Shown here piece by piece: positions 1 to 64,000 of a stretch of 64,000 nt of DNA. Position numbers and translations under genes: made by a program. Source of the stretch: an uncultured Planctomycetota bacterium. GTDB taxonomy: Bacteria > Planctomycetota > Planctomycetia > Isosphaerales > Isosphaeraceae. The notes under the pieces were generated by a model that was not told the origin of the DNA, made no database searches, and saw only the letters and a list, made by a program, of their open reading frames with translations. The stretch is from assembly GCA_963823665.1 (NCBI GenBank), contig CAWGMQ010000004.1:2944001-3008000 (forward strand), read 5' to 3'. Each line of letters begins with the position of its first letter. Position 1 is the stretch's first letter.

Positions 1-372
1 TCCTCGGTGCGCGATCGCGGATGTCATGGCCAGCAACCGCGACGCGGGGAATTCGCGCCTACCTCGTAAATCGATTGCACCGGCAATTCCGCACATAAGG
101 CTGATCTCTCCACCGGGCCAGAGTCACGCGGCGTCCACCGCAACCGGCGGAGCCCCTCGACCTGAATGCGCCGGTCAACTATACCACGGCCGGCCAGCCA
201 ACCACGAGCGCCGATTGGGCCAGACCCGCGGGGCATTCGACGTATGGCAAGGTAGGGATGGACTTTGTGTGCAGCGACAGGGCCGGCTGCGTGCGGGGTG
301 AAAATGAGATGATTATCCTACGGGTAGTGGCAGGGTTACTTTGACTCGGCTTGTTCGGGGCAGAAACGGCTC

Positions 373-400
373 TGAACAGAAGGGAACGAAGGTAACAAAG
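373..400 (+). repeat. Dispersed repeat TGAACAGAAGGNAACGAAGGTAACRAAG
   Basis: Close copies at 373-400, 5076-5103 and 50484-50511; related inverted pair at 12921-12948/13010-13038. Confidence 0.7.
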
Positions 401-554
401 AAGAGTGAGGTGCCCCACGGGACTTTGGAGCTGACGAGTCAATGCGTGGGAGAGGAATGCGGAATGAGGATGAGTTTCGAGGGTGAGCGGAATTTGGGTC
501 GGATTTCCCGATCAGTCGACGGATATGACGCGAAGCGCCGTGTGACGTTCGACA

Positions 555-3500
555 CTACACCCGAACGCGCGCAATCATGCGCGCGAGCCGCGCCAGCTCG
601 CGTCTGGGCCCCGGGTCGTTGGGCAGCAGGCGGGCCGCTTGCTCACACGCGTCCCTCGCCTCCGTCAGCCGGTCGCCATCGGTAAGGGCGTAGCTCAGGT
701 TGAAAAAAGTCGGGCCATAATTCGGCCGGTACCGCAGCGACTGGCGATACACCACGACCGCTTCCTCGTGGCGGCAGTTCCTCATGAGGACCACGCCCAG
801 ACTGTGGTACGCCGTGGCGTCGATGGGGTCACGTGCTAACAACGCCCGAAGCGCCTGTTCGCCTTCCTCGTCCGTTCCGTGATGGAAGAAGAAATCGCCG
901 CTCTCTCGTACCGTCCCAAGGTCGCCGGGATATTCCGCAAGAGCAGTTTCCAGCGCGCGCGCGCCTCGGCCAACTGCTGCTTGGCCCGCTCCACACGACT
1001 CTTCAGCAAATGCCCCTCAACGCGAACGTGTGGGTCCGTCAGCAGCTCGTCCGCCAATTGGCCCGCATCCACCAGCCGTTGCTGCTGAATCAGATTCTCG
1101 CCCAGCTCGCGCCAGGCCAAGCGATAACGCGGCACCTCGCGAACGACCGCACGCCACTGACGCTCGGCCCCAGGCAGATCACCCAACGCCTTCAGGAGCA
1201 CGGCGAGATTCCGGCGGGCCAGGTAGCCCTTCATGCCCAAATTGAGGCTCGAAAACTGGAATTCGCCGCTTGCCCCGTCTTCGAGCAGAGCCACGTATGC
1301 GTCGCGGGCCTCGGCGAGTCGGCCCAGGTCTTGCAATGCACCCGCTTCGCGGAACCGAAGCTCCACGTCGTGCGGCTGAAACTTCAGGCCCTGCCGGCAG
1401 GCCGCGAGAGCTTCCTCACGCCGCCCTTGCTGCATCTCGGCCAACGCCAACAACGCAAAAGCCTTCTTCACGTGGGAATGATGAGGCGGGGAGACCGCGA
1501 GGCTGCGGCGGAGGTAGTCAGCCGCATCCGCGGGACGGTTCAGGTGAAGCTGCGTCATCCCCAGGTTGAACAACGTAAAAGGATGTTCAGGCCGCTCGGC
1601 CAGCTCAAGCGACAGCAGCCGCATATCGCGCTCGAGCTTCCTCGCCTGCCCGGCGGGGCTTCGATCGGACCCGGAATGAACGACGTGCAGCTTGGTCGCG
1701 GCGATGCCGCCGTTGATCCTGTTGATCGCGGTCAGAATCTGCTCGTGCATCCGCCCGTCAAACCGCAATTCCGGCAGGTTGCGAAACAGCTTGACATGAT
1801 CAACCGCTTCCAAGCCGATCCCAGCCTGCTCGTCCTCCAGGGAACCCAGGCAATGCACCTGCATGACATACGCGACGATGCTCGGATCATTCTGATGCTC
1901 GACTAAATGCCGCAGCCCGTGGCCGCATTCAGCCGGGATGGTGTCGTCCGAATCCATCCAGAACAGCCAATCACCGGTCGCATGGCGCAGCGACTCATTG
2001 CGCGCGGCCGAGAAATCATCGCACCACGGAAAGTGGTAAAGCTTGGCGCCGAAGGATTCCACAATTCGCGGCGTCTCGTCGACCGAGCCGGTGTCGACAA
2101 CGATCATCTCATCAACCCACGGCCGGATGCTCTCGAGGCAGGGACCAATCGTCCGGGCGTTGTCTCGCACGATCATGCAGAGCGAAATGCGCGGCCGCGC
2201 CAAATCCAGCCGCAACCGCAGGCCGCCCTCGGGCGCGATGTCCACTGCGAACGGCCCCGGCCCGGCCCGAGCCGGCGCGATTTCAACCCTCGCCCGGCTT
2301 GCCGGGAGAGGGTGGCCGAAGGCCGGGTGAGGGTCCGGGCCATAGCCGTTGTGTCCATTGCCGTTGCCCGACCACTTAGCAATGAATCGTGCGTGGTTCT
2401 CGCGCATGAGCGACCCGGCGTCGACGCCGCTGCCCAAGAATGTGCGACTTCCAAAGTGATGTACGAAAGCGTCGCCGGCGATCACCGCCCGATACCCCGC
2501 CGCAATCGCCCGCAAACAGTAATCATCATCCTCAAAGCACCCGATTCCAAACTGCTCATCCAGCAACCCGATCGCGTCGATCAATTCACGCGTGATCAAC
2601 AAGCAGAACCCCACCAGGCGGCTCACATCGACAATCGCCCCGTTCTGAGCCTTGCCGAAATCCCACGCAAACCCATCCATCTCGGCAATGTTGTCGTACC
2701 CGACTTCAATCTGCTGCGGCCCGCTCACGAAGTTCGATCGCGGTCCGACCAACCCGATGTCGGCGTCGCCGCCCCGAAGTGCGCGGAGCATGCGGCCGAG
2801 CCAGCCTGTTGTCACCACCAGATCGTTGTTGAGCAGCAGCACCTGCTTGCCGGCCGCAACGCTCATCCCCTGATTGGCCGCCGCTGGGAAGCCGCGGTTC
2901 GACTGATTCTCGATCAACCGCACGTCGGTCATCGCCCGCAGGTATTCGACACTCCCATCGGTCGAGCCGTTGTCGACAACGATGATCTCGTACGGCTCAT
3001 CGGTCACGAGCCGGATGCTATCCAGGCATTGCCGTGTAAACCCAATCTCGTTGTAAGTGACGATCACGATTGAGGTCAGCCCAAAATCCGGCGCCGGCAA
3101 TGGTCGTGCGCGCACCAAGAACTGATACGTGTAAAACTCATCAGTGTCGCTCTGAGAGAGTCCGCTGATGGAAAGGCCGCCGAGCTGGACGGAACCGCCG
3201 GCGCCGTTTCGCTGCGCGGGGTCGTCACCCGGGCTATTCACCGACCACATTCCTTCGACGGAAAACCCAGCGCGGTGAAAAAGCTTCTCGATCTCGCGGC
3301 GAGTGAAGAATCGGAGATGGGTCCGATCGAGCAGCCCGGCCGATTCATACGTCCAGTTGCCTTGCAGCAGTGACTGAACCACACTGTGATGCCGCACGTT
3401 GGGAATGCTCGCGACCAGGCACCCGTCAGGCGCGAGCCACTCGCGTATCTGCTTCAGCACCCGCGCCGGCTCGCGCAGGTGCTCGAGGACATCGGCGCAG

Positions 3501-4732
3501 ACGATCGCATCGAACGATCCGGGCGGGATCTCGAGATCAAGCTCCTCGATATCGCCAGCCCACAGATGGTCAAGCCGCTCGCGCGCAGCAGCGGCAGCTT
3601 GCATATCAAGCTCAATGCCCGAGACAGTTGCCTGCTGCCGCTGTTTGATCGCCTCGCCGAGCATTCCCGCGCCGCAGCCGATATCGAGCACACGCCGCGC
3701 AGTCTGGGGCACAAGCGCCACGACCTCGGGCCGGGGATACCCAAAATAAAACGGATCAGGACATGCGTTCCCGTAGGGTGGGTGCAACCCACCATCCGAC
3801 GCCAAAACCGCCCGCTCCACGCTGATGGCTTCCGCCCCTTCCGCGTGGGTTGCGCCTCCGCTCCACCCACCCTACAGGAACCGCACTCTTCGAACGTGCT
3901 TCCTCCGCTTGCCGCAGGATCGTTTCCATCCGATGGGCATAAGTGTGCTTCGCAATCGCCTCGGCCCGCCCCGCGGCGGCGAGCCGCTCGCGCAAGGCCT
4001 CGCGTTCGAGATAGAACGCCAACTTGTCGAGCAGATCATCGCCATCGCGGTAAGTCGCAAGGTGCACGCCATCCCGGAACAGCTCGGCCAGGCCGTTGTC
4101 GCTCAGGTCGTTGGTCAGGAGCATTGAATCGCAGGCGACAGCCTCGAACACGCGCATATTCACGTATTGCGAATGCTGCGATTGAACACGATGCGTGCGG
4201 CCGAATACGTGCGTGCCATCTCATCGAAGTAGCATTGGCCGATGAACGAGTTCCGGTATCGGCGTTGGATCAACCCCAGCAATTCGCCTCGCGGCCCCGG
4301 GAAGACATTTCCGACGAACGCGATGTCGTATTGCTTGGGCACATCGTCGTGTTTGCGATGAACACCGGGATCACAAGCCAGCGGCAGCCACGAAGCCGAT
4401 TGGACGCCGATGCCGCGGAGTAGATCGACCCCGTCGCGCTGGGCGGCAAACACCATGTCGAACCGGGGTGCCTTTTCGCGGCAGCGGTCAAAATCAAGGT
4501 GCGTATCGATCGCCCAGAATGCGCTCGGGCGGCAATCCGCGGGCAGGTGGTAGCGCAGTCCGTCATCGATATTCAGGTAGAGGTCGAAGCCGGTACGAGG
4601 CATGCGATCGAGCTCGTGAGGTTGAAAATGCTGGACCTCGACGAAGCGCTCGAGTGCTCGTTGACAATAAACGCCGGCCGTTTCGGGCCGCAGGGTGGTA
4701 TCAAAGACGATGGCGACGCGTTGGATGTCCAT
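555..4732 (-). CDS. Giant multidomain glycosyltransferase: CgeB/GT1-like domain + SAM methyltransferase + two GT2 domains + TPR repeats (frameshifted, 4 ORF pieces)
   Basis: Pieces 4160-4732 (MDIQRVAIVF..FNRSIRN), 3756-4163 (NMRVFEAVAC), 836-3820 (LDIGCGAG SAM motif; SIVIVTYN..DNGSTD; SLCMIVRD..DTGSVD..DDFSAARN; TPRs) and 555-842 (TPR) abut in different frames. Confidence 0.8.
2287..2333. repeat. CCCTC(T/G)CCC..GGGAGAGGG-type palindromic repeat inside the GT coding sequence
   Basis: ccctcgcccggcttgccgggagagggtggccgaaggccgggtgaggg, translated as PHPAFGHPLPASRAR between the two GT2 domains. Confidence 0.7.
3773..3875. repeat. Inverted pair of GTAG-type REP palindromes (REPIN-like) inside the GT coding sequence
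   Basis: GTAGGGTGGGTGCAACCCACC at 3773-3793 and GTGGGTTGCGCCTCCGCTCCACCCACCCTAC at 3845-3875. Confidence 0.8.
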
Positions 4733-5157
4733 GGTTGTTGTCCGGGTGCGTGGGCCGCAGATCGAAGTTGTATGGTGTTGGCACGAACCGAAGCTACAAA
4801 TACGGGTAGCCACTGTTTGCAGAGCGAGAGCGATTGTGGAGCGGGCAAGATGCGATCCGGGACTGAGAGCAAATGAAATGCACCTCGCCACGGGTGGAAC
4901 ACTGATCGAACGCGGATGGGAATGGTAGTCGGGACGAGCTGTGGGAGTTGGAACCACAGACCTGGCCCGGTGGCTCGGTCGTATGGCGGTCACAGGATGG
5001 TGAGGCACTGGGAATTCGCGCCGCTACTCTGAGCCGGAGACTCGGGACGGCTGTGCCCGGCGAATTCACTGATTCTGAACAGGAGGTAACGAAGGTAACA
5101 AAGTCGCGACACGTGACACAGGAGAGGAGGAAGAGGCCCATGCTTTGAAACCTTTCG

Positions 5158-6952
5158 CTATCTCACCAGCTCTCTCAGCAGTGGCCGCCAGTATCGCTTG
5201 ATGACATCGGGCCACATGAAGTCTTCTTCAAATCGCCTGCGCCCGGCCAGGCCCAGGGTATTCCGAAGCTGAGGCTCATCCAGCAATCGCCCAATCTTCT
5301 CCGCCAGATCAAACGCATTTTCCGGCTCAAACAGCAGCCCAGTGAGCCCATCACTCACCGTATACGGCAACCCCCCAATCCGGCTGGCAATGACAGGTTT
5401 GCCCGCCGCCATGGCTTCGACCGAAGTAATGCTCAGCGCATCCTGAGCAATCGTCGGCACCAAACAAATATCCGCGGCCCGATAATGCGCGGGCAGTTCA
5501 TCCTGCGAGCACCAGCCGACTGAGCGGGTAAACTCATCGATCGGCCCGGGCGGGTCGAACGTGACCACGAGCTCGAAGTCCGTGCGCGTCTCGCGCAGAA
5601 TCCGGCAAGCCTCCTGCGCGACATGAAAGCCCTTGATGACCTCACCCGCGACGGCTGCCATGAACAATCTGATTGGTCGGTTCGGCACCACCGCGTCTCC
5701 GGGAGGGCGAGACTCGTGCCGAGCTGCGCATGCGTCGCCGGCGGCTCCGTCTACCAAGCCACTGACAACTGACAACTGGCCACTGACACCGGGCGAAGCG
5801 AAACGCGCGGGATCAATCCCCCAAGGCACAATGCAAACACGCCGGGCGAACGGCTCGAGCAGTGCGGCTGTGATCGGATTGAGCACGAGCACGGCCTCGG
5901 CCTCGAAGAACATCTGGCGCATGAGGCGGTCGTATTCCGGCGTGCCGACTTCAGCGAGGGCGCGTTCCACCTGGTGCAGCGCCCCGGAATGCTGCCCGCG
6001 TTCGGCGAGGCACTGGTGGCATACGTGCGGAGTCGCGAGCTGATTCCTGGGGCATTGCTCGGCTTTCACGGGCCCGATGCCGAGCAGTCTCAGGTTGTTG
6101 AGCGGGCAAAGGCATTCCTGTGCCTGCATCAGCAGGACCGTCGGAAAACCGCGCATGGCCTCCGCAAGGTGCGGCTTCAAGTTCCATGTGTCGGAGATCA
6201 CGACGTAGTCTGGGGCGAACGAGTTCACTGCGTCGCGAAAGCGCTGGCGGATCGCGGGCACGTTCCACTCGGTTTCGGCGAATGCAAGTGCCTCGCTGGC
6301 GACCAGGTCGTCGCGTGTGACCCGGCCGATGCCCCACGGCTCAAACTGGGCATAGAAATGCCGCACGTCGAATCCGTCTCGGGCGAGGAATTCGGCCAGG
6401 CCGGCCGTATGCATGTTCCCGCCGCCAGTCGACGGCCAGTTAAACAGCAAGCTGAGGACGGCGACGCGCACGGGCGCGGCTCGCGCGGCTCCGGCGCCGC
6501 CGCGCCGTCCTCCTCATTCGGATTTCGATTTTCGAGCTTCGAATTTCCGAGCCCGGGCGACCAGCTCATTTCCGCGCGAACAAGCCCGAAATTCAGCCGG
6601 GCAGGCAGACACCCCCCATCCGCTTCAACAACCCCTCGCCATTGCTCGCAAGCCTCCTCAAACTTCCCCTCCATCGCGTCAAGAACCGCGAGATCATTTT
6701 GAACGAGAACCTCGAAGCCGCGGGTTCGTGCCCCTCGCAAACCCGCGCGCCAGCCGCAGATAGGCGGCCCGAGCGTCCTCATATCGCCCCTCGCGCCAGG
6801 TCACAAGCCTTCCAATACCCACCCGGCAGCCCGTTTCGAGCACCCGCCCCGCCGTCCCCGTTTCGAATTTCGACATTTGAGTTTCGAGTTTCCGCCCGCG
6901 GCTCCTTCGCCTTCTTCTCACCGCGTCCGGAAGTCTTCCCGTGCCTGGCCAT
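5158..6952 (-). CDS. TPR + GT4-family glycosyltransferase (frameshifted N-terminus)
   Basis: GT4 motifs IKGFH and EAMAAGKPVIASRIGG; upstream TPR-like pieces in 6225-6782 and 6694-7014; AAGGAG RBS before ATG at 6952. Confidence 0.8.
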
Positions 6953-7199
6953 AGCCGCAGCTCCTTACGGAAGAAAAACCGCGATCTATCCGTGCTTGTC
7001 AGGTTCCGATCCATCTCTGGAATTGCCGATCGGTGGCTTCGACCCCTGTTTCATCCTTTTCATCTGCGTCCATCTGTGACATCTGCGGACAGTTCCGCTC
7101 TCCCCTTCTGCCTCAGCCCTCCGGTCACCGCACATCGACTGCGTGCATCTGTGGACCGTCGATCCTCTCCGAAACTTCTCACCCAGAGCCATTCTGTAG

Positions 7200-7561
7200 A
7201 TCGGGCCACTTCGCCAGCGCATCCTTGAGCACCCGATTGCCAGCGCTGGGCAATGCAGCTTATCCGGCGGCATACCATCAAGCGCCTCAATCAGATCATC
7301 GACCGTAAGCTCCCTGCACTCCGCGATCGATTTCCCTTTGATCATCTCCGTCAGCATCGACCCACTCGCGATGGTCGGCCCGCAGCCGACCGTGTGATAC
7401 TTGGCGGAGGCGATTCTGTCGTCTTCAATTTTCAGGTAGAGGATCATGAACGCCCCTCGACCTGGCGCGCCAGCATGGCCGGTCAGGTCGGGGCTTTCGA
7501 TCGACCCGCCGTTCCGCGGCGCCATGACGTGCTCGGTCAGTGTTTCGGAGTACTTTCCCAT
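7200..7561 (-). CDS. IscU/NifU-N-like Fe-S scaffold protein, atypical; 3' end approximate
   Basis: YSETLTEHVMAPRNGG..GCGPTIASGS..LDGMPPDKLHCPALA; probable frameshift near 7230. Confidence 0.8.
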
Positions 7562-7672
7562 GTTTGAAACTCACGCACCGCGACTCTTGAACCCAGGCCT
7601 TGTCGAATTATGTTGAAAAGACGTCTGACTGCCTGAACGGCCAGTGCACCGCCGGCGCCGGCAGAGCCGTCC

Positions 7673-7945
7673 TCAGCCCTCTGGGTGCTCGCGGCACAGG
7701 TAGAGATACACAGGCTGGCCGTATTTGACTGCCGGCCGCAGCTCGCCGGTCTGGGGATCTGGCTCGACCACGAGATACCGCACGGGGTTGTCCCGGAACG
7801 GCTCGGTCGTACCGTCCGGTTGTGTGACGACGTACAGACCCCTGGTACGGTCGTGGGCGAAAGAAAAATGCCGGGGAGTTTTCGAATCTCGTAGGAGTAG
7901 GTGACCACTCCGGGTGTGCCCTCGTAACAGACAGGACCCGGCCAT
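7673..7945 (-). CDS. Small hypothetical protein
   Basis: 90-aa ORF with ordinary composition, co-oriented with the iscU-like gene. Confidence 0.45.
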   Translation of the reverse strand: MAGSCLLRGHTRSGHLLLRDSKTPRHFSFAHDRTRGLYVVTQPDGTTEPFRDNPVRYLVVEPDPQTGELRPAVKYGQPVYLYLCREHPEG

Positions 7946-8137
7946 CTCGCTGGCGCGTCGGCCCCGCCTGGTTCGCTGGGCCGACGGGCTTCGGCGTCAA
8001 ATTCGGAATTCACTGCGGGCACCTCCAAAGAAACGAGCCGACGGCGCGAGTGTGAAAACGAAACGTCGTTGTAACACGCTTCTCGAGGCATGCCATCACG
8101 AGCGTTTGTCGGAGAACTGCAGGATTCCGGCAATACC

Positions 8138-8288
8138 AATCGCGTCCCAGTTTCCGTCCCACGGCGCACACTAATCGCGTCCCAGTTTCCGTCCCGCGCA
8201 GTTTCCGTCCCCCAGTTTCCGTCCCAGAACTGAAGGCTTCCGCTAATCGCGTCCCAGTTTCCGTCCCCCGCGTCCCGGTTTCCGTCCC
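8138..8288. repeat. Cluster of six GTTTCCGTCCC direct repeats
   Basis: Copies end at 8160, 8195, 8211, 8225, 8267 and 8288; three are extended to AATCGCGTCCCAGTTTCCGTCCC. Confidence 0.85.
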
Positions 8289-8448
8289 ATCGTGTGATGG
8301 CGTGAGACTGGCGAGCACCGGGGAGATCGAGAAGATCTGAGCGACCGATCGGCTCTGTTCCGTCTCCAGGTTTTGTTGGAAGAGGTTAGCCAACCCGCCG
8401 GCTGCCGGCGCTTGCAATGCCTGCACTCGTTCGTCCTGGAAGCGATTG

Positions 8449-8988
8449 TCACGGGTGTTTGGCTCGCGAAACGGTGTATGCCACGGCGGAGACGTCTGGA
8501 AGTTGGACGGGTCTGTCGCGCGATCGCGAGTACAGGGTCACCGGTGCTTGTGCTCTGCGCACCCTGAGAATTACGTGCCCACCTGCTCGCGGAATGTTGA
8601 GTTCATTGCTCGGAGAGTGCGAAACGAGGATAGAAAGCTCCTGCCGGCCGAGCGTGCCGCGGAGACACTCGTCGACGCGCAGCTTTACGTACCAACCAGG
8701 ACGCAGCGTAACCTCCGATGTAGACGTAGCGTCAATTAACTCTCCGCCGGTGACAGGCCCATTTTCTATCACCGTCGCGCGAATGACCACGTCGAGATTC
8801 ACACTCTCGTCGGAGCTCGTTAGGGCTGCGACCGTTTTCGGCGCGGGTCTACCGGATTCGCTCGGCTTCCCGATGGCGAGAGCCGGTCGGCCGCGTTCGC
8901 TACGCCTCGATTTGGGCCCAACGCAAATCACAGCGAGAATTGCGAAACCCAAACAAACAATGACAATGCCTACATGAAACCTCTTCAT
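8449..8988 (-). CDS. Hypothetical exported/membrane-anchored protein, possible immunity protein
   Basis: MKRFHVGIVIVCLGFAILAVIC hydrophobic N-terminus; lies just downstream of the putative toxin remnant. Confidence 0.5.
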   Translation of the reverse strand: MKRFHVGIVIVCLGFAILAVICVGPKSRRSERGRPALAIGKPSESGRPAPKTVAALTSSDESVNLDVVIRATVIENGPVTGGELIDATSTSEVTLRPGWYVKLRVDECLRGTLGRQELSILVSHSPSNELNIPRAGGHVILRVRRAQAPVTLYSRSRDRPVQLPDVSAVAYTVSRAKHP

Positions 8989-9115
8989 GCTTCGACCACC
9001 GGTTGGGGTACGTGAGACCCACGCAGCACTCGACACTCGACGCGCTACCGACATCTCGGCCGGACTCTATATTTTGGCAAATCCCGTCGCGGGCGCACAC
9101 CTCTCGTCGCATCTT

Positions 9116-9300
9116 TCACAGGTTATTCCAGAAGCACTTAGTCGCAACTCCTAGCAAGAATAGATCGTACGCATCGGCAATGACGTTCGCAACATATTCA
9201 CTTCTGCAGCGGCAATCATAAAATTCCGCTACGTCATCATCGTTTCCGCACGCATTTGCATTGTATGTAAGGTGAGTGTCCTCATGGACTGCGTCCGCAC
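9116..9300 (-). pseudogene. 3' remnant of a Cys-rich HExxH protein, putative Rhs toxin tip
   Basis: ADAVHEDTHLTY..CRCRSEYVAN, visibly lower GC, cut exactly at the IS66 end. Confidence 0.45.
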
Positions 9301-9461
9301 GTAACCGTCCGGTGGAGTACACGCGGCTAAATGCGCGCGGCCGGCGCACGACTTGCTTCGCGCGCCTGGGAGCTCGGGGCCGATCACCGAGGGCATCCAG
9401 GCCCGCTCGACCGCCGGCCGCACCAGCACGCGCGCAAGCTCTCTGCTCGTGACCAGCGCGG

Positions 9462-11052
9462 TCACTCCACCGGCTTCGTCTCCGCTGCCACCCGTTCTTT
9501 CTTCCACTGATCCGGCAGCAACTCTCTGATTCGCCGCGCGGGGTGCGTGCTGATCCGCTCCAGCACGTCACGCAGATAGGCAAACGCATCCACCCCCACG
9601 TTCTTGCACGTCATGCACAAGCTCATCAGCGTCGCCGCCGTCTTGCCGCCGGCGTCACTCCCGGCGAATAACCAATTCTTTCGACCGAGTGCCACCGGCT
9701 TCATCCCGCGCTCGCTGGCGTTATTGTCGATCGACAGCCAACCCGCCTCGGTGAATCTCTCGAGCGCCTGCCAGTGATTCAAGGCATACCCGATCGCTTC
9801 GCCGATCGGACTCTTGGGCAATACGCGACTCTTTTCCTGTAACAACCAAGCGTGGATCTCATTCAAGATCGGCTTCGAACGCTCCTGGCGCAATGCCCCG
9901 CGCACCGCGTCGTCCTGATCCTTGGTGTCCTTCTCCACCTTGTACAACTGCTGAATCATGGCCATCGCCACGTGCGCCCTTACCGCGTCGCTCGACTTGG
10001 ACTCGTGGAACTTCCGCCGCGCAGTGCGCCCAGCACCCCACTTCGATGATCTTCTTCCCGGCGTAGATCGCGTCGTAGGCCGAATACGCGTCGGCTTGAA
10101 GGTAGCCTTCATAACCATCGAGCATCCGCTGCGGTCCCTCGCCGCTGCGATCCGGCGTGTAGTCGTACACCACGTGGGGATGATCGCGATCCCCCAGGTA
10201 GTCCCAGAGCCGGCCTGTCCGCGTCTTCCCCAAACTCCGGTCCAGAACGGGTACTGGCGTGTCGTCAGTCTGAATGACCCGCGATTTGAGGATCTCGCAG
10301 TGCATCTCCGCGACGATCGGTTCCAACAATTCGGCAGAGACCGCCATCCAATCGCACATCGTCTGACGAGACAGCTCCACGCCGTGACGGCGGAAGATTC
10401 CTTCCTGCCGATAAAGCGGCAAATGGTCGGCGTACTTGCTGACGATCACCTGGGCCATGAGCCCTGGGCCAGGCAAACCTTTCTCGATCGGCTCAGGAAG
10501 TCGTTCGGCAATGATCACGTTGGCCTGGCATGCCTTGCACGCGTACTTGGGCCGCACATGCTCGACCACAATCAAGCTGGCCTGAACAAATTCAAGCTGC
10601 TCGCGAACCTCCTCGCCAATGCCGGTGCGGATGACGCCGCAGTCGGGGCACGGGAGTAGTTCGGGGAGAACGTCGTGGACCTTGCGCCGGCGCTCGAGGC
10701 TCCTGGGCAGCGGCTTACGACCGTGCCCGTTCTTCTTGGTTGGTTCCGCTTGGCCAACCGACTCGGTTGTCTTCGCGTCGGCAGCCGGTGGGGCCGCAGC
10801 GGGGTCGACTCCGGTTGCTTCCAAGATCTCGCGGGCGAAAAGGAGGAGTTGGTTGGGGTCGAGCTTTTCGGTCCTGGGGCCGTAGATCCGCCGCAGGAGC
10901 TTTTCGAGCTGATGCTGGAGGTGCTCGTTCAGGACGGTCTGCTGGCGCAGCGTCTCCAAGAGCTCGCGGATGAGCTGATGGGCGGTTTCCAGATCGGTGG
11001 GGAGTGAATCGGCCGCCGTCGTCATACCGTTATTACGGTCGACCGCCGTCAA
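9462..11052 (-). CDS. tnpC: IS66 transposase TnpC (frameshift near 10020)
   Basis: CPDCG, RPKYACKAC, KYADHLPLYRQ, QTDDTP, LQADAY, CWAH, IDNNASER, GRKNWLF. Confidence 0.95.
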
Positions 11053-11075
11053 TGTGACGAGAGATTCTCAGAAGA

Positions 11076-11456
11076 TTATACGAGTGCATCTGCCTGCGAG
11101 ATGGGGATGGGCGCCGGCAAAGTGTAGCGTCGCTGGCGGCCCGCGGTGCGTAAATCGATGCCGGCGAGGATGGCAGCCATCTCGGCCGGCGAGACTTCGA
11201 TGCGGTTCGCCGTGGGTTGAGGGAAGCGGAAGACGCCTCGCTCGAGCCGCTTGTACCAGAGCGCGTAGCCATCGCGGTCCCAGTAGAGGATCTTGAGGCG
11301 ATCGCCCCGCCGATTGCGAAAGACGAAGAGATGGCCGCAGAGGGGATCCAAGCCGATGGTCGAAGAGGTGAGGGCAGCGAGGCCGTCGAATCCCTTCCGG
11401 AGATCCGCTGGCCCAACGGCCAAGAAAATGCGGACTGTGGGTGGGAAGTTGATCAC
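11076..11456 (-). CDS. tnpB: IS66 accessory protein TnpB
   Basis: DLRKGFDGL..LFVFRNRRGDRLKILYWD..G..LWYKRLERG. Confidence 0.95.
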   Translation of the reverse strand: MINFPPTVRIFLAVGPADLRKGFDGLAALTSSTIGLDPLCGHLFVFRNRRGDRLKILYWDRDGYALWYKRLERGVFRFPQPTANRIEVSPAEMAAILAGIDLRTAGRQRRYTLPAPIPISQADALV

Positions 11457-11848
11457 GGCCGATCTTCCAGGACGTCGAGGAGTTGATGAAGGGTCGCCGG
11501 ATCAAAGCCGGGTGGAATGCGGACGAAGTGTCGTTCACTCACGACGAGCTCGAGCGAGGCGGGTGGATGGGAGACGTGGGGGTCGGCCGTAGAAACCCTC
11601 GATTGGGGACGGACAAGCACAGGAAGGAAGGCGGGGAGCGCGGAGCTCGCCGGGGCAGAGACCGGCGCCGGGCGACGGCTTTCCGAGGGGCCGGCGGTAG
11701 GAAATCCGCCACGGAGACCGTATAGCCAACTGCGGAAGGAGCTGACGGAGATATGACGGCGGCGACAAAACTCAGTTTGGGTCAAACCAGAGCGGTGGAA
11801 GTCAGCCAGTATGGCTGACCAATCGCATTTGGGAATAGCGCGGGACAT
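11453..11848 (-). CDS. tnpA: IS66 accessory protein TnpA
   Basis: W..SGLTQTEFCRRRHIS..W HTH-like N-terminus, overlaps tnpB start. Confidence 0.85.
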   Translation of the reverse strand: MSRAIPKCDWSAILADFHRSGLTQTEFCRRRHISVSSFRSWLYGLRGGFPTAGPSESRRPAPVSAPASSALPAFLPVLVRPQSRVSTADPHVSHPPASLELVVSERHFVRIPPGFDPATLHQLLDVLEDRP

Positions 11849-11932
11849 GCGTGGACTCCGGTGCGTGAGGGCACCGGCTTATCCTGACACCAACCCCCGC
11901 CCGGATAAAGATGCACTTCACCGGACGGTTAC

Positions 11933-12082
11933 TGTGGTTCGTCAGATTGGTCACATACCCGAAACTCGTCAAGTTCCCAAGGCCGTCGCCGGTGCTCAGG
12001 AGATGATTGTTTGAGTCCCAATTGTAGGTGGTGATGTTACCCACGTAATCGGTGGCGCCCACCAGTGCATGGCCGTTGAAGC
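11933..12082 (-). pseudogene. Rhs/YD-repeat protein fragment
   Basis: TDYVGNITTYNWDSNNHLLSTGDGLGNLTSFGY YD-repeat pattern, cut by IS66 on one side and the MITE-like element on the other. Confidence 0.7.
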
Positions 12083-12085
12083 TAA

Positions 12086-12203
12086 GTGCTCCATTTCACA
12101 ATTAACTGTGCGGTTCAGCGCGAGCCTAAGGAGGGTATCCGCACGATGGGGCCTCTGCCGCATAACACCTCCCAAAACCGCGCGGTTAACGGTGAAAGAG
12201 CAG
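12086..12203. mobile_element. MITE-like 118-bp element
   Basis: Imperfect ~30-bp inverted ends (GTGCTCCATTTCACAATTAACTGTGCGGTT / AACCGCGCGGTTAACGGTGAAAGAGCAG) flanked by TAA on both sides. Confidence 0.5.
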
Positions 12204-12359
12204 TAAGCGCGGCTGGCGGGCCGAACGATAGGTGGGCCGCCTCTTCCCGCCGCCGCGCATGGCGCGCCATTGGCCTTACAGGCGTGCTAAAATCTCACAA
12301 GGCAATGTGCGAATTCTCCTTTTCATTCCTTCGACATGTTTCCGGATGAGGGCCATATC

Positions 12360-12770
12360 ATGCACCCGAAATTCGCGAAAGCTGACAGCCTGTCCGGCGA
12401 GATCATTGGCGCCGCCATCGAAGTTCACAGGATCATGGGGCCAGGATTGCTCGAGAGCATTTACGAGCGGTGCCTCCTCCGTGAGCTCACGCTGCGGGGC
12501 ATTCCCGCCGTCAGCCAGCGCATCGTTGTCATCAATTACAAAAACGAGCAGTTCGAAGAGACGCTCAAATTCGATGTGCTGGTCGATGATTGTCTGCTCG
12601 TCGAGCTAAAGGCGGTCCAAGACGTTCGCCCCATTCACAAGGCACAATTGCTGAGCTACATGAGACTGCTGGACGTGCCCCTGGGATTGCTCTTCAACTT
12701 CCACGAGATCAAGCTCGTCGATGGAATGTCGCGTCTCGTTCTCGCCGGCGCAAGCAGCCTTTCAACATAG
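12360..12770 (+). CDS. GxxExxY protein (PD-(D/E)XK superfamily)
   Basis: IIGAAIEVHRIMGPGLLESIYE..FDVLVD..VELKAV..AQLLSYM. Confidence 0.95.
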   Translation: MHPKFAKADSLSGEIIGAAIEVHRIMGPGLLESIYERCLLRELTLRGIPAVSQRIVVINYKNEQFEETLKFDVLVDDCLLVELKAVQDVRPIHKAQLLSYMRLLDVPLGLLFNFHEIKLVDGMSRLVLAGASSLST

Positions 12771-13706
12771 GGAGGAGAGAGCCGCACGGACAAAGCGGTA
12801 AGGGGGCGGGAGGCAAGCTCGACCTGCTGTTGAACGTACACGTGGTCCGGCTCGCTGGCGGAATCTCGCTAGCCCTCGCGAGCCGTGCAGGGAAACCTCG
12901 AACATAGGGGGAGAAAGCCTTGAACATAAGATCGCGAAGGGCGCGAAGATTGAAGAGAATCCGAGGGTAGGCGAGGGACGCAATCGATCGGGCTCGGTAT
13001 TTGTGTATTCTTCGCGTCCTTCGCGCCCTTCTGTTCCAAAATGGAATTCGGTTTTGCAAGTTGCCGCCCCGTTGAGCGCGCTCGGTGCGCTCGAGGCTGG
13101 TACCGACGACCAAGTCGGAATCTGACGCTAAGTGCTCCGTTGCATTTCGCTCAAAACGCCACGACCGGAACCAAAAAAGGCCCCCGCGGCAAACCCCGGC
13201 TTCCATGCGAAGCCAGCCGCATCCCCGGCGCGAGTCCCCGCGCCACGGAACGACGTACAAACATATCTAGATCTACTTTATAGTTGCCATTCTAAGCTTC
13301 TCCAGGATCATACCTTTGAAGGACTTGGTGTCAAGGCAAAAAGTTAAGAAGTCTGAAAATCTGCATCTTTTGAGTTTTCGATGCATTTTCGACGCAGCAA
13401 TAGTGAAGACCAGGGCCCAGCTCCCGAACAACTGGGATGCCTGGCGAAGATGTAACACGCCGCACAGATCGCGCCGCACCTGCCACCGCACCCGCCACGC
13501 TCCCTCCCCCGCGCTCTGACCCGATCGTTGTGCCCAGTCTTGTCGAACAAGGCCAGATCTCGTTCGAGTGGAATCTTAACAGAGGCTTCGGTTTCGGGTA
13601 ACTTCGGACAACCGCGCGACGGGATTCAGCGACGGCGGATCACCCATCAAGAGTTTGCCGGCATCTTCTTCACTACGGTTCCTCAGTCGCGATCGAAGTC
13701 TTGAGA

Positions 13707-16286
13707 TGACCCAGCACGACCTGACCGCACGGCTCCGTCCGTATCTTCCCGTGTTGCTCTTGCTCTTCGTGGGCAGCGGGTGCGCGGCGCTCATCTACGA
13801 GGTGGTCTGGCTCCAGCTTCTTCAGTTGGTCATCGGCTCGACTGCCCTATCGCTGGGTGTGCTGCTCGGGACGTTCATGGGCGGGATGTGTGCCGGCAGC
13901 TTGCTGTTGCCGCGAATTGTTTCGCTCCGGCGGCACCCCCTGAGGGTATATGCCCTTCTCGAACTCGGCTCAGCCGCCATCGGGTTGGCGGTCTTGTACG
14001 GCATGCCCTACGCCGAAGAGTTCTACACGCGGTACGCCGTGGCTGGGCGAGCGAGCATTGTGCTCCGCGCGGCCGTTGCGGGGGTTTGCCTGCTGCCGCC
14101 CACGCTGCTCTTTCGGCGCCACGCTGCCGGCGATTGCGCGCTGGGTTGACACCGGACCGGAGGGCGTGTCATGGCTGGGCTTTTTTTACGGCGGCAATAT
14201 CGCGGGGGCCGTGTTCGGCTGCCTGCTCGCAGGCTTCTACCTGCTGCGCGTGTACGACACGGCCACGGCTACCTATGTCGCGGCAGCGCTGAATCTCACG
14301 GTGGGCGGGCTCGCTTTGGCCGTGGCGGCCGCCTCGCCCCGGCACGAGCCGCCGGAGGGCACCGCGCCCGACGCGAGCCCACACGTCGCCGCAGCCACCT
14401 GGGCCGTGTATCTGACAATTGCTCTCTCCGGCATGTCGGCGCTCGGTGCGGAAGTGGTCTGGACGCGTCTGCTCTCGCTCTTGCTCGGCGGTACGGTCTA
14501 CACGTTTTCCTTGATCCTGGCCGTGTTCCTGGTCGGACTGGGCATCGGCAGCAGCCTGGGCGCGGTGGTGGCGCGATGCGCCCCGCCTGGTCCGCGCACT
14601 CTGGGTGCCTGCCAGTGGCTCCTGACAGCAGCCATCGCCTGGGCTGCGATCATGATTTCTCGGTCACTCCCGTACTGGCCCATTGTTCCCAACCTGTCTC
14701 CCGGACCGTGGTACAACTTCCAGGTCGACCTGGTGCGATGTCTCTGGGCCGTATTGCCGCCGGCGTGTCTGTGGGGAGCGAGCTTCCCGCTGGCGCTGGC
14801 GGCGGTTGCGACCCCCGGCCAGGACCCCGGACGGTTGGTCGCAGGGGTCTACGCGGCGAACACAATCGGCGGCATCGCCGGAGCGGTCGTGTTCAGTCTG
14901 CTGATCATTCCCGTCGTCGGCACGGCGGGCGCTGAGCGAGTGCTGATCGGGCTCGCCACGACGGCCGCGCTGGTGGCCCATTTCCCCTTGTTCTTCGCCG
15001 CGCCCGGGCCGTTGCGGTGGCGCATCGCGGCGACGCTCGCAACCGGGACGGGAGCTGCCGCTTTCCTCGCCGTGTGCGTGACACCCATACCGTGGACGAC
15101 CGTTGCGTTCGGCCGCGGGTCGGCATCGTGGCTCGGAAAATCGGCGCCCGGCATTGTCAAGAAAGCTCGCATCGGGCCCGGCAACCCGGAGGTCTATTGC
15201 ACCTACGTTGGCGAAGGGACCAATGTCTCGGTCGCCGTCACCGTGAACCAGCAAGGTGTGCGAAGCTTCCACGGCGCCGGCAAAATCCAGGCATCCACCC
15301 TCGCCGAAGACATGCGACTTCAGCGCATGCTGGGCCATATCCCTGCGCTGGTGCACCCGCAACCGCGCTCCGTGCTAGTCGTCGCCTGCGGCGCGGGCAT
15401 TACCGCCGGCACGTTCGTCGTGCACCCAGACGTCAAACGCATCGTCATCTGCGATATTGAACCGCTCGTGCCTACCGTGGTGACGCCGATGTTCGGCAAG
15501 GAGAACTACAACATTGTCGACGGCATCGCGCGAGAAAACCCCCACACGGTCAGCGGCAAGCAAGTCGAGGTGATTTTTGACGACGGCCGGCACTTCTTGA
15601 GCACCACGCGCGAGAAGTTCGACATCATCACGTCAGACCCGATCGACCCCTGGGTCAAGGGGTGCGCCGTGCTCAATACGGTGGAATACTACCAGATGTG
15701 CCGCGATCACCTGAACCCGGGTGGCATCGTCTGCCTGTGGGTTCCGCTGTACGAGACCAGCCTCGAGGCCACCAAGAGCCTGATCGCCACCTTCTTCAAA
15801 GTCTTTCCGGATGGCAGCCTGTGGAAGAACGATCGCGACGGTTTCGGCTATGACGCCATTCTGTTCGGCCAGGTCGGGCCGACCGTGATCGACGTCGACG
15901 GGCTGGAGCGGCGGCTGGAACGTCCGGACCATCGGCTCGTGTTGCAATCGCTCCGCGAGGTGGGCTTCGGCTTTCCCGACACGGGAACCAGCGGAGTGGA
16001 CGTGCCGGACGAAGCGATCGACCTGCTCGCCACCTACGCCGGCCTGGGGGCTTCGCTCCGAGAATGGGCGCGGGGCGCGCAGATCAATACCGACCGTAAC
16101 TTGCGGCTTCAGTATCTTGCCGGCTTGGGGTTAAACTCCCAGTTGAGCGAGGCGATCCTGTCCACGATCCTTGCCCACTACAGCTTCCCCGACCGGCTCT
16201 TCGTTGGCTCGCCCGAGCGTATCCAGGCCCTCGAAATGCTGCTCGACTCGCGGAATAACTGGCGCAAGTCAGCCTTTCCGGAATGA
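13707..16286 (+). CDS. Fused membrane/spermidine-synthase-like protein (frameshift near 14113)
   Basis: SGCAALIYEVVW, many TM segments, VLVVACGAGIT, DDGRHFL..KFDIITSDP. Confidence 0.85.
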
Positions 16287-16357
16287 AACTGTCCGGACTC
16301 GTTCGCTAACTACCAGGTGATCCCGCACCCGCGCGGGGCTGGGGGGCCATAAGTAGG

Positions 16358-17447
16358 TCAGGCTTTAGCCTGACGATTCAACCCGCATCCGCGCGGTTGC
16401 ACTGGCCGCCGCGAAGGGGCAGGGCAGCAAGTCTCGGGGCAGACGTCATGACCGGGACCGAATTGACCAATCGCGGCCCGCGACCGTTCTGGCACCGGGG
16501 CGATCCGCTCCTGCACAAGCATGCGCAACATCTGCACGAAACGTGGATGGGTTCCCACCGTCCGGCTTCGGACCATCTCGATGCCGAGCTCCTCACAGAG
16601 GGCCTTTGCCTCCACATCCAGGTCGTAGAGAACTTCGAGATGATCGGATAGAAACCCGATGGGGTGGATCAACACGCGAGCGGCGTCGCGGCGCTTCAAT
16701 TCTCCAAGTTGATCGAGGATGTCGGGACCGAGCCACGGATCTTCGGGGCGCCCGCTCCGGCTCTGGTAGACGGAAGCCCATCGCTCCGGCGCGATCCCCG
16801 CGCATTCCGCCACGAGACGGCATGTTTCCTGAATCTGCTGCGCGTAATCACACGTCTGCGCCATTGAAACTGGGATGCTGTGTGCGGTGAATACGACTTG
16901 GGGCTCGCGGGTGTCGTCTCGCCCGGAGAATCGATCGAATGCTTCTCGTACGCGCTCGGCATTTGCAGCGATGAACTCGGGATGGTTAAAGAAGGCTCGG
17001 ACCTTATCGACCATCGGTGCGTTTTCACCCGAGGCGGCCCGCGCGTTCTCGATGTCCTCGCGATACTGGCGGCAGCTTGAATACGAGCTGTACGCCGCCA
17101 GCACGATTGCCAGCGCACGCTTGACGCCGTCTCGGGTCATCTGCACCAGCGTGTCAGCGAGCATCGGATGCCAGTTTCGATTGCCCCAGTAAATCGGCAG
17201 CGAGCTCGCGCGCTCGCGCGAGCTCGGGCTCGAGCGCAGCGATCAAGTCGCGAACCTGGGCGTTCAACGGGCTTGCCCCGCCGAAGTGGTGATAATGTTC
17301 GGCGACTGCCAGCAGTCGTTCTCGCGGGACACCCCGGCCGCGAGTGACGTTTTCCAGGAAAGGGATCACATCGTCTGGCTTCTCGGGACCGCCGAAGCCG
17401 ACGACGAGGATCGCGTCGTAAATGATCGAGGACTCGCGATCAGGCAT
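16358..17447 (-). CDS. hemH: Ferrochelatase (frameshift near 17200)
   Basis: [52 protein letters not shown]. Confidence 0.9.
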
Positions 17448-17507
17448 TGCGGGTGGTTGTCCCACAATCGGAATTGGCGCAGGACCCAGTCGGCGAGCGC
17501 CGCGGAG

Positions 17508-18755
17508 TCACCACGCGCGTTCCAGTATATCTTCCATGTCGGCCTGGCTACACGGCCGTGGGTTGGTTGCGTGGCAGTGGTCAAGCATGGCGAGACGGGC
17601 GTATTCGGCAATCCGGTCACTCTTGAGCCCGTCGAGCTGCCCGAGGCGTCGCGGGATGGGCAATCGCGCGAGCACGAGCTCGGTGAGCGTGATCAGGTGC
17701 CCGGCGGCATCGCCCGCGCGCCCCAACCCGAGCCGTCCGCCCAGATCGGCCATCCGAGCGGCCGCGGCCTCCCGGTTGAACCGGAGAGCATGAGGCAAGA
17801 GGATCGCGTTGAGCGTGCCGTGATGCGCCCGCCCCGTCGCGCCCAGAGCGTGCGACAGCGCGTGCACGACGCCAAGACCCTTGTGAAAGCTGATCCCGCC
17901 CAGCAGTGCGCCCATCATCATTGCCGTGCGGGCGTCGATGTTGGCCGGGTCGCGGACAGCGGTTTCCAGGCCTTTGGATATATACTTGAGCCCTTCGACC
18001 GCGATGCCGTCGCAAATCGGGTGGAACGTGGTCGAAAGGTAGCTTTCGACGCAGTGGGTGAACGCGTCCATGCCCGTTCCCGCCGTCAGCACCGGTGAGA
18101 GACCGGTGGTCAGCTCGGGGTCGCAGATCGCCACGCTTGGCAGCAAGAACTGGCTCAGGACTGCCGTCTTGCGACCGGTTTCTTGAAGCTGGATCAACGT
18201 TCCCCGGCCGACTTCGCTGCCTGTCCCGGCTGTGGTGGGCACAGCCGCCATGGGAGGAAGCGAAGCTGTGATCTTCTCCTGACCGCCGCGCGTGAGGTCA
18301 AAATCGGCAAGCCGGCCGTGATGTGTGACGAGCAGCCTGATCGCCTTGGCGGCATCGATCGCGCTGCCACCGCCGATGGCCACCAGGCCGTCGCAGCCTC
18401 CGGCGCGATAGCTCTCCAGGCCGGCAAGCACATCGTCCTCGGTCGGATTTGCCGCCACGTCGCGGAAGAAATTGGCCTGCTTGGAGAGCGGGCCGGCGAC
18501 CATCGTCGCCAGGCCATTCGACATCAGCCCGGGATCGGTCACCACCAGCGGCCGCGTCATCCCGAGCCGCGCCGTCTCGAAAGCAAGTAGCTTGCGGGCG
18601 CCCCAGCTAAACAAGATGCGATTCGGAAAAGTGAATGTCGCGACCGCCTGCGCCGCTGGCGAGGAAATATCCTCGAGCGCCGTGGAGCGCATGGGTGCCC
18701 GAGACTCGTGGACTTTCTGCACGGCGATTGTCATCGAACTGGCCGGTGTCGCCAC
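17508..18755 (-). CDS. Iron-containing alcohol dehydrogenase (start may be downstream)
   Basis: GGGSAIDAAK, PTTAGTGSE, DAFTHCVE, HALSH, HG. Confidence 0.9.
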   Translation of the reverse strand: MATPASSMTIAVQKVHESRAPMRSTALEDISSPAAQAVATFTFPNRILFSWGARKLLAFETARLGMTRPLVVTDPGLMSNGLATMVAGPLSKQANFFRDVAANPTEDDVLAGLESYRAGGCDGLVAIGGGSAIDAAKAIRLLVTHHGRLADFDLTRGGQEKITASLPPMAAVPTTAGTGSEVGRGTLIQLQETGRKTAVLSQFLLPSVAICDPELTTGLSPVLTAGTGMDAFTHCVESYLSTTFHPICDGIAVEGLKYISKGLETAVRDPANIDARTAMMMGALLGGISFHKGLGVVHALSHALGATGRAHHGTLNAILLPHALRFNREAAAARMADLGGRLGLGRAGDAAGHLITLTELVLARLPIPRRLGQLDGLKSDRIAEYARLAMLDHCHATNPRPCSQADMEDILERAW

Positions 18756-18838
18756 CGGCGCTCTCCAGCAACCATGGTGAAAGTGCTATGCCGAATCGTG
18801 AAAATGCTGTGCCGAGTCCCGCCTCTGAAGGTAATGAT

Positions 18839-19162
18839 TCAAATCAGCATGGCGATCGCTTGTTCCATCTCGGCTGCCGCATGAAAGTCACCGGCAGCGC
18901 GAGCCTTGGCGATTCCCGTCATGAGAATGCGTCTTGCAGCCTCGGTCTCGCCCAAATCCGCGTACGATTGACCGAGCTGCTGGTAAGCAGCAACCTGGTC
19001 ATCGGGCCGATCAGCGATCAGCTCCGCAAGCCGCTGGCGCCCTTCTTCGATATCACCTTCGCGCAGGCACTGCATCGCCAGGCCATAACGAAGGAACGCA
19101 TCAGCCGGATCTTCCGCCAAGCTCTTTTCCAGCATCAACCTTCGCTTTGACTTCTCAGCCAT
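18839..19162 (-). CDS. Small TPR protein
   Basis: DPADAFLRYGLAM..AAYQQLGQ..GDFHAAAEM. Confidence 0.8.
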   Translation of the reverse strand: MAEKSKRRLMLEKSLAEDPADAFLRYGLAMQCLREGDIEEGRQRLAELIADRPDDQVAAYQQLGQSYADLGETEAARRILMTGIAKARAAGDFHAAAEMEQAIAMLI

Positions 19163-19709
19163 CGAGACCCTGATTGAGTCGAATTCGCAAGCACCTCGAC
19201 CAGCCCACGCACGCCGCCCAACTCGCTCCCCTAAAGAATTCACCGAGCTCGACCGGAAAACTCCGGCCAACCCGGAGCCGCACCCAATCTCCACCTACTG
19301 TCCCACAGAACTGAATCTACTGGCCTCCGCGTGCGACTGTCAATGCAATCTTGCTTATCCGAAGTACTCGCGCCCGTCTGTGATCGTGACAGTCCGCCCT
19401 GCAATTGTCCCGGATGCGATGGGTTTGAATCATCTTCGTCGTCGCGTGCGCTACGTGACGCCCCATGTTTCGCGCACCATTCCGTGTCACGTAGTTTAGG
19501 GAGAATAGCGAGGGTCTATGGATAATTACGAAATCAGGGAAAGCTAGGGGAGATCGAGGTGAGTGGGCTCAAGCTGGGAAACGGGGTAAACCGATCCAAA
19601 ACCAAGCCGAATGACAGTGCGTCCGGCACTCTTGCCGGGCAGCAGAGATCCGGCACTCAGGCCGGACGGAAGTAGTCGGCGGGAATCTGGTCGACTTTGA
19701 GAATAGCCC

Positions 19710-21155
19710 GTGCCCATCGCAAAGAGGACGAGCGCCGTGCCAACGAAGTCGAAGAGTCGGAGAGAGGGAGTGCTCGGGATAATTGCGATCAATCTGACGG
19801 CGGTGATCTGTCTCGCCGGACCGCTGGCGGTGTGCGTGCGCGGCGGCAGCGACTCGCGGCGGACCGCGGTGGTCGATGCCGTCGAGAAGGTGCACAAAGC
19901 CGTCGTCAGCATCGCGAGCGAGAAGAAGGCGGGGTCTCACAGCCGCTGGCCTTTTTCGGCGGAGGAGAGCCAGGGGCCGCTGGTCAGCGGAATGGGGAGC
20001 GGCGTCTTGATTGACGGGCGTGGCTACATCCTGACGAACCATCACGTCGTCGACCACGTTCAGGGCATCGTGGTTCAGTTGTTCGACGGCACATCGTACG
20101 CGGCGCGGGTGCTTCAATTTGATCCAGTGATGGATCTTGCGATTATCAAGATCGATCCCGAGCACTCGCTTGCGGCGATCAAGGTTGGCACCTCGTCGGA
20201 TTTGATGGTGGGTGAGACCGTGATCACGATCGGCAACGCTTACGGCTACGAGAACACGGTTTCCGTGGGCATCGTCAGTGCTCTTCATCGCGATGTGACC
20301 CTCTCTGACGACCAGGTGTATCGAAACTTGATCCAGACAGATGCCTGCATCAACCCGGGCAATTCGGGTGGGCCGCTCATCAACGTCGATGGTGAGTTGA
20401 TCGGGATCAACGTGGCGGTTCGTGCGGGGGCGCAGGGCATCGGCTTTGCGCTGCCGATCGACGAAGTGAAGCTGGTGGCGACGGAGATGATCAGCACGCG
20501 ACGGCTGGTGTCGGCCTGGCACGGGCTGGTTTCAAGCGAGCAATGGAGCGGTGCGAAGCGCCGGGTGGTGGTTTCCGAGGTCCAACCTGGAAGCCCCGCT
20601 GAATCGGCCGGCTTCAAGTCCGGGGATGAGCTGGTTCGGGTGGGCGACCTGGCCGTCGCCAACAGCCTGGATCTCGAACGTGGCATGCTCGACGTGCGTC
20701 CCGGCCGTCCGGCGCTGGTGGCGATTCGCCGCGGCAAGATCGAGACGAGCATCCCGCTGGATGTTCGGGTGGCGCCGCCTGCAGTTGCGAATGCCGGGAC
20801 AGTCGATGCCGATGAAGCCGTCTGGCGCCTGCTGGGGATCAAGACCCAGCCGGTTGCGCCGGACTACGTGGCGTCGGTTTCTCCCAAGCTTCGCGGCGGG
20901 CTGTACATTCAGTCGGTCTCACCCGGAAGCCTTGCGGCGGGGGCAGCGATCCAGCAAGGCGACATCCTGGTGGGCATGAATGTCGGGACGCGGCACTGGG
21001 AAACGATCCGGGCGGACAATATCCTCTACGTGCTTCGCCAGCCGGAGATGTCCAAGGCGAAGAGCGCGCTGCTCTACGTCGTCCGGCGCAACGGACTTCA
21101 GCCGCGCCGGATCAGCTTCGCAGATTCGGCTCTGCACTCGAACCTGGGGCGATGA
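19710..21155 (+). CDS. HtrA/DegP-like trypsin protease with PDZ domains
   Basis: GSGVLI..TNHHVV, DLAIIK, QTDACINPGNSGGPL, two PDZ-like segments. Confidence 0.95.
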   Translation: MPIAKRTSAVPTKSKSRREGVLGIIAINLTAVICLAGPLAVCVRGGSDSRRTAVVDAVEKVHKAVVSIASEKKAGSHSRWPFSAEESQGPLVSGMGSGVLIDGRGYILTNHHVVDHVQGIVVQLFDGTSYAARVLQFDPVMDLAIIKIDPEHSLAAIKVGTSSDLMVGETVITIGNAYGYENTVSVGIVSALHRDVTLSDDQVYRNLIQTDACINPGNSGGPLINVDGELIGINVAVRAGAQGIGFALPIDEVKLVATEMISTRRLVSAWHGLVSSEQWSGAKRRVVVSEVQPGSPAESAGFKSGDELVRVGDLAVANSLDLERGMLDVRPGRPALVAIRRGKIETSIPLDVRVAPPAVANAGTVDADEAVWRLLGIKTQPVAPDYVASVSPKLRGGLYIQSVSPGSLAAGAAIQQGDILVGMNVGTRHWETIRADNILYVLRQPEMSKAKSALLYVVRRNGLQPRRISFADSALHSNLGR

Positions 21156-21376
21156 CGTCCCACCTTTGCGGCCGCAGCCGTTCGCCAGAAGGCAGCCGCT
21201 CGCTGGACCGTTGCTACGACCTGGTGCGGCCTGCCAGAAAGAACCGGCATCGACAGAAGCGATCGCAGGCGATAGCTTCTTTATCTGCGCTTGTGAGCAT
21301 CGTTGCTCTTTGAGCAAGTAAGGCCCGGTGCGATTGCTTTGAAGGTGACCGCAAACCCGCGAGACAGGAGCCTTTG

Positions 21377-21997
21377 ATGGAGGACGACCTCCCTCAGGAA
21401 CCTGAGGAAGATCGGCCGGGGCGGGAAGTGATCGTCATGCTCGCCGTGTTTTTCGAGGCGGGGCTGGCGCCGTTGTCGCTGCTTCTGGGCTGGCTGTTCG
21501 GGCATCCGCCGCTGGAACAGTTCGCGTGGAAGTCGGAGGACGCACTGATTGGCTTCCTCGCAACCGTTCCGCTGGTGCTGATGTTTCTGGCGATGCTGCG
21601 GTGGCCCGTCGGGCCGCTCGCTCGGGTCAAGAAGTTCTGCGACCACGAAGTCGTTCCGCTGCTCAACGATTGTTCCTGGTCGGAAATCGCGCTGATCTCT
21701 CTGTCGGCAGGCGTCGGCGAGGAGATGCTTTTTCGCGGTGTGATTCAGACCTCGATCGCGAGCTGGCTCGGTGTGGCATGGGGTTTGGTGCTGGCGAGCC
21801 TGCTCTTCGGACTGTTTCATCCGATCTCGCTCACTTACATGATCATCGCGTCAATACTGGGTGTCTATCTGGGCTCGGTCTTCTTCGCCAACGGGAACTT
21901 GCTCACCTCCATGGTCGTCCACGCAATTTACGACTTCGCCGCGCTCGGTTATTTGCTACGCATTCGGCCAGCGCTTGAGAAGACGGACGACTCATAG
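21377..21997 (+). CDS. CPBP (CAAX/Abi) intramembrane metalloprotease
   Basis: EEMLFRG, FGLFH, HAIYD. Confidence 0.9.
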   Translation: MEDDLPQEPEEDRPGREVIVMLAVFFEAGLAPLSLLLGWLFGHPPLEQFAWKSEDALIGFLATVPLVLMFLAMLRWPVGPLARVKKFCDHEVVPLLNDCSWSEIALISLSAGVGEEMLFRGVIQTSIASWLGVAWGLVLASLLFGLFHPISLTYMIIASILGVYLGSVFFANGNLLTSMVVHAIYDFAALGYLLRIRPALEKTDDS

Positions 21998-22070
21998 TGA
22001 TTTTGCCTCCCAGGGCGGCTATGCTTGAGCCCTGACTCGAACGGATTCTCATTCGCGAAAGGAGCAGAGA

Positions 22071-23045
22071 ATGTCGGACGCGGCATACCGGATGCCACGC
22101 GGGCAGTCGAGCAATCGCGCGGCTACACAGGCAGGCTGGATCAAGACGACGGTTCTCGTGTTCGTGCTCGCCCTCGTGAGCAGCGCAGCCGGCCTTTGCC
22201 GGGCGCAGGGCCAGGAGACCTTGAGCTGGAAGTTCCGGGAAGGCGACGTTCTCAGATACACGACCGAGCAGACGACGATGCTGAGCTTCAAGGCGATGGG
22301 GAAGGAGAGGAAGCAGAAACGCGCCCAGGGCGTGACTTACACGTGGTCGATCAAAGGAGTTTCGCCGGAGGGAGTCGCCGACATTACCCAGCGGATCGAA
22401 CGAGTGACGATGAAGATCGAGGCGCCCCCATATATGGCGTTTGAGTACGACTCGAACGCGCCTGCCACCGACGTTCCAGAGCCGTTTGAAGGCGAGGTCC
22501 AGCAGTCGAAGGCAGCGCTGGGTGGCGAATTCTCTTTCAAAATGAAACCCAGCGGTGAAATTGAGAGCATCAAGTTCCCCGACGCGACACTCAAGAAGCT
22601 GCGCGAAGGCTTGTCGCAAGAGGGAGGCGAGCGGGAAGAGTTTTCGGAGGAGCGCCTCAAGGATTCTGTAACCCAGCAGAGCCCCCCTGCATTTCCTGGC
22701 GGCCCGCTCGAGCCCGGCAAGAGCTGGGCCAGCAAGCCAACCCGGATCGTTCTCCCGCTGGGAACGATCGTCCTGGAGCGTTCATACACGTTCCAGGGCC
22801 CTGATCCCAAGGATCCGAACCTGATGCAGATCACCATGGAAGGCCGGGTGAGCCTCGAGCCCGCAGCCAATGTGGCAGCCAAGATCCGGGCTCAGGAGGG
22901 AAAGGGAACCCTGACCTTCGACAAACAGGGGGGCCGCTTGATCAGCAGCCGCGGTACTCAAAAGACCGAGATGGTCATTGTTGCGCAGGGGCAGGAGGGC
23001 GACCAGACGACCGACACGACCTCGGTCATGACCCTCGTCCCGTGA
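22071..23045 (+). CDS. Exported DUF6263-like protein
   Basis: Signal peptide, LSWKFREGD, YDSN, GTLTFD..G pattern. Confidence 0.65.
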   Translation: MSDAAYRMPRGQSSNRAATQAGWIKTTVLVFVLALVSSAAGLCRAQGQETLSWKFREGDVLRYTTEQTTMLSFKAMGKERKQKRAQGVTYTWSIKGVSPEGVADITQRIERVTMKIEAPPYMAFEYDSNAPATDVPEPFEGEVQQSKAALGGEFSFKMKPSGEIESIKFPDATLKKLREGLSQEGGEREEFSEERLKDSVTQQSPPAFPGGPLEPGKSWASKPTRIVLPLGTIVLERSYTFQGPDPKDPNLMQITMEGRVSLEPAANVAAKIRAQEGKGTLTFDKQGGRLISSRGTQKTEMVIVAQGQEGDQTTDTTSVMTLVP

Positions 23046-23049
23046 GGCC

Positions 23050-26220
<3,171 letters not shown>

Positions 26221-26821
26221 GATGTCGTCACACAGGTGTCAATCGCCGAACGGAACGTCGCTGGCTGACGCGCGGTCGTCCCGCGCGGAGGCAGGGTTCC
26301 AGGTCCACTCTACCCTAACAGTTCGGCGCCGAGACGCAAGCAATTCGTTAACGAAAAACGAATAAGCGGCGCCGATGAGGCCCCACAACAGCACTCCGCG
26401 CTGATTTTTATTCAGACTATGCAGATTACTCAATCATTCGCGTCCGAGGGCGACTCAGTGGGCAGGTCCGAGCGTGATCCGAGGCGATTCGATAAATTGG
26501 TAAAAATAAAGAGAATGATAACGCGCGGTCTGATCCCGTTGTAACCTCGCTCACCCATTTCGGCGCCGAAATTTCGACGTACGTGGCGAGTAACCGGCAT
26601 GGCTGCTCTTCCTTCGCGAGCGAATTCAGGCGTTTGCGACGTGCTTTTTTCGCTAGGCACGGCACGTGCTTTACCCCTCTTCCGCCTATCGGATGATCCG
26701 CGCAGCAACGGCGACTGAACTTGCTGCGGTTTGGGGTCGATCCGGCGGATTGTCAGGTGATTGCTTCTGTGCGGGTGCACCGAGCCGTTTTCGAAGGAAC
26801 CGGCTCATTCGAGGAAACAAC

Positions 26822-27697
26822 ATGCGGCTTTCGTCGAGGTGGCGTGACAAGTGTTTGATGGATTCGGAAGGGATTGATGGTCTCCGGATTCAGGCGTATG
26901 GGATCGGCGGGGAGGTCGTCGATGTTGTGCGACTGGGGCGCGGCGAGCCGCTGGTGGTGATCCCGGGTTTGGCGGGTGGGTGGAAGTTAGTCTGGCCGCT
27001 CTTGCGTAGCCTCGGCCGGCACTTCCACGTCATCTCGTTTGGATTGCGCGGCGATGACCGTGGGTCGGATGTGCCGTCCGGCCATCCGGCCGCGTCACAC
27101 GGAATTGGTGACTATGCGCAAGATGTCATTCGACTGATCGATCAGCTTGGCCTGGAGGCGCCGGCGGTTTTTGGTGTTTCGTTTGGAGGGGCGATTGCGC
27201 TCGAGTTAGCGGCGGAACATCCTGACCGGCTGGGCGCGCTGGTCGTTCATGGAGTGGAGGCGACGTTTCGTCCCTCGATCGGCTCGAAGATTGCGCGGCG
27301 GGTGCTCGAGCGGTTTCCGCTGCCGAGCGACAGCCGGTTTATCAACCAGTTCTTCCATCTGCTCTTCGGGCGCAAGCCGGAGCCGGGGCCGCTCTTGGAG
27401 TTCGTGATCGATCGCATCTGGGAGACTGGCCAGACAACGATGGCGGAGCGATTGGCGGCGCTTGAGTCGTTCAACATATCGGACCGTCTCTGGAGTATCG
27501 GTGCACCGACTCTGGTGCTAGCGGGTGCCCGCGACGTGATCGTGCCTGCGCCGCGCCAGCGCGCGCTGGCGCGAGAGATAACCGGCGCTCGGTTGGGAAT
27601 GATCGAGGAGGCCGGGCACATCGGCTTCCTGACGCACAGGGCCGAGGTCGTTCGCTGCGTGCGCACGCACATGAGGAAGGCGAGCGCGGTCGTTTGA
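26822..27697 (+). CDS. Alpha/beta hydrolase
   Basis: GVSFGG nucleophile elbow, GARDVI, AGH. Confidence 0.9.
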   Translation: MRLSSRWRDKCLMDSEGIDGLRIQAYGIGGEVVDVVRLGRGEPLVVIPGLAGGWKLVWPLLRSLGRHFHVISFGLRGDDRGSDVPSGHPAASHGIGDYAQDVIRLIDQLGLEAPAVFGVSFGGAIALELAAEHPDRLGALVVHGVEATFRPSIGSKIARRVLERFPLPSDSRFINQFFHLLFGRKPEPGPLLEFVIDRIWETGQTTMAERLAALESFNISDRLWSIGAPTLVLAGARDVIVPAPRQRALAREITGARLGMIEEAGHIGFLTHRAEVVRCVRTHMRKASAVV

Positions 27698-27918
27698 TCA
27701 GTTGTTCAGCGGCCGAGCGCTCTACCGGGGGAGGAAAATCGCTCTTGACCCTTTGAGCGAGGATCATTAGAGTCCCCGCCGGCTAACCGGTCTCGCGGGA
27801 TCGCTGGCCGTTCGTCTCACAGGGAAGTGGGCGAATGGGGTGTGACGCATTTGACGCGGCTCGGTTCTCGGGCCGCGTCCGGGGGTTCTCCCCGACCGCT
27901 GCGCAAGGAGGCTCTTTC

Positions 27919-30030
27919 ATGCGGCTCAATCTCCCTGGCCGACCATGGGCTTACGCGGCCGTAGCCGGGACAGCTCTGCTGGCACTGGTTCTTGTGGGTG
28001 CCGGGCCGGGCAAGAAGAAGGGCAAGGAGTCGCGCCCTCCCACTGTGCAGGAGACGGTTGGCGACCTCTCGTTCGTTGTCAGTCGTGGCGAATGGAAGGT
28101 GGAAGGGGTCGGTTTGGTCCGCGGGCTGGACAACACCGGGGTTGATCCACCGCAGTCGTGGTATCGCAAGCAACTCGTCGACGAGATGAGCAAGGCGGGG
28201 GTCGAGCACGCGGAGAAGTTGCTGGCGAAACCGCAGTGGTCGATGGTGATCGTCCGGCTGACCATACCGATCGGTGTCACCACGACGGACCGGCTCGACG
28301 TGCAGGTGGAGGTTCCACCGGCCTGTGGCACGAAGAGCTTGGCCGGCGGCTATCTGCTGCATACACGACTGCGCGAAGTGAACAGGAGTGCGAGTGCAAC
28401 CGGGCCCTTGGCCGGCCCCGAGATGGCCATCGCCCAGGGGCCGATCATGATTGGTACGCCGGCCAAGCCGAACGATCCCAAGGTCGGCCGAGTGCTCGGC
28501 GGCGGCAAGGTCAAGAAGGATTACCCGTTCACGCTTGTCGTCAAGGAGAACCGCGAGAGTTATCGAACGGCGAAGATGCTGGAAACGGTCGTCAACGAGC
28601 GGTTCCACCAGAACGAAAACGGGCATCAAACGGGAGCGGCCAAAGCCAAGACCCCGAGCTATCTCGAGCTCAAGGTCCCGAAGCTCTATCATCAGAATCA
28701 GCAGCATTTCTTCAGGGTCGTCCAGCTCTTGCAAATGATTGACAGCCCGGACCTTCGATCACGTCGCATGGCGGCATGGTCGAAGGACCTGCTCGATCCA
28801 GCATCAGCCGGCATTGCCGCCATGAGGCTTGAGGCGCTCGGGACGACCGCTGTCGAGCCGCTCAAGGCCGGGCTGAAGAGCACGAACGCTCAGGTTCGCT
28901 ACTTCAGCGCCGAGGCCCTTGCGTATCTCAACGACACATCCGGCGTGGATGTTCTGGGCGAATCGGTCGTGTCGCAGCCGAAATTCCGGGCGTACGCTCT
29001 GGCTGCGCTTGCCGCGCTCGACGAGCCGGCCGCTCACATGAAGCTGCGCAAGCTGATGGACGAGCCGTCGATCGAGGTTCGGTACGGGGCGTTCAACGCC
29101 CTCCGCACGCTCGACGCATCCGACCCGTTCCTGGGTCTGGTCCGGGTGATGGATCCGCCGAAGGTCGAAGAAGGCGAAGAGGAGAAACCGGAATCGATGG
29201 CGTTTCAGATCGCGGCGGGCTCGCGCAGGCAGCGTGATTCACTCGATGATCCTTTCGGACTGTACGTTGTCGATTCGGAAGGACCGCCGCTCGTGCATGT
29301 CTCGCGCACTCGCCGCTGCGAGATCGTCGTGTTCGGCCGGACGCAGAAGCTGCTCACGCCGGTCGTCTTGGGCACGGGGCCGATCTCGCTGAACGCGGCC
29401 GACAACGACGAGAAAATCGAGATCAGCAAGATCGTCGCCAGCGCGTTCGGCGACGCCGACACTAAACTCGCCTGCACGCTGGACCTGCCCGAGGTTATAC
29501 GCCGGCTGGCCAATCTGGGCGCAGGGTACCCCGAAGTCGTTTCGATTCTCGAGACGGCGAACCGGCAGAAGAACCTGCCAGGCCAGCTTGTCGTCGACGC
29601 GGTTCCGACCGCGAACGCCAACTATCTGGAAGCCGTCCTCGGCAAAGACATCACCGGCAAACGCGACGACGCGGTGAAGCGAACATCAGGCGAATCGTCA
29701 CGGTCACGCCCCTGGCGATTGTTCGGTCTCTTCGGCGGCAGCGAGCCCGACCGACCCGCCAAGGACCGCCCGGTCGCGGGAAATGGCTCGTCCAAGGGGA
29801 GCGAGCCGCCGCTTGAGATTCCCCCGTTACCCAGCGATATGACGCCGGGCGCGGACGCAGCTTCGAAGGCGACGAGCGGGGAGGGCGACAAAGAAGGCAG
29901 TGCGGCGAAAGCAAATTCGGCGCGCGGAGGGGACGAAAAAGTCGACCAGGGTGTCGACGACGACGACGACGAGCCGAAGCCGGCCCGGCGCAGGCTATCC
30001 GACTTTTTCCGGAAGGGAGATGAATTCTGA
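27919..30030 (+). CDS. FlgI (P-ring)-like protein with HEAT repeats
   Basis: GVGLVRGLDNTG..DRLDV..SLAGGYL resembles FlgI N-terminus; VRYFSAEAL and VRYGAFNAL HEAT-like units. Confidence 0.75.
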   Translation: MRLNLPGRPWAYAAVAGTALLALVLVGAGPGKKKGKESRPPTVQETVGDLSFVVSRGEWKVEGVGLVRGLDNTGVDPPQSWYRKQLVDEMSKAGVEHAEKLLAKPQWSMVIVRLTIPIGVTTTDRLDVQVEVPPACGTKSLAGGYLLHTRLREVNRSASATGPLAGPEMAIAQGPIMIGTPAKPNDPKVGRVLGGGKVKKDYPFTLVVKENRESYRTAKMLETVVNERFHQNENGHQTGAAKAKTPSYLELKVPKLYHQNQQHFFRVVQLLQMIDSPDLRSRRMAAWSKDLLDPASAGIAAMRLEALGTTAVEPLKAGLKSTNAQVRYFSAEALAYLNDTSGVDVLGESVVSQPKFRAYALAALAALDEPAAHMKLRKLMDEPSIEVRYGAFNALRTLDASDPFLGLVRVMDPPKVEEGEEEKPESMAFQIAAGSRRQRDSLDDPFGLYVVDSEGPPLVHVSRTRRCEIVVFGRTQKLLTPVVLGTGPISLNAADNDEKIEISKIVASAFGDADTKLACTLDLPEVIRRLANLGAGYPEVVSILETANRQKNLPGQLVVDAVPTANANYLEAVLGKDITGKRDDAVKRTSGESSRSRPWRLFGLFGGSEPDRPAKDRPVAGNGSSKGSEPPLEIPPLPSDMTPGADAASKATSGEGDKEGSAAKANSARGGDEKVDQGVDDDDDEPKPARRRLSDFFRKGDEF

Positions 30031-30656
30031 GGACTTGCGATCACGCACGCACGCACGATGGTTAGCCGTGGATATCCAGTGCGTGCAGGAACAGCGGAAT
30101 TTTTGTCCAATCTTGCATTTGAGACGTAAGTCGTACGCTCGCCAGGGAATTTGCAAACGAACCAGACCCGATGATCGGCTTCTTTGGTCGAGCTAGTCGT
30201 GGGCGTTTTTAAAGTCCCACGCCGCGCGGTTCGAATATTAGTCTTGACGGTCAGGTCCGCTACCGCAAGGAGGCGAGCGACACCTCCGAGCATCGGGCCA
30301 GATCGCTCCCCGTACGCACCTGGGCGGGGGGGTCTCCGTGCTTGACCGGAGTGGAGTCGGGTTCCCGATCCGTCAGTCACTCCCCGGTAACGGCGACGGC
30401 TGCCTTGACACGAATCAGCGGTTCTACCGTTGGCTTTTCAGGGGAGTTTGTTGCAGCCTGGACAGGATCAAGGACGGGGGCGGGGTCGGAGCGTCTTGCA
30501 CGATTGCCGTCTCTCGCGGTGTATGCCTGGCGCTGTTTAGAGCGTGTGGGCCCTCCGCCGAGCCGGGACTGTCACCGCGCCGACATGAATGCTATCCGGA
30601 GGGAGGAGGAAACCTCCGTGGTCTCGCACCAAACTGGGCGAGTGGAGTCCTCGAGA

Positions 30657-31231
30657 TGAAAAAGGTCTTTACAACCGGCCAGGTTGCGAAAATCTGCAAA
30701 GTCGCACCCCGGACCGTCAGCAAGTGGTTTGACTCAGGCCGCTTGCGTGGTTACCGCATCCCCGGCTCGCAGGATCGTCGCATTCCGCGGGAGCATCTCC
30801 TGCGGTTCCTCAAGGAGCACGGAATGCCCTTGGGCGACCTCGAAGCCGAGGTTTATCATAAGGTACTGGTGGTCGGGGCCGATGGCCCGCTCCAGTCGAT
30901 TCTTCGTGACCATCTTCGTGAGAACGACGATTTCCGTATCGAGACCGCAGCTTCGGGATTCGAGGCAGGAATCCGTGCCGAGAGCTTCCATCCCGACTGC
31001 ATCATCATCGATATGGCGCTGGGCCGCATCGAAGCGGGTCAGATCGCGCAGAATCTTCGCAAGAGCCCCGATCACGTCGGAACGATTCTGCTCGCTCTTA
31101 CCAGCGACGAACCGGGCGAAGAGACCTTCTCGCTCGGGTTCAACGATGCTTTCAAGAAGCCGTTCGATGGAGCGCTCCTGGCGGAGCGCGTCCGGCGTTT
31201 GATCTCGCAGAAGAAGGCCGACGAGCCCTGA
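30657..31231 (+). CDS. Excisionase-type HTH + receiver-domain regulator
   Basis: MKKVFTTGQVAKICKVAPRTVSKWFD..DRRI; PDCIIID..KKPFD. Confidence 0.9.
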
Positions 31232-31277
31232 GGCCCTCTGAAGGGAACCCGACAACTCCGGTAAGATAGTTTCCGAG

Positions 31278-31353
31278 ACGAACGAGCCCGCAACGAGCGG
31301 CCTCCTCCCGGGTAAGACCGAGATGAGGCCGCTCGGCGGGCTCGTTCGTTTTT
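31278..31353 (+). terminator. Probable rho-independent terminator
   Basis: acgaacgagcccgc..gagcggcctc / gaggccgctc..gcgggctcgttcg followed by T run. Confidence 0.6.
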
Positions 31354-31521
31354 CCTTGCGCTGGAAAAGGGGAAGAAAGGGCGGACGGCACACGGAGTGT
31401 GCCTGCTACAGGTAAAAGGTGGCTGACACCTTTTCTGCTCCTTGCGTTGGAGAAGGGGAAGAAAGGGCGGACGGCACACGGAGTGTGCCTGCTACAGGTA
31501 AAAGGTGTCCGACACCTTTTT
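31354..31521. repeat. Tandem duplication of an 86-bp unit containing two palindromes
   Basis: Units start at 31354 and 31440; each has GGCACACGGAGTGTGCCTGCTAC and AAAAGGTG..CACCTTTT. Confidence 0.9.
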
Positions 31522-32526
31522 CAGTGGCAAGTCGGGCCGCCGCCGAGTGCGCGGGCGGGGAGTAGCGATGAAAGAGCCGAGCGGATTCCGGACACCCCTT
31601 CCGGAGTCGTTGCAGCGAGGCAGACTCCGACGGAAGCCGTGAGCGCCAGGATAAGCATGAGCAGCCATTTCGCGTTCCACCAGGCGCGGCGGGCGCGAAG
31701 CGCGGACTTCAAGAGCAGGGCGACTTGAGCAGGCACGCTACCGCCGGCTGCGGCTTCGGATTCACCGGAGAACAAGGCCAGGCCGGGCCCGCGGGCACCG
31801 AACTTGCCGGCCAGAAGCACGGTGTTCTTCACGAGCCTCTGCCGGCACCATTTCGGCGAAGACCCTGCCGCGCGAAAGTGCGGTGAGCAGGAAGCCGGCT
31901 GAGAGAACCAGCCCGCGCCGCATCAAACGCGAGCGCAGGAGATCTCTGGCCCGCGACAACCGGCCCTTGACCGTGCCCACAGGCCAGTGCAGCAGCTCGG
32001 CGACTTCCTCGTTTGTCTTTCCCTCCAGGTAGCAGAGAATCACCGGCAGACGGTATTTCTCAGGGAGCCTTCCCACCTCGTCATGAAGCACGGGACGAAG
32101 CTCGTTCCATGCCGCCGTTTCATCCTGCTGCTGGTTTTCGATCGGTGCGGGCGACATCGCCATTGCCTGCCTTTCCAGCGTACGCCGTCGATTAACGCTC
32201 ACACGCGCCTTGACAGCAATGCGGTGCGCGACTTCATGAAGCCACCCAGCCAGCACCCTCCGGTTCCGGATCGAACCAGCCTTGCGTGCCAGCACGAGAA
32301 ACGTAGCCTGAAACGCGTCTTCCGCGTCGTGCTCCTCGTTCAGGATGTGACGGCAGATTCCGAGCACCATCGGGCCATGGGCCTCGACCAAGGCCCCGAA
32401 AGCCTCCTGGGCCGCCGCCGAATCTCCCGTGAGGTACCGCTCAAGCAAGCCGCCATCCGATGAATGATCTTGGGCGTGTTCGTGAACATCGTGCTTGACG
32501 CGTGAATGCGCTAACGCACCGGACAT
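31521..32526 (-). CDS. ECF sigma-70 factor with short TM-containing extension (frameshift near 31835)
   Basis: HGPMVLGIC..DAEDAFQATFLVLARKA..LPEKYRLPVILCYLEG..GTVKGRLSRAR. Confidence 0.9.
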
Positions 32527-32567
32527 GGTCGACTCCTCGATGCCCCGATTATCGTGTTCCGTCCTGA

Positions 32568-32598
32568 TATAAGAGGAGGCAACACGGTGGACGGTTAC
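32568..32598 (-). promoter_or_regulatory. Possible ECF-type promoter GTAAC..CTCTTATA
   Basis: AT-rich box about 40 bp upstream of the ECF start; single instance only. Confidence 0.3.
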
Positions 32599-32706
32599 GA
32601 TTTCGTGCGAACCCTCATTCTACCAGAACGCGGTCGAGTGATGCGATCATCAAAGCATGGGCGAAGTTCGCGGCCGACGAGCGATTTTTGCCGGCGTTGC
32701 TCGGAC

Positions 32707-34702
32707 CTAGGAGGCGGACGGGTCGCGAAATGGGGGTGATTCCACCACTCGAGGGCATCGGGGCAGGGAGTCCAGGAACATGCGGCCGTAGGGTTTGATG
32801 AGCACGCGGGGGTCGAGAATCACGACGATGCCGCGGTCGGTTTTCGTGCGGATCAGCCGGCCGAATCCTTGCTTCAGCTTGATAACCGCTTCGGGAAGTT
32901 GGTACTCGTTGAACGGGCTTCGTCCCTGGCTGCGGATGGACTCGAGCCGCGCCTCGAGCAGCGGATGGCTGGGGACGGCGAACGGCAGGCGGGTGATGAT
33001 GACGTTGGAGAGCGTGTCGCCGGGGACGTCCACTCCCTGCCAGAAGGTATCGGCGCCGAAGATCACGCTGTCGACGTCCGACTTGAACATCTCGACCATC
33101 TTCGAGCGCGGCATCCCGTCGCTCTGGGCGTAAAGGGCGATCTTGCGTGACGCAAGCCACGGGCCCAGCACTCGCGCCGCTTCCGCCAGCATCCTGTGCG
33201 AGGTGAACAGGACGAACGCCTTGCCGTGCGTCTGCTCGAGGTAGAAGGCGATGGCGCGAATGGCCTCGTCCTCGAACGCGTCGGGCTTGCTCGCGGGGTC
33301 GGGGAGGTTCTGCGGCAGGTGAACGGTCACCTGGCGGGCGTAATCGAAAGGGCTGCCCAAAGCCAGCGTCTGGGCCGTGTCGAGACCGAGCCGCGACTGG
33401 ATGAAATCAAATCGCGGCGGCGAGCCGACGCAGAGTGTTGCCGAGGTCAATACGCACGTGGGAACCCTCTTGAAGAGGAGACTGCGAAGTGCCGGTGCGA
33501 CATCCAAGGGCGCGGACGCCAGCCGCACTCGCGTGCGCGACCGTGGCTTCTCTTCGACCTCAACCCAGTAGACGGCCTCCGAGCTGTCTTGACGCAGCCA
33601 GCCGCTGATTTCTCCCGCGAGCCCGCGGCATCGCTTTTCCGCGGCGTCGAGCTCGATGCGCTGCGTTTTGTCCTTGATCTCGTGGGCCGCCTCACCGATC
33701 GCCGAGGCCAGCTTGTTCAGCTCTTCGGGAAGGATTTCGGGGCAGCCGATCGGCTTGCGCACCCTGCCGTTGAATCCCTGTCGCTGGCCATAATGCCAGT
33801 GCGCGATTGTATCGAAGAAGTCGTCCGCGGCAATTCGAGCGTTGTTGACCAGCGGCATTGCCTGCACGACCTTGTGGACGGCCAGAAGGCCGCGGCTGCG
33901 TGCGCTCGTTGAAGAGCCGCGCCAGCGTGTAGTCGATGCCGAGGCTCGAGAGCTTGAGCCCGAGGTGCTCGCCGGCGACGGCTTCGAGCGTGTGCGCCTC
34001 GTCGATGATCGCGACGTCATACTTCGGCAGCAGCCCATACCCCGCCTCACGCAGGGCCAGATCGGTGACGAACAGGGCGTGGTTCACGATCAGGATGTTG
34101 GCGTTGTGTGCTCGCCGCCGCGCCGCGTAGAAGAAGCACTCCGCGTGGCGCGGGCATTGTTTGCCCAGGCAGTTGCCATCTTCGCTCTGAATGGCCTCCC
34201 ACACGGTGGGATAAGGTCGATAATCGAGATCGGCGCGGCTGCCGTCCTTGGTTCGCTTGGCCCATCCCCCGATTGCGTTCAACTGGTCGGTATCTCTTCT
34301 GTCGGCGAACAGTCCGAACTGCTGCTGAAGCGCAACATCCAGGCGCCGCAAGCTGATGTAGTTCGACCGCCCTTTGACCAGAACCGCCGAGAACTCCTGC
34401 CCCATGACCGAGCGCAGAAACGGGATGTCCTTGCCGACAAGCTGCTCCTGAAGGGCGATCGTATGCGTCGAGACCACGACCTTCGCCTTGCGCTCGACCG
34501 CGGCCTGAATCGCCGGCACCAGGTAGGCAAAGCTCTTGCCCACGCCCGTGCCGGCCTCGACGACCAGATGGCTCGGCTTTTCGATCGCACGAGCGACAGC
34601 CGCGGCCATCGCGAGCTGCTCGTCGCGGTGCTCGTAGGACGAGAGCCGTTTCGCAATGACGCCGTTGGGGCCGAGGATCGACGTTGGGTCGAGGTGTTCC
34701 AT
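32707..34702 (-). CDS. dinG: DinG/YoaA-family ATP-dependent helicase (frameshift near 33900)
   Basis: EAGTGVGKS, KGRSNY, Cys cluster, DEAH, TSATL, LFTSH, FWQGVD, LKQGFGRLIR. Confidence 0.9.
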
Positions 34703-34743
34703 AGTATGTCAGGCTTTCAGCCTGACGCATTTCCATTTCCTGT

Positions 34744-35778
34744 TCAACGACCAACAACTCCCTGCGTCGGGCTCGACGCCGTCGCATACAGCTTGCGCGG
34801 AATGCGCCCGGCGCCGGCTGCCAGCCATCCCGATTCCACGGCCAGCCGCATTGCGTGCGCCATGCGCAGTGGGTCACTCGCTCCGGCGATCCCGGTGTTG
34901 AGCAGCACGCCGTCGCAGCCGAGCTCCATGGCGATCGTCACGTCGCTTGCGGTGCCGACTCCCGCATCGACGATCACCGGATAAGACGGATCGGCACCCT
35001 TCAAGTCCTCGAGGATGATGCGGATGTTGTTGGGGTTGAGGACACCCTGGCCGCTGCCGATCGGGCTGCCGGCCGGCATGACGCTCGCGGCCCCAGCCTC
35101 CTTGAGCCGGCGCGCCATCACCGGGTCGTCGCTCGTGTAGCACAGGACTTCAAACCCTTCCTTGACGAGGATCTGGGTGGCCTCGAGCGTGGCGAGCGGG
35201 TCGGGGAGCAGGGTGCGGGTATCGGCCAGGACTTCGAGCTTCACCCAGCTTGCCCCGGGATTGTTCAGCCCGAGCAGCAATTCGCGGCCAAGCCGGGCCG
35301 TCCGCAGCGCGTCCTCGGCGGAAAAGCACCCCGCCGTGTTGGGGAGGATCGTGTACCTGCGAGGATCGAGATAGTCGAGAAGGTTTCGGCCCTCCTTGTC
35401 GAAGAGCCGCTCGCGACGCACGGCCACCGTGACCACTTCCGCTCCGCTGGCGTCAAGGCAGTCACGCATCATCTCGAGCGACGAGTACTTGCCGGTCCCG
35501 ACGAACAGCCTGCTGCGGAACGAGTGCTTGCCGATCTTGAGGGGTTCGAATGGTTGGGGCACGGCCGCCCCGCCCCCGACCAGCGTGACCACCTCGAGGA
35601 TGTCGCCGTCGGCGACCGCCGTCTCGGCTTGCCGCGACCGCGTGACGAGGCCCTTGTTGAGCTCGACCGCAACGTGCTCGGCCCGAAGTCCCAAGTGCCG
35701 GACGAGCTCCGCCACGGAGAGCGGACCGGGCAGCTCCTTCGTTTCGCCGTTGAGCGTGATGCGTACCGAGGATTCCAC
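34744..35778 (-). CDS. thiG: ThiS-ThiG fusion (sulfur carrier + thiazole synthase)
   Basis: [21 protein letters not shown], then [36 protein letters not shown]. Confidence 0.95.
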
Positions 35779-36010
35779 CGAGTCAGCTCCGGCTGCAGGG
35801 GCGACTTTTTGCGGTCTGCACGACTAGCTGTTCGCCGTAAGTCCAAACGCAGACGAGATATCTGGAATACCATTCCGATTGCGTCCATTCCTTGGCCATC
35901 CTATCCCCACGCGCCGACTTGGGTCAAGGCGTCGACGGCACTGCAATTGCACTTACTTCAGGCAGTAACGAACAACGAACGGGATCCGTGCCGTGTAAGG
36001 AGTCGCAACG

Positions 36011-36496
36011 ATGTTGATTCTGAAACTCTCGGCGGTACTGGCGCTAATCAGCCTACTCGGCTCAATGGCCGTCGCGCAACAGACCGATCCAGCCACAAAA
36101 AAGGCGGACAAGAAAACGACGCCCGAGTCGCTGGTGGGGCGTTACACGATCACCTCCGGCGAAAAGGAGGGCAGCAAGGAACCGGAAGAGCGGATCAAAG
36201 GAACGACCGTGACGTTTACCAAAGAAACGGTCATCGTTGCTGACAAGGAGAAGAAAGAGATCTATTCCGCCAGCTACAAACTCGACACCAAGACGACGCC
36301 TTGTCAGATCACGATGACGAGCAAGGTCGAAAGCTCGGCAGGTGAAATCGCCCGCGGGCTGATCCAGCAAGACAAAGACGACACTCACGTCGTCAGGCTG
36401 GTCTACGCACTGCCGACGGGCGAGATGCCGACCGAATTCAAGACCAAGGAAAAGCAGTTGATGTTCGTGATGAAGAAAGAGAAGTCTGAGTCCTGA
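36011..36496 (+). CDS. Exported TIGR03067-like protein
   Basis: Signal peptide; GRYTITSGEKEG..YKLD..TP..I..GL..L.Y..P.EF. Confidence 0.7.
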   Translation: MLILKLSAVLALISLLGSMAVAQQTDPATKKADKKTTPESLVGRYTITSGEKEGSKEPEERIKGTTVTFTKETVIVADKEKKEIYSASYKLDTKTTPCQITMTSKVESSAGEIARGLIQQDKDDTHVVRLVYALPTGEMPTEFKTKEKQLMFVMKKEKSES

Positions 36497-36518
36497 CTCG
36501 GGCTCAGTTCGACGCGAA

Positions 36519-39500
36519 TCAAGGCCGCGGCGGCACGCCGGTGATCGGCCCGGCCTTGGCGTCGTTGAAATCGGCGAGTGCGGTTGGGTCGGGTCGGGCG
36601 ATTCGCGTTCGGCGGGTGTCGGACTCCGCTCCAGGCTCGAGCAGGATGGTCAGGTCGTTGATGTCGTGGTCGAGCTGGCCTTCAAGGCAGATCAGGCGGT
36701 CGAGGGAGGGGTTCAGGCACCGGTTCTTTGCCGAAGCGTGATAGCCGGCACCGTCCTGGCTTCGCTCGACATCCAAGTAGACTCTCACGGCACTTGGAGG
36801 AAGGCCATTGAACTCGAACTTACCTGATGCGCCGAGCTTCGCGTGGAACCCGCCGCCCGCATTGGGATGGGACGCGAAGATGGTGCTTCCGGTAGGCACC
36901 TGTTTGCCGTCGGAGCAGATCACTCGGCCGGCGAGCGTGCGCCCTTCTTCGACGTGGCACTCGCCGATGTCGAACGTCGAGCCATCCTCGGCCGTTGCGA
37001 TGTGAATCGGAATGACGGCGCCTCCATCGGGCACGCTTGCGACCTTGGCATAAACCCAGAATTCGGCCGCTGCCGGGACGTGCGGGATGCGGAAAGAACC
37101 CTGCGAATCGGTTTTTGCTTCGAGGGGCGCAAGCAGAGTTGTATCCTGATCGCCATCGACGTACTTGAGTCCCATTTCAAGCCCCGCCACGGGCGGCTTC
37201 CCGTTCTTGAGCACTTTTCCTCTTACGAGAACGCCCGGGCCCAATGTGAGCGGTTCGCTGATCTTACCGTTCTGGTGGATGGAGATGAAGTCGCTAGTAG
37301 GATCGACCCCTTCGCCATCCTCGATGACCTCGAACTTGAATCGTCGCGAGGCGAACCCCTGCGCTCTGAGCACGAGGTCGAAGAGGTGTTGAGGCTCTTC
37401 CGCGCGGAAGGCGAACTCGCCGGCTTTTCCCGTCGAGACGACGGATTCTCCCTTGGTGTCCATACGATCCGCGACCGTGGCCGCGGCGATCGGCTTACCA
37501 TCGAGATCAACCACCCGGCCGCGGAGCATTTCAATTCCTTGCGTTGTGCTGAACGGAGAAGGTTCCGGCTTCGGTTTTGTAAACGGCGACCTCGGCAATC
37601 CCAACACATCCTCGACAGATCGCGCGATCAGATTGAACTCGAACTCGCGATCGAATTTCAGGTTGTCCATGGAAATCTCACCGAAGTCATACACAGTCTC
37701 ACCGGTATTCCCGATCGAGAATGTCGAGGCCCGATCGAGGGCCTCCACGGTTGCCGAGGCGACGTTGCCCGATTTGTCGATCACGAGCGTCGTCCCGATT
37801 CCATTCGTTTCGTAAGCCGTGATCGTTCGGCCCGAACCATCCTCGCTGGACCTGCGTGCGTTCGGGCCAGCGACGGTCGGTCCCGGCGGCCGGTCAAGAA
37901 GAAAATAGACCGGCGGTTCGCTCGTCAACTGTGTGCGAAGCGGGGCGACCGCGCGATTGAGCGTTTCGAGCGAGGTGATCGAGGCGTCGTGGAGGACAAG
38001 GATCGCAAGCGGTTTCCCAGCAAACTTCTTTTGAATCTGAGCGAGATGAGTCAGTGTCGGATTCTCAGACTCGTACTTGCTCGACCAGAAGCAGAGGATC
38101 AAGGCTTTGTCTCGAAAGTTGGCGAGTCTGACGGGCTTACCACCCAGGTCGAATGCGTCTATCTCCGTCGCCGGTTTGCCTAGCATCTTGAACCAAGCCG
38201 TCGACTCGAGTTGAAAGTCGGGGAGATCGAGTGGACCATTTCCGCGAGAAACGTTGATCTCCGCGACGCCTCGCATGGTGTCGGAATCGAATCGGATCTT
38301 GTACCGGCCCGGCAGTAACTCAGCTTCAAAAAGGCGGGGTGCGCCAGTAGATGCAGTCTCGTTTGTATCGGTCGAGTAACCCGTTTGCACATGTGCTGCT
38401 TTCTCGCCCATTCTGGCAATCTCACCCTCGTCGAGCCCGCCGGTGCTTGGATCGAGCGCGTACACGTTCCAGTGCAGATTCTGTTCGGGATGATCCTTGG
38501 GTGTCTCAATGACGCGAGCGCGGACCCGTCGAACCGGCTTGAGTGTGATTTCGAACGGCCTGTCCGGATCATCGTAGCGAATGACGGCGATTGCCCTTCG
38601 CGCGAAATCAGGAGACGCGAAGTGGATCACAATCGGGCCGTGTTCCGGAGACAGCGTGAGCGCACCCTCAAACTGGCCATTGGGCTCCGCCCGGAGCGCG
38701 GAACCCGCTTCTCTGTGAACCGCGAGCATCTGTAGGCGGTCGCTGCCAGAACGAATCTCAAAAACGTCTTTCATTTGCGCGATGGCGCTTGCTTCCTTAG
38801 ATAGAGGCAGATCGCGCCGCCAAGGAGTCGGGCCAGCTTGGAGGACAAACCGCCGGATGTCGGCCGGATGAATCGGTTGCCATTTTCCTCCCTCATCTTT
38901 CAATTCGAAGTACTTGCCGAGCGCCCCCGGCGAGACGACCTTTCCCTGCTCGTCGCGGAACGGCTCCTGGCGCTCGCGAATGCGGTCGCGTTCTGTGATG
39001 AGCTGCCAGCTTCCTGGCCACCCGCCGACGCCCCCGCCGATCCACGCCTTGGCCACCGGCTGGCCAAACTCGTCGCGAACGATTCCGCGAATTATTCGGA
39101 AACAAGTCTGGTGGCGGGGGAACCTTGTCCCGGGCAGCTTCCGGTGGTTCCTCAATCGCTGCGAGGGCGACTTCGGCCGGTACACGCGGTCCGTGCGCCC
39201 TGCTCGCTCGAATCGCCCACGAGGTTGCGCCGGAGACCAGAACACCGCCGAGCAAGATGATCGCCGCCGCGACCTTGAATCTCGTCAACGCGATTCCGCG
39301 CAGCACGTGTCTGGCCATCACCACCGAGGCTGCCCCGGCGATCGCAGGGCCGCTAGAGTGGGCAATCTGAATTGAGAGCCGCACCGTTGCTTCGGCCCAG
39401 GCCTGCGGGACAGGGGATGAGAGCTGGCCGAGCCCACCGGCTCCGGCGAAGGCCGATGCAAGGCCGACGCCGCGTTTTTCGAGCCGTGCTTTCAGCTTCT

Positions 39501-40074
39501 GCCGGCCGCGTGCGAGCCGGCTTTGAATCGTTCCAAGCGGGCAGCGCAGTTGAGCGGCCGCCTGCTCCTGACTGAGCCCATCGAGATAGCACAGGATAAG
39601 CGGCTCGCGGAAGGCTTGAGGCAGCGATCCCAGCTCGTCGTGGAGGGCTGCCCAATCTTCGCGGCTGTCCATCGCGGTGAGATCCGCTGCGACCGCATGC
39701 CCGGCTGCTCTCATTTCTCCCCCTCGGCGCTTGCGCTTGCGCCGGCGTGCCGCAGCGATTCGCACGTTGGCCGCGACCCGAAGTGCCACGCCGTGCAGCC
39801 AGCATCCCAGCGATTCGCGGCGGCTGATTGTTCCGGCCCGTTTTGCCAGGACGAGGAACGTCGCCTGGGCGGCGTCCTCGGCGTCTTGTTCATCGCCAAG
39901 AATCTGGCGGCAGATCCGCAAGACCATGGCTGCGTGCCGGTCGACGAGGGCTGCAAACGCGGCTTCGGCATCCTCGCCCCGGCGCTCGAGGAACTGTTCG
40001 AGCAACTGCCCGTCGGTCAAGCCGCCGGCGGTGCCGGTGTGGAAGAGGGTTTCGATTTGCTTGACGAATTCCAT
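36519..40074 (-). CDS. ECF-fusion 1: ECF sigma + TM + carboxypeptidase-regulatory-like repeats + redoxin-like domain (frameshift near 39110)
   Basis: MEFVKQIETLF..GGLTDGQLL..DAEDAAQATF..GTIQSRLARGR; TM; RGIVRDEFGQPVAKA, RGRVVDLDGKPIAAA; GKPATEI..LANFRDK..FW. Confidence 0.85.
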
Positions 40075-40125
40075 CGCTGGCCTGCAGGTTAGGCGCTTTG
40101 CACGTTTGGAACGGCCCAAACTTTC

Positions 40126-40158
40126 AGTGTAGTGTGCGCTGGCGTACCTGGCATTCCC
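40126..40158 (-). promoter_or_regulatory. Conserved motif GGGAATGCC-N15-CACTACACT (copy 1)
   Basis: Identical boxes and spacing at 46035-46067 and 54859-54891. Confidence 0.75.
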
Positions 40159-40279
40159 GAGTTGCTGGGATTTTCGTGCGCAGCGAGAATTCCGTTCGAT
40201 TTCGACGCAGCGCATCGGGGCCGCATCTCCCACGTCTGGCTGGCTTGAGCAGGGTTCGTGCACGGGTTAGAGTGCCATC

Positions 40280-41252
40280 ATGGCGTCACAGCGCAAAGAG
40301 CCGGACGATCTCGATAGTCCTTGGAAGGAAGCGCTCGAGCACTTTCTCGAATCGTTCCTCGCGCTTTGTTTTCCGAAAGTTCACTCCGGCATTGACTGGT
40401 CCCGCGGGTACCAGAGCCTCGACAAGGAGTTCCAGCAGATCGTCCGCGACGCGCGTGTGAGGAAGCGGCTCGCTGACAAGCTTTTCAAGGTCTGGCGCAA
40501 CGGCGGCAGGGAGGCCTGGCTGCTGGTTCACGTCGAAGTTCAGGGACAGCGGGAGAAGGCCTTCCCGGAGCGAATGTACGTGTACAGTTACCGGATTTAC
40601 GACCGCTACCGCCACGAGGTCGCGAGCCTGGCTGTGCTGTGCGACGAGCATCCGACCTGGCGGCCTGACCACTTCGGGTACGATAATTGGGGTTCTAAGG
40701 TCGGGATTTGGTTTCCTGTCGTCAAACTGATCGATTTCCGTGGGGATGACGGGGCCCTGGAACAGTCGCCCAATCCATTTGCAGCAGTTATACTGGCGCA
40801 GCTCAAAGTCATCGAGACCCGGAAGGCGCCGGCGACGCGCTGGCAATGGAAACTCCGACTGATCAAGGGACTCTACGATCGCGGGCTGAAACGAGAGCAG
40901 GTGCGGCAACTTTTTCGCGTGCTCGATTGGATGATGGCCCTACCACCGGAGCTGGAGCAGTCGTTTCGAACCGAGTTTGCGCGTTTTGAGGAGGCACGAG
41001 GCATGCCATATGTGACAAGCATTGAAAGACTGGCGCGAGGAAGGACTTCAGGAAGGACTCCAGAAGGGCGTCGCCAAAGGCTTCCAGGCCGCCATCTTGG
41101 AGCTTCTGGAATTCAAGTTCAAGAAAGTGGCTGCGAAACACGTGCGAAAGGTACGCTCGGTGCGCGAGGTCAAACGGCTCCAAGCCGTACTACGAGCCGC
41201 GAGCGAAGCGAACACGCTCGAGGAAGCCCTCTCGCCGCTTCGCGATGATTAG
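40280..41252 (+). CDS. Rpn/YhgA-like PD-(D/E)XK nuclease 1 (frameshift near 41038)
   Basis: DSPWKEALE..LDKEFQQI..ADKLFKV..LVHVEVQ..FPERMYVYSYRIYDRY; C-terminal MPYVTSIER..EG repeats. Confidence 0.85.
41003..41252 (+). CDS. Putative internally translated small C-terminal protein (RpnS-like)
   Basis: GAGGAGG at 40988-40994, 8 nt before the in-frame ATG. Confidence 0.6.
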
Positions 41253-41274
41253 TGCGCCTGAGGAGGCACGGGGC

Positions 41275-41596
41275 ATGCCGTATGTGACGAGCGTCGAACG
41301 CCTGGCGAGGGAAGAAGGGTGCGCGGAAGCGCGCGGAAGCGTGGCAGGATGGATGGCGCGAGGGCTGGCGGAAAGGATGGCGCGAAGGATGGCTGAAAGG
41401 ATGCGAGGAGGGCTTTACCGAAGGCTTCCAGGTTGCGATCTTGGACCTCCTGGAGCACAAGTTCAAGAAAGTGGCCGCGAAAGACGCGCGTAAGGTTCGC
41501 TCAGTCCTCGAGGTCGAGCGGCTCGAGACTGTGCTACGCGCCGTGTACAAAGCGAACACCCTCAAGGAAGCCCTCTCGCCGTTTCGAGATGATTAA
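41275..41596 (+). CDS. Stand-alone copy of the Rpn C-terminal module with expanded 4-aa repeats (frameshifted)
   Basis: GAGGAGG at 41260; MPYVTSVERLAREEG..WREGWRKGWREGWLKG..ILDLLEHKFKKV..ALSPFRDD. Confidence 0.75.
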
Positions 41597-41692
41597 GTCG
41601 CGGTCGACAAACTTCTCGAGTCGGAATGGAGTTGCCGAGGCGAGATGGTGGGGGAATGTGCCAGCGCGCATCGCCCCCCACGCGCTGCCCCC

Positions 41693-41833
41693 TCACGGCC
41701 GCGGCGGCACGCCTGTGATCGGGCCGGCCTTGGCGTCGTTGAAGTGGGCGATCACGGCCGGGTCGAGGTCATCCCGTTCGTCGCGGCTGGGTCTGGTCCG
41801 CCCGCCTGGCTCGAGAAGGACCGCGAGAATCTT
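41693..41833 (-). pseudogene. Orphan C-terminus paralogous to ECF-fusion 1
   Basis: VLLEPG..DPAVIAHFNDAKAGPITGVPPRP* versus ILLEPG..DPTALADFNDAKAGPITGVPPRP* ending at 36519. Confidence 0.9.
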
Positions 41834-44800
41834 TCACTCGGTCTTGCGGGCGACGACGGGGAAAACCGTTGCGACTTTTCCAGGCGTTCCCTCGCTGGTC
41901 TTCAGGTCGTCGAAGGTGATCTCCAATCGGTAGCGACCGGGCCGTTCGATGGGAAAGAGGGTGCGAAGGTCGATTTGAAACGCGCTGACAGTCCCGGCCG
42001 GCGCCAGTGTGAAGGGCGAGGCCCCGCCGGGATGGCGGCGGAAGGGGCGGCCGGGGATCTCCTCGGGGGGGAATGGCTTCTCACGAGCGCCTCCCAACTG
42101 GGCAAACGGGTTGAGCTCGTCAGGATTGTCCGACACGCGGACGAGCTGGAAGGCGATCCCGTCTCGGATCGTGACCATGCCGTCGGCGGCTCGGACGAGG
42201 TCGGCCGGAGCCGTCGAGTCGACTCCGCGATGGTTCCGGAACGAGAGCTCGACCGGCAGCGGGCCGGCGGTGGCGGCATCCTTGATTTCGATCCGCGCGT
42301 CCAGGTCGGTCGAGAGCAACGACCAGCCCATGTTCCAGGGCGTGGGGAATTCGATCTCCTCGGCGGCGACTCGTGTCAGGGCATGGCGGCCTGCGAACCC
42401 ATAGTAGCGACGCCATCGGTCGCCCGCGCGCACCTCCTCGGCTTGCCAGACCCGGCCCTCTTGCATCGCCTCGATAGCCGGAAACGCATTGCCCTGGTCG
42501 TCGAACCGCTGGATGACGGGGGGATCGTCGGGGAAGACCTCCAGCTTCGTCCACCGGGCGTCGAGCGGGAGCGCCGGCAACGGGACGCGGCGGACTTCGG
42601 CCCCGGCGCGGTCGAGCGAGAAGATGGCTCGCCCCGCCGCGACTTCCTCGGCTGTCGCGGGATGGTCGAGCGGGTCGAATGCGAGGACCGCCTTTTCATG
42701 CCGCGGACCACCCGGCTCTGCCGCGAGGATTGCCCGCGACGCCGCATTTTCGTGGAACCGTTCGCCAAACTGCTTCAAGTACGCCATGCAGGCGCCGATG
42801 GCCTGGTCGCGCTTCGAGACGGGCCATTGCTTCTGGAACCGGGGAATGCCTTCGAGCGCCTGGAGGTCTTCGCAGACCAGGTCGGCCATCCGCAGGGGCA
42901 TCGCCCCAGGCCCGGGCTTGACGGGATTTTCGGGCCGGGACGAAAGCGTGCCTACGCTAATGACCGACTGGGAAGTGCTGTTGCCCTTCTCCACGGTCTT
43001 GCTGCTGCCCTGGATCACCGTAACCGTCCCCTCGTCGTCGACCTCGACGGTGCCCACTTGGGTCTTGTCGGCGAGGGCCCTGAGGACGAGCGTGCGGAAC
43101 GATTTCAAGCCGAGCAACGGACCGCTGAGCCTGATATGAGTCGCAAAGCTTTGGGAACTGACCGAGGGATTCCAGGGCGATTTCGGGTCTTCGAACAGCG
43201 CGGCAGCCGCGGCTATCACGGCTGGGTGGTCTGGGTTGCTCCACAAGGGCTCGAAGATCGCGATCTGGCGGGCGTCGTGCTGGGCGGGGGTGATGGTGCG
43301 GATCCAGCCGGCGTAGTCGTCCAGCGCCTGCGGGTCGCCTGCCTGGGTGCGGAGGCGAGTCAGGCTCTCTATTCTCTCCTCCAGGCCGAAAATCTTCGGC
43401 CCGTTCTCTCGCTGGGCCTGTAAGAGCCCGGCGCAGCGTTCGGCGCGGGCTTTCAGGACAGGCAAGGCTGCCTTGATGTCCCACTCCGCCAGCATCGAAG
43501 CCATCTGGTTGGCCGATCCGACCTTGAACTGATCGGCTGAATTGGGATCGATTGGGCCGCCTGGGTCAAACTCTTTTGCTCGCATCGCCATGAGCTCGGC
43601 GACGCTCGGGTCTCGCTTGGCACGAAGGGCCTCGCCGCGGAGCCTGGGCCGGGCGCCGGGAGGAAGCGGGGTTGTCACCGCCGTGCCGAACGCCGTACTG
43701 CCGGGGACGACCGAGACATTTTCATGCTGGACGATGTTGCCGGCGGCCTGGAGCCATTCGCGCGGCGCGGCGACGTCGTCGGCGAGGGTGCGATACCAGC
43801 GCTCGATGAGCGGGACGTCTCGGTTCTTCTCCCAGTAGGCGTGGATTTGATCGGCGACCGCTTTGCGACCTTGAAGGCCGCGCGACGAGAGGTTGTCGCC
43901 GGTGGAGACCGCGCCGAAGAACGAGGTTTTCAAGATGCCGGAAAGCGCCGTGTAGGCGGCCTCGTGGGCCCCCATAATGATGCGCGATCGGTGGAAGTCG
44001 CGGTGGAAATGGACCGAGCGGGTGAGGCGGACATCGGTTTCGAGGTCCTCGAGCAGCGGGTTGACCGCCTCGTCGCCCGCTTCGACGAGTGACTCGACGA
44101 CCGGAGAATCGCCCAAACTGACGGCGCCCGGCTGGCCGAACTGGCGCGCTGCGACCTGATCGAGATCGGCGATCAGAGCGGCGATCCGCTTCTTGGCATC
44201 GGCCCCCTGCGGCGGCACCGGCGGTTGCTTCGGTTCCCGGGCCCGGCGCTCCTGGTCGGCGAGGAGATCGGGGAGCTGGTCGAGGAATTGGATGTAAGGC
44301 GGGGAGCCCTCAGCGCCGTCGCCGGGCTTTCGGGGGTAGTCGAAGCCCATCGCCTTGGCCCGCGTCTCGACGTCTTTCTGGAGCGTGGTGAGCTTCCGCG
44401 CATCGGCAAGCGCCAGGGCATCGTCGCCGCGCATGTGGGCGCAGACGGCGCGATCGAAGAGGTACCAGGCCAGGTCGTTTGCCAGCGTCACATAGGAAAC
44501 ATTAAATTTGTTCTCGTCAAGCTTCGCCTTCGGGTTTGCCGCTCCGAACCGGGCGTCGCGCGGCCGGCTCCCTGCGGCCCAGACTGTCTCCGCGAGATCG
44601 GCCCGGCCCAGCCGGAAAAGCAAGCAGACCTTGATCGCGAGGAGGCTCGTCGGAGAGACCGCGTATGCTTCGTCGATTGCCCGGAAGGCGTTGAACCCGG
44701 AGTCGTCCATGTTGTCGCCGGCTGCGCGGGAGGCGCGGGCCATCTCGTCGATGATTTTCACGTCGGCGGCCGGGTCGGCCGGCTCGCCGACCGAGACGAG

Positions 44801-45977
44801 CGGATAGACCAGACCGCTCCAGGCGACAGCGAATCGCGTTTTCGCGCCGGCAGGTGCCGGCAAGACCCAGCCTCGCGTCTTGATCACACCTCCATCGCCG
44901 GTCCACACGTTGCCGATGCCGATCTCGATCGCGCGGTAATCGCAGCCGCGCGGATCTGCCAGCCCTTGTTCGAAGAGCGTGGCCGAGGTATTCGAAAGGA
45001 ACGCGGGCAACGAGGTCGCGGGGGGTTGCGAGGGTTCACGCTGCCGGGGAGGGTCAGGGATCGACGTTCCTTCGAAGCGAGGCGCCGGGCGATGGTCGGT
45101 GCGCTGGCGCAGCGCCATTGCAGTTGCTCCTAATAGAAATACTGCTGTGAGCACGGTCATCGCCGCGCCGACTTTCCATTTGGACAAGACGATGATGCGG
45201 CATACTCGAAGAGCCAGCGCAACGGAGGCCGTGCCCGCAATCTCGCGGGCTTTGAGGTGCGCGAACTCACCCGCCAGCCGCACGGTCGCCTCGGCCCATG
45301 CCTGCGGGGCGGGGCAGGACGGGAGGCCGTCGCTGTGGCTCGCAGCGGCGAAGGCGGATGAAAGAACCCTGCCGCTTTTTTCAAGTCGCGTTTTCAGCTT
45401 GGCCCGCCCGCGTGCGAGGCGGCTCTGGATGGTTCCGAGCGGACATTGTAATTGCATTGCAGCCTGCTCCTGAGTCAGCCCGTCGAGGTAGCAGAGGATG
45501 AGCGGGTCGCGGAAGGAGCGGGGCAGCGATCCCAGCTCATCGTGCAGTCGCACCCAATCATCTTGGTTTTCGATTGTGTCGAAATCTCCATGGACGACGT
45601 GGCCGGCGGCTCGCAGTTCGCCTTCTCGGTGCTCGAGCTTGCGCGCGGCGCGCGTGAGCCGCGCGCAGGTTGGCCGCGACGCGGCGTGCCACGCCATGCA
45701 GCCAGCAGGCGAGTGATTCGCGGCGGCTGATCGATGGCGCACGACGTGCGAGGACGAGGAACGCGGCCTGGGCGGCGTCTTCGGCGTCTTCTTCGGTGGG
45801 TAGGATCTGGCGGCAGACGCGTAAGACCATTGCGCCATGGCGGTCGACGAGGGCGGCGAATGCGTCTTGGGCGTCGTCGCCGCGGCACTCGAGGAACCGC
45901 TCGAGCAACAGGCGGTCGGTCAGGCCGCCGGCCGTGCCGGTGCGAAAGAGGGTCTCGATTCGCTTGACGAATTCCAT
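41834..45977 (-). CDS. ECF-fusion 2: ECF sigma + TM + ~1000-aa domain of unknown function (frameshift near 45660)
   Basis: MEFVKRIETLFRTGTAGGLTD..; LPRSFRDPLILCYLDG..GTIQSRLARGR; TM; unrecognised extension. Confidence 0.85.
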
Positions 45978-46034
45978 CGCGGGCCTCCGTTTCAGCGCAT
46001 CACGCGGCGTTTGCCGACTGGCCGCAGCCTCTAT

Positions 46035-46067
46035 AGTGTAGTGTGCGCCCGCCGGACCGGCATTCCC
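46035..46067 (-). promoter_or_regulatory. Conserved motif GGGAATGCC-N15-CACTACACT (copy 2)
   Basis: Exact match upstream of ECF-fusion 2. Confidence 0.75.
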
Positions 46068-46189
46068 GTGCTGTCGGGTTTTCATGCGCACGGACAAGTT
46101 CATCCGATATTGGTGCAGCGCATGTGAATCGCATCTCCCCGCGTCTTGCTGGGTTGAGCGGGGGCTCGCGCAGGGGGTACGGTGCCATC

Positions 46190-46856
46190 ATGTCGTCCCG
46201 GCCTGAACAGTCCGACGATCTCGACAGTCCGTGGAAGGAAGCGCTCGAGCACTTTCTCGAATGGTTCCTCGCGCTTTGTTTTCCGGAGATCCACGCGGGC
46301 ATCGACTGGTCACGCGGGTACCAGAGCCTCGACAAGGAGTTCCAGCAGATCGTCCGCGACGCGCGCGTGCGGAAGCGGCTCGCCGACAAGCTTTTCAAGG
46401 TCTGGCGCAACGACGGCACCGAGACCTGGCTGCTGGTGCACGTCGAAGTTCAGGGGCAGCGGGAGAAGACTTTCCCGGAGCGAATGTACGTTTACAGTTA
46501 CCGGATTTACGACCGCTACCGCCGCCAGGTCGCGAGCCTGGCTGTGCTGTGCGACGAGCATCCGGCCTGGCGGCCCGACCACTTCGGGTACAATAATTGG
46601 GGAGGAGGCGCGAGGCATGCCCTACGTGACGAGCATCGAGAGACTGGCGCGGGAAGAAGGTCGTCAGGAAGGAGTCGCCGAAGGCTTCCAGGCCGCGATC
46701 CTGGAGCTTCTCGAACTCAAGTTCAAGAAAGTGGCCGCGAAACACGCGCGAAAGGTCCGCTCCGTGCGCGAGGTCGAGCGGCTCCAGGCCGTGCTGCGGG
46801 CCGTCAACGAAGCGAACACGCTCGAGGAAGCCCTCTCGCCGCTTCGAGATGGTTAG
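46190..46856 (+). pseudogene. Rpn-like nuclease 2 with ~296-bp internal deletion
   Basis: Highly similar to 40280-40692, then jumps directly to the equivalent of 40988. Confidence 0.85.
46617..46856 (+). CDS. Intact 79-aa RpnS-like C-terminal module
   Basis: GAGGAGG at 46602-46608, ATG 46617, open to TAG. Confidence 0.7.
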   Translation: MPYVTSIERLAREEGRQEGVAEGFQAAILELLELKFKKVAAKHARKVRSVREVERLQAVLRAVNEANTLEEALSPLRDG

Positions 46857-46950
46857 CCCATCGCGGGCCTTCGGTTGAGACGCATCGCACGGCGTTTACG
46901 AACTAACCGGACCCTATCGTGTCGTGTGCGCCGGCGTGCCCGGCATTCCC
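46857..46950 (-). promoter_or_regulatory. Orphan ECF leader with degenerate motif copy GGGAATGCC-N15-CACGACACG
   Basis: Paralogous to 45974-46067 including the ATG, which is followed by a stop two codons later. Confidence 0.75.
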
Positions 46951-47060
46951 AGGCCGCCGGTTCTGGCCTGAGCCGCGACGGCGCTGTGCAACTTGCCCAG
47001 CGAGCCGGCGCTTGGTATGCTCTGGATTGGACATGCGACAATTGTCAGGGGATAACGGCG

Positions 47061-48428
47061 ATGGCGACGAAGACGTTGAGCCCGAGGCGCGGACTCCGGG
47101 TTTCGCTGCGGCTGGCGATGGTGATGATCGTTCTGGTGGCGATCCCGCTGTCGCGGCTGGCGGTTCGTGCGCGGGCTCAGAAAGAGGCCGTCCGGGCGAT
47201 CTCCAAAGCCGGCGGATTTGTGGGATATGACTGGCAGTTCCTGCCCGATGGTCGGCGCAACCCCTCGCCCAAGCCTCCGGGCCAGTCGTGGTTCCACAAA
47301 TGGCTCGGCCCCGACTATTTCCAGACCGCGGAGCAAGTGACGTTGCAACGCGAGGACAACGGCGACGACGTCATGGAACACGTCGGAAGGCTGGATGGCT
47401 TGCGCATCATCTCCATCACCGGCACCGAGATCACCGACGCCGGCATCGCCCACCTCGCGGGCCTTTCTCGGTTGCAGAGCGTCTATTTTCAGTGGGATAT
47501 GCACATCACCGGGGCCTGCCTCGCCCACTTGCGCGACAAGAAGAATCTGACGTGGCTCGGGGTTTTCACCCCGGGCCTTCGCGACGACGACTTGACGCTC
47601 ATCGAGGGCCTCGCTCGACTGGAAACGCTCCTGCTGAGGTCGCCGGCCCTCGGCGATCCAGGCATGACGCATATCCGAGGATTGACCGCGCTGAAGCGGC
47701 TGACGATCGACAACTCGATGGTGACCGGCGCAGGTCTGGAACAACTTCGGGGCCTCAAGAACCTGGAGAGTCTCAGCCTCCCTCCGACGGTCGATCACCT
47801 CACCCCCTTGAGAGGCCTTTCACGCCTTCGTACGCTCGGCGCCTCGGGCGGCCCCATTGACGATCAGGGGCTTGAAGGCATCGAAGAACTGCATGCGCTG
47901 GAAAGGCTGAACCTGGGCAGAACTCGGATCACCGACGCCGGACTTGCGAGGCTGCGAGGGCTCGACAAGATGCAAACGCTTGGCCTCTTCGAGATCTCCA
48001 TCACCAACGCGGGATTGGCGAACCTTGCCGGGATGACGCGGATGACGACGTTGAATCTCTCAGGCACGCCGATAACAGACGAGGGCCTCGTTCATCTGCG
48101 GGCGATGGGATCGCTGGAGGTCCTCAATCTGGCCGGCACTCGAGTGCGCGGTCCCGGACTGGTCCACCTGGCCGGGATTCCATCACTGAGAACCCTCTAC
48201 CTCGATCGAACGCCGATCGACGATGGAGGAATGACCGCGCTCTCGGAGCTGAAGGGACTCAGCGCGATCAACCTCGCGAAAACGGCGATCACCGATGCCG
48301 GCCTGCAAAAGTTGGGGGCAGTCCCGGAGGCACTGCGTCTGGACCTCACAGGGACGCGAGTCACGGAGCAGGGGATTGCCGAGTTGCAGAAGGCGACGAC
48401 GATCCTGGGTGTCGACGGGCTGAAGTGA
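47061..48428 (+). CDS. Membrane-anchored leucine-rich-repeat protein
   Basis: RVSLR..TM; repeated L..LNL.GT.ITDAGL..L. Confidence 0.9.
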   Translation: MATKTLSPRRGLRVSLRLAMVMIVLVAIPLSRLAVRARAQKEAVRAISKAGGFVGYDWQFLPDGRRNPSPKPPGQSWFHKWLGPDYFQTAEQVTLQREDNGDDVMEHVGRLDGLRIISITGTEITDAGIAHLAGLSRLQSVYFQWDMHITGACLAHLRDKKNLTWLGVFTPGLRDDDLTLIEGLARLETLLLRSPALGDPGMTHIRGLTALKRLTIDNSMVTGAGLEQLRGLKNLESLSLPPTVDHLTPLRGLSRLRTLGASGGPIDDQGLEGIEELHALERLNLGRTRITDAGLARLRGLDKMQTLGLFEISITNAGLANLAGMTRMTTLNLSGTPITDEGLVHLRAMGSLEVLNLAGTRVRGPGLVHLAGIPSLRTLYLDRTPIDDGGMTALSELKGLSAINLAKTAITDAGLQKLGAVPEALRLDLTGTRVTEQGIAELQKATTILGVDGLK

Positions 48429-48692
48429 GCGATTCCCTTTGAAGCGTGTTTGGGTCATTTCGAACCCAGCGCCGCTGTTGGGTTTTAACGGTCGGTTCGA
48501 TTCGCACGATTTTATCAATTCATGAAAGTACAAAATTGGCGGTGGGAGTTGCGATGGGGCAATTCCGCCGTACATTCTTATTAAAGCAGTTTGTGCCGGC
48601 TCGACGCGCGGCGGCCGCGATCGGGGGCGAGGGTGGCGTGGGAGTAAAGATTTCAAGTAATACGAGCTTTCCGGAAAGGAACGGAGTAAAAT

Positions 48693-50303
48693 ATGACCAC
48701 TTCAGCACAAATCAGACGCAATCAGCAGAATGCCAAACATAGCACTGGGCCCCGGACGCTTGAGGGTAAGAATCGTTCGAAATACAACGCTGTGAAGCAT
48801 GCGTGTACTGCGAAACTGGTGTTGCTGCCGACGGAGCAGCCGGCGGAGTTCAACGCGCGGACGAAAGCGTTCTTTGAGCACTTCAGGCCACAGAATCCGG
48901 TCGAGCTGGTTTTGACGGAGGACGCGGTTTACTGCTCGTGGCAGCTCAAGCGTTGCTGCGAGGCCAAGTGGTCGCGGATGCGTGAGAACGCCGTGATGGG
49001 CGATGTCGATCTGAAGCGGCGTGTCGGGGTCGAGTTCACCGAGCTTTCGGAAGAATTGTTCCGCGCACCGAACGGGAGGCCGACCGCATTGCCGGGTGGT
49101 GAACTGCCGGACGCGGAGGCGGGCCAAGCGTGCAGGACGAAAAGCAACACCGCGACGGAAGAGAGCCCGGCGCGCGTCCTCCGGGGGCTGGAGTCGAGCC
49201 CGATCGGGGTGAGCTGGCTGCTCATGGAGTGGGAGGCGCTCAACTCGCCCCTACAGAGAGGCGAGGGATGGAACGCCGCGGAGCGATTTCGTGTGCGCCG
49301 GCTGCTGGGGATTCACCCGGCTGGCGCCTATTTCGATGACCATCTCACGCGCTTGCTCCAGGCGTGCCAGACGCTCGACCCGACGGCGGGGAGCATGGTC
49401 GCCGAGGTTTGGAACGAGGTTGTCTCGGCGACTGACTTGCCGGTGCTTGAAGAGCAGTACGGGCGGCGCATCGCGCTTGAGCCGCCGATGGATCGAGAAA
49501 CGGCGCTCCAGCATTTGATCGGGGTTATTCGCCTGGAGGTAACCCGACTCGAAGAAATGGAAGAAGAGCACCAGGAGCGGACGGAGCTGAGGGAGGAGCT
49601 GGCGCCCAATCTCGCCAAGTTCGATTTCAGCCACGAAGGCTTGCTCATGACGCGATATGAGTTTGCCTGGCGCCGGCAGATGTATCGGAACATGAGCGAG
49701 CTCGGGAAATTGAACGAAGAACGAAGGAACAGCGGCCGGGGACGGAGCCCCTATTATCTGGGGCCGCCGGCGGATTGGCTGGTTGATGAACACGATGATC
49801 GTGATCATCGGGACGATGATCACGATCATGAACAGGACGCTCGTGCCGGTTTGAACCGGGATGACGATGCGACGGCTGTTGTGGGTCTGGACGAACAAAC
49901 GCCGGCGATTGTCGGGCAGGGCGAAGAAACTGCTGAGCTGGACGTTGCGGCGGTTTTGCGAAACGAACCCAAGGACTTAAGTCTTGAGATTGAAGGGACA
50001 ACGGAAGATGCGGATGTCTCGCTGCGAAACGAACCCACCGTGATTTCCGAGCCTGTCGCGGTGGTCAGCGGCAACGGCGACGTGGAAGACGAAGTGGTGC
50101 GACACGAAGGTGGGGTGGTGCGGTCTGTGCGGTTTGATGAGGGCCTGACCGGGGCGATGCGTGATGCCGAGCAGCTCTTGCGGCCGGGGATTCGGCTGCG
50201 GGACTCCGTTCGACTCGGAAATGGAAATGGAGCAAGCGGTGGAAGGTCGCGGCGTGAGCGCAGGCTCAGGAAGAAGGAGGACGCGCGGGCAGGGGCGAGA
50301 TGA
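48693..50303 (+). CDS. Hypothetical protein with N-terminal NAxxSTGPxTxEGKxRSxxNAxKH motif and C-terminal LRNEP repeats
   Basis: 536-aa ORF, AT-rich upstream region, GGAG-type RBS. Confidence 0.8.
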   Translation: MTTSAQIRRNQQNAKHSTGPRTLEGKNRSKYNAVKHACTAKLVLLPTEQPAEFNARTKAFFEHFRPQNPVELVLTEDAVYCSWQLKRCCEAKWSRMRENAVMGDVDLKRRVGVEFTELSEELFRAPNGRPTALPGGELPDAEAGQACRTKSNTATEESPARVLRGLESSPIGVSWLLMEWEALNSPLQRGEGWNAAERFRVRRLLGIHPAGAYFDDHLTRLLQACQTLDPTAGSMVAEVWNEVVSATDLPVLEEQYGRRIALEPPMDRETALQHLIGVIRLEVTRLEEMEEEHQERTELREELAPNLAKFDFSHEGLLMTRYEFAWRRQMYRNMSELGKLNEERRNSGRGRSPYYLGPPADWLVDEHDDRDHRDDDHDHEQDARAGLNRDDDATAVVGLDEQTPAIVGQGEETAELDVAAVLRNEPKDLSLEIEGTTEDADVSLRNEPTVISEPVAVVSGNGDVEDEVVRHEGGVVRSVRFDEGLTGAMRDAEQLLRPGIRLRDSVRLGNGNGASGGRSRRERRLRKKEDARAGAR

Positions 50304-50705
50304 GAAGTTTGAGGGATGTCAGTGGTCAGTAGTTCGTTGGGTCTTCGGCTCTTTGATAATTTGAACGATTGGAGAAAACACCGGCTTGAGTGGCGGCCGC
50401 GAATTGCGAGGAGGCTCGCGGTGCGCCGCTCGGGTCTGGTGGGATGGGGCTTGGTGTTGTGATGTCCAATGCACAACCGGATTTGAACAGAAGGAAACGG
50501 AGATAACGAAGAAGATGCCAAGAGCCGGAATCGAGTGCGAACAGGGCAGGGCACACTCGACCTGCTCGCGCGGCATTTGCGTTCCCGCGTGGGCCTTCAC
50601 GGAGAGCTTTCGTCGCCGGTCGCTCAATCCCCGAGCCATTGCCGGGTCTGAACAGCATTCCGGCCTCGTTCCCGTGGTAGAATCACCTCCCGGACCGTGC
50701 ACCGA

Positions 50706-50966
50706 ATGAGAGGAGCTTCCGTGGACCACTTCCGAGAGGTCGTGGGCCATCTGAACGCGCGAATCCCCGGCGAATTTGAGTGCAAGGCCGGGATCCAAGG
50801 GCTGGAGAAAGCAAGCTTGATGATTTCTGCTGACCGCGACGGCCGGAACCCTCGATTTCTGATCGACGCAACCGCCACTAACGCGAGAGTGGCCGACACG
50901 TCCTGGGAACGCCCGATCGAGGTCGATTTCCGGCGGTACGGTATTCAAACGCCGTGGAGCGCTTGA
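50706..50966 (+). CDS. Small hypothetical protein
   Basis: Short ORF with plausible composition only. Confidence 0.35.
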   Translation: MRGASVDHFREVVGHLNARIPGEFECKAGIQGLEKASLMISADRDGRNPRFLIDATATNARVADTSWERPIEVDFRRYGIQTPWSA

Positions 50967-50981
50967 CGCTCATGTACGATT

Positions 50982-51112
50982 GTTGCGAAACGAACCCAAG
51001 GACGTAAGTGGTGTGCTGCAAGGGACAATGGGCGATTCGCAGGGCTTGCTGCGAAACGAACCCAGCGTGATTTCTGAGGCTGTCGCGGTTGGCCGCAGGA
51101 ACGGCAACGTGA
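50982..51112 (+). repeat. Diverged duplicate of 49955-50085 with two perfect TGCGAAACGAACCCA motifs
   Basis: Motifs at 49957, 50023, 50984 and 51050; 66-bp period in both pairs. Confidence 0.9.
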
Positions 51113-51114
51113 GC

Positions 51115-54100
51115 TCAGCGGCGAGCGGGGAAGAGCTTGGGATTCTCGAGCGCCTTGCCCACGGCCCCTGGATCGTTTCCGCTCATGTCGTGGGCCACGA
51201 TTCGCCCGTCGGGACCGATGAGGAACGTCAGCGGGATTTGCCTCTTCTTTTGATCGGGACCAATGATGTACTGAGACTGGTAAATCACGCGGATGTCGTA
51301 ACGAGTGGCGGCGCCCGTGACGAAGTCGCCGGCGAAGCCGTGCGTCCAGTTCAGCCCGTCTTGCTTGATTGACTGCTCGGCCTGCGCGGCACTCTTGCCG
51401 CAGGCAAGGCTGATGAGCACAAAGCGGGGGTCGTGGCCGAAGTTCGCCTGGACCTCCTTGAGCACGGTCATGTCATTCTGTCGACCGGCTTCGGCTTGCC
51501 AGAAGTTGAGCAAGACGAGCTTTCCTCGATAGTCGCTCAGCTTCAAGCGCTGGCCTTTGTTGTCTGCGCCGATGCGCTCAACCTCGAAATCCGGCGCGAG
51601 GTCGCCGATCTTGATCCCTTGGCGCACTTTGGCAGTGATCGTCCCCAGGTCGAACGGTTCGTCCGACCGGTCACCGGCGAACGCCGGCACGACTACGGAT
51701 TGCTTCACAGTGTCGATCAGGCGCGGGTCTTCCCCGACCTCCAGCTCCAGCTCGTACTTGCCCGCGGGTACGTCGTCGATGCGAAATCGGCCGTCGTTCT
51801 TGATATGCGCCGCAAAGAGAGGCGACGTCCATACCAGGCGGCCGGAACGGTTGGTCTTCGATTGCTCGGTCGGCACACCGAGCAATACGGGTAGGTTGAG
51901 GGTCCAGTCGATCGGTGCTTCCGGCGTGCCGTCCAGAACGATCCGGCCGATCACGGGACGTCCTTTGCCGCCGAGGGTGACGTGAGCCGTCTCGCCTGGC
52001 TTGACCTCGATACGCTCCGGCCAACACTCAAGCTGCCGGAAGGGGTGTGAGGGACGGGGATCGTCTCGCACGACCCGGGAGACCGTGCCCGGGCCAGGGA
52101 CCACGCGGTCGAACTGGAAGCGGCCCCGCTCGTCGGTTTGCGTCCAGTAGCCAAAGCTGAAACTGTCCAAGCTGCTTTCGTGCTCAGGCCGGATCGGATG
52201 GAACATTACCTGTTGGTTGGGCCCGAACCGAGCGCCGATACGCACGCCGCCGTCGATCCGTCCCCAAGCTTGCAGCACGAGCTTGCCCGACCTGGCAAGC
52301 TCGTCGGATGTGGCGTCGGCGTAGCCTGTGTCGGTCAGGGCCACCACCACGAACTTTCCGGAGCGCGGTGGGAAAGAGAATCGGCCGTCGGGTCCGGTCG
52401 ATGCTTTGGGGAAATTCGCATTCGGATTGAACTTGCCAGACCGCAGAAACACCTGGGTCTGCCATGTGGAGAGTCCGACGTCGGCGCCGCTCGCGGGCTT
52501 CCCGTTGGGGAGAAAGACAATCCCCGTGATGCCCGAGGCTCGCCGTAGCGCGAAGTCAAGAACCTGCCGGCCTTCCTCGGGCTTGAAAGCCCGCGACACG
52601 GCCGTCGCGTAACCGGGGGCATCGATTCTCACGAAGTGCGCCTCGCGCGCGGAGTCGAACGAGCACGTAAATTTGCCGTCCGCGAACTCGTCACTGCGGT
52701 TCTCGTCCCAGTCGACGTCCCGTTCCCAGTCGCCGGACCGCCAGCCTTTGACGACCCGAACTTTCGGCACCGGTCGTCGTGTCTCGGCGTCGGTCACACG
52801 GCCGGTGATCACGAGCTCGGGGTAGAGAACGAAGGTCTGCTCGCGCTCCGATGCGACGAGCGGAACGTCGCGAGGTGACATCATGCCGTGCTTGCTGATT
52901 GTGTAGTGCACAACATCCTTGGGGGCGCTGTGCCATTCGAAACGGCCGTGCGCGTCTGTCGTGGTTTGAAACCGGATCGATCGATGCCCGCGCCACGAGT
53001 CCGCATAGACCATGGCGCCGGCGACCGGGTTGCCCTTCGCGTCGACGACGCGGCACCGAAGCAACGCGCCGGGTTCCAGGAGCTGGAATTGCACCGGTGC
53101 GGTTCGCGCGTCGACGCGGACGTCCTGAATCCGCGGTGCAAAGCCCTCGGCTTGGACCGTGATGACTGATGGACCGGCATCACCGTTCTCAAGGGTAAAT
53201 CGCCCCTGCTCGTCGGTTGTTGCGGATGGGCGGTTCGACCCCCAGATATCGCCGAGAACCGCCGTGGCTCTCGGCACCGGAGAGCCTGCGGCGTCGACGA
53301 CGCGACCCGAGACGGATAGACCCTTGTTCATGATCGTGACACTGTCGAGATTCCGCGACGCGACGACGTCGCTCTTGCGAAAATGCGGATGGGTCGCCTG
53401 GACCCACAATCCCGCCAAGTCCTTGGGCGCGACGTCGAATCGCCAGCGGCCTTGCGCGTCGGCTCTAGCGGAACCCAAGCTGAACCAATAATCTTGCCCT
53501 CCACGATTGATTCCGAGCGCGCCGACTTTCACCGCGGCGTCTGCGAGGGGATGGCCGGCTTCATCGCGCAGAATGCCACCGATGATTGTGCCCGGCTCGA
53601 AACGCAGTTGCTCCGTCACCGGCAATGCCACCGGCCCGCGCTCGTGCTCCCAAAGGATGTCGATCGGCACGCGATCGGGTGCGCGGGCAGTAATCCAGAG
53701 TCGCCGGACGATCGCGCCGGCGGGCCATTCGATCGCAGCGGTCCCATCTTCTCCCGTGAAGATCGTCGCCTGCCGGCGCTCTTCGCCGAAGACGCATACA
53801 TATTCAATCAACACGGCTTCGATCGGCTTACCGGTCGAGGCATCGATGGCCTTGAGCGTCAGCTTCGCTGCCGGCTGCTCGTTCTCGGGATGGAGGTTGG
53901 TCGGGACAGCGGGCGGTGCATTGGATTTGCGTTCGTGAATAGCCCATGCGGCGGTGGCGACACAGGCGCCACACATCAAAACCGCGGCTGCCACTTTCGT
54001 CTTGGCCAGGACGATGGTGCGCAAGACCTCTTCAGCCAGCACGAGGGACGCCGTGCCTGCTCCAGCGATTGCGGGACCTTTGGCCTGCACAAACTGCATC

Positions 54101-54802
54101 GCCAGCCGCACCGTCGCCTGGGACCAGACCTGCGGCGGAGGGCAGCTCTCTAGAGCGCTCTGACCCGCGGCTACAAAGATTCCCGAAAAGCTAAGTCCCC
54201 GTTTTTCGAAACGGGCCTTCAGCTTCGCGCGGCCGCGTGATAGCCGACTCTGAATTGTTCCGAGCGGGCAGCGCAATTGCGCCGCGGCCTGCTCCTGGGT
54301 CAATCCGTCGAGGTAGCAGAGGATGAGCGGCTCGCGGAAGGATTTCGGAAGCTGATCGAGCTCTTGGTGGAGGGCAGCCCAATCGTCTTCGTTTTCGATG
54401 GCTTTGAAATCTCCCTGGACGACATGGCCTGTGGTTCGCATTTCTCCCCCTCGGCTGCTCGCGGGTGCGCCGGCGAGTCGCGGCGATCCGCGCCTTGGCG
54501 CCAACCCGAATCGCAACGCCATGCAGCCAGCAGCCGAGCGACTCGCGCCGGCTGATTGAAGCGGCCCGCCGCGCCAGCACGAGGAACGTCGCCTGGGCGG
54601 CGTCTTCGGCGTCTTGTTCATCGCGAAGAATCTGGCGGCAGACCCGTAAGACCATTGCCCCATGGCGGTCGACCAGGGCCGCGAAAGCCGCCTCGGCATG
54701 CTCGTCGCGGCGTTCGAGGAAGCGCTCGAGCAACTGGGCGTCGGAGAGGCCGCCGGCTGTGCCGGTGCGAAAGAGTGTCTCGATCTGCTTGAGGAATCGC
54801 AT
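51115..54802 (-). CDS. ECF-fusion 3: ECF sigma + TM + carboxypeptidase-regulatory-like repeats + redoxin-like domain (frameshift near 54455)
   Basis: MRFLKQIETLFRTGTAGGLSD..; several GRVVD..G.PV..A units; GDLAPDF..LKLSDYRGKLVLLNFW..TFLIGPDGRI. Confidence 0.9.
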
Positions 54803-54858
54803 CGGCGGCCTGACCGGAACGCGTTCGCGGCAGTGTCAACGACTGGAATGCAGCGTCC

Positions 54859-54891
54859 AGTGTAGTGCCCGGCCGAGGCTTGGGCATTCCC
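54859..54891 (-). promoter_or_regulatory. Conserved motif GGGAATGCC-N15-CACTACACT (copy 3)
   Basis: Exact match upstream of ECF-fusion 3. Confidence 0.75.
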
Positions 54892-54940
54892 CGAAGGCTC
54901 TTCGCGATTCAGAAATAGCTAGCGACGGGGGGTGAAGCGC

Positions 54941-55360
54941 TTACCGAGCCGGTGCGTTCTTGTTCCAACGCTTATGGGGAGCTGGGAGACCTTCGGTCGC
55001 GCGAGGGGCGGGGTCAGGAGACCCGCGCCCAACAGCCTGGGGTGAGTGCCAACGGTGCGAGTTCACGGTCCGGCCGATAGCGTAGCCCCACGCCGGCAGC
55101 AATGCGATGCTCCCTCCCATCAAGACGAGCTCGAGAACCACGGCGACAATCAACCCCTCCGAATCAGGCTCTGCCCACGGAATCCACGCCAACGGATTCT
55201 TCCCTGTAATAAACGCCCAGCCCGCCATTAGAACGGGTAACGACCACAACGTGAGGACGACCAACATCCGGGAGGGTCGGTCATGCCTAGACGGGCGCAG
55301 TCCGAAAATGAACGCGGGCGCCCAGAGCAGCAGGCCCACGAATAAGGCGGCTTCCACCAC
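54941..55360 (-). CDS. Small 3-TM membrane protein, possibly 5'-truncated
   Basis: Three hydrophobic stretches; C-terminus reads through a GGGAGACC..GGTCAGGAGACC repeat-like segment. Confidence 0.55.
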   Translation of the reverse strand: MVEAALFVGLLLWAPAFIFGLRPSRHDRPSRMLVVLTLWSLPVLMAGWAFITGKNPLAWIPWAEPDSEGLIVAVVLELVLMGGSIALLPAWGYAIGRTVNSHRWHSPQAVGRGSPDPAPRATEGLPAPHKRWNKNAPAR

Positions 55361-55383
55361 GGGCCAGTTTTCCTGAGCAAACG

Positions 55384-55440
55384 TCAGAGACTTTCCAGAT
55401 GGGCCAGGAGGCCAGTACCTCGGCTCTCGTGCGCATCTTA
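55384..55440 (-). pseudogene. Orphan antitoxin 3' tail
   Basis: tcagagactttccagatgggccagga nearly identical to 60060-60085 (..AEVLA..HLESL*). Confidence 0.75.
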
Positions 55441-55461
55441 ACCCGGGAGCCTGAAAGTCGA

Positions 55462-55730
55462 TTACCTCTCGCGCCGCTGATGATACCAGACGTGATCCAC
55501 TCGAACGATTCGCTTGGAACGATTGACGACGAACAAAACACCGAGCGGCTCTTCAAACATCACGCGATCATCGTCGCCGCGCGACTCACTGGATCCGACC
55601 GGATCGGTCCTGAGCTTTTCATCGATTACGTTTGACGCCACCGTGACGGCTTGTCGCTCACCGACATCAGCGCGCTCCACGCCTCGGCAAGATCGTTCAG
55701 TGCCCCGGCCAGCCAGATTACGCGAAACAT
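55462..55730 (-). CDS. RelE/ParE-like toxin 1 (frameshift near 55675)
   Basis: MFRVIWLAGALNDLAEAW..IDEKLRTDP..SESR..RVMFEEPLGVLF..VRVDHVW. Confidence 0.7.
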
Positions 55731-55736
55731 CTCAAA

Positions 55737-55970
55737 TCAAAGTGCTTCCAGGTACGCGAGCACTTCGGCCGTTGTGTACGTCTTACCTCCCTCCGACCTC
55801 CGGCGGTTTAGTTCCTCCTTACTGATTCGCGGCTCGAGCGGACCGAGTTCTGACTCGATCGCGGGCACAACTCGAGCGAGCACATGACCGGCTTCATCAA
55901 CCAACTCGAGAGGTTTCGCCAAGTCGTGCAGTTTCTCCCGAAGCACGGAATCGCAAAGGACCTTTGTCAT
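55737..55970 (-). CDS. Putative antitoxin 1 (Phd/YefM-like N-terminus)
   Basis: PLELVDEAGHVLARVVP..GKTYTTAEVLAYL; small gene directly upstream of the toxin. Confidence 0.7.
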   Translation of the reverse strand: MTKVLCDSVLREKLHDLAKPLELVDEAGHVLARVVPAIESELGPLEPRISKEELNRRRSEGGKTYTTAEVLAYLEAL

Positions 55971-56124
55971 GGCTGGTTCCTTATATTCGGGGCACTGACG
56001 CCCGACCTTCCGACGCTCTCATTGTACATCCGCCCACAGTGACGGGCAAACACGGATCTTGCTTTGCCGCGACAATCCGATCAATCTATCTTCCACCCCC
56101 AGCGATACCGATTTGTAAAGGTTA

Positions 56125-59100
56125 TCACCTCGACGAACCGGCTTGAGCCTTCAATCGCCGATTGAGACGGGCAAGTGCCGAATTCGAGTCCCGGGTCTCG
56201 ATAGCGCCGGGGTTTCCTCGCGCCATTCGCTCGAGGACAGCACGGGCTTCGGACGTGCCGACGCGTTCGAGCGCGTTCATCGCACGCAGCGTGCGCAACA
56301 CCTCACGCGGCGCGGTCGGCCCGGATGCGGCTGGGGCTCCATCTCGAGCGGGGAACGTCGCGGGGCGGAGGCGCTCTTGCAGGAAGGGAACAGCCGACGC
56401 GGTGCTTAGCGTCCAGGTGGCGCGGTAGGCCGCCCGGGCGTCATTGCCGGCAAGGTCAGTCCAACGAGCCTGCCGCTCTTCGGCCGTCAGCGGCGGGTCT
56501 GCGGCACGGCGGTCAGTCAAGTCCGAAAGGTCCCAGACCAGGGCCGTTGCATCCGCGCCGGCGGAGATGACCGACCGGCCGTCGGGACTGAACGCGACGG
56601 CCGTGACCGCCCCGCGGTGGCCCTCGAAGCGTCGCGCCTGCTGGCCGTTGGTAAGGTCCCAGACGCGGACGATCGAGTTGTGGATTGTCCCTCGATTGCG
56701 ACCCGCTGTCGCGAGGAATCGGCCATCGGGAGAAAAGGGGCGCCGGAGGTCATAATCACCGTGCGCGTCGAGCGTCTCGACCTCCTGGCCGGAGGCCAGC
56801 TCCCACAGTCGGTAGAGCCAGTTTTCCGAGTCTTGACGGGCGCCGGGCCCGGGGCCGTGCGTCGCGAGAAATCGGCCGTCTGGAGAGAGCGTAGCCCGAT
56901 CGTGGCAGTTGGACCACTCGACGGTGCGGCGCAGCTCCCTACCGGTTGCGATTTCCCAGAATCGAACACCATCCGGCTCCGCGGTTATGATCTGCTTTCC
57001 GTCGGGTGTGTAGAACATGGGGCAGAAGCTCAGGAAACGGTCGAGCCTGGGGTCTCGGTGCCGGAGCGTCGCGATGTGCATTCCCGAGCGGGCGTCCCAG
57101 ATCAGCCCCGCAGATGCGACCGTCTTGCCATCCGGCGAGTAGACAACGTCCTGGACGACATGGTGGTTTGGCAAACCGGGGAGGCGCCGGATTTCGCGGC
57201 ACTCGGCCACGCGCCAGAGGCTGATCCCTTCGATCTGACGCGGCTGCACGCTTTGCTGGCCGCCGACGAGCAGGGTCTTGCCGTCGGGCGCCAGCGCCAG
57301 CGCTTCGACGGGGCAATCGAGCTGGGCGATGAGACCCAGTTCCCGCCCGGAGGATGAATTCCATTGCCGCACCGTGCCATCTGCGCCGCCGGTGAACACC
57401 GTTGCGTCCGCTTGGGAGACCACCAAGGATCGGATGGCCGAGCGGTGTCCCGACTGAGGGAATGCCTCGCGACCCGTCGCCACGTGCCAAAGCCGGACGA
57501 CCGGCTCGACGCCGCTTGAGGCGAGCGTCTTGCCGTCCGGAGAAAATGACAACGACGCGACCCGGTGTTGATGCGCCAGAAGTCGATGGAGCTCGCGGCC
57601 TCGCGCGACGTCCCAGAGGTGGATGGCGGCGAGCGACAAACCTTCATCGTCTGCGTGGATCCGATCGTGAGCGTCGCCGCCGGCGAGGATGGTGCCATCG
57701 GGAGAGAACGCCAGCTCAGCGATCGCCCGCGCGCGAGGGGCTTGATGTCGTCTTTCGGTGGTGGCGGCTGCTTCGGTGCGAGCCTTGGCATGCGCTCTTG
57801 CCCGGTGGCGAGATCATACAGCCGGACGGTCCCGTCGGTGACGGCAGCAGCCAGCAGCCTACCGTCGGGCGAAATGGCCACGCGCAGGATGTCGAGACCA
57901 TTAACCGGGAATCGCCTTTGCTCCCGGCCGGTGGCGAGCTCCCAGAGACGCGTGGAGCCTTTATCGGCACCGATTAATACATTGCCGCGGGTGACTTCGG
58001 TGTCGCGACTGGCGGTGGCCAGCGTCTTGCCATCGGGCGAGAACTTGAAATCCCTGAGCAGCACCCAATCGCCGCCGACGCGGCGGCGACGCTCGGTAGG
58101 CGCACTCATATCCCACACGTCGATGAACGACTCGGACTTCTGGGTGGCCTCGTCAAACCGGTGGACGCTCGTCGCCACCATCCGGCCGTCCGACGAAATG
58201 ATCGGATGCGTGTGGATCTCGTCCCTGCCCTGGTGCGACCGCCGCTGTTCGCGGCCTGAGGTGATGTCCCAGAGGTGAAGCTGTCCCGGCTTTTCGATTG
58301 TTGCCAGTGTCTTCCCGTCGGGCGACAGCGCGATCTCACTCGTGTACGAGACCTCGCGATAGTCAGCTTCCGCGTCGCCGATTTTGCCGACGATGTCGCC
58401 CGTCTTCGCGTCCCAGACATGAACGACGTGCGTGACATCGACGGTCACCAGCGATTTCGCGTCGGGCGTGTAAAGGACCTGCTTGACCGGCGACCCCTCA
58501 TGGAAGGGGACGATGCCCAGGCGTGCGCGGGCGTGCTGTGGCAGTGGATCGCCGCGATGATCGAGCACGGCCGATTGGTTTCGGGGCGAGGCGGCCGGTG
58601 CTGCTGCGGAATCGGGCGGTCTGCGGGGTTGCCCAGGCGGCCCGGCACGCAGGAACATTCCGAGCCCGGTCGTCGTCAGGACGATCGCGAGAACAGCGAT
58701 GCTCGCCGTCAGCCTGGCCACGAGCAGGCTTCGAAGCACGGCGTTGGCCATGGCGCAAGCGGCTGCGGCCGGCATCCCTCTGATCGCAGCGGCGACGGTC
58801 GCCTCCAGGAGGCGTACGGAAGGCGTGATCCGAACCGCCGGCTCGAAGAGCGATGTGCCGATCCATCCGCTTGGTACCAGGCCTCTCCGGGTGAGCCGCG
58901 CTCTGAGCAGGTCGCGGGCCCTGGCGAGCCGGCCACGGACTGTCCCCACGGGCCATCCCAGAGCTGCGGCGGCCTCGTCGTGCGTGCGGCCTTCAAAATA
59001 GCAGAGCACTACCGGCGCGCGGTACTTCGCCGGCAGACGGTTGACCTCCTCGTGCACGAGCGATTGAAGCTCGGCGTGTTCGATCGCGAGCGAGGGCCTC

Positions 59101-59495
59101 TCGATCGACATGCGCGCGACCCGATGCTCTCGCGCCCGGCGCCGAGCGTCTCCCAGTCGCGTCTTCGCGGCGATGCGGTAGGCGACCCGGTGCAGCCAGG
59201 CTCCGAGGCAACCGGGCTCGCGGACTCGCAGCGATCCGGCGCGCCGGACGACGACCAGGAATGTGGCCTGGAATGCGTCCTCAGCCGCGTGCGAATCGCC
59301 GAGCACTTGCCGGCAGACGGTCAGCACCATCGCGCCATGACGCGTGAGGAGGGTCTCGAACGCAGCATCCGCCGCGTCATCCCGCCGTATTGCAAATCGC
59401 TCGAGCAGCTCGCGGTCTGTCAGGCCGACGGAGCTGCCTGGGCCGAACAGTCGACCGAAGCGGCGGGCGAGGTTTTCCACCGATGCGCTTGCCAT
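56125..59495 (-). CDS. ECF-fusion 4: ECF sigma + TM + WD40 repeats (frameshift near 57720)
   Basis: GLTDRELLERF..AEDAFQATF..LPAKYRAPVVLCYFEG..GTVRGRLARAR; D..GDPLP..A.ARLG; many FSPDG..LWD units. Confidence 0.9.
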
Positions 59496-59657
59496 GATTT
59501 GGCCTCCGAGCGTGGACCAACGTGATTCATACTCCTTTTTCCCATGACTCGTTGGCGCAATACACTTTTTCTAGCTCGTCGGCTCCCGCCATGAACGATC
59601 AATCTTCCTTTGCGGCAATGAAATGAGCCACAACGGCCCCGACCAGAGCGAAGAAGA

Positions 59658-59745
59658 TTATCTGCAACTACTCTGCAGATAGGCCAACACCTCGGCCGTT
59701 TTGTAGGTCTTGCCGTTTGATGCGCGCCTTCGATCCAATTCCTCT
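59658..59745 (-). pseudogene. Orphan antitoxin 3' tail
   Basis: EELDRRRASNGKTYKTAEVLAYLQS, similar to the antitoxin 1 C-terminus. Confidence 0.8.
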
Positions 59746-59786
59746 CAACGGACGCTTGCGATGACCGTTCGTCCGTGCGATCAAGG

Positions 59787-60060
59787 TCAACTATTTCGAC
59801 GTGGTTGGTAATACCACACGTGCCCGACCCGTACGGCCCGCTTCTCCACGTTTACATTGAAGAATACGCCCAGCGGCGCAACAAAGAGGACTCGTCGGTC
59901 CTCTTCTCTGGACTCGCTTCCGAAGAAACGGATCAGCCTTCAGTTCTCGGTCGATCGTATTGGTCGCTTCGACGATAGCCCGACGTTGGTTCGAATCGGC
60001 ATCAGTCCAGATCGCAGCCAAGTGTTCGTCCGTTTCGGGCGCCCGTTCGACCTTATACAT
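59787..60060 (-). CDS. RelE/ParE-like toxin 2 (frameshift near 59925)
   Basis: MYKVE..LAAIW..IDRELKADP..SESREEDRRVLFVAPLGVFF..VRVGHVW; start overlaps the antitoxin stop. Confidence 0.7.
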
Positions 60061-60293
60061 CAGAGACTTTCCAAATGGGCCAGGACTTCAGCCGTCGTGT
60101 AAGTCTTGCCCTTTTGAGCCATCCGGCGTTGCCATTCCTCTCTGCTCAGGTGGGGCTCGCCAGTCTCGTCCTCGCTCACAATGACCGGCACGACCCGAGC
60201 GAGCACATGGCCGGATTCGTCGCACAACTCGAGCATCTCCGTCAGATCGTGCAGTCTCTCCCGAAGCGCAGTATCACAGATCACCCTTGTCAT
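60060..60293 (-). CDS. Putative antitoxin 2
   Basis: Paralog of 55737-55970. Confidence 0.7.
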   Translation of the reverse strand: MTRVICDTALRERLHDLTEMLELCDESGHVLARVVPVIVSEDETGEPHLSREEWQRRMAQKGKTYTTAEVLAHLESL

Positions 60294-60604
60294 GCCTGTC
60301 TCCACACCGTTAGGTGGTAAGCCGAGTCGTCCAATTCATCCTTATTCTATGCAAGCCTGGGTCTTCAGGTAAACGCGAGCCCTTGCCGTGCCCTCGATCC
60401 ATCTTCACCTCCGCGGATAACGATCGATATGGAAGCGACAAACCGCAACGGGGCACGCGTCCGCCTCCCAGAATTCCCTCGACCTCGTTGATCCCTCGAC
60501 CGCTTCACTCTCGCTTGGCTGGGTAGAGAGAGAAAGAGAGTCGGATCGGAGCACCGGTCCGAGCTCGACGACCCACTGCGTATTCAGCATGAAGGAGAGC
60601 ACCC

Positions 60605-61951
60605 ATGTCCGCCAAGCGACGTTCCGCATGCAAACCCAGTTTCGACCGCCTTGAGGGCCGCGCCCTGCTCGTCACTCTCACGCCGCCGATCATCAAGACG
60701 GCCTACGATGCTAACAACTACTACTACGAATTTAACGGCGGGAACGTCACCCCCAACGGCTCCGGCGTAACGATCGCGATCGTCGTCGACGGGATCGATC
60801 CGAACATCGTCCACGACTACGAGGAATTCGACGCCATTTACGGCCAGCAGCCTGACTTTGGATTCGCCCAAATCGCGATGCCCGGCGCCGAGACCGCGTC
60901 AACGAGCTGGGACCGGGAAATCTCGACGGACGTTGAGTGGGCGCACTCGTTCGCACAGAAGGCCAACATTGACCTGGTCGAGTCGTCGGACAGCTTCGCA
61001 GGCCTGATGGCCGCCGTGAACACTGCCCGGAATTTGCAGGCCGTTTCGGTGGTGTCGATGAGCTGGGGAGCCGCTGAAATCCCCGCCTACCAGTCCTATA
61101 GCTCGATCTTCACCACGCCTGCCAACCACATTCCCGTGACTTTCGTGGCCGCATCGGGGGACGACGGCGGGTACAACAACACTCCTCCCACGCGTAGCAC
61201 AATAGGCGTGAATTTTCCGGCGTCCGATCCCAACGTCCTCGCCGCGGGCGGCACCGTCTTGAACACGGATTCAAGCGGTGATTATGAGGGCGAGACGGCC
61301 TGGTCCGGTAGCAACGGCGGCTACAGCACGGTCTTCTTCGAGCCGTCATACCAGAAGGGCGTGGGGAATACCGGTCATCGCATGGTGCCCGACGTCTCGA
61401 TGATTGCCTCCGACGTGCCGGTCTACTGCACCGCCTTCGGTGGACTGGTCTATGCCGATGGCACCAGCTTCGCGGCCCCGGCGTGGGCCGGCATCATCGC
61501 CATTTCCAATCAGGGACGAGCTCTGAGGGGCCTGAGCACCCTGGATGGCGCCACCCAGACCCTGCCGGACCTGTACGCCCTGCAGGCGCAGGCGGATGGT
61601 TACACGACCTACTTCCACGACATCACGACCGGCTCGAACGGCGTCTATTCGGCGGGCAAGGGATACGACCTGGTGACCGGGTTAGGCTCACCGGTCGTCG
61701 ATGAAATCGAAAGCGGCCTCTCGGGTGTGCCGATCATCCGCACCGAACCGTCGTCGTCTGCGCAGATCCAGGCATCACCCGAGGGCAGTCCAACTGACGT
61801 CGCGATGGCGGCGTTGCCGGCATCTGGAGGTCCCTCGAACCAGACTCGGACGGAGATGTTCGCCACGAGTGCGCTCGGTGGCTCGCCTCGAGTCGCCGGG
61901 CTCGACCGCGCACGCGGAGGCAACCCCTGCGAGCCACCTGCCCCCGCCTGA
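60605..61951 (+). CDS. S53 (sedolisin/kumamolisin) family peptidase
   Basis: EISTD (ExxxD), SMSWG, ASGDDG, PASDPNV..GGT, VPDVS, GTSFAAP, YDLVTGLGSP; LEGRALL leader. Confidence 0.9.
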   Translation: MSAKRRSACKPSFDRLEGRALLVTLTPPIIKTAYDANNYYYEFNGGNVTPNGSGVTIAIVVDGIDPNIVHDYEEFDAIYGQQPDFGFAQIAMPGAETASTSWDREISTDVEWAHSFAQKANIDLVESSDSFAGLMAAVNTARNLQAVSVVSMSWGAAEIPAYQSYSSIFTTPANHIPVTFVAASGDDGGYNNTPPTRSTIGVNFPASDPNVLAAGGTVLNTDSSGDYEGETAWSGSNGGYSTVFFEPSYQKGVGNTGHRMVPDVSMIASDVPVYCTAFGGLVYADGTSFAAPAWAGIIAISNQGRALRGLSTLDGATQTLPDLYALQAQADGYTTYFHDITTGSNGVYSAGKGYDLVTGLGSPVVDEIESGLSGVPIIRTEPSSSAQIQASPEGSPTDVAMAALPASGGPSNQTRTEMFATSALGGSPRVAGLDRARGGNPCEPPAPA

Positions 61952-62017
61952 CCGCCGGCATGACCACCACGACCGGGCCCTTGGCTCGCTGCTCGGGGGT
62001 GATCTCCTCTCGAGGCC

Positions 62018-64000
62018 CTGAGCAGAGACCGGGATTACGCCAGCGATCTTTCCTGCTTCATCGAACGAACGGGTCGGGCGGGAAGCCGTGGTCGAGCCGA
62101 TCTGCGCCTGGTGCACTTTCGCGAGATTGAGCAAATGGAACTTGAGAGCCTGCTGGTAGAACGGCTGGCGCGGCATCGCGGCCAGTGCGGCCCGCTGATG
62201 TTTGATCGCTCGCTCGAGCTTCTCTCGCGCCTCCGGTAATCGTCCCTGGCCGATCTCGATCTCGGCGATGCGCTCGAGCGTGAAGCCGAGATAACTCTGA
62301 AAGGAGTGAACCGACGGGTTGTCGTGCGCCAGTCGTTCCCAGATCTCGACCGCCCTTCGGTACGATTCAAGCGCCGGAGCCACCGGCTTCGTGTCTTTGA
62401 GCAAGTCGCCGATGTTGGTAAGGCATGCGGCCAGCTCGCTCAGGCACAGCGTGGCCGAGGGATAGTCGCGCGCCAGCCGTTCCCGAATCACAAGCGTTCG
62501 CCGATACGACTCGAGTGCCTCGGCCGGATGGTTCGTCTCGGCCAGAAGTTTACCGATGTTGTAGCGGCTGACGGCCAGGTCGTGGTGAAACGCGTCGATC
62601 GTCGGGTTGTCGTGCGCCAGTCGCTCGAAGATCTCGAGCGCCTGGCGATGCGATTGGAGCGCCTCGGCGGGCCGGCCGGTGTCGGCGAGCAGTGCTCCGA
62701 TGTTGTTGTGACTCCAGGCCAGATAGCTCTGGTACTCGTTGACATCGGCCGTGGAGGTCGACGAGCCTTCTAAAGGTCGCGAGCGCCCCGCGGTACGACT
62801 CGAGTGCCTGAGCCGGCTGGCCCATTTCGTACTGCAGCTTACCAATGTTGTTGTGCACCGTGGCCAAGTCGCGCTGGTACTCGGTGACGGCGGGATTGTC
62901 GCGAGCGATACGCTCGAGGATCTCGAGTGCCCGGCGGAATGACTCGACTGCCTGCGCCCGCTGGCCTGTGTTGGTCAGCATGTTCCCCAGGACGTTGTGA
63001 CTTCCGGCCAAGTCGCTTTGATAACTGGCGACGGCGGGATTCTCGCGGGCCAGTTGTTCTCGGACGGCGAGCGCCTCGGAGTGCGACTGGATCGCGTCGG
63101 GGAGGCTGCCGAACTGGCTCGTGGTCTCGGCCAGGTCGAAGCTCGCGCCGGCGAGCCTGGTCAGCGCGTCGGGACGGGTCGCACTGTCGGCCCGGAGCTC
63201 TTCGCACAGTTTGCGGAAGAACTCGATCGGCTCTTTCAAGAGGGCCTGGCGCAGCCCACCCAGCTCCGCTTGGTTCTTGAGCACCGCGTTGGCCTGGACC
63301 ACGTCGCGGAACTTCTTCACCGCGGCGATTGCCAGATCCTCACGCGCTTCCGCCCGCCGCCGCTGCTTGTCCAGTTCCTGATTCTTGTGGACGAGAGCCA
63401 CGTTCGTGGTGTCGAGCTCGCGGTTCTTACTTGCCAGGACCGTTGCGAAGCCCGCGAGCGCGGCCAGGCCGAAGACCAGCACGGCCGCCGCGCTTGTGAC
63501 CAGCGTCCGATGCCGCCGCCTCCACCGCCCTACGCGAAGCCCGATCGGTTCGTGCCAGGCCGTCACCGGCTCGTCGGCCAGCCAGCGCTTCACATCCGCG
63601 GCCAGCTCGAGCGCCGTCGCATAACGGTCCGCCGGCCGCGCGGCCATCGCCTTCAGGCAGATCGCCGCCAGGCGCGCGGTGCCGCCGGCCCGATCCGCCC
63701 AGGCGCGGGGAACTCGCAGTGCCTCACCTGCTCGAGGATCTCGCCGTGGGCGCCGCCCCTGTAGGGAGCTTCGCCAGTCAGGATCGCATAGAGGATCGCT
63801 CCCAGGCTGAAAAGGTCGCTCGCCGGGCCCACCTCCGCCGGTTGCTCCCGGGCCTGTTCGGGACTCATGTACTGAAGCGTTCCCACCACCCCCAACGTGG
63901 GCGTGCCCGAGCCCGAGCTCGGTGTGAGAGCCTCTTCCCCGGCGCCGTCTGAGGCCTTATCTCGCTCGAAAGGCTTGGCCAGACCCCAGTCGACGACCAG
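62018..64000 (-). CDS. Ser/Thr protein kinase with TM and TPR repeats, 5'-truncated by the window, several frameshifts; 3' end approximate
   Basis: VVDWGLAK, GT..YMSPEQ, SDLFSLG, RY..A.ELA.D..RWLADEPV, repeated LA.SHNN.G.L TPRs. Confidence 0.9.

What the first reader, a model, noticed from the sequence alone, without database searches (positions are those of the whole stretch)
36519..60293. Modular array of one-component ECF-sigma sensors interleaved with Rpn nucleases and TA pairs
Seen: four co-oriented ECF-TM fusions with different C-terminal cargo (beta-sandwich repeats + redoxin, unknown ~1000 aa, beta-sandwich repeats + redoxin, WD40). Each has a toxin-type module upstream (Rpn1, Rpn2, TA1, TA2). 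ECF1-3 share near-identical N-termini and an upstream motif, and the region holds several orphan gene ends and an orphan leader. Established: planctomycete ECFs with long C-terminal extensions are known, Rpn/YhgA proteins were described as recombination-promoting nucleases, and TA cassettes stabilise cassette arrays. Inference: a constant-head/variable-sensor diversification locus in which cargo domains are swapped by recombination and addiction modules retain the units.
Basis: partly seen in the sequence, partly recalled or inferred. Interest (0 to 1): 0.85.

Follow-up and report, generated by a model that had tools for sequence, protein, structure and literature searches.

The report
Sigma sensors swapping their outer domains
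Four neighbouring genes each join a gene-switching sigma factor to an outer domain through one predicted membrane helix; three share one sigma head but carry unrelated outer domains, two of them likely captured from other proteins by ordinary recombination (a known planctomycete habit), while the toxin genes beside them likely just ride along.

Summary
The anatomy is real; the toxin-retention idea is not supported. The four genes are ECF57-type sigma–TM–cargo fusions, 4 of about 140 in this genome. ECF1–3 form one head clade (72–76% identical) with unrelated cargos. ECF1 keeps the clade's usual cargo. ECF2's cargo comes from a signal-peptide protein, joined where the TM ends, with the old gene's tail left behind; two other database proteins carry the same fusion. 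ECF3's cargo usually sits on BlaR1/M56 heads. Head/extension mismatch in planctomycete ECFs is published (PMC7671368); the TM-boundary junction and named donors are the addition.
The RelE-like TA pair occupies this site without ECFs in two other genera. The sister genome lacks ECF4 and both toxin genes, and its ECF1 is deleted beside a retained Rpn. Five TA families are not enriched upstream of ECF heads (3 observed, 1.8 expected). Rpn1 has the known RpnL/RpnS layout. One loose end: Rpn sits within 2 kb of an ECF57 start at 4 of 29 independent sites (3 of 28 without this locus; p 0.01–0.10). The scan has noted other ECF57 fusions before, none matching this stretch.

The parts
36011..36496 (+). 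TIGR03067-domain gene; conserved left flank of the variable interval
   Evidence: NCBIfam E 8e-13; next to the TA pair in G048 and G071
36519..40074 (-). ECF1: ECF57-type head + TM + cargo1 (beta-sandwich repeats, redoxin); one frameshift near 39100
   Evidence: same cargo family as paralog C4:2001161 (35% over 907 aa) and 13 of 17 head-clade loci elsewhere
40075..40173 (-). Leader 1 with GGGAAT...CACTACAC motif (likely promoter)
40280..41252 (+). Rpn1 (RpnL) with internal Shine-Dalgarno and ATG at 41003 (predicted RpnS antitoxin)
   Evidence: PF04754 E 8e-5, 22.7 bits, cut-off 21
41259..41596 (+). Downstream duplicate of RpnS with extra four-residue repeats
41693..41820 (-). Orphan 3' tail of a cargo1-type ECF gene, just behind ECF2
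   Evidence: 78% to ECF1 end; 78% over 119 bp to the end of the cargo1-like gene in this slot of G001
41834..45977 (-). ECF2: same head clade + TM + cargo2 (about 1,080 aa, predicted alpha-solenoid plus C-terminal beta-sandwich); junction at about 45106; frameshift near 45650
45978..46082 (-). Leader 2
46190..46856 (+). Rpn2: nuclease gene with about 295 bp internal deletion; RpnS part intact
46858..46965 (-). Orphan leader ending at an ATG with no gene body
   Evidence: 78% to leader 2
46875..48428 (+). Leucine-rich-repeat protein (likely start near 47061)
   Evidence: Pfam LRR
48693..50303 (+). Hypothetical protein, no family hit; distant homolog (27%) in the same slot of G001
50980..51147 (+). 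Orphan fragment of the 48693 gene (residues 421-476, 50%)
51115..54802 (-). ECF3: same head clade + TM + cargo3 (beta-sandwich repeats + redoxin), a cargo usually found on BlaR1/M56 heads; frameshift near 54450
   Evidence: same junction in G001
54803..54890 (-). Leader 3
54941..55360 (-). Small predicted membrane-protein gene between TA1 and ECF3
55381..55440 (-). Remnant antitoxin 3' end; right-hand repeat of the segment absent from G001
   Evidence: (D15)
55462..55970 (-). TA1: predicted antitoxin 55737-55970 and RelE/ParE-like toxin 55462-55737 (toxin frameshifted)
56125..59495 (-). ECF4: different head clade + TM + WD40 cargo; frameshift near 57730
   Evidence: nearest paralog C5:437086, head 72%, cargo 48% over 808 aa
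59670..59753 (-). Second remnant antitoxin 3' end
59791..60293 (-). TA2: predicted antitoxin 60060-60293 and RelE/ParE-like toxin 59791-60060; positional ortholog of the resident pair after ruvC
60352..60465 (-). Decayed duplicate of the ruvC 3' end (intact ruvC lies about 5 kb further, beyond the window)

Best explanation
This is a plastic chromosomal interval in which one membrane-tethered ECF57-type sigma gene was likely duplicated and likely had its outer domain replaced twice by ordinary recombination at the end of the predicted membrane helix, with Rpn and TA genes likely as passengers. Shown: three related heads with unrelated cargos; ECF2's sequence switches from ECF-like to secreted-protein-like at about 45106; the old tail lies behind it; the sister genome holds a cargo1-type gene in that slot; two other genera have no ECF in the interval. 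Inferred history: ECF1 + Rpn entered beside the resident TA pair; promoter + head + Rpn were duplicated; cargo2 came from a signal-peptide protein and cargo3 from the BlaR1/M56-associated pool; ECF4 arrived between repeated antitoxin ends. The fusions may have formed elsewhere and entered as whole alleles. Inferred function, untested: each outer domain senses an envelope signal and the sigma head is released from the membrane, so new inputs would feed a similar promoter set. No dedicated recombinase is needed.
For: Head tree (C4:2001161,(ECF3,(ECF1,ECF2))), SH-aLRT 95/99, quick tree; no BLAST hit at E 1e-5 among the three cargos. Head clade elsewhere: cargo1 in 13 of 17 loci. Cargo2: 0 of 29 fetched homolog loci have an ECF head within 1.5 kb, and they begin with signal-peptide-like N-termini; 2 of 120 listed protein homologs carry the head, and the fused forms are one clade (100) nested among unfused ones. 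Junction at the TM end / donor mature N-terminus. Cargo3: 20 of 29 loci M56 head, 5 ECF head (one is the G001 ortholog), 3 short or signal N-terminus, 1 unresolved. Interval without ECF in G048, G071, G015. G001 differs in content. TA genes within 2.5 kb upstream of 140 heads: 3 of 90, 1.8 expected, p 0.27. This TA family has an ECF head within 1.5 kb at 1 of 24 loci outside the genus. Published precedent: PMC7671368.
Against: Rpn lies within 2 kb upstream of an ECF57 start at 4 of 29 independent sites (p 0.001-0.03), or 3 of 28 without this locus (p 0.012-0.10); both five-head runs in this genome have an Rpn beside or inside them. Two of the three other mixed-cargo clusters have a PIN or PemK gene 5-7 kb upstream of a member (read off; post hoc, untested). 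Only one congeneric genome was available, 84% complete, and its deletions could be assembly faults. Direction (gain in G000 or loss in G001) is not fixed for ECF4. Sensing and release were not tested.
Confidence: 0.66

Rival explanations
1. One reading: a dedicated diversification locus in which Rpn nucleases drive cargo exchange and toxin-antitoxin addiction keeps each unit.
For: Swaps are real and dense here (3 of the 7 mismatched pairs genome-wide). Rpn overexpression raises RecA-independent recombination (PMC5350276 abstract). Rpn proximity to ECF57 starts exceeds chance.
Against: TA pair is resident without ECFs in two other genera. G001 lacks ECF4 and both toxin genes, keeps an antitoxin, and has ECF1 reduced to 34 codons plus tail beside its Rpn. 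Rpn2 is internally deleted. No TA enrichment. The nine-genome Rpn-ECF pair keeps one cargo type in the eight with visible cargo. 0 of 16 loci of this head clade outside the genus have Rpn or this antitoxin in the 1.5-kb flanks.
Confidence: 0.1
2. Fortuitous-insertion model (Pinto and da Fonseca 2020): a duplicated sigma2-sigma4 core lands in front of a pre-existing gene or non-coding DNA and adopts it as an extension.
For: Cargo2 and cargo3 exist as parts of non-ECF genes, as that model predicts. The birthplace of the ECF2 fusion is unknown; it could have formed at a donor locus and moved here.
Against: What is shared is promoter + sigma core + linker + TM, not the core alone. The junction falls at the TM end / signal-peptide boundary. 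The interval holds no donor gene in three outgroup genomes, and the displaced tail lies behind ECF2.
Confidence: 0.17
3. The mosaic is an assembly artefact of an error-prone metagenome-assembled genome.
For: Frequent single-base indels. No public contig bridged the ECF2 junction.
Against: The ECF2 fusion occurs in two other database proteins with heads 79% and 88% identical. The ECF3 junction is shared with G001. The repeats are 74-86% identical, too divergent for mis-joins.
Confidence: 0.03

Closest known systems
ECF57 (Casas-Pastor et al. 2021, PMC7826278; main-text passages and supplement part 15 read)
   Same: Planctomycete ECF with TM-bearing C-terminal extension, WD40 or carboxypeptidase-regulatory-like context, conserved Cys pair (136 of 136 and 130 of 136 heads here).
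   Different: One clear TM here against an average of about 2; about 140 copies in this genome against 5.3 per genome; cargo2 is in no Pfam or NCBIfam family; assignment not made with the group's own HMM.
Planctomycete ECF duplication with unrelated C-terminal extensions (Pinto and da Fonseca 2020, PMC7671368; abstract and passages read)
   Same: Recent head duplicates with incongruent extensions, many matching non-ECF proteins.
   Different: They propose random insertion of sigma2-sigma4 alone and report no conserved context. Here the unit includes promoter, linker and TM, the join is at the TM end, donors are identifiable, and the old tail remains.
RpnL/RpnS gene-within-gene toxin-antitoxin systems (Zhong et al. 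2023, bioRxiv 10.1101/2023.05.02.539157; parts 1-3 of 4 read)
   Same: Internal RBS + ATG, variable four-residue repeats, downstream duplicate RpnS, arrays by tandem duplication, deletions fusing the N-terminal part to a later RpnS.
   Different: Distant subfamily (weak PF04754 hit; below the TIGR01784 cut-off); proximity to ECF57 genes is not described in the parts read; activity untested.
RelE/ParE-family type II TA pairs
   Same: Two overlapping small genes; toxin homolog scores 0.95-0.98 to RelE/ParE-named Atlas clusters; weak full-length match to YoeB structures, E 0.2.
   Different: No Pfam hit for one intact homolog and no relevant NCBIfam hit for 14; antitoxin unassigned; toxicity untested.
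Integron/superintegron arrays with TA cassettes, and orphan C-terminal modules of polymorphic toxins (both recalled; no paper read)
   Same: Variable modules with interspersed TA genes and orphan gene ends.
   Different: No integrase or conserved recombination site seen; the orphans are short decayed 3' ends, not spare cargo cassettes.

Membership tests
ECF57 | sigma2 + sigma4 ECF core | tested here: met
   Pfam Sigma70_r2 / r4_2 and TIGR02937 over cut-off
ECF57 | Conserved Cys pair in sigma2 and sigma4 | tested here: met
   All four window genes; 136/136 and 130/136 genome-wide
ECF57 | C-terminal extension with TM helix | tested here: met
   Hydropathy peak in all four; 128 of 136 heads; simple Kyte-Doolittle scan only
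ECF57 | Placement by the ECF57 group HMM or reference tree | not testable with these tools
   Group models not available
ECF57 | Planctomycete host | tested here: inconclusive
RpnL/RpnS TA | YhgA-like nuclease domain | tested here: met
   PF04754 22.7 bits, cut-off 21; TIGR01784 below cut-off
RpnL/RpnS TA | Internal RBS + start for a small C-terminal protein with four-residue repeats | tested here: met
   Sequence at 40987-41005; same motif in 22 of 30 Rpn loci scanned
RpnL/RpnS TA | RpnL toxicity neutralised by RpnS | not testable with these tools
   Needs expression
RelE/ParE type II TA | RelE-like toxin fold | tested here: inconclusive
   Atlas 0.95-0.98, PDB profile E 0.2; single-sequence model pLDDT 57, not searched
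TA-stabilised cassette array (integron-like) | Site-specific recombinase and conserved recombination sites | tested here: inconclusive
   None among the ORFs scanned or repeats found; no genome-wide search
TA-stabilised cassette array (integron-like) | TA genes travel with and retain the cassettes | tested here: not met

The most novel reading that the evidence does not exclude
Planctomycetes build new one-component sensors by plugging exported proteins onto interchangeable membrane-anchored heads (ECF57, BlaR1/M56 or a plain signal peptide) at the membrane boundary, and Rpn nucleases, which have settled in front of ECF57 genes at least four times independently, supply the DNA breaks that amplify and re-cargo these genes.
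Probability: 0.12. Interest if true: 0.75.

Novelty: new variant of a known kind. Interest (0 to 1): 0.42.

Why it matters
The origin of the very large, unstudied ECF57 repertoires is an open question; the published model is random insertion of a sigma core, which left open whether the extensions have any regulatory use. This locus shows single events with donor, junction and left-over tail, and points to exchange at the membrane boundary that keeps the topology of a sensor. ECF1-3 give a natural test set: similar heads and promoters, three inputs. The toxin part is mostly ordinary.

Tried and rejected
Whole-genome scan in the script box was not possible, so the ECF census rests on 150 scored matches of 334 candidates, merged to 140 heads; more may exist. 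Five fragmentary or false rows were dropped before the 136-head alignment. The careful head tree did not finish; the quick tree was used. Automatic gene-end calling ran into downstream genes for many ECFs, which can only add false cargo homology. A genome-wide shared ECF57 promoter was not found: GGAAT.{15,19}[CG]ACTA in 6 of 136 leaders, 0 in control windows. The sigma-70 scan found nothing at the leaders. Public runs: no RNA holder listed; contigs did not bridge the ECF2 junction and showed no credible rearranged form. A metagenome scan with the ECF2 junction gave 62 loci, all matching from residue 82 or later, so no fused form. Cargo2 folded confidently (pLDDT 86.5) but had no Foldseek match at E 0.001 and only middling VIA scores, best Z 9.4; Atlas best 0.80. 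Two Rpn places listed for the family (G140, G071:C687) were not examined, and several flanks end at contig ends. Context of P0001 and P0030 remains unknown. Jogler 2012 is not held. Eight literature searches listed no paper linking Rpn to planctomycete ECFs; subscription papers are not covered, and bioRxiv supplements of Zhong et al. were not seen.
Full report
Setting. The window is G000:C4:2944001-3008000 of a 16.46-Mb, 12-contig genome. A search with the ECF1 head scored 150 of 334 candidates, which merge to 140 heads; 44 of 141 listed sites have another head within 10 kb. All 136 aligned heads have the sigma2 cysteine and 130 the sigma4 cysteine, and 128 have a TM-like segment. This fits ECF57 as described in the supplement of PMC7826278 (part 15 read). 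Four such genes in a row are therefore not rare in this genome: an array of five with one cargo type lies on C8.

Observation. The four fusions, two Rpn genes, two TA-like pairs, the leader motif and the orphan ends are all present. Heads 1-3 are 72-76% identical, not near-identical. The two ECF-Rpn units derive from one duplication, 39377-40692 against 45276-46602 at 80%. Each ECF gene has one frameshift, as does dinG. An intact relative of ECF2 and a contig lacking the extra base suggest assembly error.

Cargo exchange. The quick head tree gives (C4:2001161,(ECF3,(ECF1,ECF2))) with SH-aLRT 95 and 99, and the three cargos share no BLAST hit at E 1e-5. ECF1's cargo is that of the outgroup paralog and of 13 of 17 loci of this head clade in other genomes; three carry other cargos and one is the G001 remnant. 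For cargo2, none of 29 fetched loci (best match of 29 of 35 genomes with a hit) has an ECF head within 1.5 kb, and their N-termini look like signal peptides. ECF2 resembles ECF1 through the TM and resembles the secreted proteins from 45106 onward. Of 120 listed protein homologs, two (P0001, P0030) carry the same head; with ECF2 they form one clade nested among unfused proteins (37 rows, those above 44% identity among the first 45). For cargo3, the nearest paralog has a BlaR1/M56 head, as do 20 of 29 loci elsewhere; five have ECF heads, four of them only 46-49% like ECF1. Genome-wide, 38 of 45 pairs with heads at least 65% identical share cargo; 3 of the 7 exceptions are in this window, and 4 of 17 head clusters are mixed. 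Swapping is thus a minority, family-wide process that is dense here.

Synteny. In G048 and G071 the TA pair lies directly beside the TIGR03067 gene, and in G015 2.4 kb from it, with no ECF head between; in G048 and G015 ruvC precedes it. The pair is older at this site than the ECF genes. In the one congeneric genome, G001 (84% complete), ECF1 is cut to 34 codons plus tail next to a retained Rpn; the ECF2 slot holds a headless cargo1-like gene ending in the tail that is orphaned in the window; ECF3 has three deletions; and the segment from toxin 2 through ECF4 and TA1 is absent between the repeated antitoxin ends, leaving one antitoxin and no toxin. G001's deletions could be assembly faults, and gain or loss of ECF4 cannot be ordered.

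Toxin modules. Rpn1 has an internal RBS and ATG and a downstream duplicate of the small C-terminal part, the layout that Zhong et al. showed to be a toxin with an intragenic antitoxin acting in phage defence, with arrays made by tandem duplication (parts 1-3 of 4 read). Rpn2 has lost about 295 bp but keeps that small part. The TA toxin is RelE/ParE-like by language-model features and weak profile matches. The genome has four Rpn copies and this TA family only in the window, so at most five of 140 heads have either within about 2 kb upstream. Ninety genes of five TA-associated Pfam families (TA association of DUF433 and DUF2442 recalled) are not enriched near heads at any of five distances.

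Result against my reading. Of 52 Rpn sites in the family, grouped by shared flanks into 30 groups (29 after merging the window with its G001 ortholog), four lie within 2 kb upstream of an ECF57 start. Against a chance rate of 1.7-4%, p is 0.001-0.03, or 0.012-0.10 without this locus. One of the four is a divergent pair conserved in nine genomes of three genera. Both five-head runs in G000 have an Rpn. But the conserved pair and the C8 array keep their cargo type, and the other three mixed clusters have no Rpn nearby, so Rpn is neither needed for nor sufficient to cause swaps. The proximity is unexplained.

Mechanism. Shown: common head, unrelated cargos, junction position, donors, left-over tail, variable content between genomes. 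Inferred: duplication of promoter + head + Rpn, then replacement of the outer part by homology-assisted or illegitimate recombination, possibly as alleles imported from relatives. Inferred and untested: signal sensing outside the membrane and release of the sigma head, as suggested for ECF57 (PMC8999054 passages); the clade-specific leader motif may be an autoregulated promoter.

Prior art and verdict. Pinto and da Fonseca (PMC7671368; abstract and passages) already reported incongruent heads and extensions in planctomycete ECFs and proposed fortuitous insertion of the sigma core; PMC8567305 (passages) notes domain shuffling in the phylum generally. I found that paper through an earlier scan note. 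This locus refines the model rather than defining a new system: a new variant of a known kind, interest 0.42.

Noticed in passing
L377, L381, L385, L389, L391, L392, L393, L106, L107: A divergent Rpn-ECF57 pair (about 300 bp apart; 1.0-1.1 kb in two) is conserved across nine genomes of three genera, with tandem ECF copies in at least two; a different Rpn subfamily and head clade from the window.
   Followed up: partly
G000:C8:1635018-1650482 (L001, L002): Five tandem ECF57 genes with one cargo type, then an MFS gene and an N-terminally deleted Rpn with a duplicate RpnS; orthologous in G001, where the Rpn N-terminus is present.
   Followed up: partly
G000:C10:1403398-1404270 (L003): Rpn lacking its N-terminal 100 or so residues, followed by a duplicate RpnS; at least three of the four Rpn nuclease genes in this genome look inactivated while the antitoxin parts are kept.
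   Followed up: partly
window 51113-53900 against L055: ECF3 cargo DNA is 90-98% identical to G001 while its head is 79-83% and most neighbouring core genes 81-91%, hinting at recent exchange of the cargo between the two species.
   Followed up: partly
window 60352-60465 and L005 1478-1592: A 5-kb insert (subtilase, TPR protein) is bounded by imperfect copies of the ruvC 3' end; the same pattern of duplicated gene ends bounding inserts recurs through the interval.
   Followed up: partly
window 54985-55034: A 50-bp palindromic element with copies in at least six other fetched stretches of this genome; likely a REP-like repeat.
   Followed up: no
G000:C4:35130, C8:1488435, C8:955274: PemK or PIN genes lie 5-7 kb upstream of members of two of the three other mixed-cargo ECF clusters; post hoc, not tested.
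   Followed up: no
window 41834-45106: Cargo2 belongs to a widespread unannotated family of about 1,100-aa secreted proteins (583 homologs at E 1e-30) with a confident predicted fold and no clear structural relative.
   Followed up: partly
window 31353-31520: Two tandem 82-bp copies (95%) between a response-regulator gene and a conserved short ECF gene (31762-32526).
   Followed up: no
window 9462-11538: IS66-like transposase genes, split by frameshifts (family name recalled from the sequence).
   Followed up: no
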